Translations under genes and position numbers: made by a program | Notes under the pieces: generated by a model | What the model was told of the DNA's origin: nothing | What the model saw: only the letters and a program-made list of their open reading frames with translations | Databases searched by the model: none | Source: Harriotta raleighana | Taxonomy: Eukaryota | Length of the DNA stretch: 64,000 nucleotides | NCBI GenBank assembly: GCA_050575255.1 | Contig: JBNZDD010013326.1 | Location: 1-64,000 of the forward strand | Direction of reading: 5' to 3' | In this document: positions 1 through 64,000 of the stretch, piece by piece | Numbering within the stretch: position 1 is the first letter of the stretch | How the letters are laid out: every line of letters starts with the position of its first letter

Positions 1-364
1 ACAAACACAAATTGACTCCAGAACACAGTACAAACATCACAAGAAACTTTCTATTGTTCGGGGTGTTAGGATTGTGTTCTGGTGTCAGTGTTCTGCAGTC
101 ACTAGACATTATCATATTGATCATATTGATCTTCACAGTCGTACTGATTTTCACAGTTTATGATCAGAGTCAAACACCTCAATCCAATTCCCAACCTAAG
201 ACAACCAGGAATTCTAGATTTCAAAGTAGTTTAACACATTTAGCACCAATTGTGTTTTGAAAGTAATAGACGACTCACAGAATGGCTTGTAAGGCTCAAC
301 TGCAAAAGACAGTAAAGATCATTTACATTGAAACAGGCTGAACAAAGATTACACACTTGATGCG

Positions 365-705
365 ATAACATAAGAACATAAGAACTAGGAGCAGGAGAAG
401 GCCATTCGGCCGCTCAAACCTGGTCCATCATTCAATAAGATCATGGCTGATCTTCTAATCTATCTCCACCTATCCGCGTTATCCCCATATCCCTTTATCT
501 CTTTTTCCAAAAGGAATCTATCAATCTCAGTCTTGAAAATGTTCAAGGACTGAGCATCTACAGCCCTTTGGGGAAGAGAATTCCATAAATTTACTATCCA
601 CTGGTTATAGTTCCTCCACCAGGGGAAACAGTTTCCCACTATCTCCTCTGTCATGCACATTAATAATCTTATAGGTTTCTATAAGATCACCTCTAATTCT
701 TCTGT
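365..705 (-). mobile_element. CR1 LINE 3' end; paralogs at ~15960-16280 and ~35910-36310
   Basis: [28 protein letters not shown]-terminus; (TTCTTATG)n tail. Confidence 0.8.
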
Positions 706-1057
706 TAATTTGAAATGAATTGAATGACGGACTCCACCATTGATAGGGAAACTGTCAATGTATTCTGTATTGCCAGAGTTGAGATTTAGGCGAAGCTACT
801 TCATTCTGTATTCTGTATTTCTGCATTTCTCCATATTAAACTCGATCTGTCACGTCTCTACACATTCCACAATCTTTCCATGTCTTCTTCCACTCTGGCT
901 ACGATTCTCACTGCTCTTCCTAGCACAGTATCATCTGCAATTTTGGAAATTGTACTCCCTATACTCAAGTCCATGTCATTATATCATCAATGGTTCATTG
1001 GTCAATACATTCTGAAATTCCTGGGTTGTAAGAACAGTAAACACGGGGCTCACTCAC

Positions 1058-1081
1058 CAGTTGTTTTCGGTGGGGAAGGCG
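1058..1081 (-). CDS. Family A microexon, 24 nt (TPSPPKTT)
   Basis: ttttcccag|CG ... ACTG|gtgagt. Confidence 0.8.
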
Positions 1082-4000
1082 CTGGGAAAATAATGGACAG
1101 GGTCACAATGACAGAAGGTGAAAGAATCCAAGGATAACATGTATCTGATCTCAGCACTGAATACAAATATACCAAACTACACGCCAGTTAATCAGGAAAC
1201 GTGCAGCTACTGGCTCCAGTACAACACGAATATCAAGCTTCACTTGAGGTAATTACAAGATAGTGCAGCTCTTTTGCTTGTTACCCGATATCAAGTCCGT
1301 TTTAAGGCGGCAACTTGAGCTGCATGAAGCCGATATCAAGAAGTGACTCACTTTGAGGGAAGTGACCCCAAGGTCTCCCTGGAAAACACAAACAAACATT
1401 AGTCAGGTGGGAAGGGTAAACCAAATTGGCTCACAAGAAAATGGAGAGCATATACCCATTCCTTCTTGGGAATTACAGCTGTGTAAACACACAAGTACAA
1501 ATATCATGCGGGCATTTCACCTTTCGGCATAGTTCAGGAAAGTTTGCTGAGAATGAAAGCATAAATAGTCATTGCTGCAAGAAAGATGGTTCTACACCCC
1601 TATCTGTACACCCCTATCAAGACATGGCTTTCTCACACTGGAGCATGTACTTGGTGACAATTAGATAAACTGGGCATGTTCACTCTGGAGAAGAAGTTTG
1701 AGGGGAATACGATTATGGTGTTTAAGAATCTGAAGAGGATAGATAATGTAGACCATAACAAGCTGTTTAATATGCTACTAAACAGTAGAAGCAGAGGTCA
1801 TACAATTGAAAGGAGCTAAATTAAGAACTAATCTGTGGAAACACTCAGTGTTCAGTACACAGGCTCCACAGGGTGATAGTGCAAGCAAAAATATTGTTTG
1901 TATGGATAACAAATTAAATAGAGTTCTGCTAGATTATAATATGTTAAGATTAATCAAAAATTTGAGATAAAACATAGGAAGCCACTGCCAAGTTGGTGGA
2001 AGATGATTTAGATGGAATTTTCTTTTCTTTTGCTGAGCAAATTCTTAATTATTGGAAGTGAAAGCCAACAAGGAAAATACACATCTGATTCCACCTGACA
2101 TCTGAATTCAAGTTGCCCAAATTCCAACCCATCCCACAAAACAGTGGGTCGTTGCTAGCTCCAGTCTGATACTTCATTATCAAGCTTCATCTGAGGCCAA
2201 TACAAGGTGGTGCGTTTGCTGCTCAATATCAAGGCCATTTTAAGGCTACAACTTGAGCTGTGTGAAATGGCTGTTAAAAAGTGACTATTTCCCGGTCAAA
2301 ATACAATTGGTAATTGCTCACATCAGTTTAACAGAAATAGACATGGAATCAATGACAAAATCATTATAATTTTTTTTCAAGGGATTATCGGTCTCTATTT
2401 ACTTTGGAAGAGGGAAAGTTCAATTATTTATAAATTATTCACCCTTCCCGGGTATTGAACCTTGATCCTTTCGCTTGTAAGGCTAGAGTCCATACAAGAG
2501 TTCAAAGAGTTAGATGAAACAACATAATTCTGCACGCGAATATCAAAATGAGGGGCAACATATTCCTCATTTCCTGGACTCAAAGTACAGTAAATACAGG
2601 GTTCACTCACCAGTTGTTTTAGGTGTGGGAAGACCTGAGAAAGTAAGGGGTAAAGGTCACTACTACAAGCATTGAAAACCAACCAGGCGAACACACATCT
2701 GATCCCAGCACTGAATTCAAATATCCCAAACTACATCTCAATCTGTCATGCAATGCATAACTACTGGCTCCAAAGAAAGACTTCAATATCAAGCTACACT
2801 GGAGGCAAAGGTTGTGCTGCTCCAAAATATCAACAACCAAATGACACAAAGGAAGTGCCTTCCATGGCAGGAGGACATTGCAAGGCTCTGAACAATCGAA
2901 GAACAGAAAGGTTGGAGCAGGATTGAGATGAGCGAGAGCTCCTGATACCACTATAAAGGAGGGTCTTGAGTCGAACCTTGAACAACAAAAGAAAATTATA
3001 TTTCTATGGTGCCTTCCACGTTGGGAGAACAACCTAATATGATGTACATTATTTTAGGCCTGTGTTGGGATCGTGGAGAGTGAAGGGAATGGGAGTGGAA
3101 TGCTACGTCAAAAATGATGGACTTCAGGTAGGACTCAAAGTAGGCTAGGGAGGGGGAGAGTCAGATGGATTGCACCATGGTATTCCAAGCATTGGGGGCA
3201 GAGTGACGAAATGCATACCCACCAATGGTGGGGCGTGTGAGTCAGTGAACATGTAGAAGATCCTGCTGAGAGGAGCAAGAGACCAGTTAGTAGGGTTTTC
3301 AGAGGTCACACATATAGGGTGATGCAAGGTCATAGAGGGTCTTCAAGCCCAGGATATCAGATTGAATCCTCTGTGTGTTGGGGAGCAAGAGTCGAGCAAG
3401 AATACGGGTGATAGATTAGTGGAGCATGGTTCGAGGGAAGACATGGGCTATATAATCGTAGATGGACTGCACTCTATGGATATGCTGACCATTTGTGACC
3501 AAGTTACCCTCTGCCTCCTCATCCTCCACGACCTATCCAAATCCTTCGACACTGTGGACCATTCAATCATCCTCCACCATCTTTCATCCCACCTAAACCT
3601 TCAAGGTTCTATACTTGACTGATTCTGGTCCTATCTGTCACACTGCTTCAAGTTTACGTCCTCCAATGGCTTTTTCTCCAGCCTGCACATTGCCTAATGC
3701 CTCATCCCTCAGGGCTCTGTCCTTGGTCACCTCCTGACATTAAGTCTTGGATGAGGGACAACTTTCTCCAGTTGAATGTCCGCAAAACTGATGCCCTCCT
3801 GATTGGCTTGCATCAGTGCCTCCACATCTCAGGTGCTGGCAGGATTATATAGCGACCTCCACCCCAGATGGTGTCTCAGAGCGCTTCACAATAAAGGAAC
3901 CCGGGGCTGAGCCAGGGGCAGGGGGAAAAGTTGACCAAAATGAGGCAAAAAGATTGAGGAAGGGGTTCCAGAGGCTGGGGGTGTAGTGGCTGCAGGCAAT

Positions 4001-7000
4001 GGCACCAATGGCGGATTGATGATTCAGAAGCCAAGGAAGAGGCCACACCCATGAGAGTGAAGGCAATGGATACTGTTTTGGTGAGAGAGAAGGTCCGAGA
4101 TCTAGGGATGTGTAAAGGAGTGGAGAGAATTGAAAACAAGAGTGAGGATCTTCAAATCGATCCTCTCTGAGACAGGGAGCCATTGCAGTCTGGCAAGGAC
4201 TGGTGGATTCAGGGAGTGAAGTTTGGTACATACGAGAATGCGGGCGGTAGAATTTTGGATATCCTGGATTTTATGAATGAGCAGAGGGGGAAATGGGGAG
4301 GAGGGCATTGGAATGGTCCCCCACTAATCAGGTCCCAACCTAACTGCTTTGGGACATCCTACCGATGTGAAAGTCGCTACACAATTGTAATTTTGTTTTT
4401 GTTGTTGTAGTCCAGCCGAGAAGTGACAAAAACATGGACCAGGGTTTCAGTGGCTTTTGGGCTAAGATACTGCTGTAGACGGGCAATGTGTCGGAGATAA
4501 AAGAAGGCGGTGCTGGTTAAGGACCAGATGTGGATGAAGAAGGATAATTGGAGGTCGAAACATATGCCTTCGTTTTCTTACGGGTTCGGAAAGTTAGGGG
4601 CAGATTGGGTATGCGGAGGACATGATAGCCATAGGAGTGAACTTGTTGATGAGAGCCAAAGAGTATACCTTTGATATCGTAAACATTTAGTTGAATTTTG
4701 CGCTCATCCAACTCCTGATGATGGACAGGCTGTCAGAGCATCAGGTGACCGGAGCTCGCAAATTGAGGTTGAAAAATAGACTTGGGTATCATCCACATAC
4801 ATGAGGAAGCATACCCCATGTTTGAAGGTAGCATCACCAAGAGGGAGCATCCTTGCCGTAATAATAATAATCATAATGTTAATCATAATGATAATCCTTG
4901 CATTTGATATAGAATTTTCAACATCTTCTAGATGTCTCAAAGTGCTTCATAGAATATACTGTAAAGTTAATTGAGTGTATAATTGTGGGCAAAACACGCA
5001 AACAATTGTGCAGTGTGTCCCACAAACAGTCGTGGAATGAAATGACTGATCTTGTTATGGTTTCTATTTGAGGGATTATTATTAGGCATGTGAAATAAGG
5101 AAATTTGCCTTCGCTGGATTCGAACACAGGTCTCATGTTTGTACGATGAGTGCTGTAACCATTGTTCGACTGGTTTCCATGCCATGAAGACCTATAGATA
5201 ATTGGTTATAGCACCCCTCAGGGTGCAAAAACCCTTGTCCATGCATTCGCCACATCAAGGCTCGCCTATGAAAACTCTCTCGTCCTCTGCCATCCCCGCT
5301 CTTCCGTTCATCAAGAACTCTGCAGCTTGTATCTCTCCGACACTGAGCTCTGCAACCACATCACTCCCACCCTCACCCAGCTCTACTTGCTCCTGATCCC
5401 CCAGAGGAGAGAATTCAAGTTTAAACTCAAGATTAAACTTAATCTTCAAATCGATCCTCACTCTTGTTTTCAATTCTCTCCACTCCTTTACACATCCCTA
5501 CATCTCTAACCTCCTCTCTCATCACAACAGTACCCATTGCCTTCACTCTCATGGGTGTGGCCTCTTCGTTGGCTTCTGAATCATCAATCCACCATTGGTG
5601 CCATTGCCTGCAGCCACTGAGCCCCCAGCCTCTGGAACTCCCTTCCTCAATCTCTTTGCCTCAATTCCTTCCTGGCCTCCTTCATGGCCGGTCTGAACGA
5701 GTACTCTCCTCTTTGATCGTGCCTTCACCTGCCCTCCCAACTTCCTCCTTCCCCAATTTACTCACTTACTTCCCTCCCCCATCAGCTGCCCTTTCTACGG
5801 GGCTCAATCTAACTGTTCGGCGCTTTGGGATGGCCTCCCCAAGTGAAAGACGCTCTATAAATGCATTGTTGTTTGGAGCCAGTCAGTGCCTGAAGTGCAG
5901 AGGTGCAGGCACAATCCACGGTTCCTCAGCCTTGTTGACTTTTAACTTCAGTAAGTTAGATCTCATCCAGGATGATGTCTAACATATTGATAGGGAGAGG
6001 CAAAGAGATAGAGATCGGTGTCATCCAAGTCATTTAGAAGGTTACTCCATGTCTTTGGATGATGCAACCAACATAGAGGTTAAAGAGGAGGGCACTTGGG
6101 AACAGACCAGTAAAACATTACGTGAGATTTTGAGATGTATGAGAAATATTTGGCAGAAAAATATTGGCGAGATCTAAGAAAAAATTGAACCATTCAACAA
6201 CAGAACCTGCAAGATTGAGGTGAGATGAGAGGCAGTGAAAGAAAAAGGATCCATCCATTTTATGAACAAAGTGACTGCAGGTCTTTTCAACGCTGTAACT
6301 TTAGCAAGTATTTAAATCGACTCACTTGTATGTACGTAACTCCAAGGTCTCCCTGGAAAGCACAACCCAATGTTAGTCAAACGGGAATATCAAACAAAAT
6401 TACTGGGTGTTGGAGACTATAAAGTAATAAATGGCTCAGAACAAAATGCAGAACATATCCTCGAAAATAACACCAGTGAAAACACTCAACAAGTAGAACA
6501 TGTGTATATGAAAACACACGTTCAATGGTTTATAGTTGATCAAATCTTCTGCAAACTGAAATGAATCCCAGCGGAGAGTTCAGATGCACAGACCCCACTC
6601 GCGTTTCTCCAGAGTAAAATTCATCTGGCCTGTGTCTTCTGATTTTCCAGTCTGTCTATGTCTTCTTCCAGTCTACTCCTATTGTTCTCACAGTTTGCTG
6701 TTCTTCCCAGCTTAGTAGCATTGGCAAACTTGGAAAATATACTTCCTAAACCTACTTCGAACTTATTCAGCTGATAGGCATCCTCTCGGTGTATTGCCGA
6801 GAAATTGAAATTTAGACCAAGAATCTTAATTCTACACGTGAATCTCAATAGGATCACAGAAATATATAGCACACAGGCAGGCCTTTTAAGGTATCTAAAC
6901 CAGCTCTTTCAATAGAGCTATCCAAATCAATCTTACAGCCTGCTCTCTACTCAGGGGCCTGAAAACTTCTCCTCCCAAAATAATTACCCTATATTTGCTT

Positions 7001-10000
7001 ATATAGATGCCAAGGTCTCACTGCTGTGTTACTCTTTAAGATTGTACCACTCAGCTAATGTTGGCTCTCCTTATTCTTCCTTCTAAAATCCATGTCTATG
7101 CACTTTTCCACATTAATCTTCATCTGCCACTTGTCTGCCCATACCACCAGTCTGCCTATGTCCTTGAAGTCTGGTTACTATTTACCTCATCATTTACAGT
7201 ACATCCTAGCTTAGAATCTTCTGCAAAATTGGAAATTGTACTCCCTGTAACCAAGTTCATGACATTATATAATCAACAGATCATTGGTCAATAAATTCTG
7301 AATTTCCTGGGCTATAAGAACAGTAAAAGCGGGGCTCACTCACCAATAGTTTTGTGTGGGAGAGTGGCTGAGAAAATAAGAAGCAATGGTCACTACTGCA
7401 GAAAGTGAAAGAATCCACGGAAAACAAACATCTGATCGCAAATATCCCAAACTAATATCCCATTGCTGGCTCCAATCTAACACTTGAATGTCAAGCTTCA
7501 TCTGAGTCAAGTTTATGGCGGTATGTTCTTTCCCCTGTTACTCAACATCTTTAGCCCACTTTAGGGCTCCAAATTGAGCTTTATGAAGCCGATATTAAAT
7601 AGCGACTCACTTATAGGGATGCGACTCCAAGGTCCCTCTGGAAAACACAAACAAGCATTATTCGGAAGGGAAGAGTAAAGGAAATAACTGGATNNNNNNN
7701 NNNNNNNNNNNNNNNNNNNNNNNNNNNNNNNNNNNNNNNNNNNNNNNNNNNNNNNNNNNNNNNNNNNNNNNNNNNNNNNNNNNNNNNNNNNNNNNNNNNN
7801 NNNNNNNNNNNNNNNNNNNNNNNNNNNNNNNNNNNNNNNNNNNNNNNNNNNNNNNNNNNNNNNNNNNNNNNNNNNNNNNNNNNNNNNNNNNNNNNNNNNN
7901 NNNNNNNNNNNNNNNNNNNNNNNNNNNNNNNNNNNNNNNNNNNNNNNNNNNNNNNNNNNNNNNNNNNNNNNNNNNNNNNNNNNNNNNNNNNNNNNNNNNN
8001 NNNNNNNNNNNNNNNNNNNNNNNNNNNNNNNNNNNNNNNNNNNNNNNNNNNNNNNNNNNNNNNNNNNNNNNNNNNNNNNNNNNNNNNNNNNNNNNNNNNN
8101 NNNNNNNNNNNNNNNNNNNNNNNNNNNNNNNNNNNNNNNNNNNNNNNNNNNNNNNNNNNNNNNNNNNNNNNNNNNNNNNNNNNNNNNNNNNNNNNNNNNN
8201 NNNNNNNNNNNNNNNNNNNNNNNNNNNNNNNNNNNNNNNNNNNNNNNNNNNNNNNNNNNNNNNNNNNNNNNNNNNNNNNNNNNNNNNNNNNNNNNNNNNN
8301 NNNNNNNNNNNNNNNNNNNNNNNNNNNNNNNNNNNNNNNNNNNNNNNNNNNNNNNNNNNNNNNNNNNNNNNNNNNNNNNNNNNNNNNNTCCAGTTCAGCA
8401 TTTCAATATCAAACTGCATCTGAGGCAAAGGATGTGCTTCTCCTCCAACATCAACAAAATTATACAAATAAATCAACTTCCAGATGGACGGATATTAGGA
8501 CTCAATCTGGGATGGTTGAACGATGGACCAGTGAATGAGGAGGGTCTTGCGGCATCACTTGAAGGAGGCTTGGGTTGTGGCAAGCCAGAGCAATTGTGCG
8601 GTGGAAATTCAGAGATTGGGGACAGAGTGGCAGAAGACTTGACTGGCGATGGTGGGGCGGGTGGGGAGGTGGTAGCTAACATGGGGTGTAGGGAAGCTTA
8701 CAATGGCGAAGGGTAGGCTAGCTAACCTGGATTGGGTTCAGACTATTTAACATGGGGTGATAGGATGACTAACATTGTAGGGGTAGTCATGCTACCATGG
8801 GGTAGGCGTTAACATGGGGGGTAGGCGAGCTAACATTGGGCGGGGAGAGTGTAAATAGTTGAAATTATAGTATAAGTTTTATTGATCATGTAGTAAATAA
8901 TCAAATCAATTAAAATGTATTGAACAAATGATGCCATGTGGTTTGGAATACACAAACACAGTTCACTATAGAAACATTTAGATAGACTTATACTTGAATG
9001 TGACTAGATAATGGGATTGGGAGAATAGCACTGAAAGAGCTGAGAAATGTTCAGACCAGTAAGTCACGCAGACAGAGCCAAAGACAGGACAATGAATTAT
9101 TGAAAATGTTCTGACCATCAAGGACAAGTAAGTCAGGAGGTCTGGTCAGGCTAGATAAGATGGAATGGAGCAAATTTTCTAAGGTGTACAAAGTAACAAA
9201 TTTGAAGATAGGGAAGAATGCCAAGAGAAGGTTAGCAAATATACACTTTACACTATATATTGTGTGGAGCACTATGAGACAGGAGAAGTTTAACACAGTG
9301 GCAGAGATGGCAGAAGTATAACACGATAGCAGGAATGAAGCTGGTCAGAAACGAAAGGATCTCTGAAGGGAGGTAGAGATCCTAGTCTAGCTCTCGGCAG
9401 AGTAGAGCACAGAAGGAAGCACGTCTAGTTCTTGATACAGTGAACGACAAGCAACAATGCAGCAGAGAAAACAAGCCAAAGACGTTTGCAGCCAGAAGCA
9501 AGTCAGAGGCTGTGTTTAATTCTTGGGCCAGCCACACATCCATACGAGGAGTCCGTTGAGCAATCTCTTGACTACTCTTTAGTATCTATCCTGCTGACTA
9601 ATACATGCATCCAATATACCAGGACAGTCAGTCATTGCTTAAGCACATCTCTTATACCAAACAAGGTTTCTTTTATGTTTAGAATTATGATTTTTAAAGA
9701 ACCTTGTTAAGATAGTATTTTAGTTGGTTTCTGACAAACGCTTTACTCCCGTGCTCCCCTCTCCAAGGTGCAAAAACCTTACATACTACCTTAAATCTGT
9801 GCACAAGTTTGGTCACCACACTTTAGGAAGGATATTAAGCCATAGGAAAGGGTGTATAGCAGATTTACTGGGATGAAACCAGGAATGAGGGAATTCAGCT
9901 ATGAGGAAAGGCTACATAGGCTAGGCTTGTTCTCTCTAGAACAAAGAAGATTGAGAGGAGAACTAATAAAGGTTTATAAGATAATGAAAGGTATCAGGGT

Positions 10001-13000
10001 AAATAGGGAAAGACTGTTTCCACTGGTGGGTGAATCAGTGACTCGTGGTCACAGATTTAAAATAGTTTCAAAACGAAGCAGAGGGGAGCTGAGGAGAAAT
10101 GTTTTCACGCAGCGGGTTGTTCGAATATGGATTGCCTGAAAGGGTAGTGGAGGCAGATTCCATAACAGCTTTTAAAAGCGAACTAGAGATTTATTTAGGA
10201 AGAGCAGGACTGTTAAGTTATGGGGAGAAAGATGGGCAGTGGGATTGAGTTGCTCTGTTCAAAGAGCGGTCCCAGACTAGATGGGCTGAATGGCCTCCTT
10301 TTACGCCATATAATTCTATGATTCTATAAAATCCTCCCAGTACGACAGCTATGTCCGATCCTGTAAGGCACAAAAACGAGCCACAGAATGCACCAGGAGT
10401 TAATCCAAACTAATGATCCATCATTATATTTAGCTGGATTACACACAGATCTACCACTCCACCTTTGTCTCTGTCAAATCCTCAGTCTATTCAAGGTGAT
10501 CGTGGAACCCAGTGAAACTGCCAGGCTTCTCCTATGCACTATTAACCACTCCCTCCATCCACCTTTCCATACCTCGCCAACCCTTTCCTCCATTTACATG
10601 GAGTTGCTGGAATTCCTTGAATCCATAATTGAGGGGATGCATTCGAACAACAAGCAGGTCAGAGCTCACTGAGCGGAGGAAGTAGAAAGATTGGTAGGGT
10701 GTTAGGAGCTGACCAATATAGGTTTGGGAAAGGCCATGGAGGGCCTCAAAGGTGAGGACCTCTATATTTTTGTGGAACCATCCAAAGACATGGTGTGAAC
10801 TTACAGATGTGCTTGGATGACACCCAGCTCCATCTCTCTGCTTCAACCTGACTAGCTATCAGAGATCAAGTCCTAGATGAGAACTAACTTTCTAAAGTAA
10901 AATGTCAATAATACTAAGGACCTCCTGATTGGCTCGCACTAGCGTTCATTCAAGAATAGTTTTTGTCACTGTAGTTTCCTTCCAGGTAAGAGGGAGATTT
11001 AGCTAAATTAGACTGGGGAAATATATGAAAGCATATGACAATAGATCATCAATGGCAAGATGTAGTGCATAATTCCCAGCAGTCACAATTCGCTTGAGGA
11101 ATAAAAGTATCACTTGAAAGTTGTTCTTTCATGACTAAGTAGAGCAGTTAGGAGTTAAATCTTTTAGAGTTTTGTGAGGAGATAACTATCAGATTATATA
11201 CGGGTGAATGAATAGATGTAATGTATTTAGATTTTCAAAAGCCATTCAATAAGTTGCTGCATAAAAGACTGATTCACAAGATTAGGGTCCATGGAATTAA
11301 AGCTAACATACCAGTGTGGATTGAAGAGTGGTTAACAAGAAGAACATAGAGAATAGGGATAAATAGATTCTTTTCAGATTGGTGGAATGTGACTAGTGGA
11401 GTTCCACAAGTATCAGTGCTTGGGCCTCAACTATATCGATGATCTAGAGTAGAACATCACATTTAAAAATATCTAAATTTGTAGATGATACTAAACTAGG
11501 AAGGGGAGTAAATACCAAGGATGACACAAAATAATACAACGGCTTACAGATAGGCTAGAAAAGTGGGCAAGAAGATGATAGATGAAATATCATGTGGGGA
11601 AGTGTGAAGTTATTCACCTCAGTAGTAAAAACAGAAAAGCACATTGTTTTCTGGAAGGGGAGAGACTAGATTGTGTGAGTGCAGAGGGACTTGGGTATCC
11701 TTGTACACCAGTCACAAAAAGTTATTATGCAGGTACAGCAAGCAACTAGGATGGTCAAAGGTATGTTGGGTTAGAATATAAGAGTAGGGAAGTCTTGCTG
11801 CAACTGTACAGGGCCCTGGTGAGACCCTACCTAGAATATTGTGCACAGTTTTGGTCTCCTTATTTAAGAAAGGATGTACTCGCCTTGGAGCAAGTACAGT
11901 GTAGATTCACTAGGTTGGTACCTGCAATGACGGTGACGTGTTATGAAGATAGGTTGAGCAATGCAGGCCTATATTCACTAGAATGTAGAAGAATCAGAGG
12001 TGATTTTACAGAAACCTATAACATTATTAAGTGGCATGACAGAGTAGATAATGGGAGGTTACTTCCCCTGGTTGGAGACACTATAACTATATGTCATTGT
12101 CTCATAGTCTTACGATTAGGAGTCAGCCTTTTCGCACTAAGTTGAGAAAAAACAGTTTCACTTAGAGAGTAGTGAATTCTGGAAATCTCTACCCCAAAAG
12201 GCTGTATTGAAGATTGATATTGATAGATTTCTTATGGATCAAGGGATTAAGGGATATGGGAATAAGGCAGGTGGGTGGAGTCAGATTTGAAGTTCAGCCA
12301 TGAATATATTGAATGGCAGAGCAGGCTTGAGGGCGTCGAATGGCCTAGATTCTAGATTCATAAGAATGATTCCAGGAATGGGGAACCTTAGCTGTGAGGA
12401 TGGCTGGAGAAGTTAGAACTTTTCCCATTAGAGCAGAAAATGTTATGCGCGAATCTGATAGAGGTCTTCAAGATCATGAAATGTTTCGACAGGCTAGATA
12501 GGGAAAAGCTGTTTCCACCGGTAGGTGTGTCTCACAGACTTAAGATATCTACCAAAAGAAGAAGAGGGGAGGTTAGAAGAAATGTTTTCACTCAGCGAGT
12601 TGTTCGAATTTGGAATGATCTGCCTGAAAGGGTAGTGAGTTCCAATTTGACAGCAGCTTTTAAGAGAGAACTAGATAGGTATCTGGGGAAGATGGGTTTG
12701 CAGAGTTGTGGGGAGAAAGCTGGTGATTGGGGTTAATAAAAGTGACATTGCTCTGCCAAAGAGCCGGCACAGACTCGATGGGCCGAATGGCCTCCTTCTG
12801 TGCCGTAACATTCTACGATTCTATTTTCCTGCTCCTAATTCTTATGTTCTTATTTCAGAACATGCAATTTTGAGGTGAGAAGAGAAACAGTGGAGGAGGT
12901 TGGAGTGATCCAATATATCGAAAGCAACAAAGAGGTTGTAGGCCATTTTAAGGCTGCAACTTTAGCTCTGTGAAGGAGGTGTTCGAAAACAACTCACTTG

Positions 13001-16000
13001 TAGGGACAGGACTCCAAGGTATCCCTGGAAGACGCAAACAAATGTTTGTCAGACAGGAATATTCAGGATAATCACATCTTCAGTGGATTACAGATGATCA
13101 CGTCTTCTGCGAACTGAAATGTATCCCAGCAGAGGTCAGATGCACAAACTCCAGTTGCATTCACCTTCATAATGCAGGATTACTGATTGCTCCTCACTTA
13201 GCATTTCTCCATTGTAATCTTCATCTGCCCTGTGACTGCCCATCTTACCAGTCTGTCTATGTCTTCTTGCAGTCTGAATGCTGTCATGCTATTTAGAAAT
13301 CTATCCAGCTTAATATTAGCTGTAAACTTGGAAAATGTACTTCTTAAACCTAACATTAGTCAATCTTACCCATCTGATCAATAGTAAATACATTCTGCAG
13401 CTCCTGGGTTCTACATACAGTAAACATGGTGCTCACTCACCAGATGTTTTAGTTGTCAAAGAGGCTGAGAAAATAATGAGCAAAAGTTAATAATATAGGA
13501 AATAAGAGCCGGCCAGAAAACACATTTCTGATCCCAGCACTGAATTCAAATATCCCAAACTACACTACAGTCCATAATGTAATGTGAAATTTCTGGCTCC
13601 AATCCAGCACTTATATGTCAAGCTTAGTGTGAGACATATGAGGTGCTGCTGCTCTCTCGTTTGCTACTCAATTACCAGACTATTTTAAGAGCTGTATGAA
13701 GTTGATAATAAAAAGCAACTCACTTGTAGTGACGTAATTTGAAGGTCTACCTGGAAAACAAAAGCAAACGCCAATCAGATTGGAAGATTTAAGGAAATCA
13801 CTGGATATTTGAGAATATGATCAATCATGCAGTAAAATGGGAACCATAATAATAATCTTTGCATTTAATGACCTTATCGTGACTTCAAGCTGTCTGATTG
13901 CATATTATGTGGGAAAAATACAGCTGCCAGTTATGCACAGCAGTGTCCCACAAAGGGGCCTGGATTGTGCAACCCAATTATTAATATAGTAGTTTTTTAA
14001 ATAAATCATTACACCTGAAAAAGCAAACCACTGATCATCCAATATCCAAGTTTGTACTTACTACAGTAAAACTTTGTTTATCCGGCACGCTTGGGGTGGG
14101 GTCGACGAATTGACGGTGCCGGATAAACAGGGAGAAGTCGCCGAAAACTCGACATGAAAACTTAACTTAATTTAAAACATACCATGTTAATAATACACTA
14201 CATAGTAACAGAATATTGTATGGAGACATACCAACAAAGCATTCTAGCAGAATCGCAAAAAAATCGGTAACACTGCATTTTGTAACCAATCAGTAAAAAG
14301 CTTAAGTGCGTAAGTTTAATAAGTGAGCATGCGCACGCATTGCACGCATGCACAAAGTGAGCAAACTCGTGATTCTGGAATGGGGAATTGTCCTGGTAGG
14401 GGATCGAGCAATTGAATCGAGTCACGGTTGTTCGGGTCATGGATAAACAAGGTTTTACTGTATTAGGTTATCTGAAGCATGAAGCAAAAGGAATCTACTC
14501 AACAGTTTGCAATGCTGGGAATTTAACCCAGGTTTCTCGCTTGTGAGTTATTTGCTCTAGTCACTGAACTGCAGGAATCCATCAAATTGAAAATTAAATT
14601 CAGACACTGCTGGGAATTACACTTGTCCAAACACACAACAAATAAAACCTGCATTCAGAAAAATCATATAAGAACCTAAGAATTAGGAGCACAAGTAGGC
14701 CGTTTAGCCCTTCGAGCCTGCCCCACCATTCAATAAGATTATGGCTGATCTTCTGGCCTAACTCTAATTACCTGCCCTATCCCCATATCCCCTAATCAAG
14801 GACCAAGCATCTATAGCCTTCTGGGGTAGTGAATAAATTCACTACGCTCTGAGTGAAGAAATGTCTCTTCAACTCTGTTCTAAAAGTCTGACACTTAATT
14901 TTAAGACAGTGACTCCTGGTTATAGATTCTCCTACCAGGGAAAACAGTGTCTCAGTGTCTACTTTATCCAGCCCTTTCAGAATCTTATATGTTTCAATAA
15001 GATCCCCACTAATTCCTCTGTAAACTCTCGAGATTACAGCCCTAGTTCATTCAACCTATCCTCATAGGTCAGTCCCCTCATCCCAGGAACTAACCTAGTG
15101 AATCTACGCTGCATCCCATTTAAGGCAAGTATGTTCTTTTTTAAATAAGGAGACCAAAACTGCACACAATACTCTAGAGCAGACACCCCAAAGCCCTATA
15201 CAGTTGCAGCAAGACATCACTACTATTGCACTCTAAACGTTTTGAAATAAACACTAGCATGCCATTCGCCCTCTTAGTTGCTTGCTGCACCTGCAAACTA
15301 ACTTTTTGAGACTGGTGTACAAGGACACCCTTTGAATACTAACAATAGTTAAACTCTCTCCTTCGATAAAATAATCTGTTCTTGTATTTTTCCTACCTAG
15401 GGGAATAATTTCACACTTGCCAACATTAAATTCCATCAATCCAAACATTCAACTACAAAACCTAGCACTGAGTCGTTCTCACTGCTCTCTGCAATTAATA
15501 TGTGGAACATATAACAAGCGCGTTTCTCACCTATCGGCAACTGTTCAGGAAAGCTTGCTGAGAAAGAAAAAAAGCAAAGTCACTGCTGCAGGTACTGAAA
15601 GCTGACAACACAAACACAAATTGACTCCAGAACACAGTACAAACATCACAAGCAACTTCCTATTGTTCGGGGTGTTAGGATTGTGTTCTGGTGTCAGTGT
15701 TCTACAGTCACTAGACATTATCATACTGATCATATTGATCTTCACAGTCGTACTGATTTTCACAGTTTATGATCAGAGTCAAACACCTCAATCCAATTCC
15801 CAACCTAAGACAACCAGGAATTCTAGATTTCAAAGTACCAGTTGTGTTTTGAAAGTAATAGACCGACTCACAGAATGGCTTGTAAGGCTCAACTGCAAAA
15901 GACAGAAAAGATCATTTACATTGAAACAGCCTAACCAAAGATTACACACTTGATGAGATAACATAAGAACATAAGAACTAGCAGCAGGAGAAGGCCATTT

Positions 16001-19000
16001 GGCCGCTTGAGCCTGGCCCGCCATTCAATAAGATCATGGCTGATCTACTAATCTATCTCCACCTATCCGCCTTATCCCCATATCCCTTTATCTCTTTCTC
16101 CAAAAGGAATCTATCAATCTCAGTCTTGAAAATGTTCAAGTACTGAGCATCTACAGCCCTTTGGGGAAGAGAATTCCATAAATTTACTACCCACTGGTTA
16201 TAGTTCCTCCACCACTATCTCGTATGTCATGCCCATTAATTATCTTATAGGTTTCTATAAGATCACTTCTAATTCTTCTGTTAATTTGAAATGAATTGAA
16301 TGACGGACTCCACCATTGATAGGGAAACTGTCAGTGTATTCCGTACTGCCAGAGTTGAGATTTAGACCAAGCAATTTAATTGTATATGTGAATATCAATA
16401 AAATCATGTAATCAATTCATACTATACAGAAGAATCCCAATCAATGCATTGTGTTTAAACCAGCTCTTTTAAAAGACCTATGCAAATCAGTCTCACAGAC
16501 CCGCTCCCTCTGCATATCCCTGAAAGCTTGTCCTCCCCAAATAATTATCTAATATTTAATGATATAGACCCTAATTCCTCCCTGCTGCATTATAAACCTT
16601 AAGAATGTACCATTCATCTTATATTTCTTCTCCTCACTCATCCTCCCAAAATGCTTGACTTTGCATTTCTCCACATTAAACTTGATCTATCGCATCTCTA
16701 CACATTCCACAATCTGTCCATGTCTTCTTCCAGTCTGGCTACGATTCTCACCATTAACTGCTCTTCCTAGCACAGTATCATCTGCGATTTTGGAAATTCT
16801 ACTGCCTATACTCAAGTCCATGTCATTATACAGTCAACGGTTCATTGGTCAATACGTTCTGAATTTCCTGGGCTGTAAGAACAGTAAACACGGGGCTCAC
16901 TCACCAGTTGTTTTGGGTGGGGGAGACGCTGGGAAAATAATGGACAGGGTCACAATGACAGAAGGTGAAAGAATCCTAGGATAATATGCATCTGATCTCA
17001 GAACTGAATACAAATATCCCAAACTACATGCCATTTAATCAGGAAATGTGCAGCTACTGGCTCCATTCCAACACGAATATTAAGCTTTACCTGAGGCAAA
17101 TACAAGGTAGTGCAGCTCTTTTGCTTGTTACCCGATATAAAGTCCATTTTAAGGCCGCAACTTGAGCTGCATGAAGCTGATATCAAGAAGTGACTCACTT
17201 TGAGGGAAGTGACCCCAAGGTCTCCCTGGAAAACACAAACAAACATTAGTCAGGTGGGAAGTGTAAATGTCTGGATATTGGAGAGTATATAGAAAGAAAT
17301 TGGCTCACAACAACACATCGGATTCCATCTGACATCTGAATTCAAGTTTCCCAAATTCCATCCCATCCCATCATGCAGAGGGGTATTGCTGGCTCCAGTC
17401 TGACACTTCAATACCAATCTTCATCTGAGGCCAATACAAGGTGATGCTGCTCTCTCGTTTACTACTCAATATCAAGGCCATTTTAAGGCTGCAACTTTAA
17501 CTGTGTGAAGCAGGTGTTAAAAAACAACTATTTTGTGAGCAAAATACAATCAATAATCGCTCACATTGGTTTAACAGAAATAGACATGGAATCAATGACA
17601 AAATCATTATAATTTTTTTTCAAAGGATTCTTGTTCCCAATTTACTACTGGGTTAACAGAGGGATTCTTGGAAGAGGGAAACTTAAATTATTAATGAATT
17701 ATTTACCCTGCCACCAAATCCTGGTGCTTTCACTTGCGAGGCTAGCGTCCATACAAGAGTTGAAAGTTAGTTGAAATAAGATAATTTTTCACGTGAATCT
17801 CAATATGACGGTTAACATATTCTGCATTTCTGGACTGTAAGTACAGTAAATACGAGGTTCACTCACCAGTTCTTTTAGGTGTGGGAGGGGCTGAGAAAGT
17901 AAGGGGTAAAGGTCACTACTACAGGCAGTGAAAACCAACAAGGCGAACACACATCTGATCCCAGCACTGAATTCAAACATCCCAAACTACACCCCAGTCT
18001 GTCATGCAATGCATAATTAATGGCTCCAATCAAACACTTCAATACAAGCTACTCTGGAGGCAAAGATTGTGCTGCTCCAAAATATCAACAACCAAATTAT
18101 ACACAGGAAGCGCCTTCCATGGCATGAGGACATTGCAAGGTTCAGAACAATCGAAGATCAGAACAAGAGCATGGATGGGGCCAGGATTGAGATGAGCGAG
18201 AGCTCCTGATACCACGATAAAGGAGGGTCTTGAGTCGAGCCTTGAACAACAACAAAAAATTATACTTCTATAGTGCCTTCCACATTGGGAGGACAACCTA
18301 ATATGCTGTACATTATTTTAGGCCTGCATTGGGATCGTGGATGGTGATGGGAATGCAATGCCACGACAAAGAGGATGGATTTCAGGGGGACTCAAAATAG
18401 GCTAGGGAGGGGGTGAGGCGGATGGATTTTGTCATGGAATTCCAAATATTGGGGGCAGAGTGACAAAATGCATGCCCATCAATGATGGGACAGGTGAGTC
18501 GGTGAACGTGGAGAAGACCGGATCCTGCTAAGAGGAGCAAGAGACCAGTTGGTAGGGTTTTCAGAGGTCACAGATGTAGGATGGTGCAAGGCCATGTAGG
18601 GCCTTCAAGGTGAGGACCAGAATTTCAAATTGAAACCTCTGAGTATTGGGGAGCAAGAGTCAAGCAAGAATATGAGTGATAGATCAGTAGAGCCTGGTGC
18701 GAGAAACAACATGGGCTAGGATTACCTAGATGAACTCCTGACCATTTGTGACCAGGGATCTCTCTGCCTCCTCGTCCTTTCCACCACCTTCGACACCGTG
18801 GACCACTCAATCAAACTCCACCACCTTTCTTCCCAACTAAAACTTCAAGGTTCTGTACTCGACTGATTCTGATCCTATCTGTCACATTGCTTCATGTTTG
18901 TGTCCGCCAATGGCTTTTCCTCCAGACCGCGCATTGCATCATGCCACATTCCTCAAAACTCTGTCCTTCATCACCTCTCAGCCGCATTCAATACGGTCAA

Positions 19001-22000
19001 CCACTCTATCCTCCTCCACCGCCTGTCCTCCCACCTCAACCTTCAAGGCCCTGTCCTTAAGTGGTTTAGGTCCTACCTCTCCCACCGTCTTCACATCATA
19101 TCCTCCAATGGCTTTTCCTCCAGCCCCCGCACTGTCTCGTGTGGCCTCCCTCAGGGCTCTGTCCTCGGTCCTCTCCTCTTCACCCTCTATATGCTCCCCC
19201 TTGGTGACATCACCCACAGACATGGGGTTAACTTCCACATGTATGTGGATAACACCCAACTCTACCTTTCTTCCTCTACCCTCAACTCCACGACTACTGA
19301 TGTCCTGACAGCCTACCTGTCTGACATCAAGTCCTGGACGAGAGATAACTTTCTTCAGCTCAATGTCCGGAAAACTGAGGCCATCCTGATTGGCTCACGT
19401 CAGTGCCTCCGCAACTCGGGTGCTGACAGCATCAGCATCCAAGGCTGCACTCTCCACCTCGCAAAGCCAGTCAGGAACCTCATTGTTCTATTTGACCCTG
19501 AGCTGTCCTTTCTCCCCCACATCCGCGCCACAACTAGCANATTATACACAGGAAGCGCCTTCCATGGCATGAGGACATTGCAAGGTTCAGAACAATCGAA
19601 GATCAGAACAAGAGCATGGATGGGGCCAGGATTGAGATGAGCGAGAGCTCCTGATACCACGATAAAGGAGGGTCTTGAGTCGAGCCTTGAACAACAACAA
19701 AAAATTATACTTCTATAGTGCCTTCCACATTGGGAGGACAACCTAATATGCTGTACATTATTTTAGGCCTGCATTGGGATCGTGGATGGTGATGGGAATG
19801 CAATGCCACGACAAAGAGGATGGATTTCAGGGGGACTCAAAATAGGCTAGGGAGGGGGTGAGGCGGATGGATTTTGTCATGGAATTCCAAATATTGGGGG
19901 CAGAGTGACAAAATGCATGCCCATCAATGATGGGACAGGTGAGTCGGTGAACGTGGAGAAGACCGGATCCTGCTAAGAGGAGCAAGAGACCAGTTGGTAG
20001 GGTTTTCAGAGGTCACAGATGTAGGATGGTGCAAGGCCATGTAGGGCCTTCAAGGTGAGGACCAGAATTTCAAATTGAAACCTCTGAGTATTGGGGAGCA
20101 AGAGTCAAGCAAGAATATGAGTGATAGATCAGTAGAGCCTGGTGCGAGAAACAACATGGGCTAGGATTACCTAGATGAACTCCTGACCATTTGTGACCAG
20201 GGATCTCTCTGCCTCCTCGTCCTTTCCACCACCTTCGACACCGTGGACCACTCAATCAAACTCCACCACCTTTCTTCCCAACTAAAACTTCAAGGTTCTG
20301 TACTCGACTGATTCTGATCCTATCTGTCACATTGCTTCATGTTTGTGTCCGCCAATGGCTTTTCCTCCAGACCGCGCATTGCATCATGCCACATTCCTCA
20401 AAACTCTGTCCTTCATCACCTCTCAGCCGCATTCAATACGGTCAACCACTCTATCCTCCTCCACCGCCTGTCCTCCCACCTCAACCTTCAAGGCCCTGTC
20501 CTTAAGTGGTTTAGGTCCTACCTCTCCCACCGTCTTCACATCATATCCTCCAATGGCTTTTCCTCCAGCCCCCGCACTGTCTCGTGTGGCCTCCCTCAGG
20601 GCTCTGTCCTCGGTCCTCTTCTCTTCACCCTCTGTATGCTCCCCCTTGGTGACATCACCCACAGACATGGGGTTAACTTCCACATGTATGTGGATAACAC
20701 CCAACTCTACCTTTCTTCCTCTACCCTCAACTCCACGACTACTGATGTCCTGACAGCCTACCTGTCTGACATCAAGTCCTGGACGAGAGATAACTTTCTT
20801 CAGCTCAATGTCCGGAAAACTGAGGCCATCCTGATTGGCTCACGTCAGTGCCTCCGCAACTCGGGTGCTGACAGCATCAGCATCCAAGGCTGCACTCTCC
20901 ACCTCGCAAAGCCAGTCAGGAACCTCATTGTTCTATTTGACCCTGAGCTGTCCTTTCTCCCCCACATCCGCGCCACAACTAGCACTGCCTTCCACCACCT
21001 CCGGAACATTGCTGGACTATGACACTGCCTCACTCCTCACGCTCCTGTAACACTAGTTCACGCCTTCCTCACCTCAAGGCTGGACTATGGGAACTCTCGC
21101 CTCGTCGGCCTTCCAGGTTCCTCCATCCATAAGCTGCAGGTCATCCAGAACTCTGCAGCTCGTATACTCTCCCGCACCAGGCTTTGTGACCACATCACTC
21201 CCTCCCTTGCCCATCTCCACTGGTTCCCCATCCCCCAGAGGATCGAATTCAAGATCCTCATTCTTACCTACAAGGCCATTTACGGCCTTGCTCCCTCCTA
21301 CCTCTCCGACCTACTATCCCCCTATCTTCCTGCCCGTAACCTCCGTTCCTCTGGCTCTGGTCTGCTCCACATCTACTGCCCTAACCACCCTACCATCGGC
21401 GGCCGGGCTTTCAGCCGCTCAGCCCCCAGTCTCTGAAACTCCATCCCCCAGTGCCTTCGCCTCGCTTCCTCCCTTTCCTCCTTCAAGGCCGGTCTCAAGA
21501 TCTTTCTCTTCAACCGTGCCTTCAGCTCCCCTCTTGACTCTTTACCCCCTCCTCGCTCCCTCCTTCCCCTCCCCTCGCACTAATCATTTCCCCCTGCTTG
21601 GGTCTTAAACCAACTGTCCAGCGCCTTGGGACATCCTCCCGACGTGAATTGCGCTCTATAAATGCAATCTTGTTGTTCTTGTTGTTGTTGAGTCCTGGTT
21701 GAGGGACAACTTTCTCCAGTTGAATGTCTGGAAAACCGATGCCCTCCTGATTGGCTTGCATCAAGGACTGGCCAAGGACTGGTGTAATCAGGGAGCGAAG
21801 TTTGGTACAGGTGAGAATGCGGGCGGTAGAATTTTGGATAACCTGGATTTTATGAATGGAAGCAGAGGGGAGAATGGGGAGGAGGGAATTGGATAGTCCC
21901 CCCACCGCTCAGGTCCCAACCTTACTGTTCTGCGCTTTGGGATGTTCTCCCGACCCGTAAGGCACTATACAAGTGTAATTTTGTTGTTGTTGTAGTCCGG

Positions 22001-25000
22001 CCGAGGTGACAAAAGCATGGATCAGGGTTTCAGTGGCTTTTGGGCTGGAGACGGACAATGTGTTGGAGATCGAAGAAGGTGGTGCTGGTTAAGGACCAGA
22101 TGTGGAGGAAGAAGAATAATTGGGGGTCGAACCTAACGCCTAGGTTGCATACGGCTTCAGAGAGTTTTAGGGCCAGGTCGGGTATGTGGAGGAGGTGAGA
22201 GCCATAGGAGTGAAGCCAAAGAGTATGCCTTTGATATCATGAACATATAGCTGAACTTTGCGCTCATCCAGCTCCTGATGTTTGACAGGCAAACTGACAG
22301 AGCATCAGGGGACAGGGGCTTGCAAATTGAGGTGGAAAAATAGAGTTGGGTAACATCCACCTACATGAGAAAGCATACCTCATGTCTGAAGCTGACATCA
22401 TCAAGAGGGAGCATCCACGCCGTAATAATAATAATAATCATAATATTAGTCATAATAATGATAATCTTTGCATTTGAGATGTCTCTTCTAGATGCTTCAT
22501 AAAATATACTGTAAAGTTAAGTGAGTGTATAATTGTGGGCGAAACACGGCAACCAATTGTGCACAGAGTGTCCCACAAACAGTCATGGAATGAAATGACC
22601 GATTTTATTATGGTTTCTATTTGATTATTATTAGGAATGTGAAGTAAGGAAATTTGCCTTGCGTGGATTCGACCATGGAAACATGCCATAGAGACCTATA
22701 GATCAGTGGTTAGACTACCCCTCAAGCTGCTGAAACCCTTCTCCATGATTCGTCACATCAAGGTCCGACTATGAAAACTCTCTCCTCATCTGACTTCCCA
22801 GCTCTTCTCTTCATCAAGAACTCTGCAGCTTGCATCCTCTCTGACACTGAGCTCGGCGACCACATCACTCCCACCCTCAATCAGCTCTATTTGCTCCTGA
22901 TCCCCCAGAAGGATCGAATTCAAGTTTCAACTACATGTTCACCACCTGACCTGCCCTACCATCGGTCAACAGTCTTTGAACCTCTAATCACCCACACTGT
23001 AGAACTCCATCCATAGTCCCTTTGACTGATTTCCTCCCTGGTCTCCTTCATGGCCGGTCTCAAGACTCTCCTCTTTGATCGTGCCTTCTGCTGCCCTCCC
23101 AACTGCTTCACTCTCCAACTTATTCACTTACTTCCCTCCCCTATAAGCTCCCTATAAGTGTAATCTAACTGTTCAGTACTATGGGATGTTCTCCTGAAGA
23201 GAAAGAAGCTCTATAAATGCATTTTTGTTGTTGTTTGGAGCCGGTCAGTGCCTGAAGTGCACAGGTGGTGGCACAATCAGGGGTCTCTCAGCCCTGTTGA
23301 CATTTAACTTCATAAAGTTAGATCTTATCCAGGACGATGTCTGACAAATTATGAGGGAGAAGCTAAGTAATCATCCATTTCTAAGTTTACTCCATGTCTT
23401 TGGATGATGCCACCAACATATGGAGGTTAATGAGAAGGGCACTTGGGAACAGACCCAGTAGATCATTACTTGAGAATTTGAGGAGATGTAAGAGAAACTT
23501 TTGACAGAGAAAAATTAGAGAGATCTAAGAAATGAGGCCTGAACCATTCAACGACAGAAGATTGAGGTGAGATGAGAGGCAGTGGAAGAGGAAGGAGTTG
23601 TCCATTATAACAACAAAGAAGCCACAGGTCTTTTTAATGCTGTAACTTTAGCTGTGGGAAGCAGGTATTTAAATCGACTCACTTGTATGGACGTAATTCC
23701 AAGGTCTCCCTGGAAAGTACAACTAAATGTTAGTCAAACAGGAATATCAAACAGAATTACTGGGTGTTGGAGACTATGAAAGAATAAATGGCTCAGAACA
23801 AAATGCAGAACATATCCTGGAAAATAACACTTGTGCAAACACACAACAAATAGAACATGTGTATACGAAAACCACAAGTTCAGTGGATTATAGATGATCA
23901 AATCTTCTGCAAACTGAAATATATCCCAGCGGAGTGTTCAGATGCACAAACCCCACTTGCATTTCTCCATATTAAACTTCATCTGCCCTGTGTCTGCTGA
24001 TTTTACCCATCTGTCTATGTCTTCTTGAAGTCTGCTCCTATCATCCTCGCTATTTGCTGCTCTTCCCAGCTTAGTATCATTTGCAAAGTTGGAAAGTGTA
24101 CTTCCAAAACCTACGTCCATCTTATTCTGGTCAATAATAAATGCCTTCTACAGCTCCTGGCTTCTACGTACAGTAATCATGGTGCTCACTCACCGGATGA
24201 TTTAGTTGCTGAGGAAGTAATGAGCAAAAGTTAATAAGATAGGAAATAAAACACAACAAGGAAAACAAACATCTGATTACCATACTGAATTCAAATATCC
24301 CAAACTACATTACAGTCCATGATGCAATGTGGAATTTCTGGCTCCAATCCAACACTTACATATCAAGCTTAGTGTGAGACATATACAAAGTCATTTCTCA
24401 TTTGCTAGTCAATATCTAGATCATTGTAAGAGCTTTATGAAGTAGATTTAACAAAGCAACTCACTTGCAGGGGTGTAATTTGAAGGTCCACCTGGAAAAC
24501 ACAAGCAAACGTTAATCAGATTCGAAGACCAAAGGAAATCACTGGATATTTGAGAATATAATGATTCAAGTAGTTCACGGTAAAATGGGTGAAATGCAAT
24601 AATCAATTGCACACAGCAGTTTCTGGGAACTGGGAATTGTATATTTAAATGACATTTAACTTATTCAGCAGCAGTTAGGTTTGGAAACTAGTAAACAACT
24701 CACGGAATGGCTTGTAAGGCTCAACTGCAAAAGAGAGAAAAGATCATTTGACATGAAACAGGCAAAATAAGGATGACACACGTTACGTTATAACAAATTA
24801 ACTTCAAATGAATTGAACGATTGACTCCAAAAGATACAAACATAGTCAGTATAATACAAGAGTTGAATCTTAGACCAAACAACATAAATCTGCCCGTCAA
24901 TCTCAATATGTTGGTCAGTATATTCTGCTTTTTCTCCACCGTAAGAACAGTAAATATGGGGTAAACTCACCAGTTGTTTTAGCTCTGGGAGGGGCTGAGA

Positions 25001-28000
25001 ACGTAAGTAGCAAAGGTCAGTACTACAGGAAACCAAGAATGAAAACACACATCTCATCCCAGCACTGAATTCAAATATCCCAAACTACACTCCAATCTAT
25101 CATGCAATGGGCAATTACTTGATCCAGTTGAATATTTCAATACCAAACTACATCTGAGCAAAGGTTGTGCTGCTCTCCCAACAACAACAAAATTATACAA
25201 ATAAAGCACCTTTCACAGTGGGAGGACATCCTATCTGGACAGACATTTGGACCCAATCTGGGAGGGTGCAGGTGGATTGTGACTGATGGTCTGGTCAAAG
25301 AGGATTGTCGTGAAGTGGGACATGAAGGAGGCTAGGTAGGTGGTGAGACAGAGCAATTGTGGGGTGGAATTCCAAATGTTGGGGGTTGAGTGGCAGAAGT
25401 GTGAACTGACAGATGTGCTTTGATGACACCCAACTCTATCTCTCTGCCGGACGCTGACTAGCTGTTGGACATCAGGTCCTGGAAGGGAACTAGCTTTCTA
25501 AAGTTAAATGTCAACAATACTGAGGACCAACTGATAGGCTCATGCTAGCTACCATTCAAGGACAGAACATGCAAGATTGAGGGGAGAAGACAACTAGTGC
25601 AGGAGGACAGAGGGGTCGAAGGCAGCAAAGAGATTGCAGGCCAATTTAAGGCTGCAACTTCAGCTCTGTGTAACAGGTATTTGAAAGCAACTCACTTGTA
25701 TGAATGGGAGTCCAAGGTCTCCCTGTAAAAGACAAACAAATGTTAGTCAGACAGGAATATCAAAGGAAATTACTGGGGATTAGAGAATATAAAATTATAA
25801 ATGCTGGCAATGTTTAGTGGATAACAGATGGAGATATCTTCTGCAAAATTATATGTATCCCAGCGGAGAGGTCAGATTCACAAACTCCATTTGCATTCAC
25901 CTTCATTGTGTAGGGTTAATGATTGATCCTCACTTTGCAATTCAGCACACAAAATTTTATCTGCCCTGTGTCTGCCCATTTTACCAATCTGTCTATGTCT
26001 CCTTGCAGTCTATTATAATATTGTTTACTATTCTACCCATGTTAGTATTTTCTGCAAATTTCGAAAATATACTTCCTAAACCCAAATTCAACATTTTGAT
26101 CTTGTCAATAGTAAATACATTCTGCAGTTCCTGGGTTCTAAGTGGATTATGAGGTGGTGCTGCTCTCTCGTGTGCTACTCAATATCCAGACCATTTTAAG
26201 AGCTCCATGAAGCAGATATAACAAAGCAACTCACTTGTAGGGATGTAATTCGAAGGTCCACCTGGAAAATACAAGCAAACGCCAATCAGATTGGAAGACC
26301 AAAGCAAATCACTGGGTATTGGAGATTATAATGAATCAAGCAGCTCATAGTAAAATGGGGATCATGATAATAATCCTTGCCTTTGCATCATGTCTTCAAA
26401 CCATCTGAAAGTGCTTCAAAGAATATACTGTAAACTGAATTGATTGCATATTATATGGGAGAAACGTATCTACCAGTTATGCACAGCAGTGTCCCATGAA
26501 GGGTTCTGAATTGAGCAACCCAATTATTAATAGATTTTTAAAGGAATCATTACCCCTGAAAAAGAAAACCACCATCCGCCTAATATCCAAGATGCTACTT
26601 ACTTCTAGGTTACCCAAGGTGTGTTGCATAAGGAAACGTGCCCAACAGTTTGCATGGCTGGGAATTGAACCAAGATTTCTCGCTTTTGAGTCAAATTCTT
26701 TACCACTGAGCTGCAGGTATCCATCATATTGATCCAACACAAACCCCGCTCACTTACCCCTTCAACATGTAGGATTACTGATTGCTCTAAACATTCAAGT
26801 AACAAATTCAGCACCAAGACAATATTCTCACTGCTCCCTGCAATTGATATGCAAAGTATATAACAAGCGTCTGTCTCACCTTTTGGCCTCTGTTCAGGAA
26901 GTCTTGCTGAGAAAGAAAGAAAGGAAAGTCACTGCTGCAGTACCTGAAAGCTGACAACACAAACACACACTGACTCTAGAACACAGTCCAAACGCTGCAA
27001 ACAACTTGCTATTTTGCACTGAATTTCACTTTCCCTGATCAGAGCCAAACACATCAATCCAATTCTCAACCCAAGGCAACTAGGAATTCTATAATTCAAA
27101 GCAGTTTAACACTTTGACCACCAGTTTGTTTGGAAAGTAACAAATGACTCATGGAATGGCTTGTAAGGGGGAAATGCAAAAGACAGAAAAGATCATTTAC
27201 AGTGAAACAGGCCAAACATAGATTACACAGTTGATGTGTTAATAAATTAAACTGCAACAAATTGAACGATGGACTCCATCATTGATAGGCATCCTCTCGG
27301 TGTGTTGCCAAATTTGAAATTTAGACCAAGTATCTTAATTCTACACGTGAATCTCAATATTTTCACAGCAATATATAGCACACAGGCAGGCCTTTTGAGA
27401 TATCTAAACCAGCTCTTTCAATCTTATCCAAATCAATCTTACAGCCTGCTCTCTACTCAGGGGCCTGAAAACTTCTCCTCCCAAAATAATTACCCAATAT
27501 TTGCTTATATAGATGCTAAGGTCTCACTGCTATGTTACTCTTTAAGATTGTACCACTCAGCTAATGTTGGCTCTCCTTATTCTTCCTCCGAAAATCCAGG
27601 TCTATGCATTTTTCCATGTTAATCTTCATCTGCCACTTGTCTGCCCATACCACCAGTCTGTCTGTGTCCTTGGAGTCTGGCTATCATTTGCCTCATCATT
27701 TACAGCACATCGTAACTTGGAATCATCTGCAATATTGGAAATTGTACTCCCTGTACCCAAGGTCATGTCATTATATGATCATAATACATTCTGAATTTCC
27801 TGGGCTGTAAGCACAGTAAATGTGGGACTCACTCACCAGTAGTTTTGGTTGGGGAAATGGCTGAGAAAATAAGAAGCAATGGTCACTAAGTGAAAGACTC
27901 CATGGAAAACAAACATCTGATCGCAGTACTGAATACAAATATCCCAAACTACACACCAGTCCATCATGAAATGTGCCATTGCTGGCTCGTCTCACACTTG

Positions 28001-31000
28001 AATGTCAAGCTTCATCTGAGGCAAGTACATGGCGGTATGTTCTTTCGCCTTGTTACTCAACATCTTTAGCCCACTTTAGTGCTCCAAATTGAGCTTTATG
28101 AAGCCGATAGTAAATAGCGACTCACTTATAGGGATGCGACTCCAAGGTCCCTCTGGAATACACAAACAAGCATTATTCAGAAGGGAAGAGTAAAGGAAAT
28201 AACTGGATATTGGGGAATATCACAACAAAATGGCGACCATATATACTATCGCTGCTGGGAATTACTGCTGTGCAAACACAGCACAAGTAGAAGATGGCAC
28301 CTGAAAATATAACAAGAGTGTGTCTCACCTGTCGGCCATTGTTCAGGAATGTTTGCTGAGAAAGAAAGAATAAAATAGTCAGTGCTGCAAGTTAGATGGT
28401 TCTGCACCTCCAAGTGTACAGCACATCCACAATATGGCTCGTGCCCCAGCTGATAAATAAGATCTTCCACAAAGACATTTACTGGCAATTACTTTTTTAA
28501 TTAAAGTGAATTGGAAGCTGCCATTGTCAATCTTTGACTGTAAACAGACTACGTTTAACCTGTTTGTGTACCCTGTCCATTCACACTCTGAGAAAGCATG
28601 GTCAGGTAAACTCAACAGAATTGTATTGTAGTTTCAGTGAAATTCACAACATACAGCACTAAACCTTGTAGACACAGTGATAAAATGATTCTGGTTATTG
28701 TTTTGAAGGGATTATTATTCTTATTACAGGATAACTTACTGCGAGGTGAATAGAGACAAATCAAGTAATATAAATTGACAAATTATTCACTCTGCCAAGA
28801 AATAAAATCCTGATCCTCTCACTTGTGACCCCTATGTGTATGCCCATGATATGAGTCACTCCCATTCCTGTGTGAACCTGATAGCTTCTGATTCATTTGT
28901 CGCAAAATTAATTCAATTCCATCTAACTTATTATTTAAATGGTAAGAAAATAATCTGTAACAAAAATGAAAAGGAACTGGGGATCCTACTGGATAATAAA
29001 TTGAAGCTATACCAATAGTTTATCTTCTACTAAGAAGTTCAAACAGAGGGCGTGCGTTTGAAAGTGGCTAAATTTAGCAAAATTCTGTGGAAGCACTCAG
29101 TGAGCCTTCAATAAACTAAAGCAACAAGTTTCCTTGGGTGGTTGTGGAGGCAGAAAATATTGTATCCTTGAAGAGGAAAATAACATCTCAAGATTTGATA
29201 AAACATTTCCAATACGACATGTGAAGCCACTGTCAAGATGCTTGAAGGTGACTTAGATGGATGTTTGCTTTCTTTCGCTTCGCAAATCCTTAATCATTGG
29301 AAGTGAAAGCTGACAATGAAAATGCACATCTGATTTCATCTGTCATTTGAATTCAAATAGCCCAAATTCCACCCCGTTCCATCATTCATTGGGCCATTGC
29401 TGGCTCCAGTCTCACACTTCAATATCAAGCTTCATCTGAGGCCAATACAAGGTGGTGCTGCTCTCTCGTTTGCTCCTCAATATCAAGGCCATTTTAAGGC
29501 TGCAACTGGAATTGTATGAAGCAGATATTAAAAACCAATTAGCAATTGTATATAGCAGTTTCACAGAAATAGTCGTGGATTACATGACAAAATTATTGTA
29601 AATATTTTTCAAATGATTGTTGATTCCTGTTGTCTACAGAGTTAACAGAGCTTTTATTGGGCAGAGGGAAAATTTAATTATTTGTCAATTATTCACCCTG
29701 CGCAGATATCAAATGCTGATACTTTCACCTGCGAGGCAAGCATTCTAACCAACTGAGCTGCAGTACTCCACATCTTAGTTCTCAACTTAAGGCAGCTGGG
29801 AATTCTATATTTGAATGACATTTAACATATTCAGCATGAGTTAAGTTCGGTAACTAGGAAACAACTCACGGAATGGCTGGTAAGGTTCAACTGCAAAAGA
29901 AAGCACAGATCATTTGGAGTGAAACACGCAACACAAGGATGAAACACGTGATGTAAAAACAAATTGAGTTGAAATGAATTGAACAATTGACTCCAAAAGT
30001 AATACAGACATGTATTGTACAAAACCAGAGTTGAAACTTAGACCAAAGAAAGTAATTCTGCACATCAATCTCAATATGATGGACAATATATTCTGCATTT
30101 CCTGTGCTGTAAGTATAGTAAATAATGCACTCACCAGTTGTTTTAGGTATGGGAGGGGCTGAGAACNATGCACTCACCAGTTGTTTTAGGTGTGGGAGGG
30201 GCTGAGAACGAAAGGAGCAAAAGTCAATACAAAAGTCAATTCCTTGCAGGAAGTGAAAACCAAGAAGGAAAACACACATCTGATCCCAAACACTGAATTC
30301 AAATATTCAAACTACTCCCCAGTCTATCATGCAACGTGCAATTACTCGTTCCAGTTAAACATTACAATATCAAACTGCATCTGAGGCAAAGGTTGTTAAC
30401 ATGGGGGTTAGGCTAGCTAACCTGGATTGGGGTCAGGCTACCCTGGGGCAACATGATGGGTAACATTGGAGGGGTAGTCTGTATAACACGGTAGCAGGAA
30501 CGAAGCTGGTCAGAAATGAAAGGATCTCTGAAGGGAGGTAGATATCCTAGTCTAGCTCTCGGCAGAGTAGACCACAGAAGGAAGCAGATCCAGTTCTTGG
30601 GAACGACAAGCAACACTGCAGCAGAGACAAACATGCCAAGCAAGTCAGAGGTTGTGTTTCATTCTTGGGCCTGCCACAGATCCATACTAGGAGTCCATTG
30701 AGCAACCTCTTGAATACTCATTAGTATCTATCCTGCTGACTTAAATATGCACCTAACATGCATCCAATATGCCAGGACAGCCAGTCATTGCTTAGGCACA
30801 TCTCTTATACCACACAAGGTTTCTTTTATGTACAGAATTATGATTTTTAATGAACCTTTTTAAGATAGCAATTTAGATGGTTTCTGACAAATGCTTCACT
30901 CCCCCGGCACCCCTCTCCAAGTTGCGAAAACCTTACATACTACCTTAAATCCTCCCAGTACTACAGCCATGTCCGATCCTGTAAGGCACAAGAACGAGCT

Positions 31001-34000
31001 ACGGAATGCACCAAGACTTAATCCAAATGAATGATCCATCATCATATTTACCCGGATTACACACAGATCTACCACTCCACCTTTGCCTCTGACAAATCCT
31101 CAGCCAACCCAAGATGATCATGGAAGTCATTGAAACTGCCAGGTTTCTCCTGTGCACCATTAATCACCCCCTCCATCCACCTTTCCAAACCTCGCCCATC
31201 CTTGCCTCCATCTACAAGGAGTTACTAGACTTCCTTGAATCGATAACTGAGGGGATGCATTCGAACATCAAGCAATCCAGAGCCCACTGAGTGGAGGAAA
31301 TAGACAGATTGGTAGAGTGTTAGGAGCTGACCAATATAGGTTTGGGCAAGGCCATGGAGGGCCTCAAAATTGAGGACCACTTTATTTTTGTGGAACCATC
31401 CAAAGACATGGTGTGAACTTACAGATGTGCTTGAATGACATCCAGCTCCATCTCTCTGCTTCACCCTGACTAGCTGTCGGATATCAAGGCCTAGATGAGA
31501 ACTAACTTTCTAAAGTAAAATGTCAATAATACTAAGGACCTCCTGATTGGCTAGCACTAGCGTCAATTCAAGGATAGTTTTTGTAACTGTAGTTTCCTTG
31601 CAGGTAAGAGAGAAGACTTAGCTAAAATAGACTGCAGAAATATATGAAAGGATATGACAGTAGATCAAGAATGGCAAGATGTAGTGCATAATTCCCAGCA
31701 GTCACAATTCGCTTGAGGAATAAAAGTATCACATGAAAGTCATTCTTCCATTGCTAACTAGAGCATTGGGGAAGTCTAAAACTAAAATAAGAGGCCTAAA
31801 ATACTGCGAAAAAGAGCAGTGAACCTGAAGATTCGGAGCACTTCAGGGACCAACAAAGAATAACTAAGAAACTCAATAAGAGGGAGAAAATGGATTATAA
31901 GGGTAAACTAGCTAGGAACATAAAGTTAGATTGTAAGAGCTTCTACAAATACATTAAGAGGAACAGGTTAGAAAAAGTAAATGTGGGTCCATAGCAGGAA
32001 TTATAATAAGCATATGCCATTGTCACAAATATTTTGCTTCTGTCTTCACATTAGAAGACGCAGAAAGTTTACCCATGAATAGAGGTGAACCAAGAGACAA
32101 ATGATAAGTAGCAACTTTGGGTAATTAACTTCAGCAAAAAATTAGGGAAACTGTTTGCATTGAAAAGTGACAAATCCCCTGGATCTGAAGGTCTGCATCC
32201 TAGGGTTTTAAAAGAGGTGGCTGATGATATAGTAGATGTCTTGTGTCTGATCTTCTAAAATTCTCTGGATTCTGAAATGATTCCCATTGATTGGAAGATT
32301 GCAAACGTCATACCACCATTTACCAAGTGTGGGAGAAAAAAGATGGGGAACTATAGACTAGTTAGTCTGAAATGGTAGGGAAAATTCTAGAATCCTTAAT
32401 TAACGATGTCAAAGTGCATTACTTAGAGGACCACTACATGATTAGGCAGTCAACATGGTTTTACAAAATGGAAGCCATGCTTAACAAATCTTTTAGAGTT
32501 TTGTGAGGAGATAACTATCAGATTAGAATGAATAGATGTAGTGTGTTTAGATTTTCAAAAGGCATTCAATAAGGTGCCACGTAAAAGACTGATTCACAAG
32601 ACTAGGGTGCATGGAATTAAAGGCAACATACCAGTGTGAAATGAAGAGTGGTTAACAAGAAAAATACAGAGAATAGGGATAAATAGGTTCTTCTCAGATT
32701 GGCAGGATGTGACTAGTGGAGTTCCACAATTATCAGTATTTGGGCCTCAACTATTTACATCTATATCAATGATCTAGATGAGGACATCAAACTTAAAATA
32801 TCTAAAGTTACAGATTATACTAAACTAGGAAGGGGAGTAAACACCGAGGATGACACAAAATAATGCAACGGGATAGATAGGCTTGATGAGTGGGCAAGAA
32901 GATGACAGGAGAAATATAATGTGGGGAAGTGTGAAGTTATTCACTTAGATAGTAAAAACAGAAAAGCGGATTGTTTTCTGGAAGGGGAAAGACTAGATAG
33001 TGTGAATGTTCAGAGGGACTTGGGTATCCTTGTACACCAGTCACAGAAATTTAGTGTGCAAGTATAGCAAGCAACTAGGGAGGCTAACAGTATGTTGGCA
33101 TTCATTACAAAAGAGTTGGAATATAAGAGTAGGGAATTCTTGCTGCAACTGTATAGGACCCTTGTGAGACCGTAGCTAGAGTATTGTGCGCAGTTTTGTG
33201 TCCTTATTTAAGAAAGGATGTACTCGCCTTGGTGGGGGTACAGTGTAGATTCACTAGGTTGGTACCTGCGATGAGGGGGATGAGTTATGACGATAGGTGG
33301 AGCAATCTAGGCCAATTAAGTGGCATGACAGAGTAGATAATGGGAGGCTATTTCCCCTGGTTGGAGACACTGTAACTAGGTCTTATGATTAGGAGTCAGC
33401 CTTTTCGTACTAAATTGACGAAAAATATTTTAACTCAAAGTGAATTTCTGGAATTCCCTACCCCAAAAGGCTGTATTCAAGAATGAGATTGATAGATTTC
33501 TTATGGATCAAGGGATTTAGGGATATGGGGATAAGGCGGGTGGGTGGAGTTAGATTAGAAGTTCAGCCATGATTTTATTGAACAGCAGAGCAGGCTTGAG
33601 GGGTCGAATGGCCTACTCCTGCTCCTAAATCTTATGTTCTTATTTCAGAACATGGAAGTTTGAGGTGAGAAGAGAAACAGTGGAGGAGGATGGAGGGATC
33701 CAATATATCAAAGACAACAAAGAGGTTGTAGGGCATTTTAAGGCTGCAACTATAGCTCTGTGAAGCAGGTGTTTGAAAACGACTCACTTGAAAGGATAGG
33801 ACTCCAAGGTATCCCTGGAAAACACAAACAAATGTTGGTCAGAGAGGAATAACTAGGATAATCACATCTTCAGTGGTTTACAAATGATCACATCTTCTAC
33901 GAAGTGAAATGTATCCCAGCAGAAGTCAGATGCACAAACTCCATTAGCATTCACCTTCATCATGCAGGATTACTGATTGCTGATTACTACAGTAAAACCT

Positions 34001-37000
34001 TGTTTACGCGGCACACTTGGGAGGGGTGGGGTCGACTAATTCACGGTGCCGGATAAACGAGGGAGAAGTCTCGGAAAACCCGACATAAAAATTTAACTTA
34101 TTTTGAAACATACCATGTTTATTATACACTACATAATAACAGAATATTGTATGGATACTTACCAACAAAGCATTCCAGCAGAATCGGGAAAAAATCGGTA
34201 ACAGTGCATTTTTTACCGATTGGTAAAAAAAAATCTTAACTGCGTAAGTTTACTAAATGCGCATGCGCACACATTACACGCATGCACAAAGTGAGCAAAC
34301 TCGCGATTCTGGAATGGGGAATTATCCTGGTAGGGGGTCGAGCAATTGAATCGAGTCACGGTTGATCGGGTCACAGATAAACAAGGTTTTACTGTATTAG
34401 GTTATCTGAAGCATAAAGCAAAAGGAATCTTCTCAACAGTTTGCAATGCTGGGAATTTAACCCAGGTTTCTCGCTTGTGAGTTATTTGCTCTAGTCACTG
34501 AACTGCAGGAAACCATCAAATTGAAAATTAAATTCAGACACTGCTGGGAATTACACTTGTCCAAACACACAACAAATAAAACCTGCATTCAGAAAAATCA
34601 TATAAGAACCTAAGAATTAGGAGCACAAGTAGGCCGTTCAGCCCTTTGAGCCTGCCCCACCATTCAATAAGATTATGGATGATCTTCTGGCCTAACTCTA
34701 ATTACCTGCCCTATCCCCATATCCCCTAATCAAGGACCAAGCATCTATAGCCTTCTGGGGTAGTGAATAAATTCACTACGCTCTGAGTGAAGAAATGTGT
34801 CTTCAACTCTGTTCTAAAAGTCTGCCACTTAATTTTAAGACAGTGACCCCTGGTTATAGATTCTCCTTCCAGGGGAAACAGTCACTCAGTGTTTACTTTA
34901 TCCAGCCCTTTAAGAATATTATACACCCAAATCCCTTTGAATACTAACAATAGTTAACCTCTCTCCCTCTAGAAAATAATCTATTCTTTTATTTTTGCTA
35001 ACTAGGTGAATAATTTCAGACATGCCAATATTAAATTCCATCTGCCACCTATTTGCCCACTCCCCTAGCGTATCTATATCTTGAGCAATCTTTTTGCATT
35101 ATCCTCAGAGCTCCCTCTCCTACCTAGTTCAGTGTCATCTGCGAATTTAGACACATTACATTCAATGTCCTCGTCCAGATCATTGATGTAAATAGTAAAT
35201 AGCTGAGGCCCAATCACTGATACTTGTGGCACTCCACCAGTTACATGTTAAGTGGATTCCAGATGATCATGTCTTCTGCAAACTGAAATGTATCTCAGCG
35301 GATAATTCAGATGCACAAACCCCATTCCTATACACCTTCATCGGGCAGGATTACTGATCCATCCAAACATTCAAATATAAAACCCAGCACTAAGACAACA
35401 TTCTCACTGCTCTCTGCAATTAATATGTGGAATATATACAAGTGTATATCTCACCTATTGGCAACTGTTCAGGAAAGCTTGCTAAGAAAGAAAGTCAAGT
35501 AACTGCTACAGGAACTGAAATCTGACAACACAAACACAAATTGACTCCAGAACACAGTACAAACATCACAAGCAACTTCCTATTGTTCGGGGTGTTAGGA
35601 TTCTGTTCTGGTGTCAGTGTTCTACAGTCACTAAACATTATCATACTGATCAAATTGATCTTCACAGATCACAAATCAAAATCGTACTGATTTTCACAGT
35701 TTATGATCAGAGTCAAACACCTCAATCCAATTCCCAACCTAAGACAACCAGGAATTCTATATTTCAAAGTAGTTTAACACATTGAGCATCAGTTGTGTTT
35801 TGAAAGTAATAGACGACTCACAGAATGGCTTGTAAGGCTCAATTGCAAAAGACAGAAAAGATCATTTACATTGAAACAGACTAAACAAAGATTACACACT
35901 TGATGCGATAACATAAGAACATAAGAACTAGGAGCAGGAGAAGGCCATTCGGCCGCTCGAGCCTCGCCATTCAATAAGATCATGGCTGATCTGCTAATCT
36001 ATCTCCACCTATCCGCCTTATCACCATATCCCTTTATCTCTTTCTCCAAAAGGAATCCGTCAATCTCAGTCTTCAATATGTTCAAGTACTGAGCATCAAC
36101 AGCACTTTGGGGAAGAGAATTCCATAAATTTACCACCCACTGAGTGAAGAAGCTTTTCCTCAACTCAAGGCGAAAGTGCTGACCCCTAATTTTAAAACTG
36201 TAACTGCTGGTTATAGTTCCTCCACCAGGGGAAACAGTCTCCCACTATCTCTTATGTCATGCCCATTAATAATCTTATAGTTTTCGATAAGATCACCTCT
36301 AATTCTTCTGTTAATTTGAAATGAATTGAATGACGGAATCCACCATTGATAGGCAAACTGGTGTATTGCCAGTGTTGAGATTTAGAACAAAGCTACTTCG
36401 TTCTGTACATGAATCTCAATAAAATCATATAATCAAGTCATACTGCACAGAAGAATTCCAATCGCTGCATTGTGTCTAAACCAGCTCTTTTAAAAGCTCT
36501 ATCCAAATCAGTCTCATAGCCCTGCTCTCTCTCCCCATAACCCTGAAAGCTTGTCCTCCCAAAATAATTATTTAATATTTAATGATTTAGACCCCAATAC
36601 CTCCCTGCTGCATTATAAACCCTAAGAATGTACCATTCATCTTATATTTCTTCTCCTCATTCATCCTCCCAAAATGCATGAATATGCATTTCTCTACATT
36701 AACCTCGATCTGTCGCGTCTCTGCATATTCCACAATCTGTCCATGCCTTCTTCCAGTCTGGCTGCGATTCTCACCATTAACTGTTCTTCCTAGCAGAGTA
36801 TCATCTGCAACTTTGGAAATTCTACTCCCTATACTCAAGTCCATGTCATTATATCATCAATGGTTCATTGGTCAATACATTCTCAATTTCCTGGGCTGTA
36901 AGAACAGTAAACACGGGGCTCACTCACCAGTTGTTTTGGGTGGGGGAGACGCTGGGAAAATAATGGACAGGGTCACAATGACAGAAGATGAAAGAATCCA

Positions 37001-40000
37001 AGGATAACATGCATCTGATCTCAGAACTGAATACAAATATCCCAAGCTGCATGCCAGTGCATTAGGAAATGTGCAGCTACTGGCTCCAGTCCAACACGAA
37101 TATGAACCTTCACTTGAGGTAATTACAAGATAGTGCAGCTCTTTCACTTGTTACCCGATATCAAGTCCATTTTAAGGCGGCAACTTGAGCTGCATGAAGC
37201 TGATATTCAAGAAGTGACTCACTTTGAGGGAAGTGACCCCAAGGTCTCCCTGGAAAACGCAAACAAACATTAGTCAGGTGGGAAGAGTAAATGAATGGAT
37301 ATTGGAGAATATATATAAAGAAATTGGTTCATAGCAAAATGGAGAGCATATACCCATTCCCTCTTGGGAATTACAGCTGTGCAAACTCACAAGTACAAAT
37401 ATCATATATGCATTTCACCTGTCGGCATAGTTCAGGAAAGTTTGATGAGAATGAAAGAATAAAAAGTCATTGCTGCAAGAAAGCTGGTTCTACACCCCTA
37501 TCTGTACACCCAAGACATGGCTTTCTCACATTGGAGCATGTACTTGGTGACAATTAGATAAACTGGGCATGTTCACTCCGGAGAAGATGTTTGAGGGGGT
37601 GGTGTTTATGGTGTTTAAGAATCTGAAGAAGATAGATAATGTAGACCATAACAAGCTACTAAACAATATGCTACTAAACAGTAGAAGCAGAGGTCATACA
37701 ATTGAAAGGAGCTAAATTCAGAACAAATCTGTGAAAACACTCAGTTCTTGTTTAGTAAACAGGCTCCACAGAGTGATAGTGAAAGCAGAAAATATTGTTT
37801 GTTTGGATAACAAATTAAATAGAGTTCTGCTAAAATATAATATCTTAAGATTTAATAAAACATTTGAGACAAAACATATGAAGCCACTGCCAAGTTGGTG
37901 GAAGATGAATTAGATGGATCTTTATTTACTTTTGCTGAGCAAATTCTTAATTATGGAAGCGAAAGCCAACAAGGAAAATACACATCTCATTCGATCTGAC
38001 ATCTGAATTCAGCCCAAATTCCACCCCATCCCATGAAACAGTGGGTCGTTGCTAGCTCCATTCTGACACTTCAATATCAAGCTTCATCTGAGGCCAATAC
38101 AAGGTAGTGCTGCTCTTTCATTTGCTACCGAATATCAAGGCCATTTTAAGGCTGCAACTTCAGCTGTGATCATGAAGGGAGAAAGGAATAGGGGTGCAAT
38201 GCCATGTCAAAGAGGATGGACTTCAGGTGGGAATCAAAGTAGGCTAGGGAGGGGGTGAGGTGGATGGATTGCACCATGGAATTCCACATATTGGGTGCAC
38301 AGTGATGAAATGCATGCTGACCAATGGTGGGGTGGGTAGTCGGTGAACATGGAGAAGACCGGATCCTGCTGAAAGGAGCAAGAGACCAGTTGATAGGGTT
38401 TTCAGTGGTCGCAGATGTAGGGTGGTGCAAGGCCATGGAGGGCATTCAAGTCCATGGAGGGACTTCAAGTTCATGGAGGGACTTCAAGTCCAGGATATCA
38501 AATTGAATCCTCTGCATGTTGTGGACAAGAGTCAAGCGAGGATACGGGTGATAGATTAGTGGAGCCTGGTTCGAGGGACTACATGCGCTACATAATCCTA
38601 CATTGAGTCCTGGATGAGGGACAACTTTCTCCAGTTGAATGACTGCAAAACCGATGCCCTCCTTGCCTCAGCACCTCCGCATCTCAGGCACTGGCAGGAT
38701 CATATAGCGCCCTCCACCCCAGATGGTGTCTCAGAGCGCTTCCCAAAAAAGGATCCCAGGGCTGAGCCAGGGGCAGGGGAAAAAGTTGTCGAAAAGTGAG
38801 GCAAAAGCATTGAGGAAGGGAATTCCAGAGACTAGTGGCGTAGTGGCTGCAGGCAATGGCACCAATGGTGATTCCGCGAATGATTCAGAAAACGAGGAGG
38901 CCACACCCAGGACAGCAAAGGCAATCGGCACTGTTATGATGAGAGAGCAGAGGTCAGAGATGTGTAAAGGAGTGGAGAGAATTGAAATCACGAGTGAGGG
39001 TCTTTAAATCGATCCTCTCTGAGACAGGGAGCCATTGCAGTCTGTCAAGGACTGGTGTATTCAGGGAGAGAAGTTTGGTACATACGAGAATGCGGGCGAA
39101 AGAATTTTGGATAACCTGGATTTTATGAATGAGCAGAGGGGAAAATGGGGAGGAGGGCATTGGAATAGTCCCCCACCGCTCATAAGACAACCTAACTGTT
39201 CTGCGCTTTGGGATGTCCTCCTGATGTGAAAGTCGCTACACAAGTGTAGTTTTGTTGATGTTGGTGTAGTCCAGCCAAGAAATGACAAAAGCATGGAACA
39301 GGGTTTCAGTGGCTTTTGGGCTTAGATACTGGTGTAGACGGGCAATGTGTCAGAGATCAAAGAAGGCGGTGCTGGTTAAGGACCAGATGTGGATGAAGAA
39401 GGATAATTGGGGGTCGAAACATACGCCTAGGTTTTCTTACGGGTTTGGAGAGTTAGGGGCAGGTTGGGTATGTGGAGGAGGTGAGAGCCATAGGAGTGAA
39501 CTTGTTGATGAGAGCCAAAGAGTATACCTTTGATATCGTAAACATTTAGCTGAACTTTGCGCTCATCCATCTCAGGATGTTTGACAGGCAGACTGTCAGA
39601 GCATCGGGTGACCGGGGCTTGCAAATTGAGGTGGAAAAATAGACTTGGGTATCATCCACATACATGAGGAAGCATACCCCATGTTTGAACCTAACATCAC
39701 CAAGAGGGAGCTTCCTCGCCGTAATAATAATAATCATAATATTAATCATAATGATAATCCTTGTATTTGATATAGAATTTTTAACATCTTCTAGATGTTT
39801 CAAAGTGCTTCACAGAATATACTGTAAAGTTAATTGAGTGTATAATTGTGGGCGAAACACAGAAACAATTTGTGCAGTGTGTTCCACAAACAGTCGTGGA
39901 ATTAAATGATCGATTTTATTATGGTTTCTTTTTGAGGGATTATTATTAGGCATGTGAAATAAGGAAATTTGCCTTCGCTGGATTCGAACACAGGTCTCAC

Positions 40001-43000
40001 GTTTGTAAGATGAGTGCTTTAAACATTCATCTACCGGACTCCATGCCATGGAGACGTATAGATCAATGGTTAGAGCACCCCTCAGGGTGCCAAAATCCTT
40101 GTCCATGCATTCGCCACATCAAGGCTCGCCTATGAAAACTCTCTCCTCATCTGCCATCCCCACTCTTCCCTTCATCAAGAACTCTGCAGCTTGTATCCTC
40201 TCCAACACTGAGCTCTACAACCACATCACTCCCGCCTTCACCCAGCTCTACTTGCTCCTGATTCCCCAGAGGATAGAATTCAAGTTTCAACTCTATGTTT
40301 CCTGCCCGACCTATCCTACCATCGGTCAACAGGCTTTGAACATCTAATCCCCCACAATGTGGAACTCCATTCCATAGTCTCTATGCCTCACTTCCTCCCT
40401 GGCCTCCTTCATGGCCGGTCTGAAGACTCTCTTCTTTCACCGTGCCTTCTCCTCCCAACTTCCTCCCTCCCCAATTTACTCACTTGCTTCCCTCCCCCAT
40501 CAGCTGCCCTTTCCTCGGGGCTCAATCTAACTGTACAGTGCTTTGGAATATCTCCCTGAAGTGAAAGACGCTCTATAAATGCATTGTTGTTTGGAGCCAG
40601 AAAGTGCCTGAAGTGCAGAGGCGCAGGCACAATCCACGGTTCCTCAGCCTTGTTGACGTTTAACTTCAGAAAGTTAGATCTCATCCAGGATGATGTCTAA
40701 CATATTGATAGGGAGAGGCAAAGAGATAGAGATGGGTGTCATTCAAGTCATTTGTAAGTTTACTCCATGTCTTTGGATGATGCTACCAACATAGAGGTTA
40801 AAGAGGAGGGCACTTGCGAACAGACCCAGTAGAATATTAGGTGAGATTTTGAGGAGATGTATGAGAAACTTTTGGCAGAAAAATATTGGCGAGATCTAAG
40901 AAATAAGGCCTGAACCATTCAACAACAGAACCTGCAAGATTGAGTTGAGATGAGAGGCAGTGAAAGAAAAAGCATTCATCCATTTTATCAACAAAGAGGC
41001 CACAGGCCTTTTCAAGGCTGTAACTTCAGCTGTGGGAAGCAAATATTTAAATCGACTCACTTGTATGGACGTAACTCCAAGGTCTCCCTGGAAAGCACAA
41101 CCAAATGTTAGTCAAACAGGAATATCAAACAAAATTACTGGATGTTGGAGACTATAAAGGAATAAATGGCTCAGAACAAAATGCAGAACATATCCTGGAA
41201 AATAACACCAGTGCCATCACACAACAAATAGAATATGTGTATACGAAAACACACGATCAATGGATTATAGATGATCAAATCTTCTGCAAACTGAAATGTA
41301 CCCAGCGGAGAATTCAGATTCACAGATCCCACTCACATTTCTCCATATTAAACTTCATTTGCCCTGTGTCTTCTGATTTTACCATTCTGTCTATGTCTTC
41401 TTGCAGTCTGCTCCTATCGTTCTCACTGTTTGCTGTTCTTCCCAGCTCAGTATCATCTGAAAACTTGGAAAATGTACTTCCTAAACCTACGTCCGTCTTA
41501 TTCAACTGGTCAATAATAAATATAGCTCCTGGGTAATCATGGTGCTCACTCACCAGATGATTTAGTTGTCAAAGAGGCTGAGAAAGTAATGAGCAATAGT
41601 TAATAAGATAGAAATAAAAGACAGCAAGGAAAACAAACATCTGATTCCTACACTGAATTCAAGCATCCCAAACTACACTACAGTCCATAATCCAACCTGG
41701 AATTTCTGGCTCCAATCCAACACTTGCATATCAAGCTTACTCTGAGACATATACAAGGTCATTTCTCATATATAGAGCATATAGAGCAATTGTGGGGAGG
41801 AATTCCAAATGTTGGGGGCTGAGTGCCAGAAGTGAGAACAGACAGATGTGTTTTGATGACATGCAGCTCTATCTCTCTGCCACACCCTGAATAGCTGTTG
41901 GACGTCAAGTCCTGGATGGGAACTAACTTTCCAAAGTTAAATGTCAATAATACTGAGAACCAACTGATAGGTTTGTGCAAAGCTACCATTCAAGGACAGA
42001 ACCTGCAAGATTGAGGTGAGAAGACAACTGGTGCAGGAGGACGGAGTGGTCCAATGTATCGAAGGCAGCAAAGAGGTTGCGGGCGATTTTAAGGCTGCAA
42101 CTTCAGCTCTGTGTAGCAGGTATTTGAAAGCAACTCACTTGTATGGATGAGACTCCAAGGTCTCCCTGGAAAAGACAAACAAATGTTAGTCAGACAGGAA
42201 TATCAAAGGAAATTACTGGGGATTGGAGAGTATAAAATTATAAATATTTGTAATCTTTAGTGGATTAAAGATGATGTCTTCTACAAACTGATATGTATCG
42301 CAGCGGAGAGTTCAGATGCACAAACCCCATTTGCATTCACCTTCATGATGCAGAGTTACTGATTGACCCTCGCTTTGTATTTCTCCACATAAAATTTTAT
42401 CTGCCCTCCGCCTACCCATTTTACCAATCTATCTGTCTCCTTGCAGTCTGCTGTAATCATATTGTTTACTACTCCACCTATCTTAGTATTTTCTGCAAAC
42501 ATGGAAAATGTACTTCCTAAACCTAAATCCGTCATTTTCATCTTGTCAATAGTAAATACATTCTGCAGTTCCTGGGTTCTAAGTGGATTATGAGGTGGTG
42601 CTGCTCTCTCGTGTGCTACTCAATATCCAGACCATTTTAAGAGCTCCATGAAGCAGATATAACAAAGCAACTCACTTGTAGGGATGTAATTCGAAGGACC
42701 ACCTGGAAAATACAAGCAAACGCCAATCAGATTGGAAGACCTTGGCAAATCACTGGGTGTTGGAGAATATAGTGAATCAAGCAGCTCATAGTAAAATAGG
42801 TATAATAATAATAATCCTTGCATTTGCATCATGACTTCAAGCCATCTGAAATTGCTTCAAAGAATATACAGTAAACTGAATTGATTGCATATTATATGGG
42901 AGACACGTATCTGCCAGTTACTCACAGCAGAGTCCTGCAAAGGGGCCTGGATTGAGCAACCCAATTATTAATAGATTTTTAAAGGAATCATTACCCCTGA

Positions 43001-46000
43001 AAAAGAAAACTGCCATCTGCCTAATAACCAAGTTGCTACTTACTTCTAGGTTACCCAAGGTGTGTAGCATCATAAGGAAACGTGTCCAACAGTTTGCATG
43101 GCTGGGAATTGAACCAAGGTTTCTCGCTTGTGAGTCAAGTTCTTTACCAATGAGCTGCAGGTATCCATCATATTGATCCAACACAAACCCCGCTCGCTTA
43201 CCCCTTCATCGTGCAGGATTACTGATTGCTCTAAACATTCAAATAACAAATACAGCACCAAGACAATATTCTCACTGCTCCCTGCAATTGATATGCGAGG
43301 TATATAACAAGCATCTGTCTCACCTATCGGCCGCTGTTCAGGTAGTCTTGCTGAGAAAGAAAGAAAGGAAAGTCACTGCTGCAGTACCTGAAAGCTGACA
43401 ATGCAAACACACACTGACTCCAGAACACAGTCCAAAAACCTATTTTGCTGAATTTCACATTTCCTGATCAGAGCCAAACACATCAATCCAATTCTCAACC
43501 CAAAGCAACTGAGAATTCTATATTTCAAAGCAGTTAACACTTTGAGCACCAGTTTGGTTTGGAAAGTAATAAATGATTCACAGAATGGCTTGTAAGGGGG
43601 AAATGCAAAAGACAGAAAAGATCATTTACAGTGAAACAGGCCAAACATAGATTACACAGTTGTTGTGATAACAAATTAAGTTACAACAAATTGAACGATG
43701 GACTCCAGCGTTGATAGGCATCCTCTCAGTGTATTGCCAAAGTTGAAATTGAGACCAAGCAATTTAATTCTACATGTGAATCTCAATACGTTCAAAGAAA
43801 CACACAGCACAGCAGGCCTTTTAAGGTATCTAAACCAGCTCTTTCAATACAGCTATCCAAATCAATCTTACAGCCTGAATTGGAAGCTGCCATAGTCAAT
43901 CTTTGATTGTAAACAGACTGTGTTTATTTGTGTACCCCGTCTTTTCACACTCTAAAAAAGCACGGTCAGGTAAACTCAACAGAGTTGAATTGTAGTTTCA
44001 GTGAAATTCACAAAACATGGCACTAAACCTTGTGAAACAAGGAATATCAACAAGCAACTCTGAAATAGTATCCCACACATAGAAGTAGACACAGTGATAA
44101 AGTGATTATGATTAGTTTTTGAAGGGATTCTTATTCTTATTAAAGGATAACCTATTACGAGGTGAATAGAGACAAATCGAGTAATATAAATTGACAAATT
44201 ATTCACCCTGCCCAGAAATAAAATCCTGGTCCTCTCATTTGTGACCCCTATGTGCACGCTCATGATATGGGTCACTCCCATTGCAGTGTGTACCTGGTAG
44301 CTTCAACAACAACTTTGATTTATATTGCACCCTCCATGCTCAGAGCGCTCAAGCTTCTGATTCAAATGTCACAAAATGAATTCAAGTCCATATAACATTT
44401 ATTTAAATGATGAGAAAATAATCTGTAATGACAATGAAAAGGAACTGGGAATCCTGCTGCATAATAAATTGAAGCTATCCCAACACTACTGAGCAGTTGA
44501 AGCAGAGGGCATGCGTTTGAAAGTGACTAAACTTAGAACAATTCTGTGGAAACACTTAGTGAGCCTTTAACAAACTAAAGCAATAAGCTTCCTTAGGTGA
44601 TGTGGAAGCAGAAAATATTGTATCCTTGAAGAGGAAAATAATATCTCAAGATTTCGTAAAACATTTCAGACACCAATTGAAGCCACTGCCAAGATGGTGG
44701 AAGGTGAATTAGATGGATGTTTGCTTTTTTTTGCTTCGCAAATTCTTAATCATTGCAAGTGAAAGCTGACAATGAAAATACACATCTGATTCCATCCATT
44801 ATTTGAATTCAAATAGCCCAAATTCCACCCCGTTCCATCATGCAGTGAGCCATTGCTGGCTCCAGTCTGACACTTCACTATCAAGCTTCTTCTGAGGCCG
44901 ATACAAGGTGGTGCTGCTCTCTCGTTTGCTCCTCAATATCAAGGCCATTTTATGGTTGCAACTGGAATTGTATGAAGCAGATATTAAAAAGCAACAATTT
45001 TGTGGGAAAAGTGCAGACAATTATACATGGTAGTTTCATAGAAATTGTCTTTTTTTTTCCAAGTGATTGTTGATCCCTGTTGACTACTGGGTTAACAGAA
45101 GTTATTTTGGGGAGAGGGAAAGGTTAATTATTTGTCAATTATTAACCCTGCACAGATATCGAAAGCTGATACTTTCACCTGTAAGGCAAGCATTCTAACC
45201 AACTGAGCTGCAGTGCTCCACATCTTAGTTCTCAACTTAAGGCAACTGGGAATTTATATTTGAGTGACATTTAACATATTCAGCATGAGTTGCGTTCAGA
45301 AACTAGGAAAGAACTTCACAGAATGGCTGGTAAGACTCAACTGCAAAAGAAAGCACAGATCATTTGGAGTGAAACACGCAACACGCGCATGAAACACGTG
45401 ATGTAAAAGCAAATTGCATTGAAATTATTTCAACAATTCACTCCAAAAGTGATACAGACATGATCGGTATAAAACAAGAGTTGAAACTTAGACCAAACAA
45501 TATAATTCTGCGCATCAATCTCTATGATATATTCTGCATTTCCTGTGCTATAAGTACAGTAAATATGGGGTTCACACACCAGTTGTTTTATGTGTGGGAG
45601 GGGCTGAGAACGTAAGGAGCAAAGGTCACTACTACAGGAAGTGAAAACCAAGAAGGAAAACACATATCTGATCCCAGCACTAAATTCAAATATCCCAAAC
45701 TACAACCTAGTCAATCGTTCAATGTGCAATTACTCACTCCAGTTCAACATTTCAATATCAAGCTGCATCTGAGGCAAAGGTTGTGCTGCTCCTCCAACAT
45801 CAACAAAATTATACAAATAAATCATCTTCCAAGGTGGGAGGACACCCTACCTGGAGAGATATTTGGACCCAATCTGGGATCCGTGTGTGTGATGGTTGAA
45901 TGATGGACTGGTCAATCAGCAGGGTCTTGAGGCATCACATGAAGGAGGCTTGGGAGGTGGCACGCCAGAGCAATTGTGCGGTGGAAATTCAAAGATTGTT

Positions 46001-49000
46001 GACAGAATGGCAGAAGAATTAACTGGCGATGTTGGGACGGGATTTGGCGTGTGGTGGTAGCTAACATGGGGGGTAGGCTAGCTAACAATGGCGAGGGGTA
46101 GGCTAGCTAGACTGGAGTGGGGTCAGGCTAACTAACATGGGAGGATAGGATGGCTAACATTGTAGTGCAATGTAGCTAACATTGGGATAGACTAGCTAAC
46201 ATTGGGCAGGGAGGGTGTAAATAGTTGAAAATATAGTATAAGCTTTATTGATCATGTAGTAAATAATCAAATCAATTAAAATGTATTAAACAATTGATGC
46301 CAGGTGGTTTGGAATACACAAACACAGTTCACTATAGAAACATTTAGATAGATTTACGCTTGAACGTGACTAGATAATGGGATTAGGAGAATAGCGCTGA
46401 AAGGGCTGAGAAATGTTCAGACCAGTAAGTCACGCAGACAGAGCCAAAGACAGGACAATGAGTTATTGAAAATGTTCTGACCATCAAGGACAAGTAAGTC
46501 AGGAGGTCTCGTCAGGCTAGATAAGATGGAATGGAGCAAATTTTCTAAGATGTACAAAGTAACTAACTCGAAGATAGGGAAGAATGCCAAGAAAAGGTTA
46601 GCAAATATACACTTTACACTATATATTGTGTGGAGGACTATGAGACAGGAGAAGTTTAACACAGTGGCAGAGACGGCAGAAGTATAACACAGTAGCAGGA
46701 ACGAAGCTGGTCAGAAACAAAAGGATCTCTGAAGGGAGGTAGAGATCCTAGTCTAGCTCTCACCAGAGTAGACCACGGAAGGAAGCAGCTCTATTTCTTG
46801 CTGGAGTGGATGACAAAGAACACTGCAGCAGAGAGAAACAAGCAAAAGATGTTTGCAGCCAGAAGCAAGTCAGAGACTGTGTTTAATTCTTCAGCCTGCC
46901 ACACAACTTTTTTTTAGGAGTCCTTGAAGCAACCTCTTGACTACTCGATAATATCTATCCTGCTGACTAAAATATGTACCTAACATGCATCCAATATGCC
47001 AGGACAGTCAGTTATTGCTTTGGCACATCTCTTATACCACACAAGGTTTCTTTTACATGTAGAATTATGATTTTTAATGATTCTTGTTAAGATAGTATTT
47101 TAGTTGGTTTCTGACAAACGCTTCACTCTCCAGCGCGCCCCCCCAAGGTGCGAAAACCTTAAATACTACCTTAAATCCTCCCAGTACTACAGCCATGTCC
47201 GATCCCATAAGGCACAGTAACGAGCCACGGAATGCACCAGGACTTAATCCAAACTAATGATCCATCATCATATTAGGCAAATTACACTCAGGTCTACCAC
47301 TCCTCTGTCAAATCCTCTACTCAAGGTCTACCCAAGGTAATCGAGCAAGCCAGCGAAACTGCCAGGCTTCACCAGTGCACTATTAACCATCCCATTCAGC
47401 CACCTTTACACACCTCGCCCATCCTCGCCTCCATCAACAAGGAGTTGCTGGACTTCCTTGAATCCATAACTGAGAGGATGCATTCGAACTTTGAGCAGGC
47501 CAGGGCCCATTGAGTGGAGGAAGTAGTCAGATTGGTAGTGTGTTAGGAGCTGACCAATATAGGGTTGGACAAAGCCATGGAGGACCTCAAAGGTGAGGAC
47601 CTCTATATTTTTATGAATCCATGAAGACATGGTCTGCGAACTTACAGATGTGCTTGGATGACACCCAGCTCTATCTTTCTGCTTCAACCTGACTAGCTTT
47701 CGGAGATCAAGTCCTAGATGAGAACTAACTTTCTAAAGTTATATGTCAATCATACTGATGACCTCCTGATTGGCTTGCACTAGCAGCCATTCAAGGATAG
47801 TTTTTGTCACTGTAGTTTCCTTGCAGTAAGAGGGAAGATTTAGCTAAAATAGACTGGGGAAATATATTAAAGGATATGACAATAGATTATCAATGACAAG
47901 ATGTAGTGCATAATTCCGTTGAGGAATAAAAGTATCACATGAAAGTTGTTCTTTCATGGCTAACTGGAAGGGTTACGGGAAGTATAAAACTAAAATAAGA
48001 GGCCTATAAAACTTCCAATCGAAGCAATGAACATGAAGATTCGGAGCACTTCAAGAACCAACAAAGAATAACTAAAAAAAACTCATTAAAAGGGAGAAAA
48101 TGGATTATGAGGGCAAACTAGCTAGGAACATGAAGTCAGATTGTAAGAGCTTCTACAAATACGTTAAGAGGAACAGGCTAGAAAATGTAAATGTGGGTCC
48201 ATTACAGGCGAATTATACAGCAGGAATTATAATGGGGGATAAGGAAATGGCAGAATCACCAAATAAATACTTTGCTTCTGTCTTCACATTAGAAGACACA
48301 GAAAGTTTACCAAAAATAGAGGTGAACCAAGCGGCTAATGATAAGTAGCAACTTTGGGTAATTAATTTCAGCAAAAAATTAGGGAATCTGTTTGTATTGT
48401 GAAGTGACAAATGCCCTGGACCTGATGGTCTGCATCCTAGGATTTTAAAAGAGGTGGCTGATGATATAGTGGATGTCTTGTGTCTGATCTTCTAAAATTC
48501 TCTGACTTCTGGAATGATTCCCATTGATTGGAAGATCGCAAATATCGCACAATCATTTAAGAAGGTTCGAGAAAAAAGATGGGGAACTATAGACTAGTTA
48601 GTCTGAAATGGCAGGAATAATTCTAGAATCCTTAATTAACGATGTCAAAGTGCATTACTTAGAGGACCACTACATGATTAGGCAGTCAACATGGTTTTAC
48701 AAAATGGAAGCCATGCTTAACAAATCTTTTAGAGTTTTGTGAGGAGATAACTATCAGATTAGAATGAATAGATGTAGTGTGTTTAGATTTTCAAAAGGCA
48801 TTCAATAAGGTGCCACGTAAAAGACTGATTCACAAGACTAGGGTGCATGGAATTAAAGGCAACATACCAGTGTGAAATGAAGAGTGGTTAACAAGAAAAA
48901 TACAGAGAATAGGGATAAATAGGTTCTTCTCAGATTGGCAGGATGTGACTAGTGGAGTTCCACAAGTATCAGTACTTGGGCCTCAACTATTTACATCTAT

Positions 49001-52000
49001 ATCGATGATCTAGATGAGGACATACTTACATAGCACCTTCTGTCAGCATTAAATCTTGTGATGCAATAGATGTCAACAAACAACTATGAAACCCAGGAGC
49101 CAAATGTGCACAATAGTTTCCCACACTTAGGTGTGGATTGAATGATCAAATTATTATTATTTTTTTAAAAGGGATTTTTACATCCAGAAAAGTGATCCAT
49201 TAATCGACTAACAACAGGATTCTAAATTACTAGCAATTGAACAAAGGCAGGTGGAATACAGCAACTTGGGAAATTATTTACACTGCCCAGGAATCAAACC
49301 CTGGTCCTCTTGTTGCAAGGTCAGCAAGCTCACTCCTAAACTGCAAGACTTTACATCACAATTCTCAACCTAAAGCAACTGGGAATTCTATATTTGCAAC
49401 ACCAGTTTGATTTGGAATCTAGCAAATGACTTACGGAATGGCTTGTAAGGCAATGGATTTCAATGCCTTGGGATGTTGTCCTGACATGAAAGGCACTATA
49501 CAAATGTAATTTTGTTGTTGTTGTTGGATGAACTGCAAAAGGACACTTACAAAGAAGCAGGCAAAACAAAGATCACACAGTTAACATGATAACAAATTAA
49601 TTCCAAAGGAATTGAATGATTGAAAACAAAAGTTTTACACAAATAGGTATGTTACAAAAGTTGAAAGCTACTTCATTCTGCTCAACAAGATGGACAATAC
49701 ATTATGCATTTCCTGGGCTGTACGTACAGTAAATAGGGGGTTCACTCACCAGTTGTTTTAGGTGTAGGAAGGGCTGAGAAAGTAAGGAGCAAAGGTCACT
49801 ACTACAGGAAGTGAAAACCAACAAGGAAAACACACAACAACAACTAAATTACATTTATAGAGCGCCTTTCACATCGAGAGGACGTCCCAAAGTGCTGAAC
49901 AGTCAGGTCGGGACCCGAGCAAGGGGGAGGAACAGGGTACGGGGGACGGGAGGGAGAGAGTTAGGAGGGCAGCAGAAGACACAATCGAAGAGAGGTTCTT
50001 GAGACCAGCCTTGAAGGAGGCAAGGGAGGAAGTGAGATGAAGGGACTGTGGGATGGAGTTCCAGAGTGTGGGGGCAGAGAGGTTAAAAGCTTATCCAGGA
50101 TAGATCAGGTAGTGGACATGGAGCAGACTGAAGCCCACTGAACTGAGAGGCAGGCAGATTCATACGGAGTCAGCTGGTCAGAGAGACAGGAGGGAGCAAG
50201 GCTGTGAATGGCATAGACAGTGAGGATAAGGATCTGATCATTTGATCCCAGCACTAATATCAAATATTCCAAACTACAGCCCAGTCTGGCATGCAATGTG
50301 CAATTCCTGGCTCCAGTCTAACAATTCAACACCAAGCTTCATCTCAGGCTAACACAACATGGTTCTGCTCTTTCGTGTGCTACTCAACATCAAGAACATT
50401 TGACGTTAACAGCTGGTTGTGTTAAAAAAATGTAACAGAAGTGACTTACTTTTGGGATTGTAATACCAAGGTCTTCCTGAAACAGAGTAAAACAAATGAT
50501 GAATAGTGGTTAGCAACTTGTCTGTGTAAAGATCTATGTAGATATAAAAAGAGAAAAGTAACATCATTTTCTATCACCTCAAAGTCTAGGCTGATGTTCC
50601 AAAAGCAACACTAACAAAATTATAATTGTATAGCTCTGAGAGGATGTCCCACAGTGCTGAAAGCAGTGCCTGGAGAGGAACTCTGCTTTGTTATAGATGT
50701 CCTCATCTTTGCTGAACCTCTAAACCAGTGGTGGCCAACTGGCTGGAATTAAGGAGTGCCCATCAAGTAGTGCCCAGTGAACTAGAAATGATAGATCTTG
50801 TATTTCCAGTTTTCTCTTGATTGCATACATCTTGATTTGTTGCATAAATTAAGAAATGATCAAACAAAAAAGTGTATTTCGCTATCACATCAATCCCACC
50901 CTCGCCCATCTCCACTGGCTCCCCATCTCCCAAAGGATCAAATTCAACATCCTCGTCCTCACTTTCAAGGCCATTCACGGCCTTGCCCCCACCTCTCTGA
51001 CCTGCTGTCTCCCTATCAGCCTGCCTACCCCCTTCATTCAGCACTCAGGCTTGTTCCGCATTGACCGCCCTAACCACCCAACCATCGGTGGCCAGGCTTT
51101 CAGCTTCTCTGCTCTCACACTGTGAAACTCCATCCCGCAGCCCCTCTGCCTTGCTTCCTCCCTTTCCTCCTTCAAGTGCTTCTTCTTCGACTGCACCTTC
51201 AGCTCCCCCTCTAACTCTTCCCCCTCCCTCTCCCCAGAACCCCCCCCCCCCCAACACCCGCCCCCACCCACCTTGGGTCCTGACCTGACTGTTCAGCGCT
51301 TTGGGACATCCTCCCGACATGAAAGATGCTTTATAAGTGCAATTTTGTTGTTGTATTTTTGGCCAACCATAAAAATTGCAATAATCCAGGGTCATCTCTG
51401 CTGCTCAGTTGGATTTTAAAGATCACATGATTAACCTCTATAAAACTTTGGTTAGAGCTCAGCTAGAGTACTGTGTTCAATTCTGGAAGGATGTTTAGGA
51501 ATTGGAAAGGCAGAGGAGATTTACCAGGATGGAACCAGGAATGAGGGATTTCAGTTATAAGGAAAGGCTAGAGATGCTAAGTGCATTCTCATTGGAGCAG
51601 AGAAGATTACGAGGAGACATCATAGAGGTTTTCAAGATCATGAGGGGATTTGTTAGGGTAAACAGTGAAAAATTGTTTCCACCTGGGGTGTGTCAGTGAC
51701 TCGAGGTCACAGATTTAAAATAGTTTCTAAAAGAAGCAGAGGGGAGGTGACGAAAAAAAAATTCACTCAGCAAGTTATTCAAATCTGGAATGTATTGCCT
51801 GAAAGGGTGGTGGAGGCTGATTCAATAATAACTTTTAAAAGAGAGGTAGATGTTTATTTGGGGAGAATGGATTTGCATGGTTATGGGGAGAGAGCTGGGG
51901 AGAGGGATCAAATTGCTCTTTTCAAAGAGCTAGCACCGACTCGATGGACCGAATGGCCTCCTTTTGTGCCATATGGTTCTATGATGCTATTCGAAAAGAG

Positions 52001-55000
52001 AAAGTTTTTCCCAGTGTCAGGGCCAAATGTTACCTATATAAAATAAGAAATTAGTTTATTAATCTCATGAGTGTTTATGAGATGCTGCTTTGCTCAATTT
52101 GGTTGTTGCATTCACCTACAAAGACACAATCATTACATTTTTCAATAACATTGTAAGACATTCATTAAATTGTATCAATTGCAGAGATTATTACTCATAT
52201 CAGATAGTCAGAAAACATTATCTGAAAATGTATATACAAAAGATTAACTGAATGGCCTACAGATGTAGAAATCTCCTGCTATCAGCCTCAACAAGAACAT
52301 ATGCTTCACGAAAAAGATAGTATAGTCGACTTACTTGTTCGGGCCTTCACATCAGATTGCTCTACAGAAAAAGGAATTGAATGCAACAACTGAACTGATA
52401 AACAAGTAGAATCACTGGTACACGCACAATAGATAAGTACCAACTCCTGCAGGGCATGCCAACCCTCAACATTTTTTCTGCATGAAAAAATCTCCCGTTT
52501 TAGTCATTTGCTAACTATTTGAAATCATTGCCCTCTTGTCCCTGACTCACTGAGCAGCAGAATGTTTTTCATAATTAATTCTCTCAAATCCTTCAATTAA
52601 TTTATCCCAAAGTGTTGCAAATTAACTGTAGCTGGACTGCAGTGTGCTTTGTAGGTCCTGAACAACAACAACAGAATTACATTTATAAAGCACCTTTCAT
52701 GTCAGGAGGACGTCCCGAGGTGCTGAAGCGGATACATTTTCTATTATATACTTTATAATGTATTATAATATATTATTATGAAGACTCATAAGATGCTACA
52801 CCAAGTACTAGGTTTATTATTGTTTGTTATAAGTCGCTGAAAACTAGCTCACCTGGGAGTCTGGTCACAGTGGGTGTTCCTGGTAATGCAAGAATTAGAA
52901 TAATGTTACTGTTTGGAAAACAAGTGCATCCCACCACCTCAGCTCCCGCCCATCTGCTATATGAGGATAGTAGCCGATTGCAAGAAGACATAGGCAGACT
53001 GGTAAAATGGGAAGATACATGGCAGATGAATTTTAATGTGGATAAATGCGAAGTGGGGCATTTGGGGAGAAAGACTGAGGATAGGCAGTATAAGCTGATG
53101 GTAGAATCTTAAAGGGGGTGAAGGAACAGAGAGACCTAAGGGATGGGTAAAGGAATTAGAAAAAACACATCATGGCCTAATATTTTCCACATGAAAATCC
53201 CAATCCGAGTCAGTGGCGCAGTTACCACAAGATATCTAAGAAATAAAGTGAAGCAATGACTTATCTGGTGGGTAATATATTGGAGGTTCCAATGGAAAAA
53301 AAACTCAAATGTAATTGAAGATTTTAGTATAATTCACCCCCTTATTCTCTTATTGTGCTTCTATTTTTAGCATGCTCCTTTGAACTTCACTCTTATGCTC
53401 CAAAAAACATTGTAACAAACCCTTTTCACTTTTCGCATGTTCATTCTGATGATATCCAGCCCCACTGACACTTAGTCTCCTTGAACGGTGAAACGTGGCT
53501 TTTCACAAATTGTAATCCAATGATAAATACACAGTTGCCAGTCAATAACTGGCTGAGGAAGTGATCAATTTTCAGAAAATGTACAATGAAACGAGCAGCT
53601 CAAATTTTCTGCATGAAAAAATTCAATGTATTCAAATAGTTTAAAAGAATAACTTACCCGATGGTTTGATTATAGATGTTCCTGAAAACACATGAAAGAT
53701 ACAAGTAAATGATTAAAAACAGTGTTGTATATTAGAATAAAAACTTGCACTTATATAATGCTTTTTACATGGAGCAATGTCTTCCAAGGCTTTACAGAGA
53801 CAGGCTGAAGACACAAAGCAAGGCTGGAAATAGTGGGAATAGAAGAAAGTTGACCAAAGACATGGTCAAAGAGGCATATTTTTGTAAGTGTTTTAAAAGT
53901 GAAAATGTGAAATAAAGATCTTGAGAGGTCTGGGTTCCTGGTGGCTTACCAATCAGTCACCAATAGTGGGATGAAGAGTGGGGGACATGCAGCAAGCACA
54001 ACTTTGCAAAACCTAGAAAGATGGTCCAAGACTGGGGCAAGAGGATTTGGTAGAGTTTACAGCAAAGGTTTAGAGGCCCAGGGTGGCTAGATGACAAATT
54101 AAATTTAATGATGGAACATGTTAGGTGATATATTTTGAAGGGAAGAATAAACAAGGAAATACGTATTAAATGGTAAATGTAATAATGATAATTATCCTTG
54201 CATTTGATACTGTAAAGTGAATTGACTGTCTATTTGTGGTTGAAATGCACAGAATAGGTATACAAATATAAACAGAATAAAAGAGACCCAGGGGTAAATA
54301 TACACAGATCTTGAAAGATTGATAAAGTAAACAAAAGGAGTACACATTATGATATTAAAAGGAGATTTGTAAGCCTGTATAAATTAGGCGGCGGCTGTGG
54401 TTTAAATAAACTCCTTTTTCTGTTTACAAAAATTAGTAAAAGAGAAAAGCTGCAGGAAAAGGGCGTTTACTTACCGCAAGGCATGCAACATTTCAAGACT
54501 TCATCAAAATATTCATTTGTGCCACAATTGTAACAACCTTTAAACAGAAAAATGTATTAACATTTTGCAGGGAAGAGATGAGAGTGTATAGCCCCTTTCA
54601 TGTCAGGAGGTTGTACTACTTCAGACGCGAGCTTAGGACAGGGGATGTGTAGCGAAGGGTGCATTAAGAGGTGCTGATATGTCCATCGAAGAGAAGAGTC
54701 TTGAAGCAGGACTTAAAGGAGGTCAGGGAGGGAGCAAGGTGGAGGGACTGCGGATGGAATTCCAGGGGTTGGGAGCAGAGTGGCTGAAAGCTCGCCCAGG
54801 GGATGTGGAGCAGGGCACAGAGGGCATGAGTCACAACAGGGTACAACAGGACATAGAGGGCTCTCAGGGCACAGGGGGTTGGTGGAGCAGCCTGGAGCCC
54901 GCTGAATGGAGGGGATGGGCAGATTGATAGGGACCCCACATGGTACCCAGGACTAAAGTACTGCGCAACAGACATAAATCAAAGTAAACAGAGTGTAGGA

Positions 55001-58000
55001 AACAAGCAATATGACATGGGGCATAAAGCACAGAGCACAGCCGAGGGAGTATTCTGTGAGAATTCTGCTAACGTATTTGATGAGAAATATCAGAGATACC
55101 ACAGAACAAGAGAAAAACCTTGCATTTAGCAGATGAGTGGGAAATCTTTCTTGAAGTAGAGCAATAACAACAATCCCAGAAGGCTGCAGATCCTCAGTCA
55201 TTGAACATATTCTTATGTTATTATGTTCTTTTATAACAAAATTACATTTGTAGAGAGCCTTTCATGTTGAGAGGATGTCCCAAGTCAGGGATTATGACCT
55301 GAGAACAGGGGAGGAGTCGGGGTAGGGTTGGGATGAGTAAGGGCAGTGAGGTAGGATGGAGACTGAAGGCATGGTCAAAAAGGAGGGTCTTGAGTTGGGT
55401 CTTGAATGAGGCAAGTGAGAGAACAAGGCAAAGAGATTGTGGGATGGAGTTCCAAAGAGTGGAGACAGAAAGTTTGAAATTCCAGTGGGAGACATGGAGC
55501 TGGCTGGAGCCTGCTGAATGGAGGGAGGGGCTTGAAAGTGAGGATGAATATCTTGAATTCTATCATCTGAGGGATGAGGAGCCAGTGGAGCTGAGTGAGG
55601 GTGGGGTTAATGGGGTCGTGGAACCTGGTGTGGAAGAGGACACAAGCTGCAGTTTGGGATAATCTGCAGTTTGTGGAGGGAAGAGTTGGGGAGGCCAACA
55701 AGGAGGGAGTTTCTGTAGTTCAGCCTTGAAGTGACAAATGTGTAGAAGGGTTTTAGGAGCCTGAGGAGAGAGGCAGTGATGGAGATGGGCAATGTTGAGG
55801 AGGTAGTGGAAGGTGGTGTTGGTCATGGTACAGATATGGGGAGAAATGACAGCTCAGAGTCACACAGATACCCTGGTTCCTGAGTGGCCTGGTGAGGAGG
55901 AGTGTGCATCTGTGGATGCTGATGTTGCCAATATCTGAGGTGTGGAGGCACTAGCACAAGCAAATCAGGAGGGCCTTGGTCTTGCTGACATTCAGCTGTA
56001 CAAAGTTGTCTCTCATTCAGGATTTCATGTTTGACAGGCAGTCTATCAGGCTGCAAATTATCCTGGAATCAAGGGTGGAGGCAGAATGTTTGAGTTGTGT
56101 GTCTTCTATGTGCATGTGGAAATGACCCCATGTTTGCAGATAATGTCACCAAGGGGGAGTGTAAAGAGGAGGGGACCAAGGACAAAACCCGGGGAAGACT
56201 GCACAAGACGGTGCAGAGGCTGGAAGAGAAACCACCAGCAGAGACAAATTAGAGATGGAGATAGTGTGAGAGATAAGACATGACCCAGTGAAGGTCAGAA
56301 TCTTGAAGGTTTTAGCAACCTTTAGGTCAAAGGAGATGTGGTGGAGGAGAATTGAGTGGTCGACGGTGTTGAAGGCAACTTTGTAAGGAGGCAAACAAGT
56401 CAACTGGCAGTTAATCATAGCCAGATGTTGGGGATAAATAAATTTGCTGACTAGTTGAAACTGGGTGCTTTTGTTTGAGTCCTATGTAAGGGGAAGACTT
56501 GAAAGAGTGTCACTTGAGCAGAAAGCCCAGAACATGAGGAGGGAAACTCAGTGAGGTAGAATAGAGTGAGAATTCTGTTAAGGAATTTGGTGCACAGGGG
56601 GAAAGATGTGCAAAATTTTAAAATATATAATAATCATTTTAAAATAATATAAATGTGTCTAGGAATATGGCAGGACAACTGAGACCTGGTATAGAAGGAA
56701 GTGCAGAAATCCCCTGGAGCGTGGCATTTATAAACCAGTTCTCAGTCCTGAATACCAGTAAGGATGAAACACCTCTGTGAAGGAAATCAAAAGCAAATGG
56801 ATGTACAGAGAAGAGTGGCAATGCAATTGTCATTGGGTACGCAATAGTGAAAGAAATAGTCGGGCAGTTTCTGTAACCATTGACATCTCGGGTGATATGT
56901 TGTCTCTCTGGTGCCAGGGTTGAAGTCATCACAGAACAAGTGCACAACATTCAGTGGAAAGGGGAACATCTAGAAGTCATGATCCATTTTGGGATCCATG
57001 ATGTTGGGACTAAAAGGGCTGAGTTCATACAGAGAGATTAACAGAACTGGGGAAAAAGATAAGAGAAGGACCTCAAAGGTGGTGATCACTGGATTACTCC
57101 CATGCAAGTGTATATTAAAACAGCAGGATCAGATATATGAATGCATAGCTGGAGAAATGGTGTAGAAAAGAGGACTTCAGATTCCTGGATCATTGGGACC
57201 AACTCTGGAAAATGTGGGACCAGCTCTGGGAAAGGTGGGACCTGTATAAGTGGATGGGTTGCACATGAACAGGGCTGCAACCAATGTTCTCACAGGGATG
57301 TTAACTTGTGCTAAGAGGAAGGGCTTAAAATAATTTTCAGCGTAGAAGGGAATCTGGATGTCACTTTGGAGAGGACAAACAAGTTACATAGAGTGTTGGG
57401 AGAAATGAATTGCAATGTACTGTAATAAGGACTAGTCCAGAAAAAGAAGGGATTTACGTGGGGGAAAAATGCAGAACAGACTCAGTCGATCCTGGAGTCC
57501 ATATGCATAAATATATGGAGTGTAACAATTAAGATTAGCACAGGGCATAGACAAGAAAATGAGAGCCCTGTAGGCAGTTATCCATAGCAAGTAATTGGAA
57601 TGTAACTGCATTAGCAGAAACATGGTTACAACCTGAACATAATTTTGACAATGAAATAGGGTAGGATTCGATAATTTTTGAATTGTTACTGTTGATTGCA
57701 TGTCCTGAAACCATCCTTTGCAATCCTGAACCTGAAAATTTGGCTTTGAAAATTACTCATCAACTTAAAGCAATTATCAACTTGAAGATAAACAAACATA
57801 AGGTGAGGCATACACAGAATACAGAAAAAGTGGAGTAGGTAACAGAACAATAATGCTCTTACCTTCCATATTCTTCTTTCCAAAGATTAGGATGTTCTTA
57901 GGACACAGACAAGGTTGATAATGCCACCTACTAGTACCACTTAGAGAATTAGCGCCATCAACACGATTCATTGGATGAAAGTTAAAATAATCGCAGTAAA

Positions 58001-61000
58001 CAGCTGGAATTAATGGAAAATTAACATATGAAATAGCAAGTAGTTTCTGATAAATGGATACCTTATTCTCGCAAACATTTTTTAATCAAAGATAAAAATG
58101 ATGGATAAGCTGATTCAACATGACAACCAGATGTCAATTTAAAAAGTGCTGGGAATGCTTGCACATTTATGTGTGTTTCAAAAAAAACAACAACAATTCA
58201 TTCATAGAGCGCCATTCATCTCAGGAGGACATCCTAAGAACAGTTAGGACCCAAGCATGGATAGGGAGGTAAAGGGATAGGGTGAGGGAAGGCACAAAGA
58301 TTTGGGGTGGCTGATGGCATGGTTGAAAAGAAGGGTCTTGAGACAGACCTTGAAGGAGGTAAGGGTGGGAGCAAGGAGAAGGAATTGTGGGGTGGAATTC
58401 AAAGGGTGGGGGCAGAGAGGCTGAAAGCCCAGCCACTGATGGTAGGGGATGATCGGTAGGAGACATGGAGCAGGCCATAGCCTGCTGAATGGAAGGAGCA
58501 GTCAGGTTGATAGGGGTTCAGCATGTCGGAAAGGCAGGAGGGGGACAAGGTCTTGGAGGACCTTGATAGTGAAGACAATATCTTGAATACTATCTTCTGG
58601 ACGATGGGGAACCAATGAATCCAGATAATAATGGGGTTGATGGGTTCACAGAGCCTGATGCGGAAGAGGCACAAACTGCAGAATTTGGATAATCTGCAGC
58701 CTTTGGAGGTAATAGTTGAGGACGCTGACAAGGAGTGAGTTTGTGTAGCCAAGCCGAGGTGACAAATGTGTGGGTGAAGGTTTTGGTAGCCTGATGGTTG
58801 AGGCAATGCGGAGTTGGGCAATGTTGCTGAGGTGGTGGAAAGCAGTGCTGGTCATGGCACAGATATTTGGGAGGAAGGATAGTTGAGGGTCATACAAGAT
58901 GCCCAGGTTCCTGACTGGCTTGGTGAGGTGGAGTGTGCATCCATGGATGTTGATGCTGCCGGTGTCTGAGATGCGGAGGCACTAGTGTGAACCAATCTGG
59001 AGGGCCTCAGTCTTGCTGACATCCAGCTTGTCTCTCATCAATGACTTGATGTCTAACAGGCTGTCTGTCAGGACACCAGTTGTTCTGGAATAGAGTGTGG
59101 AGGCAGAGAGATAGAGTTGGGTGTCATCTGCGTTCATGTGGAAATTGACCCCATGCCTGTGGATGATATATCAAGAGGAAGCATGTAGAGGGCAAAGAGG
59201 AGGGGACTGAGGAAAGAGCCCTGAAGAACATTGCACAAGACGTTTCTGTAGCTGGAAACATTAAAAAATATATAAATACTGTAAATAAACTCAAGCAAAA
59301 TATGCAAAGGACAAAATATCAAATATCAAAGACCTGTGATTTGTGGAACCTTCATAGCCACATGAACACTCCCCTCTCCTGGCACTTCCTGCAGGTAATC
59401 CCCACAGGGAGTGCAATACGTGGCTGAGTACTTCTCCACGACCAGCCAAAGCAACCTCTCTGGTCAAAGCAATCTGTGTGGCCAATGGAATGGAATATTT
59501 TCTGCAGCATTGCTTTAACAACAACCACAAAGTACACATGTATAATAACCTTAACAGTCAAGATCCCAGGTATCTTGTGTGATCCTCAACTATCTTTTCT
59601 CCTCCATATGAATGCCGTGACCTGCCCTGCTTTCACTCACCTCTGCAAAATTGCACAACTCTGCCACAACCTCACCCCTCAAGTGACTGAAACTCTCATT
59701 CATGCCTTCGTCACATCCAGGCTCAAATATGTCAACCCATAGCTTGTCAGTCTGCTAATTCCTCCTTCCATAGGCTGCAGATCATCCAGAACGCTGCAGC
59801 TCCTCTCCTGCACCAAGCTCCTCGACCCTATCAATCCTATTTGAGCTTGACTCCACCAGCATCCCATCACTCAGAGGATTAAATTCAAGATCCTGGTTCT
59901 CAATTTCAAGGCCCTCCATGGCCTTGCCCCGTCCCACTTCTGCAACCTTCTAAACCCTACTAATCTATCCGCTCCCTCCATTCAGCGGGCTGCAGCCTGC
60001 TCCACATCCCCCAACCTGCCCCACCATTGTAGGGCAAACCTTCAGCCACTCTACTCCCAATCTCTGGAACTGCATCCCACAGTCTTTCCGACTTGCCCCC
60101 TCCCTGGCCTCTTTCAAGTCCCGCCTCAAGACTCCCCTCTTCAATGGACCCATGAGCACCTCCTAATACCCCCTTCCCTCCCCACCGCTTGTCCTAAACT
60201 CAAATCTGAAGCGGTAACTCTCTAGTGCCTTGGAATATCCTCCTGACATGAAAGGTGCTATACATGTGTAAATTTGTTGCTTTTGTTGAAAGACATCCTA
60301 GGGTTGGACACTCTTTTATGGACCCAAGATGGGAGTTAGGGTCAGGAGGAGTGGAATGTAAGGTGCTTGGGGATGGGTGGGTGGCCAAAGGCATGGTTGA
60401 AGAGGTCAACAGGACTTGAAAGACGTAAGAGATGGGGTGAGATGGAAGGATTGCGGAATAGAATTCGAGTCCAACTGATTAAAATGTTAAAACAAACATA
60501 TTACTAACAGATATTAAATAATTTTACTGTGGAAACTATTCTTTTCTCTCTTATTTCATTATCTTTTCAATATATGGAAGAAAGACTTACGGCAAATGTT
60601 TGGGGCCCTCCAGTCAATGGCAATGCCTTCATCCAAGCAAGCTTTAGCATAAACAGCTATAGCATCACAGAGACATTCACAATCACCAACTAGTTCACAG
60701 CCACATCCATCTCGAACACAGTTATCATAATATGGCATCCAAAAGACCTAGGGGACAAATTAGTAAAAGAATACACCTGTATGTTTCAGAAATTCTACAT
60801 GTAGAATGTACATGTGAAGAACTATCACTGAGACACACACCACAAATACATCCTGTATGGCCTTCAGTTGTTTTCTTCCTTTCATAGTTATTTATCAATT
60901 GTTTATCGTTTATACACATCTCAATTGGCTAACAGACTCTAAAATGCTGAGAAAACGGTGATCACAGAGGGCAATGCTGGGGGGTATTTAAGAGTTAAAA

Positions 61001-61748
61001 TAAAGAGCGTGAACTCAATCCATTGCGAGATAGGGATCCAGGCAAGGAAGGACTCACCCGTTTATGACACGATTCAAAAACTTTACTGTTGATTATTGCA
61101 CACATTTTCTCAGCCCATGCCAAACGATACGGATTTTTGTCACATGGGGATGCTATTTCCATCACATCTTTGCACGTAGGATCCTCTTTCCAAGAATTTG
61201 CAAAATACAGTACATTGGAGGCTAAAGACTTGCTCTGAGTTATGTATTCATCATCCAAATTACCGTTGTAATTACCACACAGTCCACATACTGAAAACTG
61301 ATAAATACAAGAACAGTATTAACAGTGGTGCTTTATTGCAATGTCTTAGAATTCTAATTAGTTTGTAGAAGTTCACAGCTTGTGCTAAACACCCAAACTC
61401 TTCTCACAATCCAGATCATGGTGAAATAAAACAACTTACTCACCCATTCAATCTTTTTAAACAATAAACTGATTTTAAAATAATATTAATAACTCAAAAC
61501 AACAAGTGACTTGCATTTACAAGGTTATAAACTATTTTAAGGATTACAGTCATTTTAGTTACCTCTGAAATCCTGGTAATTGTGATGTAAGCATTCATAT
61601 TTTTATTCCAGATAATTATTAGTTCAAGTTTTCCAGGCATCGTAAATTCAAATTTTATATACAATGGGTTGTTGTAGACTTTGAATCTGTTTACTGCACT
61701 TTGAGGTGTTACTCTATAATGGCCATCAGTCAGTTTAATTAGATAATC
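1058..61748 (-). CDS. MUC6: MUC6-like gel-forming mucin, partial multi-exon gene (VWD3-C8-TIL/E exons followed by a microexon-encoded repeat domain); continues beyond both window edges
   Basis: Spliced translation ...IIWNKNM...[10 protein letters not shown]...NSWKE...WAEKMC...[20 protein letters not shown]...[16 protein letters not shown]...WHYQPCLCP...MEGCYNC...YFDE...CMPC resembles recalled human MUC6 ([15 protein letters not shown]) rather than MUC2/5. All introns are GT-AG with consistent phases. Confidence 0.88.
1352..1378 (-). CDS. Family B microexon, 27 nt (GRPWGHFPQ)
   Basis: ttttccag|GG ... CAAA|gtgagt; same sequence as the 17199 and 37223 copies. Confidence 0.78.
1521..1546 (-). 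pseudogene. Probably dead family C microexon copy (26 nt, frame-breaking, weak donor gtgaaa)
   Basis: Homologous to 28329-28355 but 1 nt shorter. Confidence 0.6.
2611..2634 (-). CDS. Family A microexon, 24 nt (SLPTPKTT)
   Basis: ctttctcag|GT ... ACTG|gtgagt. Confidence 0.78.
2830..6120. mobile_element. Cluster of nested decayed L2 LINE fragments in both orientations plus a SINE remnant; paralogs at ~18070-23470 and ~38170-40830
   Basis: [39 protein letters not shown] and [10 protein letters not shown]2 motifs. Confidence 0.75.
6326..6352 (-). CDS. Family B microexon, 27 nt (GRPWSYVHT)
   Basis: ctttccag|GG ... ACAA|gtgagt; one synonymous change versus the 41061 copy (GTA/GTC). Confidence 0.78.
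7344..7367 (-). CDS. Family A microexon, 24 nt (TTLPHKTI)
   Basis: ttttctcag|CC ... ATTG|gtgagt. Confidence 0.78.
7611..7637 (-). CDS. Family B microexon, 27 nt (xGPWSRIPI)
   Basis: ttttccag|AG ... ATAA|gtgagt; same sequence as the 28126 copy. Confidence 0.75.
   Translation of the reverse strand, partial: RDLGVASL
7694..8388. other. Assembly gap (695 N)
   Basis: Run of N. Confidence 0.99.
8680..8845. repeat. Degenerate ~20-bp minisatellite (GGGTAGGCTAGCTAACATGG); paralogs at 46055-46210 and 30395-30480
   Basis: Repeated ctagctaacat/taacatgggg units. Confidence 0.7.
8850..9783. mobile_element. Putative LTR-like element (TGTAA...TTACA termini); paralogs at 46216-47163 and a partial copy at 30480-30937
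   Basis: 5-bp inverted termini and a purine tract just before TG; no target-site duplication found and orientation unresolved. Confidence 0.35.
9798..10328 (+). mobile_element. 5'-truncated CR1 insertion specific to this repeat copy
   Basis: [20 protein letters not shown]; (ATTCTATG) tail; AAATC on both sides; empty sites at ~30948 and ~47174. Confidence 0.85.
10945..12855 (+). mobile_element. Decayed CR1 ORF2 (reverse transcriptase) with a second CR1 3' end nested at ~12348-12826
   Basis: [13 protein letters not shown] and [15 protein letters not shown] motifs; nested piece absent from paralog at ~33615. Confidence 0.85.
12998..13024 (-). CDS. Family B microexon, 27 nt (GIPWSPVPT)
   Basis: cttccag|GG ... 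ACAA|gtgagt. Confidence 0.78.
13441..13464 (-). CDS. Family A microexon, 24 nt (TSLTTKTS)
   Basis: ttttctcag|CC ... TCTG|gtgagt. Confidence 0.78.
13724..13750 (-). CDS. Family B microexon, 27 nt (GRPSNYVTT)
   Basis: ttttccag|GT ... ACAA|gtgagt. Confidence 0.78.
14064..14460. mobile_element. Tc1/mariner-pogo-type MITE
   Basis: TA|CAGTAAAACTTTGTTTATCC ... GGATAAACAAGGTTTTACTG|TA; 20-bp TIR with 1 mismatch; TA target duplication. Confidence 0.88.
14665..15440 (-). mobile_element. Decayed CR1; paralog at ~34600-35250
   Basis: [11 protein letters not shown] motif; CR1 tail on the minus strand. Confidence 0.75.
15531..15557 (-). CDS. Family C microexon, 27 nt (ASFPEQLPI)
   Basis: ctttctcag|CA ... 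ATAG|gtgaga; differs from the 35455 copy by one synonymous change (CCG/CCA). Confidence 0.78.
   Translation of the reverse strand, partial: QAFLNSCR
16905..16928 (-). CDS. Family A microexon, 24 nt (TSPPPKTT)
   Basis: ttttcccag|CG ... ACTG|gtgagt. Confidence 0.8.
17199..17225 (-). CDS. Family B microexon, 27 nt (GRPWGHFPQ)
   Basis: ttttccag|GG ... CAAA|gtgagt. Confidence 0.78.
17867..17890 (-). CDS. Family A microexon, 24 nt (TPPTPKRT)
   Basis: ctttctcag|CC ... ACTG|gtgagt. Confidence 0.8.
18096..20984. repeat. 1445-bp direct duplication across the single N at 19540 (likely assembly overlap artefact)
   Basis: 18096-19539 equals 19541-20984 apart from about 2 substitutions seen. Confidence 0.85.
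20420..21690 (+). mobile_element. Young 5'-truncated L2 LINE (reverse transcriptase C-terminal half to (TTG)n tail)
   Basis: [35 protein letters not shown] and [10 protein letters not shown] in a 227-aa ORF; GC-rich; absent from paralogous sites at ~3735 and ~38600. Confidence 0.9.
23683..23709 (-). CDS. Family B microexon, 27 nt (GRPWNYVHT)
   Basis: ctttccag|GG ... ACAA|gtgagt. Confidence 0.78.
24194..24208 (-). CDS. Family A microexon shortened to 15 nt (TTKSS)
   Basis: ttcctcag|CA ... TCCG|gtgagt; 9 nt shorter than paralog 41554-41577. Confidence 0.62.
24465..24491 (-). CDS. Family B microexon, 27 nt (GGPSNYTPA)
   Basis: ttttccag|GT ... GCAA|gtgagt. Confidence 0.78.
24971..24994 (-). 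CDS. Family A microexon, 24 nt (TPPRAKTT)
   Basis: ttctcag|CC ... ACTG|gtgagt. Confidence 0.78.
25696..25722 (-). CDS. Family B microexon, 27 nt (RRPWTPIHT)
   Basis: ttttacag|GG ... ACAA|gtgagt. Confidence 0.78.
26235..26261 (-). CDS. Family B microexon, 27 nt (GGPSNYIPT)
   Basis: ttttccag|GT ... ACAA|gtgagt; differs from the 42676 copy by one synonymous change (GGA/GGT). Confidence 0.78.
26365..26715 (-). mobile_element. tRNA-derived SINE remnant (possibly DeuSINE-like); paralogs at ~42810-43160, ~4880-5170 and ~39750-40030
   Basis: Minus-strand A-box-like GCTCAGTGG and B-box-like GGTTCAATTCC, followed by a conserved body and an L2-like 3' tail. Confidence 0.5.
26880..26906 (-). CDS. Family C microexon, 27 nt (ARLPEQRPK)
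   Basis: ctttctcag|CA ... AAAG|gtgaga. Confidence 0.78.
27837..27860 (-). CDS. Family A microexon, 24 nt (TISPTKTT)
   Basis: ttttctcag|CC ... ACTG|gtgagt. Confidence 0.8.
28126..28152 (-). CDS. Family B microexon, 27 nt (EGPWSRIPI)
   Basis: ttccag|AG ... ATAA|gtgagt. Confidence 0.75.
   Translation of the reverse strand, partial: RDLGVASL
28329..28355 (-). CDS. Family C microexon, 27 nt (ANIPEQWPT)
   Basis: ctttctcag|CA ... ACAG|gtgaga. Confidence 0.78.
30135..30158 (-). CDS. Family A microexon, 24 nt (xPPIPKTT); probably the same locus as 30178-30201 duplicated across the N at 30167
   Basis: Differs from the neighbouring copy by 1 nt; the implied intron is only 19 nt. Confidence 0.35.
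30178..30201 (-). CDS. Family A microexon, 24 nt (TPPTPKTT)
   Basis: ttctcag|CC ... ACTG|gtgagt. Confidence 0.75.
31565..33645 (+). mobile_element. Long decayed CR1 ORF2
   Basis: [23 protein letters not shown] and [15 protein letters not shown] motifs; TTATGTTCTTA tail. Confidence 0.88.
33788..33814 (-). CDS. Family B microexon, 27 nt (GIPWSPILS)
   Basis: ttttccag|GG ... TCAA|gtgagt. Confidence 0.78.
33990..34394. mobile_element. Tc1/mariner-pogo-type MITE, paralog of 14064-14460
   Basis: TA|CAGTAAAACCTTGTTTA ... TAAACAAGGTTTTACTG|TA. Confidence 0.88.
35455..35481 (-). CDS. Family C microexon, 27 nt (ASFPEQLPI)
   Basis: ctttcttag|CA ... ATAG|gtgaga. Confidence 0.78.
   Translation of the reverse strand, partial: QAFLNSCQ
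36928..36951 (-). CDS. Family A microexon, 24 nt (TSPPPKTT)
   Basis: ttttcccag|CG ... ACTG|gtgagt. Confidence 0.8.
37223..37249 (-). CDS. Family B microexon, 27 nt (RRPWGHFPQ)
   Basis: ttttccag|GG ... CAAA|gtgagt. Confidence 0.78.
37419..37444 (-). pseudogene. Dead family C microexon copy (26 nt, acceptor AG changed to AT)
   Basis: 1 nt shorter than the 28329 copy; ctcat instead of ctcag; donor gtgaaa. Confidence 0.7.
41061..41087 (-). CDS. Family B microexon, 27 nt (GRPWSYVHT)
   Basis: ctttccag|GG ... ACAA|gtgagt. Confidence 0.78.
41554..41577 (-). CDS. Family A microexon, 24 nt (TSLTTKSS)
   Basis: ttctcag|CC ... TCTG|gtgagt. Confidence 0.78.
42139..42165 (-). CDS. Family B microexon, 27 nt (RRPWSLIHT)
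   Basis: ttttccag|GG ... ACAA|gtgagt. Confidence 0.78.
42676..42702 (-). CDS. Family B microexon, 27 nt (GGPSNYIPT)
   Basis: ttttccag|GT ... ACAA|gtgagt. Confidence 0.78.
43324..43350 (-). CDS. Family C microexon, 27 nt (ARLPEQRPI)
   Basis: ctttctttctcag|CA ... ATAG|gtgaga. Confidence 0.78.
   Translation of the reverse strand, partial: QDYLNSGR
45580..45603 (-). CDS. Family A microexon, 24 nt (APPTHKTT), weakened donor gtgtgt
   Basis: ttctcag|CC ... ACTG|gtgtgt. Confidence 0.6.
47790..49022 (+). mobile_element. Decayed CR1 ORF2 truncated at the edge of the higher-order array
   Basis: [21 protein letters not shown]; paralog of 31565-32785. Confidence 0.85.
49750..49773 (-). CDS. Family A microexon, 24 nt (TLPTPKTT)
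   Basis: ctttctcag|CC ... ACTG|gtgagt. Confidence 0.8.
49835..50235 (-). mobile_element. L2 3' fragment inserted in the intron between the first B and A microexons
   Basis: (CAA)n tail; [18 protein letters not shown]. Confidence 0.7.
50450..50476 (-). CDS. Family B microexon, most diverged copy, 27 nt (RRPWYYNPK)
   Basis: gtttcag|GA ... AAAA|gtaagt. Confidence 0.75.
50880..51355 (+). mobile_element. L2 3' end
   Basis: [35 protein letters not shown]; (TTG)n tail. Confidence 0.85.
51420..51992 (+). mobile_element. CR1 3' end
   Basis: [20 protein letters not shown] and TRGHRFKI. Confidence 0.85.
52335..52361 (-). CDS. Unique microexon, 27 nt (EQSDVKART)
   Basis: tttttctgtag|AG ... ACAA|gtaagt, phase 1-1. 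Confidence 0.65.
52853..52879 (-). CDS. Unique microexon, 27 nt (GTPTVTRLP)
   Basis: taccag|GA ... CCAG|gtgagc, phase 1-1. Confidence 0.65.
53658..53681 (-). CDS. Unique microexon, 24 nt (GTSIIKPS)
   Basis: gttttcag|GA ... TCGG|gtaagt, phase 1-1, open. Confidence 0.7.
54475..54537 (-). CDS. MUC6: Mucin exon ([21 protein letters not shown]), 63 nt, phase 1-1
   Basis: tttaaag|GT ... TGCG|gtaagt; resembles MUC6 GCYNCxxxEYFD...CxPC. Confidence 0.9.
55230..56380 (-). mobile_element. Decayed L2
   Basis: [28 protein letters not shown] and LTQLHWL. Confidence 0.8.
56800..57680 (+). mobile_element. 5' part of a CR1-type LINE: decayed ORF1 SGNH esterase and start of the ORF2 endonuclease
   Basis: [46 protein letters not shown]; ALAETWL near 57610. 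Confidence 0.65.
57863..58003 (-). CDS. MUC6: Mucin exon ([47 protein letters not shown]), 141 nt, phase 1-1
   Basis: ttccag|CT ... GAAG|gtaag; WHYQPCLCP motif. Confidence 0.92.
58185..59250 (-). mobile_element. Decayed L2
   Basis: [19 protein letters not shown] and [26 protein letters not shown]. Confidence 0.8.
59560..60290 (+). mobile_element. Decayed L2 3' part
   Basis: [14 protein letters not shown]. Confidence 0.8.
60591..60747 (-). CDS. MUC6: Mucin exon, C8 domain ([52 protein letters not shown]), 157 nt, phase 0-1
   Basis: cctag|GTC ... TGCC|gtaagt; C8 cysteine pattern. Confidence 0.93.
61058..61297 (-). CDS. MUC6: Mucin exon, VWD3 end and C8 start ([18 protein letters not shown]...ESCHKR), 240 nt, phase 0-0
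   Basis: CGLCGN motif of VWD domains; atcag|TTT ... CGG|gtgagt. Confidence 0.93.
61563..61748 (-). CDS. MUC6: Mucin exon, VWD3 (DYLIKLTDG...[16 protein letters not shown]), 186 nt, phase 0-0
   Basis: tttcag|GATTAT ... TCAGAG|gtaac; inside ORF 61494..61823. Confidence 0.9.
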
Positions 61749-62074
61749 CTGAAAAAAGGTTGTACATCCGTATATTATGGCAGGTAATGAAACATACAGT
61801 TTAGAATATTTAATAAAAAGCACAGCTTGCAGAATTAACGACTATTGTGTTTGATACAGAGGCTTATTATAACAACAACTTGCACTTATATAGCGCCTTC
61901 TACATAGGGTAGCATCTCAGAGCACTGAAAAGTTCTCAAAACACTTAAAAATGCCTCACCCACAATTTACTGTGGAATTTGTAGGTGGACAGTATAGCCA
62001 ATTTGTACATAGCAACTTCTCACAAACAACTATTAGTGTTAGGAATCCCTTACTTTTATTTAATTTAATAAACA

Positions 62075-62732
62075 TGCAACTAAGAAGGCGTACGGCATGC
62101 TGGCGTTCATTTCAAAAGGTTTAGAGTACAAGAGTAGGGAAGTCTTCTGCAACTGTATAGGGTTTTGGTGAGACCGCACCTAGAGTATTGTGGGCAGTTT
62201 TGGTCTCTTTATTTAAAAAAGGACATACTTGCCTTAGAGGGGGTGCAGCGTAGATTCACTAGCTTAGTTCCTGGGATGAGGGGACTGACCCTTGAGGATA
62301 GGTTGAATAAACTAGGGCTGTATTCTCTAGAGTACAGAAGAATTAAGGGGGATCTTATTGAAATATATAAGATTCTTAAAGGGCTGGATAAAGTAGACAC
62401 CGAGGAATTGTTTCCCCTGGTAGGAGAATCTATAACCAGGAGTCACAGTCTTAAAATTAAGGGTCAGCCTTTTAGAACAGAGTTGAGGAAACATTTCTTC
62501 ACTCAGAGGGTAGTGAATATATCGAATTCACTACTCCAGAAGGCTGTAGATGCTCAGTCTTTGAACATTTTCAAAGCTGAGACTGATAGATTTTTGAAAA
62601 ATAGAGGGATTAGGGGATATGGGGATAGGGCAGGTAATTAGAGTTAGGGCAGAAGATCAGCCATGATCTTATTGAATGACGGGGCTCAAAGGGCCGAATG
62701 GCCTACTCCTGCTTCTAATTCTTATGTATGTT
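62075..62732 (+). mobile_element. CR1 3' end
   Basis: 158-aa ORF VRPHLEYCGQFWS...RRFT...LYSLEYRRIKGDLIE. Confidence 0.9.
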
Positions 62733-63090
62733 CAAAGAATTCCAGGTTGAAATATAGCTTAATTCCACAATTCCTGGAATACCCATGTTCAGCTTTCTCC
62801 CAGCACCTCCACTGATTAGCTTTCTGAAATGGCTGTTAAACTGAGGCATGCTAGAAAGCTGTCTTTGTTTTCATTCACTAGGGCTTGTCTGTTTAATATT
62901 GAAAGGTCACATTGTTTGTCCAAACATTGCCAAACAATTTAAAATACATCAATGTGCTTGCTGAAAAATGTTTCTTGATAGATGGAATTTCAGCTTTAAA
63001 CAGCTTTAATTCACAGCATTAAGCAAGAGCCACAAATAAATTCAGTAGCTGTAAATATAGCAGAGGTGAGTATAAAACCTAGGTATTGTA

Positions 63091-63699
63091 CAGTAAAACC
63101 TTGTTTATCCGTAACTCGATGAACCAGAAAACCCGTTGAACCTCGAAAAAAAAGTCCCGATTCAATAAATCGGAAGTTATCCAGCAAAATAGTGATGAAG
63201 TATTTAATGAATCGATTTTGGTATGTGAGTACTGGTGCAGATACTCGGCTGGCCACTAGTCAGGTCTAAATTCGCTCCTGCTCCATTGAAATGTCTGCCG
63301 TTTTTCTAAGAAAGTCGCTATTTTGCCATTTGATTTCTCCTCAATGCTGCGAAGTTAAGTATAGATAATAAAGTACTAATACAATATTATTTTATTATAG
63401 TATCTGTTATTAGTGCATTTAGTCTATTATTTATATAGTATCAACATTTACAATAAAATAGCCATACAATATTCTGTTATTATAGTATTTGTCATTACTG
63501 TATTTACTCTATTATTTATATGGTACGGTGTACAACATTTACAATAAATACCCATATGATATTGTTATTATCTGTTATTATTTAGTCTGTTATTAATTCT
63601 GTATGTGTTAAAATATATTTTAAAAATAAAATAGGGTAAAGCCCTGTTTATCAGCCACTGGCCATGTCCCGTGGGTGCCGGATAAACAGGGCTTTACTG
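63091..63699. mobile_element. Longer MITE with the same TIR type
   Basis: TA|CAGTAAAACCTTGTTTATCC ... GGATAAACAGGGCTTTACTG. Confidence 0.75.
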
Positions 63700-63789
63700 A
63701 ATATATATAAATAATATACAATATTAATAAATCAAGACAGCATGGTCAATGAATAATACTGATTATATTGAAAAGGTTCCTCCACATTA

Positions 63790-64000
63790 TAGACTACAAA
63801 AGTCAGGAAGTTATGATTAACCTGTATAAAATGCTGGTTCGGCCTCAGCTAGAGTACTGTGTTTAGTTCTGGGCACCACACTTCAGGAAGGATGTTAAGG
63901 CATTGGAAAGGGTGCAGAAGAGATTTACCAGGATGGTACGAGGAATGAGGGACTTTAGTTTTGAGGAAAGGTAAAGAGGCTAGGATTATTCTCATTGAAG
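63790..64000 (+). mobile_element. CR1 fragment running off the window
   Basis: LYKMLVRPQLEYCV...ERVQKRFTRM. Confidence 0.8.

Follow-up and report, generated by a model that had tools for sequence, protein, structure and literature searches.

Mammalian-type mucin genes carry their repeat domain in one large central exon. Other arrangements occur: Xenopus laevis FIM-B.1 has cassette exons, mammalian MUC19 has many small repeat exons, and the repeats of both, like those of FIM-C.1, are acidic or Thr/Ser-rich. The schistosome micro-exon genes are arrays of symmetric exons shorter than about 36 nt that encode secreted proteins, where the variably spliced microexons constitute most of a short protein.

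In chicken Muc13 every repeat unit has its own exon, and splicing-based control of repeat length has been proposed (PMC1552070). Two gel-forming mucins have a multi-exon central domain, namely Xenopus tropicalis Otogl/MucXS, a VWD/cystine-knot mucin (PMC5789918), and chicken MUC2, where a 69-residue unit is distributed over exons 32-45 (PMC3549977). Xenopus laevis FIM-C.1 is polymorphic through alternative splicing (PMC7177656). Two Muc6 paralogues were described in Callorhinchus milii (C. milii) by Lang et al. 2016 (PMC4948705).

The locus examined here, from the chimaera Harriotta raleighana, a cartilaginous fish, is best explained as a Muc6 paralogue with a microexon-encoded repeat, whose product would be a polymer-forming secreted protein (probability about 0.8). 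The window (the whole 64,000-nucleotide stretch that was analysed) opens at base 1 of its source contig, C13326; the array of microexons runs off this contig end, while the 5' exons extend beyond the window to about 83.2 kb. The constant exons ahead of the repeat are:

61563..61748, minus, third VWD domain
61058..61297, minus, VWD3 end and C8 start, 240 nt, phase 0-0; served as database query
60591..60747, minus, C8 domain, 157 nt, phase 0-1
57863..58003, minus, Cys-rich D3 tail, 141 nt, phase 1-1
54475..54537, minus, GCYNC exon, final Cys-rich exon ahead of the repeat, 63 nt, phase 1-1

Its domains and its relatives mark the gene as a Muc6 paralogue of chondrichthyans. It has three VWD-C8-TIL assemblies at the N-terminus, with collinear exon matches over 1075 of the 1148 residues of the shark mucin-6-like protein P0006, and Pfam identifies three VWD domains, C8 and TIL in the C. 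milii orthologue. Four VWD-bearing queries revealed no fourth VWD between the array and the cystine knot, and none of the 19 genome-wide matches to CysD (Mucin2_WxxW, PF13330) lies within the gene's assembled sequence. The cystine knot scores 33 bits (cut-off 24) in P0125, a database protein that clusters with a C. milii protein; the last exon alone, which covers half of the domain, reaches 17.7 bits and shares 91% identity with the C. milii protein. Among the best 120 of 169 matches to the 240-nt exon, 102 are named mucin-6, 18 have no family name and none is another mucin. Tetrapod Muc6 reaches 127-152 bits, compared with 114 for MUC2, 111 for VWF, 98 for MUC5B and 94 for MUC5AC (these four from solved structures). 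In a 1064-column tree without an outgroup, the gene clusters (support 1.0) with mucin-6-like proteins from C. milii, sharks and rays; branching is not resolved in a 78-residue tree with seven paralogues from the same genome. Past an upstream paralogue, a CysD-bearing VWD gene (Muc2 or Muc5) occupies 186-204 kb of the contig on the opposite strand, a position that agrees with section 13 of PMC4948705.

The repeat follows the GCYNC exon. Besides three unique lead-in exons, there are five microexon classes (A1, A2, B, C and D), all phase 1-1; the sequence-only reading had used the letter B for A1/A2 and A for B. The microexons in the window are:

53658..53681, minus, U1, unique, 24 nt; in-frame homologue in C. 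milii model
52853..52879, minus, U2, unique, 27 nt
52335..52361, minus, U3, unique, 27 nt; in-frame homologue in C. milii model
50450..50476, minus, A1, 27 nt, intact
49750..49773, minus, B, 24 nt, intact
49435..49451, minus, D remnant, acceptor and 5' part replaced by other sequence
45580..45603, minus, B, 24 nt, intact, donor GTGTGT
45320..45340, minus, D, 21 nt, AG/GT retained, donor weaker
43582..43602, minus, D, broken, acceptor AG lost
43324..43350, minus, C, 27 nt, intact
42676..42702, minus, A2, 27 nt, intact
42139..42165, minus, A1, 27 nt, intact
41554..41577, minus, B, 24 nt, intact
41061..41087, minus, A1, 27 nt, intact
37419..37444, minus, C, broken, 26 nt, acceptor AG lost
37223..37249, minus, A1, 27 nt, intact
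36928..36951, minus, B, 24 nt, intact
35822..35842, minus, D, broken, acceptor AG lost
35455..35481, minus, C, 27 nt, intact
33788..33814, minus, A1, 27 nt, intact
30178..30201, minus, B, 24 nt, intact
30135..30158, minus, B duplicate, 19 nt downstream of 30178..30201, across N; probable assembly artefact, co-splicing impossible
29870..29890, minus, D, 21 nt, intact
28329..28355, minus, C, 27 nt, intact
28126..28152, minus, A1, 27 nt, intact
27837..27860, minus, B, 24 nt, intact
27153..27173, minus, D, broken, both AG and GT lost
26880..26906, minus, C, 27 nt, intact
26235..26261, minus, A2, 27 nt, intact
25696..25722, minus, A1, 27 nt, intact
24971..24994, minus, B, 24 nt, intact
24704..24724, minus, D, 21 nt, intact
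24465..24491, minus, A2, 27 nt, intact
24194..24208, minus, B, 15 nt after an in-frame 9-nt deletion; splice sites intact
23683..23709, minus, A1, 27 nt, intact
17867..17890, minus, B, 24 nt, intact
17199..17225, minus, A1, 27 nt, intact
16905..16928, minus, B, 24 nt, intact
15872..15892, minus, D, 21 nt, intact
15531..15557, minus, C, 27 nt, intact
13724..13750, minus, A2, 27 nt, intact
13441..13464, minus, B, 24 nt, intact
12998..13024, minus, A1, 27 nt, intact
7611..7637, minus, A1, 27 nt, intact
7344..7367, minus, B, 24 nt, intact
6326..6352, minus, A1, 27 nt, intact
2611..2634, minus, B, 24 nt, intact
1521..1546, minus, C copy, 26 nt, 1-nt deletion, donor weakened; frameshifting, predicted skipped
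1352..1378, minus, A1, 27 nt, intact
1058..1081, minus, B, 24 nt, intact
279..299, minus, D, 21 nt, intact; final copy before contig end

A 695-N gap is located at 7694-8388, directly upstream of the A1 microexon 7611..7637.

Fifty microexon copies are found in the window, of which 45 retain AG/GT and frame and five are broken (AG or GT lost, or a length of 26 nt). The sequence-only reading had proposed about 40 microexons on this strand, and all 40 were recovered: three unique exons, 17 A1/A2 (27 nt), 15 B (14 of 24 nt and the 15-nt copy) and five intact C (27 nt). It had recognised lengths of 24 and 27 nt only, and overlooked the 21-nt class D (eight full-length copies in the window, five intact); the array therefore reaches 279 and not, as it supposed, 1058. 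Its suspicion that one microexon is artefactual was well placed, since the B copy at 30135-30158 belongs to a 43-nt tandem duplicate around N; the resulting 19-nt 'intron' means that only one of the pair is usable.

Beyond the window the array continues on three to four further contigs (G000:C11566, C11429, C5006 and C13227:444-33963). The whole catalogue comprises 101 copies, 92 of them intact and all phase 1-1, with 11 of 15 full-length class D copies intact in addition to remnants. The central repeat has at least 770 residues in at least 91 usable microexons of 15-27 nt, one unit per exon, although unit order and total number depend on the assembly, in which the array falls on five contigs and is interrupted by N gaps. 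The C-terminal exons occupy C13227:39157-44237; the five join in frame into about 167 codons and form the single-copy Cys-rich/cystine-knot tail, which begins in phase 1. Both the D3 exon and the cystine-knot exon are single-copy, which supports one gene.

The array is not a chance pattern. Under a fixed scan rule (pyrimidine tract, YAG, GTRAG, 15-39 nt), the minus strand of 1-54000 yields 59 candidates, of which 40 have a length of 21, 24 or 27 nt, compared with none of 10 on the plus strand of the same interval, six of 24 in the 80 kb upstream and four of 18 in the 57.5 kb downstream. The donor is GTGAGT in 68 of the 92 intact copies, and a branch-point-like motif occurs 17-32 nt upstream in 78 of the 92 against a background of 26%, the copies not being independent.

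The reading frame of the array is fixed because the GCYNC exon ends in phase 1. When the intact exons are joined (774 codons, three contigs), this phase contains no stops, as the sequence-only reading had anticipated, while phases 0 and 2 contain 18 and 45. That the repeat is instead read in phase 0 is suggested by the RefSeq protein XP_042197479.1 (P0003) of C. milii, which has an open frame of 62 units of the same five classes with exact exon lengths. This is scarcely credible: besides the 18 stops in Harriotta raleighana, both flanks are in phase 1, and XP_042197479.1 enters its frame through an intron-extended B exon (a 52-nt form that carries a stop in Harriotta raleighana), reads through the same intron past its last unit and does not extend to the cystine knot. 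In P0125, B, C and A units run in phase 1 into the same C-terminus; both XP_042197479.1 and P0125 are database proteins and may be gene models.

With the same classes in C. milii, whose N-terminal domains are 82-85% identical, the microexon repeat, as compared at the sequence level, is not private to the Harriotta raleighana genome. It is probably common to sharks too: five shark models contain units of 9 residues that align in register with class A2 (p 0.008) and A1 (p 0.03), with exon structure inferred only from the residues flanking repeat runs, and the units of the shark orthologue models are Pro/Tyr-rich. Standard predictors, which had been expected to miss the array, do so incompletely, since XP_042197479.1 holds its 62 units in the wrong frame and runs of 1-12 units appear in shark models.

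Might the microexons have arisen neutrally, as segmental duplication copied one or two genuine small exons, with most of the copies left unspliced and the true repeat exon hidden in a gap? The region does consist of nested duplications, dN/dS is near 1, the assembly has gaps, and the microexons are known from sequence alone. The assembled sequence between the flanking exons contains no Thr/Ser-rich stop-free frame of at least 100 codons (gaps remain there) and no large central repeat exon of the kind seen in mammalian-type mucin genes. Against a neutral origin, splice sites and stop avoidance are far from neutral expectation despite flanks that differ by up to 35%. Class trees built from 98 copies show 8 changes of AG/GT, where the flanks predict 32.3 (Poisson P 4e-7), in a test biased towards retention because five truncated remnants and one duplicate are left out, and new stops number 0 against 5.8-7.2 expected (P 0.003-0.0008). 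In all four frameshifted copies a splice site is lost or weakened as well, and the single length variant with strong splice sites is the 9-nt deletion. Dead copies are recognisable and accumulate second hits, and the same classes recur in C. milii at the divergence given above. A neutral origin is accordingly very improbable. The proposal of a Muc6-type gene with its central repeat in symmetric microexons has thus held up, with splice sites and open frame under selection, and the architecture of one microexon per repeat unit is very probably correct on this evidence.

Selection on the protein is weaker. Over all intact copies dN/dS is about 1 (94 non-synonymous and 29 synonymous changes; binomial P 0.36) and pairwise pN/pS is 1.34, indicating no general protein-level purifying selection. 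The 29 synonymous changes compare with 41 expected, and part of the conservation at motif positions could reflect splicing enhancers. In class A1 the Pro-Trp pair, whose positions were chosen after inspection of the data, has no non-synonymous change in 28 copies, while the flanks have 2.45 changes per site. The array has grown by nested tandem duplication of intron-plus-exon blocks, with single units dying through loss of AG or GT, and selection retains splice sites, the open frame and a few motif residues rather than exact sequence. With all exons symmetric, any block could be duplicated, deleted or skipped without a change of frame, so that the gene could tune repeat length at the DNA level, much as VNTR change does in single-exon mucins.

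We infer that most intact exons are included in Harriotta raleighana mRNA and that dead and weak copies, mainly of class D, are skipped. It is tempting to suppose that the array serves mainly for alternative splicing, regulated or stochastic, giving many isoforms that differ in length and unit order, and hence a polydisperse mucin or a variable region like that of schistosome micro-exon genes. All exons are symmetric, and only nine of 4186 possible downstream junctions create a stop codon (4177 are stop-free). Class D is rich in dead or weak copies and, in the C. milii model, comes after B at only nine places out of 14, and splicing underlies the FIM-C.1 polymorphism (PMC7177656) and was proposed for chicken Muc13 (PMC1552070). 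However, tandem duplication alone also demands symmetry, the strong and uniform splice signals fit mostly constitutive inclusion of small exons, and, in the part of the report available, the multi-exon repeat of chicken MUC2 gave only one splice variant (PMC3549977). Such a use is therefore unlikely, and the 'cassette' of the sequence-only reading, if taken to mean regulated skipping, would be so too.

The composition of the repeat is more surprising than its exon structure, and is absent from the sequence-only reading. Thr+Ser make up 24%, Pro 21%, Lys+Arg 13% and Trp+Tyr+Phe+His 13%; the repeat of the shark C. plagiosum has 10% Thr+Ser and 20.5% Tyr. Six other Muc6 proteins have 44-64% Thr+Ser, and a PTS domain is defined by about 40%. 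From these values the repeat cannot be called an ordinary PTS domain; by descent the gene is classed as a Muc6 paralogue, and its repeat, as predicted, is kept out of the PTS class. An ordinary glycan-brush mucin, whose odd composition reflects drift in an unconstrained spacer, is a possible but doubtful reading. Pro+Thr+Ser still reach 46%, class B units are rich in Thr/Ser/Pro, dN/dS is about 1 and the gene has the domain frame of Muc6; on the other side stand Thr+Ser contents at most half those of other Muc6 repeats, the unchanged Pro-Trp of A1 (a post hoc choice of sites) and the Pro/Tyr register common to sharks.

Under the preferred reading of a secreted polymer-forming Muc6 paralogue, the product would comprise three VWD assemblies, the central repeat, a short Cys-rich segment and a cystine knot, and might polymerise through D3 and the knot, as in other gel-forming mucins. 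The repeat would form a cationic and aromatic chain, rich in Pro (in sharks, Pro/Tyr) and with light O-glycosylation. Its composition suggests, at somewhat less than even odds, that this chain adds cohesion or cross-linking to the secretion rather than a dense glycan brush. A wider picture, speculative and rather unlikely as a whole, is that since the chimaera/shark split a Muc6 paralogue has been kept in which a mucin scaffold displays a non-mucin array, with a microexon per Pro/Tyr (sharks) or Pro-Trp/Arg/Lys (chimaeras) unit, variably spliced, its aromatics cross-linked or sulfated, in a structural or adhesive secretion (e.g., egg jelly, capsule lining or sperm-packet matrix). If that is true, current annotations split, truncate or misread in frame what would be a natural modular sticker-polymer.

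The precedents first named for this locus were from Xenopus and schistosomes, and closer ones exist in chicken Muc13, Xenopus Otogl and chicken MUC2. The resemblance to schistosome micro-exon genes is a resemblance only: here the microexons encode one domain, about a third (some 775 of at least about 2100 residues), of a large VWD mucin and come from tandem duplication. FIM-B.1, FIM-C.1 and MUC19 belong to mucin families other than Muc6. Otogl and chicken MUC2 are not Muc6 and have PTS repeats with Cys-rich or CysD inserts; in the sections available they are not stated to have microexon-sized units (PMC5789918, PMC3549977). Chicken Muc13 shares the plan of one repeat per symmetric exon, but is a transmembrane SEA mucin with at least 12 near-identical 20-residue units (PMC1552070), whereas the present gene would encode a secreted VWD mucin whose units measure 5-9 residues and fall into five classes, with roughly eight times the number of exons. 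Vertebrate Muc6, including the C. milii pair, likewise has three VWD assemblies and a cystine knot and lacks both CysD and a fourth VWD, and its cluster faces a CysD-type mucin head to head, an arrangement that the opposite-strand CysD-bearing gene here may parallel; the available part of that account does not state the exon structure or repeat sequence of C. milii Muc6 (PMC4948705). Harriotta raleighana differs in having three tandem Muc6-like genes, a repeat in about 90 microexons and the low Thr+Ser content. Our literature searches returned no report of an exon-split repeat for Muc6, nor of one at an exon size of 15-27 bases. Mucin repeats split into exons are already known; what these searches leave as new is the occurrence in Muc6 and the tiny size of the exons.

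The sequence-only reading had proposed that the window encodes a Muc6 repeat made of microexons. Judged from the DNA and from a second chimaera, this structure appears real and is well supported. A catalogue built from a rule-based scan, seeded profile scans and a curated list contains 50 full-length microexon copies on the minus strand: three unique lead-in exons (U1-U3), 13 A1, four A2 and seven C exons (nominally 27 nt), 15 B exons (nominally 24 nt), and eight D exons of 21 nt. An AG acceptor, a GT donor and a length divisible by three are retained in 45 of the 50. The 40 microexons counted earlier were all found again, but that tally was incomplete, having overlooked class D, with exons of 21 nt, as well as the copies that are broken. 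In a fixed-rule scan, 40 of 59 minus-strand candidates are 21, 24 or 27 nt long, against 0/10 on the plus strand, 6/24 in 80 kb upstream and 4/18 in 57.5 kb downstream. Tandem Repeats Finder did not detect the array in the window; the median distance between neighbouring intact exons is about 620 nt.

The gene extends beyond the window. On the same contig (C13326) its 5' exons extend to about 83.2 kb, and its 3' end runs past base 1. When the genome (1.10 Gb in 13,732 contigs) was searched with the array DNA, more pieces were found on four other contigs: C11566 (12 catalogued copies, 11 intact), C13227 (positions 444-33963; 39 catalogued copies, 36 intact), C11429, where 1 kb of C11566 is repeated at 99.8% and is accompanied by one additional intact A1, and C5006, with one further intact A1 and one dead B. 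Across the window contig, C11566 and C13227, 92 of 101 catalogued copies are intact. The last microexon is followed, after 5 kb, by five C-terminal exons on C13227.

C-terminal exons of the focal gene
C13227:39157-39185, C-terminal exon 1, starts in phase 1
C13227:39275-39415, C-terminal exon 2
C13227:39555-39606, C-terminal exon 3
C13227:40775-40880, C-terminal exon 4
C13227:44063-44237, C-terminal exon 5

These exons join in frame to encode a short Cys-rich segment, then the cystine knot and a stop. Since the genome contains a single exact copy of the D3 exon and one match to the cystine-knot exon, the array pieces most simply belong to one gene, within which we infer the order of the contigs. 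The alternative that the C13227 part is a separate gene was rejected because there is only one N-terminus and one C-terminus. In the assembled sequence, where gaps remain, no Thr/Ser-rich stop-free frame of at least 100 codons lies between the flanking exons.

The upstream constant exons set phase 1 at 54475, in the last Cys-rich exon before the array (the GCYNC exon, 54475-54537). Joined in this phase, the intact exons contain no stop in 774 codons, compared with 18 in phase 0, a reading that was rejected, and 45 in phase 2. A stop would be created by 9 of the 4186 possible downstream exon-exon junctions. The donor is GTGAGT in 68/92 intact copies. A branch-point-like motif precedes 78/92 of these non-independent copies, against a background of 26%, and also 8/9 broken copies. 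In 11 of 27 class B exons the donor is followed, four bases on, by another GTGAG (e.g., 41550-41553 and 36924-36927), the use of which would cause a frameshift.

Some local features of the assembly are probably artefacts, namely the single-N-joined duplicates in the window at 18086-20984 (1.45 kb, 99.7%) and 30125-30209 (43 nt), and comparable exon duplicates, also joined by N, at C13227:80.8-83.2 kb and at C13326:131.8-133.0 kb. The two B copies at 30135 and 30178 form a 43-nt duplication around an N, and co-splicing of both members is impossible. Introns in the window (e.g., 55500-56400, 58200-60150 and 18400-21700) contain dispersed repeats with fragments that resemble LINE reverse transcriptase, and several D remnants have lost their 5' half to dispersed-repeat inserts.

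Self-comparison reveals that blocks of intron plus exon have been duplicated in a nested fashion, the copies being offset by about 0.3 kb up to 15-20 kb (86-93% identity) or by 35 kb (88-92%). C13227 carries a young 1.9-kb triplet (96-97%). Selection was tested on class trees of 98 copies, from which the three unique exons, the duplicate B and five truncated remnants were left out and to which one dead D was added. Base changes in AG/GT number 8, where the flanking intron predicts 32.3 (Poisson P = 4e-7), and no stops arose where 5.8-7.2 were expected (P = 0.003-0.0008). Each of the four copies with a frameshift has, in addition, a splice site that is lost or weakened, and the sole length variant that keeps strong splice sites is a 9-nt deletion. 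Testing for purifying selection on the protein gave a negative result, with dN/dS about 1 (non-synonymous changes 94, synonymous changes 29; P = 0.36), and pairwise pN/pS among copies is 1.34. Synonymous sites are themselves somewhat conserved (29 changes versus 41 expected); this and the two ratios count against a simple protein-conservation story. Certain motif positions do not vary, such as Pro-Trp in 28/28 A1 copies, but they were chosen after the data had been inspected.

The most likely reading of the sequence, with a probability of about 80%, is that the intact exons are mostly included to give a Muc6-type polymer, the spacer of which would change in length through duplication and death of symmetric cassettes. 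Gel-forming mucins polymerise through D3 and the cystine knot, and by this established biology the focal protein would do likewise. Regulated alternative splicing, with the array as its substrate, is compatible with the same architecture and is considered unlikely. The adjacency of living and dead copies offers a clean test bed for the definition, duplication and loss of vertebrate microexon arrays.

The constant exons are closest to a mucin-6-like protein of Callorhinchus milii (97% for one exon, 82-85% across the N-terminal domains). In the C. milii RefSeq model XP_042197479.1, U1 and U3 are in frame, and the frame is then shifted via an intron-extended B exon. The model contains 62 units (19 C, 15 A1, 14 B, 9 D and 5 A2) of exactly 9, 9, 8, 7 and 9 residues, respectively. 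In each unit, 5-7 positions agree with the phase-0 translation of the H. raleighana exons and 0-3 with the phase-1 translation. Its end is a read-through of the intron that follows class D in H. raleighana (95%, 19 residues). The unit matches and this read-through indicate that C. milii has the same microexon classes and that this model reads them out of frame. In the cluster of C. milii XP_007909925.1, an unnamed record (cDNA or model) has units of classes B, C and A, read in phase 1, that lead into the same C-terminus. The C. milii array is strongly homogenised (XP_042197479.1 residues ~915-1501, where 14 C units are identical to one another, as are 14 B units), whereas the H. raleighana copies are diverse, which suggests that turnover is lineage-specific.

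Models from five sharks contain 9-residue units on the pattern EKPxDYYPP, either after D3 or ahead of the orthologous C-terminus; XP_043562379.1 has 12 units of this type consecutively. The shark unit is in register with class A2 (mean BLOSUM62 13.0, p = 0.008 in a permutation test on a subset) and class A1 (p = 0.03), and does not match class C (p = 0.36). The runs start and finish with the residues expected from phase-1 acceptor and donor read-through, which suggests that sharks too may encode these units in 27-nt exons.

In an unrooted tree of 1064 columns and 28 rows, the focal gene forms a group with proteins of C. milii and of sharks/rays (support 1.0). Tetrapod Muc6 falls outside this group, as does another shark paralogue, the tail of which is rich in Thr/Ser. 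A 78-residue tree with two empty rows did not separate the mucin families. Muc19 or Muc2/5 identity was rejected on protein matches and a CysD domain search. Against longer proteins, a cystine-knot query that contained intronic read-through had no matches; a profile search with the knot returned three chondrichthyan C-terminal models only, and the ESM Atlas gave cystine-knot mucin clusters below threshold only. The cartilaginous-fish models are systematically mis-annotated (wrong frame or split), so proteomic searches of the secretions of these fishes would not match the focal repeat.

On each side of the focal gene lies a further Muc6-like gene, oriented as it is (C13326:119-158 kb and C13227:69.7-103.5 kb; 53% and 55% identical to it across the D domains). 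This gives three tandem Muc6-like paralogues, versus two reported for C. milii, where the available part of the source describes Muc6 with two paralogues and Muc2 head-to-head (PMC4948705). In the downstream paralogue, too, the GCYNC exon is followed by a phase 1-1 microexon of 24 nt (C13227:102591-102614) and then, close to where the contig stops, by a candidate 42-nt Thr-rich exon; the repeat of this paralogue may likewise be spread over several exons. For the upstream paralogue, no repeat or cystine-knot exons were recognised in C13326:84-119 kb, which includes a pair of N gaps (2.2-2.5 kb) as well as two candidate exons of 69 nt that are nearly identical (100634-100702 and 100788-100856). 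The same genome also has a large-exon mucin, an internal contrast to the focal array: an open frame of 1165 codons that carries five CysD domains (C13369:226.7-229.6 kb). An expanded Muc2/Muc5-type cluster, with five or more D3-like exons and several CysD domains, lies at C13648:2.19-2.49 Mb.

The H. raleighana repeat contains 21% Pro, 24% Thr+Ser, 13% Lys+Arg, 3% Asp+Glu and 13% Trp+Tyr+Phe+His, and that of C. plagiosum 26% Pro, 20.5% Tyr and 10% Thr+Ser. In six other Muc6 proteins, a seventh having been dropped as it lacked the anchor motif, Thr+Ser is 44-64% and Tyr does not exceed 1.1%. PTS domains are usually defined by a Thr+Ser threshold, and the low Thr+Ser content places this repeat outside them. 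We expect it to be disordered. The spacer resembles adhesive and wall proteins that are rich in Pro and Tyr; this likeness, together with the composition, leads to the tentative proposal, at somewhat short of even odds, of a lightly glycosylated cationic, aromatic sticker chain, perhaps cross-linked through Tyr. An ordinary mucus role is likewise compatible with the architecture and is less likely than not. The aromatic-rich, low Thr/Ser repeat points to secreted material with properties unlike ordinary mucus. Chimaeras have no stomach, the site where mammalian MUC6 works, according to the accessible parts of two papers (PMC6346038, PMC4948705). The main text of a shark skin-mucus proteome, as far as available, names mucin-5B and mucin-2-like proteins and no mucin-6, a weak negative since the repeat is mis-annotated. 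The available main text of a catshark atlas has no mucin passage, and a literature search on the tissue of expression found no paper.

Cassette exons are present in FIM-B.1 and small exons in MUC19, and micro-exon genes offer further features for comparison. In the portions of the sources available, FIM-C.1 is alternatively spliced (PMC7177656), chicken Muc13 has one repeat per exon, as in the focal array (PMC1552070), and Xenopus Otogl (PMC5789918) and chicken MUC2 (PMC3549977) have multi-exon central domains, as in the focal gene. The microexon structure of Muc6 is not described in the accessible text of PMC2180178, PMC6346038, PMC11979771, PMC10707392 or PMC4200417. Full-text searches over a body of papers with few subscription titles found no account of a microexon-encoded Muc6 repeat in cartilaginous fishes; supplements could bear on this, one of PMC4948705 on the C. 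milii repeat in particular. Multi-exon repeat domains have been proposed, in the part of PMC1552070 available, as the ancestral vertebrate mucin design, and the focal array bears on this proposal. It also represents a second way of building and resizing a mucin repeat within the Muc6 family, at an extreme scale of ~90 exons of 15-27 nt over more than 95 kb. Exon-per-repeat mucins are already known; what sets this one apart is its scale, its age, the annotation error and a repeat that is not of the PTS type.

What the first reader, a model, noticed from the sequence alone, without database searches (positions are those of the whole stretch)
1058..50476. Any subset of cassettes splices in frame with no junction stop: potential combinatorial isoform generator
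Seen: all intact cassettes are phase 1-1 and all end in G (families A, C) or A (family B). The split codon therefore always starts with a purine and can never be TAA, TAG or TGA. Skipping only changes the junction residue (G/A/E versus R/T/S/K). Inference: exon skipping could give a polydisperse mucin whose length and glycan/aromatic pattern are set by splicing rather than by VNTR alleles.
Basis: partly seen in the sequence, partly recalled or inferred. Interest (0 to 1): 0.8.

Follow-up and report, generated by a model that had tools for sequence, protein, structure and literature searches.

The report
Mucin-6 repeat built from micro-exons
A cartilaginous-fish mucus protein gene builds its repetitive middle from about ninety tiny in-frame exons; this design and the idea of varying it by splicing are known from bird, frog and parasite mucins, and the claimed stop-proof junctions are an imperfect by-product of how the exons were duplicated.

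Summary
The cassettes are real: 21-27-nt phase-1 micro-exons encoding the repeat domain of a Muc6-like gel-forming mucin (98% identical to Callorhinchus milii mucin-6-like over one exon). 'Any subset' is false literally, though nearly true in practice (at most about 2% of simulated skipped chains). Purine ends need no special explanation: 16 of 18 donors picked in the gene's ordinary exons also end in a purine, and each family inherited its last base from one founder. The array grew by multi-kb tandem duplication and loses cassettes (damaged copies, exonless flanks), so allelic copy-number variation is not excluded. Splice-set mucin length was proposed for chicken Muc13 in 2006 and is reported for frog FIM-C.1. 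No RNA was available; splicing is untested. New here: Muc6 with micro-exons, and a Pro/aromatic-rich repeat below the PTS threshold. The scan noted similar arrays in two other genomes, not this gene.

The parts
61563..61747 (-). Muc6-like exon, VWD3 domain (acceptor edge approximate)
   Evidence: 87% to C. milii protein
61058..61297 (-). exon, end of VWD3 and start of C8; phase 0-0
   Evidence: PF00094; 98% to C. milii mucin-6-like
60591..60747 (-). exon, C8 domain; phase 0-1
   Evidence: PF08742, E 2e-14
57863..58003 (-). exon, cysteine-rich end of D3 assembly; phase 1-1
54475..54537 (-). last cysteine-rich exon before the array; phase 1-1, anchors the frame
   Evidence: boundary corrected by one base from the printed flanks; matches the C. 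milii model P0003
53658..53681 (-). unique micro-exon, 24 nt, ends G
   Evidence: counterpart in P0003
52853..52879 (-). unique micro-exon, 27 nt, ends G
52335..52361 (-). unique micro-exon, 27 nt, ends A
   Evidence: counterpart in P0003
279..50476 (-). whole repeated array, families A-D: 48 recognisable cassettes (42 with AG/GT and in-frame length), continues off the contig start
50450..50476 (-). B, 27 nt, starts GA, ends A
49750..49773 (-). A, 24 nt, ends G
49435..49455 (-). D, damaged (acceptor side disrupted)
45580..45603 (-). A, weak donor GTGTGT
45320..45340 (-). D, 21 nt, ends T, weak donor GTGAAG; TAG if joined to B28126 or B7611
43582..43602 (-). D, damaged (no AG)
43324..43350 (-). 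C, 27 nt, ends G
42676..42702 (-). B
42139..42165 (-). B
41554..41577 (-). A
41061..41087 (-). B
37419..37444 (-). C, damaged (26 nt, no AG)
37223..37249 (-). B
36928..36951 (-). A
35822..35842 (-). D, damaged (no AG), ends T
35455..35481 (-). C
33788..33814 (-). B
30178..30201 (-). A
30135..30158 (-). A duplicate beside a single N; probable assembly artefact
29870..29890 (-). D, intact, ends C
28329..28355 (-). C
28126..28152 (-). B, starts AG (stop partner of T-ending D)
27837..27860 (-). A
27153..27173 (-). D, damaged (no AG, no GT)
26880..26906 (-). C
26235..26261 (-). B
25696..25722 (-). B
24971..24994 (-). A
24704..24724 (-). D, intact, ends C
24465..24491 (-). B
24194..24208 (-). A shortened to 15 nt, still in frame
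23683..23709 (-). B
17867..17890 (-). A
17199..17225 (-). B
16905..16928 (-). A
15872..15892 (-). D, intact, ends T, donor GTGAGT; TAG if joined to B7611
15531..15557 (-). C
13724..13750 (-). B
13441..13464 (-). A
12998..13024 (-). B
7611..7637 (-). B, starts AG (stop partner of T-ending D); a 695-N gap lies just upstream
7344..7367 (-). A
6326..6352 (-). B
2611..2634 (-). A
1521..1546 (-). C, 26 nt, AG and weak donor GTGAAA; frame-shifting if used
1352..1378 (-). B
1058..1081 (-). A
279..299 (-).

Best explanation
The array is the central repeat domain of a Muc6-like gel-forming mucin (D1-D2-D'-D3, repeat domain, short cysteine-rich segment, cystine knot). Shown: four families of 7-9-codon phase-1 exons, each with its own flanking intron, were multiplied by tandem duplication of multi-kb blocks, and some units have since lost a splice site or the whole exon. 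Inferred: only a symmetric exon survives duplication or loss, so phase 1-1 is a precondition of this growth. The last base of each family is the donor -1 base of its founder, held by the donor site; three founders had the usual purine and one did not. Inferred: most cassettes are built for inclusion (near-consensus donors, branch-point-like motifs), dead ones are always skipped, and weak ones leak. The product is probably heterogeneous through splice leakage plus allelic copy number, without a dedicated combinatorial programme. The domain probably works as a flexible, partly O-glycosylated spacer whose exact sequence matters little.
For: Domains and orthology. Duplication blocks of 15-20 kb period and a 1,921-bp tandem. 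Damage: 11 of 103 A-D copies on four contigs, plus flanks without a recognisable exon (7 B-type, 7 A-type, 3 truncated D, read by eye). Purine ends in ordinary exons of this gene: 16 of 18 picked donors, 6 of 8 in phase 1; 35 of 49 in a noisier set from four mucin genes. Donors: GTGAGT, GTAAGT or GTGAGA in 85 of 92 intact A-D copies; branch-like motif in 78 of 95; donor +1..+6 divergence 0.045 against intron 0.107. Relaxed protein constraint: pN 0.090, pS 0.093 in 33 pairs. Symmetric exons of disordered proteins often arise by internal tandem duplication (PMC3632108). In chicken MUC2 a primer survey found only one splice variant (PMC3549977); frog Otogl, multi-exonic, gave a dominant long-range RT-PCR product (PMC5789918).
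Against: No transcript of this gene was seen, so inclusion levels are unknown. Exons of 21-27 nt are below the usual exon-definition size and prone to skipping (own knowledge). Stop-forming pairs are rare (3 of 820), which also fits selection for skippability. The only pyrimidine-ending family is among the two that decay most (C and D intact 22 of 32, A and B 70 of 71), though this ignores the exonless A/B flanks and the copies are not independent. The donor control was picked automatically, is small, and two of its 18 picks belong to one exon. The link between the window and the 3' end on C13227 crosses contig ends and is inferred.
Confidence: 0.68

Rival explanations
1. The array is a selected or regulated combinatorial splicing cassette, like frog FIM-C.1, SmPoMuc or schistosome MEGs: cells choose subsets or blocks of Thr-rich (A) and aromatic (B, D) cassettes to tune length, glycosylation and cross-linking.
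For: All 92 intact copies are symmetric; at most 1.9% of randomly skipped chains gain a junction stop; families differ strongly in chemistry (S+T 45% in A, aromatic 33% in D); 7 of 92 copies have weak donors; FIM-C.1 is described as highly polymorphic through alternative splicing (PMC7177656); MEGs use small symmetric exons this way (PMC4350168).
Against: Symmetry and purine ends are expected without it; family D breaks the rule; donors are mostly near consensus; the natural order puts S/T at 27 junctions against 21 in shuffles (p about 0.01, but blocks are duplicated and not independent); independent skipping barely changes length.
Confidence: 0.22
2. Much of the array is not used: many cassettes are drifting pseudo-exons, and the mRNA carries a short repeat domain.
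For: pN equals pS, and exon divergence (0.089) is not clearly below intron divergence (0.107; pN against intron p 0.23); many dead units; most database models of orthologues stop soon after D3.
Against: 0 of 42 internal stops in phase 1 against 7 and 21 in the other phases; AG and GT intact in 70 of 71 A/B copies; donors conserved; models in C. milii (P0021, P0003) and a bamboo shark (P0022, about 12 nine-residue repeats running into the same C-terminal domain) include such cassettes, although these are predictions.
Confidence: 0.1

Closest known systems
Callorhinchus milii mucin-6-like (XP_042197479.1; C-terminus XP_007909925.1) and shark or ray orthologues; vertebrate MUC6
   Same: 98% (C. 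milii) and 77-82% (sharks, rays) identity over one exon; three VWD units, repeat domain, cystine knot, no fourth VWD; the same four cassette families in C. milii. Two C. milii Muc6 paralogues are known (PMC4948705, passages).
   Different: Mammalian mucin domains are typically one long exon (PMC5789918, passages); here about 95 micro-exons. The repeat has S+T 25-26%, below the 40% norm. The RefSeq model reads the cassettes in another frame, and the C-terminus is a separate record.
Chicken Muc13 (PMC1552070, passages)
   Same: Each exon encodes one repeat unit; the authors proposed in 2006 that splicing could set domain length within an individual.
   Different: Transmembrane mucin, one 20-residue repeat type, at least 12 repeats; here a secreted mucin with four families of 7-9 codons.
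Xenopus FIM-C.1, FIM-B.1 and Otogl/MucXS
   Same: [quoted passage not shown] A 1996 paper on spliced repeat units of FIM-B.1 is recalled only; searches did not find it.
   Different: Other mucin subfamilies; splicing was reported there and is untested here.
Schistosoma mansoni SmPoMuc (PMC2576457, passages) and micro-exon genes (PMC4350168, passages)
   Same: SmPoMuc: a 27-bp exon inside a ~1-kb genomic repeat encodes a 9-residue mucin repeat. MEGs: very small symmetric exons spliced into variant pools.
   Different: Parasite multigene families with no homology tested here; there, variation is shown in cDNA and linked to host interaction.

Membership tests
Gel-forming mucin, Muc6 type | Three N-terminal VWD-C8-TIL units | tested here: met
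   Pfam VWD and C8 in window exons; tblastn of orthologues covers D1 to D3 at C13326:54-83 kb
Gel-forming mucin, Muc6 type | C-terminal cystine knot and no fourth VWD | tested here: inconclusive
   Cys_knot/DAN hits below the curated cut-off on two exons at C13227:40.8 and 44.1 kb; no VWD hit between the last cassette and 69.7 kb; but the 3' end lies on another contig, linked by shared cassettes and by orthologues
Gel-forming mucin, Muc6 type | Closest relatives are Muc6 proteins | tested here: met
   13 of 14 hits are named mucin-6-like, the other is an unnamed C. milii VWD protein; no tree was built
Gel-forming mucin, Muc6 type | PTS domain: S+T at least 40%, P above 5% (PMC4948705) | tested here: not met
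   S+T 25-26%, at most 30-33 per 100 residues; P 20-21%; aromatic 10-11%. Only family A alone reaches 45%. Bamboo shark repeat: S+T 9%, Tyr 21%
Gel-forming mucin, Muc6 type | Head-to-head with Muc2 in the mucin cluster | tested here: inconclusive
   An opposite-strand VWD gene starts at C13326:176.8 kb, beyond a second same-strand paralogue; its identity was not tested
Splice-diversified micro-exon genes (MEG, SmPoMuc, FIM-C.1 type) | Run of very small symmetric exons | tested here: met
   92 intact A-D cassettes plus 3 unique, all phase 1-1
Splice-diversified micro-exon genes (MEG, SmPoMuc, FIM-C.1 type) | Many exon combinations seen in transcripts of one individual | not testable with these tools
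   3 of 820 pairs TAG, a 26-nt cassette, and T+AA at the first C-terminal exon
VNTR-polymorphic mucins | Allelic copy-number variation of repeats | not testable with these tools
   One assembly only; recent tandem units present

The most novel reading that the evidence does not exclude
Cartilaginous fishes carry a Muc6 paralogue whose core is not a glycan brush but a chain of about 95 or more micro-exons in Thr-rich and aromatic (Trp/Tyr/His) flavours, spliced in regulated, tissue-specific combinations to tune the gel: a vertebrate counterpart of schistosome micro-exon genes, hidden because annotation splits the gene and reads it in another frame.
Probability: 0.15. Interest if true: 0.7.

Novelty: new variant of a known kind. 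Interest (0 to 1): 0.32.

Why it matters
If splicing of these cassettes is regulated, it is an unusually clean vertebrate system for testing the 2006 proposal that mucin length is set within an individual by splicing, and for studying how a non-neural cell includes dozens of 21-27-nt exons in a row. Even without that, it corrects the annotation of a chondrichthyan Muc6 (frame and split gene) and points to a Pro/aromatic-rich repeat, shared in kind with sharks, that PTS-based screens would miss. The specific 'no junction stop' rule carries little information.

Tried and rejected
RNA: the look-up of sequencing runs on three D3 exons: no RNA holder listed, so no reads were laid; this is not evidence either way. 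Transcript-derived chains in protein databases: one search found no candidate; some searches gave 4 hits and one search gave no isoform sets; the named records are genome annotations (one, P0021, has no informative name). Phases 0 and 2 for the cassettes: rejected (internal stops; upstream frame). The frame of RefSeq model XP_042197479.1 is therefore taken as wrong: it enters the array through lengthened exons, while P0021 reads the same cassettes in phase 1. Coding constraint as proof that cassettes are exons: not obtained (pN equals pS). Selection on the last base: 1 difference in 33 pairs, p 0.12, inconclusive. SRRM3/4-type TGC near the acceptor: 54 of 95, no control, not used. Micro-exon array in the upstream paralogue (C13326:84-120 kb): scan gave 5 unrelated candidates and no HMM hits; two gaps lie there. 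Stronger purifying selection on A/B than on C/D (p 2e-5): not trusted, because exonless A/B flanks were left out and copies are related. Egg-jelly or capsule role: speculation only; the listing showed nothing on Muc6. PMC2042186 was not held. No supplementary files were read; those of PMC4948705 may hold C. milii Muc6 models.
Full report
WHAT IS THERE. A scan for short AG...GT segments on the minus strand and family HMMs give 51 cassettes in the window: 3 unique, 15 A (24 nt), 17 B (27 nt), 7 C (27 nt) and 9 D (21 nt). Upstream lie exons for VWD and C8 domains. One of them is 98% identical to Callorhinchus milii mucin-6-like and 77-82% to shark and ray proteins (14 hits), so the genome is probably a chimaera-like fish (inference). 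The N-terminal exons run to about 83 kb of the same contig. The array continues on C13227, C11566 and C11429: 92 intact and 11 damaged A-D copies in all, one copy cut by a gap left out. C11429 and C11566 share a 99.8% identical kilobase, so a few copies may be counted twice. After the last cassette on C13227 come a short cysteine-rich segment and cystine-knot exons, with no VWD hit in between. Orthologous C-termini exist in C. milii, bamboo sharks and skate; the shark and skate records lie on contigs of the same length as those of the N-terminal records.

CHECK OF THE OBSERVATION. Phase 1 is right: the last cysteine-rich exon ends in phase 1, and 0 of 42 intact in-frame cassettes have a stop in phase 1, against 7 and 21 in the other phases. 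For A, B and C in 1058-50476 the claim is exact: 37 cassettes, 666 ordered pairs, no stop, residues A,G,T,R,S,E,K. But family D was left out. It has a pyrimidine tract, AG and GT in 5 window copies and 11 overall, and ends in C (7) or T (4). The C. milii RefSeq model holds 9 D-type segments among 62 cassettes, a prediction, not RNA evidence. With D, 3 of 820 pairs in the span give TAG, and 6 of 3,240 across the window plus C13227 give TAG or TGA. The first C-terminal exon starts AA, so the 4 T-ending D copies would give TAA. A 26-nt C copy keeps AG and a weak GT. In fairness, these exceptions are rare: with random skipping 0.36%, 1.7% and 1.9% of chains gain a cassette-cassette stop at 70%, 50% and 20% inclusion (the terminal exon was not in that simulation).

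IS THE PURINE RULE MORE THAN CHANCE? No. The last exon base is the -1 base of the donor, where G dominates (own knowledge). In the ordinary exons of this gene 16 of 18 automatically picked donors follow a purine, 6 of 8 in phase 1; a noisier set from four neighbouring mucin genes gave 35 of 49. The 37 cassettes descend from three founders, so three purines have a chance of 0.36-0.70, and the fourth family drew a pyrimidine. Symmetry is likewise expected, since symmetric exons of disordered proteins often arise by internal tandem duplication (PMC3632108, passages).

HOW THE ARRAY EVOLVES. Each cassette sits in a repeated intron unit. Blocks of 1-3 kb recur at 15-20 and about 35 kb offsets with about 81-93% identity, and C13227 starts with a 1,921-bp unit repeated 3-4 times (3-77 differences in about 900 bases). 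Two near-perfect duplications in the window sit on single Ns and are probably assembly artefacts. Some units lost AG or GT; others keep the flank but no recognisable exon (7 B-type, 7 A-type from what looks like one inherited deletion, 3 truncated D; read by eye). Such dead units must be skipped, so symmetry already pays at the DNA level. In 33 disjoint paralogue pairs, pN was 0.090 and pS 0.093, exon divergence 0.089, intron 0.107, donor hexamer 0.045: frame and splice sites are kept, residues drift. Donors are GTGAGT, GTAAGT or GTGAGA in 85 of 92 intact copies.

HOW IT MOST LIKELY WORKS. A gel-forming mucin that polymerises through its D domains and cystine knot (established for the family; PMC1552070, passages), with a spacer of at least about 670 residues (368 + 305) assembled from micro-exons. 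Most cassettes are probably included, dead ones skipped, weak ones leaky (inference). With 81 cassettes, 99% inclusion leaves 44% and 95% leaves 1.5% full-length chains, yet length varies by only 8 and 16 residues. So sequence micro-heterogeneity is almost unavoidable, while real polydispersity needs block skipping or allelic copy number. Neither was measured here.

THE REPEAT IS NOT A CANONICAL PTS DOMAIN. S+T is 25-26% (at most 33 per 100 residues), Pro 20-21%, aromatic 10-11%, Lys+Arg 13-14%, against a norm of at least 40% S+T (PMC4948705, passage). A is Thr-rich, B and D are aromatic. A bamboo shark model has nine-residue repeats with 21% Tyr and 9% S+T; their exon structure was not checked. 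This is the most unusual feature I found, and its function is unknown; aromatic cross-linking or adhesion is a guess.

COMPARISON WITH THE KNOWN. Chicken Muc13 has one exon per repeat, and its authors proposed splice-controlled length within an individual (PMC1552070, passages). FIM-C.1 is called highly polymorphic through alternative splicing (PMC7177656, passage). Otogl has a multi-exonic mucin domain and gave a dominant RT-PCR product (PMC5789918, passages). Chicken MUC2 spreads its repeats over many exons, and only one variant was found (PMC3549977, passages). SmPoMuc has a 27-bp exon in a 1-kb genomic repeat (PMC2576457, passages), and MEGs splice small symmetric exons into variant pools (PMC4350168, passages). 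Two Muc6 paralogues in C. milii are known (PMC4948705, passages). Searches listed no paper on the micro-exon array of chondrichthyan Muc6; the library lacks most subscription papers. The scan's earlier notes hold nothing on this genome and two similar arrays elsewhere, not checked.

VERDICT. Real gene, real micro-exon array, a new variant of a known kind. The headline rule is slightly wrong and uninformative; the splicing hypothesis is plausible, old and untested here. Interest 0.32; most novel reading 0.15 likely, worth 0.7 if true.

Noticed in passing
G000:C13326:120-158 kb (minus) and 177-195 kb (plus); G000:C13227:69.7-97.9 kb (plus): Three more VWD mucin genes flank this one: an upstream same-strand paralogue, a head-to-head gene, and a downstream same-strand gene. 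This could mean more tandem Muc6-like genes than the two reported for C. milii; identities not tested. The upstream one shows extra VWD2-type exon hits at about 132-142 kb.
   Followed up: partly
Database record XP_042197479.1 (P0003): The C. milii RefSeq model strings 62 cassettes (C, B, A, D) in a frame that gives a Leu/Gln/His-rich repeat; the frame fixed by the flanking domains gives the Pro/Thr/aromatic one. The C-terminus is a separate record (XP_007909925.1).
   Followed up: partly
P0022, P0018, P0007, P0010, P0011 (shark models): Shark orthologues carry nine-residue Pro/Tyr-rich repeats with almost no Ser/Thr (S+T 9%, Tyr 21% in P0022).
   Followed up: partly
window 18086-20984 and 30125-30209: Near-perfect tandem duplications (1,445 bp at 99.7%; 43 bp), each with a single N at the joint (19540, 30167): probable assembly artefacts. 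Similar single Ns occur on C13227.
   Followed up: partly
L049 (C11566:7940-8939) and L050 (C11429:1-1000); window 6772-7693: A kilobase is 99.8% identical between two small contigs and 96% to the window next to its gap: a very recent duplicate, a second haplotype or a misassembly.
   Followed up: no
window 1521-1546, 37419-37444; C11566:1500-1525: A C subfamily lost one base; all three copies have a weakened donor and one lost its acceptor, as if frame-shifting copies are silenced.
   Followed up: partly
first 8 nt of cassettes B, C, D: Most B, C and D cassettes hold a second AG 2-5 nt inside the exon; its use would shift the frame, another limit on error-free splicing.
   Followed up: no
window introns, e.g. 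9800-12850 and 14660-15420: Many fragments that look like CR1-type LINE ends and other interspersed repeats (recalled motif, not tested) lie inside the duplicated blocks and could date the duplications.
   Followed up: no
G000:C13227:38324-38384: A Thr-rich candidate exon between the last cassette and the first cysteine-rich exon, with an unclear donor.
   Followed up: no

Follow-up and report, generated by a model that had tools for sequence, protein, structure and literature searches.

A predicted array of micro-exons encodes an aromatic- and proline-rich central domain in a second Muc6 paralogue of the chimaera Harriotta raleighana

The window analysed here, 64,000 nucleotides of contig JBNZDD010013326.1 of H. 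raleighana, carries on its minus strand, in the order of reading, the D3 end of a Muc6-family gene and then 40 intact phase-1 micro-exons of 15–27 nt. All exons are predicted from sequence, and the C-terminus of the gene falls outside the window. The five D3 exons (all features are on the minus strand) lie at 61563..61748 (part of VWD3), 61058..61297 (end of VWD3, Pfam VWD; 98% to mucin-6-like of Callorhinchus milii), 60591..60747 (C8-3, Pfam C8), 57863..58003 (TIL3 region) and 54475..54537 (the last Cys-rich exon). The C8-3 exon sets phase 1 and keeps the Cys aligned to C1097 of VWF and C1088 of MUC2, while the TIL3-region exon is without the Cys that precedes the Trp-His-Tyr motif by two residues, the equivalent of MUC2 C1130. 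Three linker micro-exons follow at 53658..53681 (24 nt), 52853..52879 (27 nt) and 52335..52361 (27 nt); the first and third have counterparts in the C. milii model, from which the second is absent. The five D3 and three linker exons contain no stop and end in phase 1.

The D3 region is 92% identical over 254 residues to C. milii mucin-6-like, and the two sequences are sisters in the tree. Both the D3 matches and the tree bear out the earlier note's assignment of this gene to the MUC6 family. On the same sequence grounds, the H. raleighana gene is a member of the second chondrichthyan Muc6 paralogue, whose clade comprises 13 rows from holocephalans, sharks and rays (support 100/99). The C. milii mucin-6-like models (P0003–P0005) presumably correspond to one member of the pair of Muc6 paralogues that Lang et al. 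2016 gave for C. milii (PMC4948705), the accessible portion of which gives no description of a C. milii central domain. The link drawn previously to avian beta-ovomucin is right in that beta-ovomucin is chicken Muc6 (PMC1552070), but it is indirect, because cartilaginous fish carry two Muc6 paralogues and the tree is unrooted.

The 40 intact micro-exons fall into four families (17 B, 14 A, 5 C and 4 D). Their coding sequence of ~1.0 kb is spread over 50 kb and has no stop in phase 1, compared to 7 and 19 stops in the other frames. Splice sites are near consensus in all 40 (39 CAG and one TAG acceptors; GTGAGT donors in 33). The B exons, 27 nt each, run from 50450..50476 to 1352..1378. A profile seeded on 16 copies scores all 17 at 39.5–84.8 bits, including the unseeded copy at 6326 (73.0), while no further site on the minus strand exceeds −3.7 and the plus strand reaches −31.7 at best. 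Thirteen B exons are of the Trp type, at 50450..50476 (RPWYYNPK, the most divergent copy), 42139..42165, 41061..41087, 37223..37249 (RPWGHFPQ), 33788..33814, 28126..28152, 25696..25722, 23683..23709, 17199..17225, 12998..13024, 7611..7637, 6326..6352 and 1352..1378, and four are of the PSNY type, at 42676..42702, 26235..26261, 24465..24491 and 13724..13750, which reproduces both counts given previously. Tyr had been noted in the four PSNY copies. It occurs in eight of the 17 B exons, four of them of the Trp type (among these the copies at 41061, 23683 and 6326), and lies two residues after the Trp column rather than in it. The proposed 9-residue B pattern fits 14 copies; two fail at position 8 and one at a junction residue read across an assembly gap.

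The A exons, at 49750..49773, 45580..45603 (donor GTGTGT), 41554..41577, 36928..36951, 30178..30201, 27837..27860, 24971..24994, 24194..24208, 17867..17890, 16905..16928, 13441..13464, 7344..7367, 2611..2634 and 1058..1081, are 24 nt long except for that at 24194, shortened to 15 nt by an acceptor moved in frame. All 14 keep the reported Lys at the same position, and the family is Thr/Pro-rich as described (Ser+Thr 52%, Pro 23%). An invariant PEQ in family C holds for the five intact copies (43324..43350; 35455..35481; 28329..28355, which carries a Trp; 26880..26906; and 15531..15557), but none of the 19 C units in the C. milii model can have Gln at that place. Further analyses revealed a fourth, previously unmentioned family D, Tyr/Phe-rich and 21 nt long, with intact copies at 29870..29890 (EPYQPF), 24704..24724 (EPYKPF), 15872..15892 and 279..299, the last in the window. 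Although 13 of the 17 B exons are followed by A (a count reached in 0 of 20000 shuffles), the order is that of an eroded C-B-A-D tetrad and not a strict alternation. The span of 1352–50476 proposed for the array matches the B ends exactly, but the array covers at least 279–50476, reaching the left end of the window, and probably continues beyond it.

Decayed copies are found throughout. They include D copies at 49435..49455 (degenerate, acceptor side disrupted), 43582..43602 (acceptor CAT), 35822..35842 (acceptor CAA) and 27153..27173 (acceptor and donor altered), a D copy with the weak donor GTGAAG left outside the intact count (45320..45340), and, upstream of the array, an exon-like copy encoding a 9-mer of shark type with Tyr-Tyr-Pro-Pro (53265..53291), whose acceptor and donor are altered. 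Two C copies of 26 nt would shift the frame, and both have damaged splice sites (37419..37444, acceptor CAT; 1521..1546, donor weakened to GTGAAA and treated as dead); none of the 40 intact exons shifts it. An assembly gap at 7694..8388 probably hides at least one A exon.

The copies arose by segmental duplications (~70–93% identity), and the 13 Trp among 17 B exons are thus not 13 independent events. The repeat unit is one symmetric phase-1 exon, so that copies can be gained by duplication and lost by splice-site decay with the frame intact. All 13 Trp-type copies have identical bases at Pro-Trp, while 13 of 100 intron columns are invariant, and none of the 10 non-synonymous changes in seven B sister pairs hits the Pro-Trp bases. 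This invariant block takes in silent sites, and would be compatible with a splicing signal and with a constraint on the protein alike. Among 17 disjoint sister pairs, 8.4% of bases differ in exons and 11.4% in introns (p 0.08), and pN (0.088) equals pS (0.097; p 0.84); in all-against-all comparison, B has a pN/pS of 1.7 and A one of 1.3. Because exon and intron divergence are close and pN equals pS, most residues drift, and apart from a few positions the protein is only weakly selected.

The 335-residue repeat contains 25.4% Ser+Thr and 10.7% Trp+Tyr+Phe, with 14 Trp and 13 Tyr, and carries a net charge of +10 per 100 residues (K+R 43, D+E 10). Among 65 tetrapod MUC6 tails the medians are 45%, 2.6% and +2, respectively; the repeat lies above their maximum for aromatics (7.2) and below their minimum for Ser+Thr (27.4). 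The domain was described as basic and unusually aromatic, and it exceeds all 65 tails in both respects, but 63 of them are also net basic, and only the size of the charge is therefore unusual. Consistent with the suggestion that A carries the glycosylated part, Ser and Thr are found mostly in A (52%, compared to 16, 9 and 0% in B, C and D). The spacing of the aromatics gives no support to the proposed sticker-and-spacer design: they are not distributed more evenly than by chance (equal evenness in 34% of 5000 shuffles).

In C. milii, model P0005 contains 62 units, also in the C-B-A-D tetrad, each 1–6 nt from a window exon (shuffled means 8–13). The model reads these units out of frame. It enters its array through sequence matching a polypyrimidine tract ahead of a C exon in the window and leaves through sequence matching the intron that follows a D copy; both matches are to window intron, which bears the mark of an annotation error. 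The shifted-frame protein permits Gly, Arg or Trp at the Trp position, so Trp in C. milii is inferred only. Three shark orthologue models have a related Tyr-Tyr-Pro-Pro 9-mer without Trp and net acidic (K+R 13, D+E 21; n = 14 units), with 19% aromatics and 9.5% Ser+Thr. These units align with B (mean BLOSUM 7.3 vs. −6.0; 0.24% of column permutations as high) and not with C (31% as high), although they come from three of 11 elasmobranch models of the paralogue, 14 units in total, selected by a pattern defined after the units were seen. The conservation of Trp/Tyr in orthologues, on which the earlier note had staked its proposal, is therefore partial: the Tyr and Pro columns are kept, while the Trp column is kept in none of 14 shark units. 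Because sharks lack Trp and their units are net acidic, a cation-pi design is at most specific to chimaeras. On these alignments, what is old and conserved is the richness in aromatics and Pro, not a precise pattern and not the Trp/Arg chemistry.

One of the two D3 inter-chain cysteines is missing from the H. raleighana paralogue. The C1130 equivalent is absent from the window and from all nine paralogue models that reach the position, and present in 108 of 109 tetrapod MUC6. Since two of three models of the other chondrichthyan paralogue also lack it, its loss is not tied to the aromatic repeat alone. In MUC2, the C1130A substitution yields monomers mixed with dimers (PMC7599080).

Taken as a whole, the earlier interpretation is partly supported, in gene family, composition and the placing of Ser/Thr in A, though not in spacing or in Trp conservation; the observation of an atypical repeat is itself confirmed on the minus strand. 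The reading that best fits the sequence, to which we give a probability of about 0.5, is that the array supplies the central domain of a secreted mucin that forms a gel or matrix, bears glycans sparsely and coheres through its aromatics. An old 9-residue repeat, basic-Pro-x-x-Tyr-x-Pro, would survive as family B and is the sole unit in the shark models; in chimaeras, B would have gained Trp and joined the C-B-A-D tetrad with the Thr/Pro cassette A and the Tyr/Phe cassette D. The secreted protein would assemble through its D domains like other gel-forming mucins, but D3 would contribute one inter-chain disulfide where they have two. Along the extended Pro-rich chain, putative clustered O-glycans would occur on A only, and Trp, Tyr, Phe, His and Arg side chains would lie exposed in between. 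These could make the chains cohere non-covalently, either with one another or with a partner that is a polyanion or a polysaccharide, giving a gel or matrix denser and more cohesive than bottle-brush mucus. Given that Holocephali have no stomach (PMC6346038), the producing tissue cannot be the stomach alone, and the oviducal gland is one candidate among several.

A possible, though less favoured, explanation is that the domain is a loosely constrained spacer, an extended Pro-rich and partly glycosylated tether whose aromatics were inherited from one copied ancestral exon, whose conserved bases serve micro-exon splicing and whose Trp/Tyr have no special chemical role. The equality of pN and pS, the closeness of exon to intron divergence, the silent sites invariant together with Trp, the many dead cassettes and the variation of Trp, of Gln in PEQ and of net charge between lineages would all agree with this, as would the fact that the repeat still qualifies as PTS by a lenient criterion (20% Ser+Thr, 5% Pro; PMC2515642). 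A passive spacer does not, however, readily explain why aromatics and Pro stay high and Ser+Thr low in chimaeras and sharks alike despite sequence turnover, why family D supplies Tyr/Phe independently of B, or why this composition is not approached by any of 65 tetrapod MUC6 tails. That the cassettes are skipped, decaying or translated in the shifted frame of the C. milii RefSeq model is very improbable: the exons are predicted, P0005 puts homologous units in another frame and overall selection is weak, but the shifted frame would meet seven stops in the window, P0005 enters and leaves its array through intron-like sequence, the upstream exons set phase 1, the shark models show a related repeat in the phase-1 frame, and 40 of 40 exons have near-consensus splice sites.

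By analogy with mussel foot protein 1 (MFP-1), Tyr/Lys/Pro repeats could be DOPA or dityrosine substrates in an oxidatively cross-linked egg-envelope or adhesive protein, deposited by the oviducal gland in a solid jelly plug or capsule. This is unlikely. The shark units and family D do look like the core, Lys-Pro-x-Tyr-Pro-Pro, of the decapeptide in MFP-1 (PMC9999432), chicken Muc6 is an egg-white gel protein (PMC1552070), the egg jelly of elasmobranchs has been described as a hydrogel of mucin that includes a solid layer (PMC11496042), the oviducal club and papillary zones produce mucus in both reproductive modes (PMC8471067), and one D3 disulfide is missing. The likeness is, however, one between short low-complexity motifs, and an Atlas search with the shark repeat gave no usable match. 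The shark units are acidic while the MFP-1 repeat is cationic, and in H. raleighana Trp, which is not a DOPA precursor, equals Tyr. A scaffold for a polysaccharide-rich gel found only in cartilaginous fishes, such as that of the ampullae of Lorenzini, in which aromatics would stack on chitin while keratan sulfate would be bound by basic residues, is quite doubtful. Aromatic residues can stack on sugars, and holocephalans, sharks and rays all have the paralogue. Chitin and keratan sulfate occur in ampullary gel, for which a mucin scaffold was suggested and to whose viscosity protein adds (PMC8379299), but Muc6 was not found named in this gel in the literature searched, "mucin" has no occurrence in the main text of a catshark sensory-organ paper, and in proteomics of the skin mucus of sharks, mucin-5B and mucin-2-like are named and mucin-6 has no occurrence.

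The cohesive-mucin reading thus describes a chimaera mucin whose central region, predicted from dozens of tiny exons, would be rich in Trp/Tyr and poor in sugar-attachment sites, unlike ordinary mucus proteins. Its closest counterpart, C. milii mucin-6-like, shares the four cassette families in C-B-A-D order and has 92% D3 identity, but it differs in sequence, its units vary much less (62 units of 8 distinct kinds) and their annotation follows a shifted frame. The models of Scyliorhinus (P0009), Cetorhinus (P0012) and Rhincodon (P0013) belong to the same paralogue clade and have a Pro/aromatic-rich, Ser/Thr-poor 9-residue repeat after D3 that aligns with B; the C1130 equivalent is likewise absent where the models reach it, but they have Tyr-Tyr for Trp, net acidity and a single family in fragmentary models. 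Tetrapod MUC6, including chicken beta-ovomucin, is alike in D3 architecture (47–54% identity), Cys-free central domain and net basic backbone, but differs in median Ser+Thr and aromatics and in the C1130 equivalent, and in human MUC6 the PTS lies mostly within a large central exon (PMC6269512). The PTS domains of chicken Muc13 and MUC2 are also spread over many exons, in Muc13 with one exon per repeat unit (PMC1552070, PMC3549977), but their repeats are Thr/Ser/Pro-rich and belong to other mucin families, whereas the H. raleighana exons are 15–27 nt long and of four families. MFP-1, an analogy only, shares a short Lys/Pro/Tyr repeat, and recombinant MFP-1 repeats are reported to self-coacervate through pi-cation contacts at seawater salt (PMC9999432); it is without D domains or shown homology, and DOPA and hydroxyproline are demonstrated in MFP-1, whereas the chimaera repeat is known from its sequence.

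Five minus-strand exons at 61748-54475 form a single open frame that runs through the end of the third VWD-C8-TIL (D3) assembly and closes in phase 1. Pfam matches in the D3 exons were to VWD and C8; the exon of the TIL region had no Pfam match and, against the PDB, only a chance match. In the D3 search, the best 120 of 439 matches were to mucin-6 or to proteins without a specific name, and none was to another mucin. The exon at 61058-61297 was 98% identical to a mucin-6-like model of Callorhinchus milii and 77-82% identical to mucin-6-like models of sharks and rays (14 matches among 17 candidates). Over 254 D3 residues the identity was 92% to C. milii, 67-75% to eleven elasmobranch models, 52-55% to three models of another chondrichthyan Muc6 set and 47-54% to nine tetrapod MUC6. 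An unnamed protein, P0220, was 58% identical to the window D3 and was set aside, as its clade membership was not clear. In a tree of 25 rows, which was unrooted, lacked a MUC2/5/19 outgroup and included nine of the 109 tetrapod MUC6 models, the window and C. milii were neighbours (100/98) within a clade of 13 rows (100/99) that excludes the other chondrichthyan paralogue. The window is thus holocephalan DNA, related to the C. milii reference and distinct from it in sequence. Of the two chondrichthyan paralogue clades in the tree, either may be the closer to tetrapod MUC6, chicken Muc6 included. Two Muc6 paralogues were reported in C. milii (Lang et al., 2016; PMC4948705), and the equal-sized contigs listed for the two suggest that they are neighbouring genes in C. 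milii, skate and zebra shark. Among 1.84 billion representatives, a profile found VWD mucins of a general kind but not a full-length orthologue.

Behind D3 and three linker micro-exons, 40 further micro-exons were predicted: 17 of family B (Trp or PSNY type), 14 of the Thr/Pro-rich family A, five of family C and four of the Tyr/Phe family D. All 40 were of phase 1-1 and a multiple of 3 nt long, each frame-preserving exon carrying one unit. Splice sites were near consensus, with 39 CAG and one TAG acceptors and 33 GTGAGT, five GTGAGA, one GTAAGT and one GTGTGT donors. The 1005 coding bases were spread across 50.2 kb (median intron, 621 nt). The phase-1 frame was free of stops; the other frames, with 7 and 19 stops, were ruled out by these stops and by the phase that the upstream exons set. 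The counts of the earlier note were verified on the minus strand for Trp (13/17) and PSNY (4/17) in B, for the invariant Lys in A (14/14) and for PEQ in C (5/5 intact copies), and the peptide it proposed for proteomics is the predicted product of the B-A junctions 37223/36928 and 17199/16905. Its pattern for B fitted 14 of the 17 exons and failed in three. Tyr occurred in 8 of the 17 B exons, in a column other than that of Trp. Family D, absent from that note, is 21 nt long, 29% aromatic and free of Ser and Thr inside the exon. Written with lower-case letters for dead copies, the array reads BAdAdbdCBBABcBAdCBADCBAdCBBADBABABADCBABBABAcBAD, so that the alternation of A and B described before is seen within what is actually an eroded C-B-A-D cycle.

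The array was built by segmental duplications (larger offsets near 15-21 and 35 kb, mostly 70-93% identity), and its copies are therefore not independent. A tree of the flanks was compatible with either PSNY or Trp as the ancestral state of B (two changes, with one change in 14% of bootstrap trees). Tandem Repeats Finder did not detect the array in the window, and Rfam gave no matches. Five minus-strand segments near 45015, 38211, 29559, 17548 and 2305 retained the intron downstream of B but no longer have the exon or its splice sites; they are remnants of dead B copies. An N gap lies at 7694-8388, and because its flank (8389-9797) matches 45738-47177, which leads into the A exon at 45580, the gap probably conceals an A exon. 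The A and C exons are preceded by stretches of about 100 nt that were 68-70% alike, which suggests that the two families descend from a shared ancestral unit. Two 1.45-kb copies (18086-19539 and 19531-20984), 99.7% identical, with an N at 19540 and a reverse-transcriptase-like fragment inside, are likely an assembly overlap or a very recent duplication. LINE reverse-transcriptase-like fragments, which we take to be CR1 and L2, lie in introns on the plus strand at 11750-12145, 18873-19640, 20318-21022 and 62138-62641.

The chain predicted from these exons has 335 residues, with 22% Pro, 25.4% Ser+Thr (at most 30% in any 100 residues), 43 Lys+Arg, 10 Asp+Glu and 10 His, for a net charge of +9.9 per 100. 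It contained no Cys, and the central region, whose array is incomplete in the window, no CysD. For comparison, 109 named tetrapod MUC6 models were taken; the 65 with at least 200 residues behind D3 were used, and the 44 with shorter tails were dropped. The medians of the 65 tails were 44.9% for Ser+Thr (minimum 27.4), 2.6% for W+Y+F (maximum 7.2) and +2.1 per 100 for net charge (maximum +5.9). The window thus lay beyond their range in aromatics, Ser+Thr, Pro and charge, which bears out the claim of a domain more aromatic than classical ones. That the domain is basic holds for the size of its charge; basicity itself is ordinary, 63 of the 65 tails being net basic, and O-glycans on the repeat would offset the charge. 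The repeat exceeds a lenient PTS cut-off (Ser+Thr 20%, Pro 5%; PMC2515642), yet its Ser+Thr content falls below that of all 65 tetrapod tails. High aromatic and Arg contents in a low-complexity chain (W+Y+F 10.7%, Arg 6.9%) are also seen in sticker-and-spacer domains. In such domains the stickers are evenly patterned; here the gaps between aromatics had a standard deviation of 7.6 versus 8.2 after shuffling, and 34% of shuffles were as even, so the aromatics are spaced no more evenly than at random.

Related repeats were seen in other cartilaginous fishes. In P0005, the RefSeq mucin-6-like model of C. milii, 526 of the last 538 residues fell into 62 units in C-B-A-D order. Each of its 8 distinct units was 1-6 base changes from a window exon in a shifted frame; shuffled units needed a mean of 8-13 changes, although some shuffled versions of the shorter units were equally low. 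At its entry into the array the model matches window intron that precedes a C exon, and at its exit it matches the intron that follows a D copy. We therefore read the frame as an annotation error, and the P0005 repeat array appears to be in the wrong frame. Both B subtypes occurred in P0005. Its D units are similar to the subtype of D whose window copies are dead. Translated in the shifted frame, the model is compatible with Gly, Arg or Trp at the Trp column, and Trp is likely there by parsimony. The invariance of Gln in PEQ did not extend to C. milii, where Gln was excluded in 19 of 19 C units.

Three of the 11 elasmobranch models of this paralogue contained 14 nine-residue units, acidic/Gly-Lys-Pro-x-x-Tyr-Tyr-Pro-Pro. 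The strict core Lys/Arg-Pro-x-x-Tyr-Tyr was found nine times in the elasmobranch models and was absent from 80 tetrapod tails (58,901 residues). These shark units aligned with B at the basic, Pro, Tyr and Pro columns, scores as high being reached by 0.24% of column permutations against B versus 31% against C, and a dead exon of the window (53265-53291) encodes a unit of the shark type. In all three models Gly-Lys or Gly-Arg comes after the last unit of a run, as would be expected if a phase-1 donor had been read through. The shark units had 19% aromatics and 9.5% Ser+Thr, lacked Trp and were net acidic (13 basic, 21 acidic residues), so that of the aromatic columns expected in orthologues the Tyr column was kept and Trp was absent. 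Because aromatic-rich units are common to sharks and chimaeras, aromatic/Pro richness is, on this alignment, older than their split; Trp, basic charge and the A cassette were found on the chimaera side only. Used alone as a query, the whale-shark repeat matched only itself (1/1 candidate), and an Atlas search with the same stretch gave no usable match.

The orthologue models retrieved either end at D3, are fragmentary or carry the array in a wrong frame, and the C-terminus, where a Muc6 would have a cystine knot and no fourth VWD, lies outside the window and is absent from these models; proteomic searches against such models cannot match repeat peptides, and the domain is easily missed. The models of the other chondrichthyan paralogue (P0017, P0018 and P0019) likewise end just after D3, and micro-exon arrays may have gone unannotated in their central domains too.

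In MUC2, D3 dimers form via C1088 and C1130, both of which are kept in human MUC6 (PMC6739602). MUC5AC and MUC5B also dimerise by a double D3 disulfide. The C1088-equivalent was kept in the window and aligned to VWF residue 1097, the counterpart of MUC2 C1088 (PMC6739602). With the C1130 position placed by the numbers in that paper (D1122, Y1123, N1125, C1130, H1133, C1137) and by tetrapod MUC6, the C1130-equivalent, two residues before a Trp-His-Tyr motif, was absent from the window (exon 57863-58003, minus strand), where the loop has no Cys. It was missing from 9/9 models of this paralogue that reach the position and from 2/3 of the other paralogue, and present in 108/109 tetrapod MUC6. Within the other paralogue it is the elasmobranch members that lack the Cys, and C. 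milii mucin-6 keeps it. In MUC2, the change C1130A yields a mixture of monomer and dimer (PMC7599080). Given this loss, covalent polymerisation may be weaker in the paralogue.

We favour, with a probability of about one half, a secreted mucin in which secretion and D-domain assembly would follow the family, O-glycans would cluster on A, as its composition suggests, and exposed aromatic and basic residues would provide non-covalent cohesion. That the micro-exons are not translated is very improbable. Both 26-nt frame-shifting C copies had damaged splice sites, and gaps not divisible by three, many in the aligned introns of the four families, numbered zero in the 24-, 27- and 21-nt exons; together these data argue for selection for use as exons, with a weak signal on residues. 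Among 17 disjoint sister pairs, exons differed at 36/429 bases and introns at 259/2276 (p 0.08), and pN (0.088) and pS (0.097) did not differ. With all copies of a family compared, pN/pS was 1.74 (B), 1.34 (A), 0.62 (C) and 0.23 (D). The sister-pair and all-against-all values gave no sign of protein-wide purifying selection in A and B, and they sit comfortably with a loosely constrained spacer, an alternative that we consider possible and somewhat unlikely. On the other side, seven consecutive Pro-Trp bases were invariant in 13/13 Trp-type B exons, with 13/100 intron columns invariant in this post hoc test (24/102 without an outlier copy), and no sister-pair change fell on the B Pro/Trp columns or the A Lys. 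A splicing signal is a fair rival explanation for the Pro-Trp block, because the block includes silent sites.

The tissue-specific alternatives overlap with the preferred cohesion reading. Holocephali are without a stomach (PMC6346038), which excludes a purely gastric role. As stated in the earlier note, avian Muc6 is beta-ovomucin, here in chicken (PMC1552070); egg jelly has been characterised as a mucin hydrogel (PMC11496042), and the oviducal gland produces mucus in both egg-laying and live-bearing species (PMC8471067). We consider it unlikely that the protein is an oxidatively cross-linked component of the egg envelope. A scaffold of the ampullary gel, a second candidate setting (PMC8379299), is more doubtful still. 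The available parts of a shark skin mucus proteomics study did not name mucin-6 (PMC10707392), and the word mucin was absent from the main text of a catshark atlas (PMC11979771). The accessible portions of the papers cited on egg jelly, oviducal gland, ampullary gel and skin mucus place the gene in no tissue, and the literature covered, with most subscription journals outside its scope, held no report of the paralogue's expression. We treat the sticker-and-spacer and egg-jelly readings as hypotheses.

A Ser/Thr-rich glycan brush is the defining feature of gel-forming mucins. If the preferred reading of a cohesive mucin is true, the Muc6 lineage across chimaeras, sharks and rays would indicate that a D-domain scaffold can hold a gel by other means, an idea that derives from the aromatic-rich, Ser/Thr-poor central chain together with one missing D3 disulfide. 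The gene also provides a candidate, with diagnostic peptides, for chondrichthyan gels for which no named protein backbone was found (egg jelly, ampullary gel).

The Muc6 family, its duplication in C. milii and exon-per-repeat mucin domains were already known; to these the present sequence comparisons add the family placement of this gene, its exon design and composition, the homology of B with the shark repeats and the missing cysteine. In literature with most subscription journals outside its scope, no description of the central domain, its aromatic chemistry or the lost cysteine was found. The Lys/Pro/Tyr motifs of the mussel adhesive MFP-1 (PMC9999432) resemble the shark units and family D, a likeness that is one of analogy, with no evidence of homology. 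A rather improbable further proposal is that in cartilaginous fishes one Muc6 paralogue has become a mucin/adhesive hybrid, in which the D-domain scaffold would have lost one polymerising disulfide, exon-modular Tyr/Trp-Pro repeats would replace the brush, setting in egg envelopes or ampullary gel would be aromatic or oxidative (DOPA, dityrosine), and exon birth, death or alternative splicing would tune the chemistry by lineage or tissue. In DOPA adhesives of the MFP-1 type, Tyr is converted to DOPA and cross-linked. Exon-split repeats are known from chicken MUC2, with units longer than those found here, and the array predicted in the window has the same design as the exon-per-repeat mucin domain of chicken Muc13.
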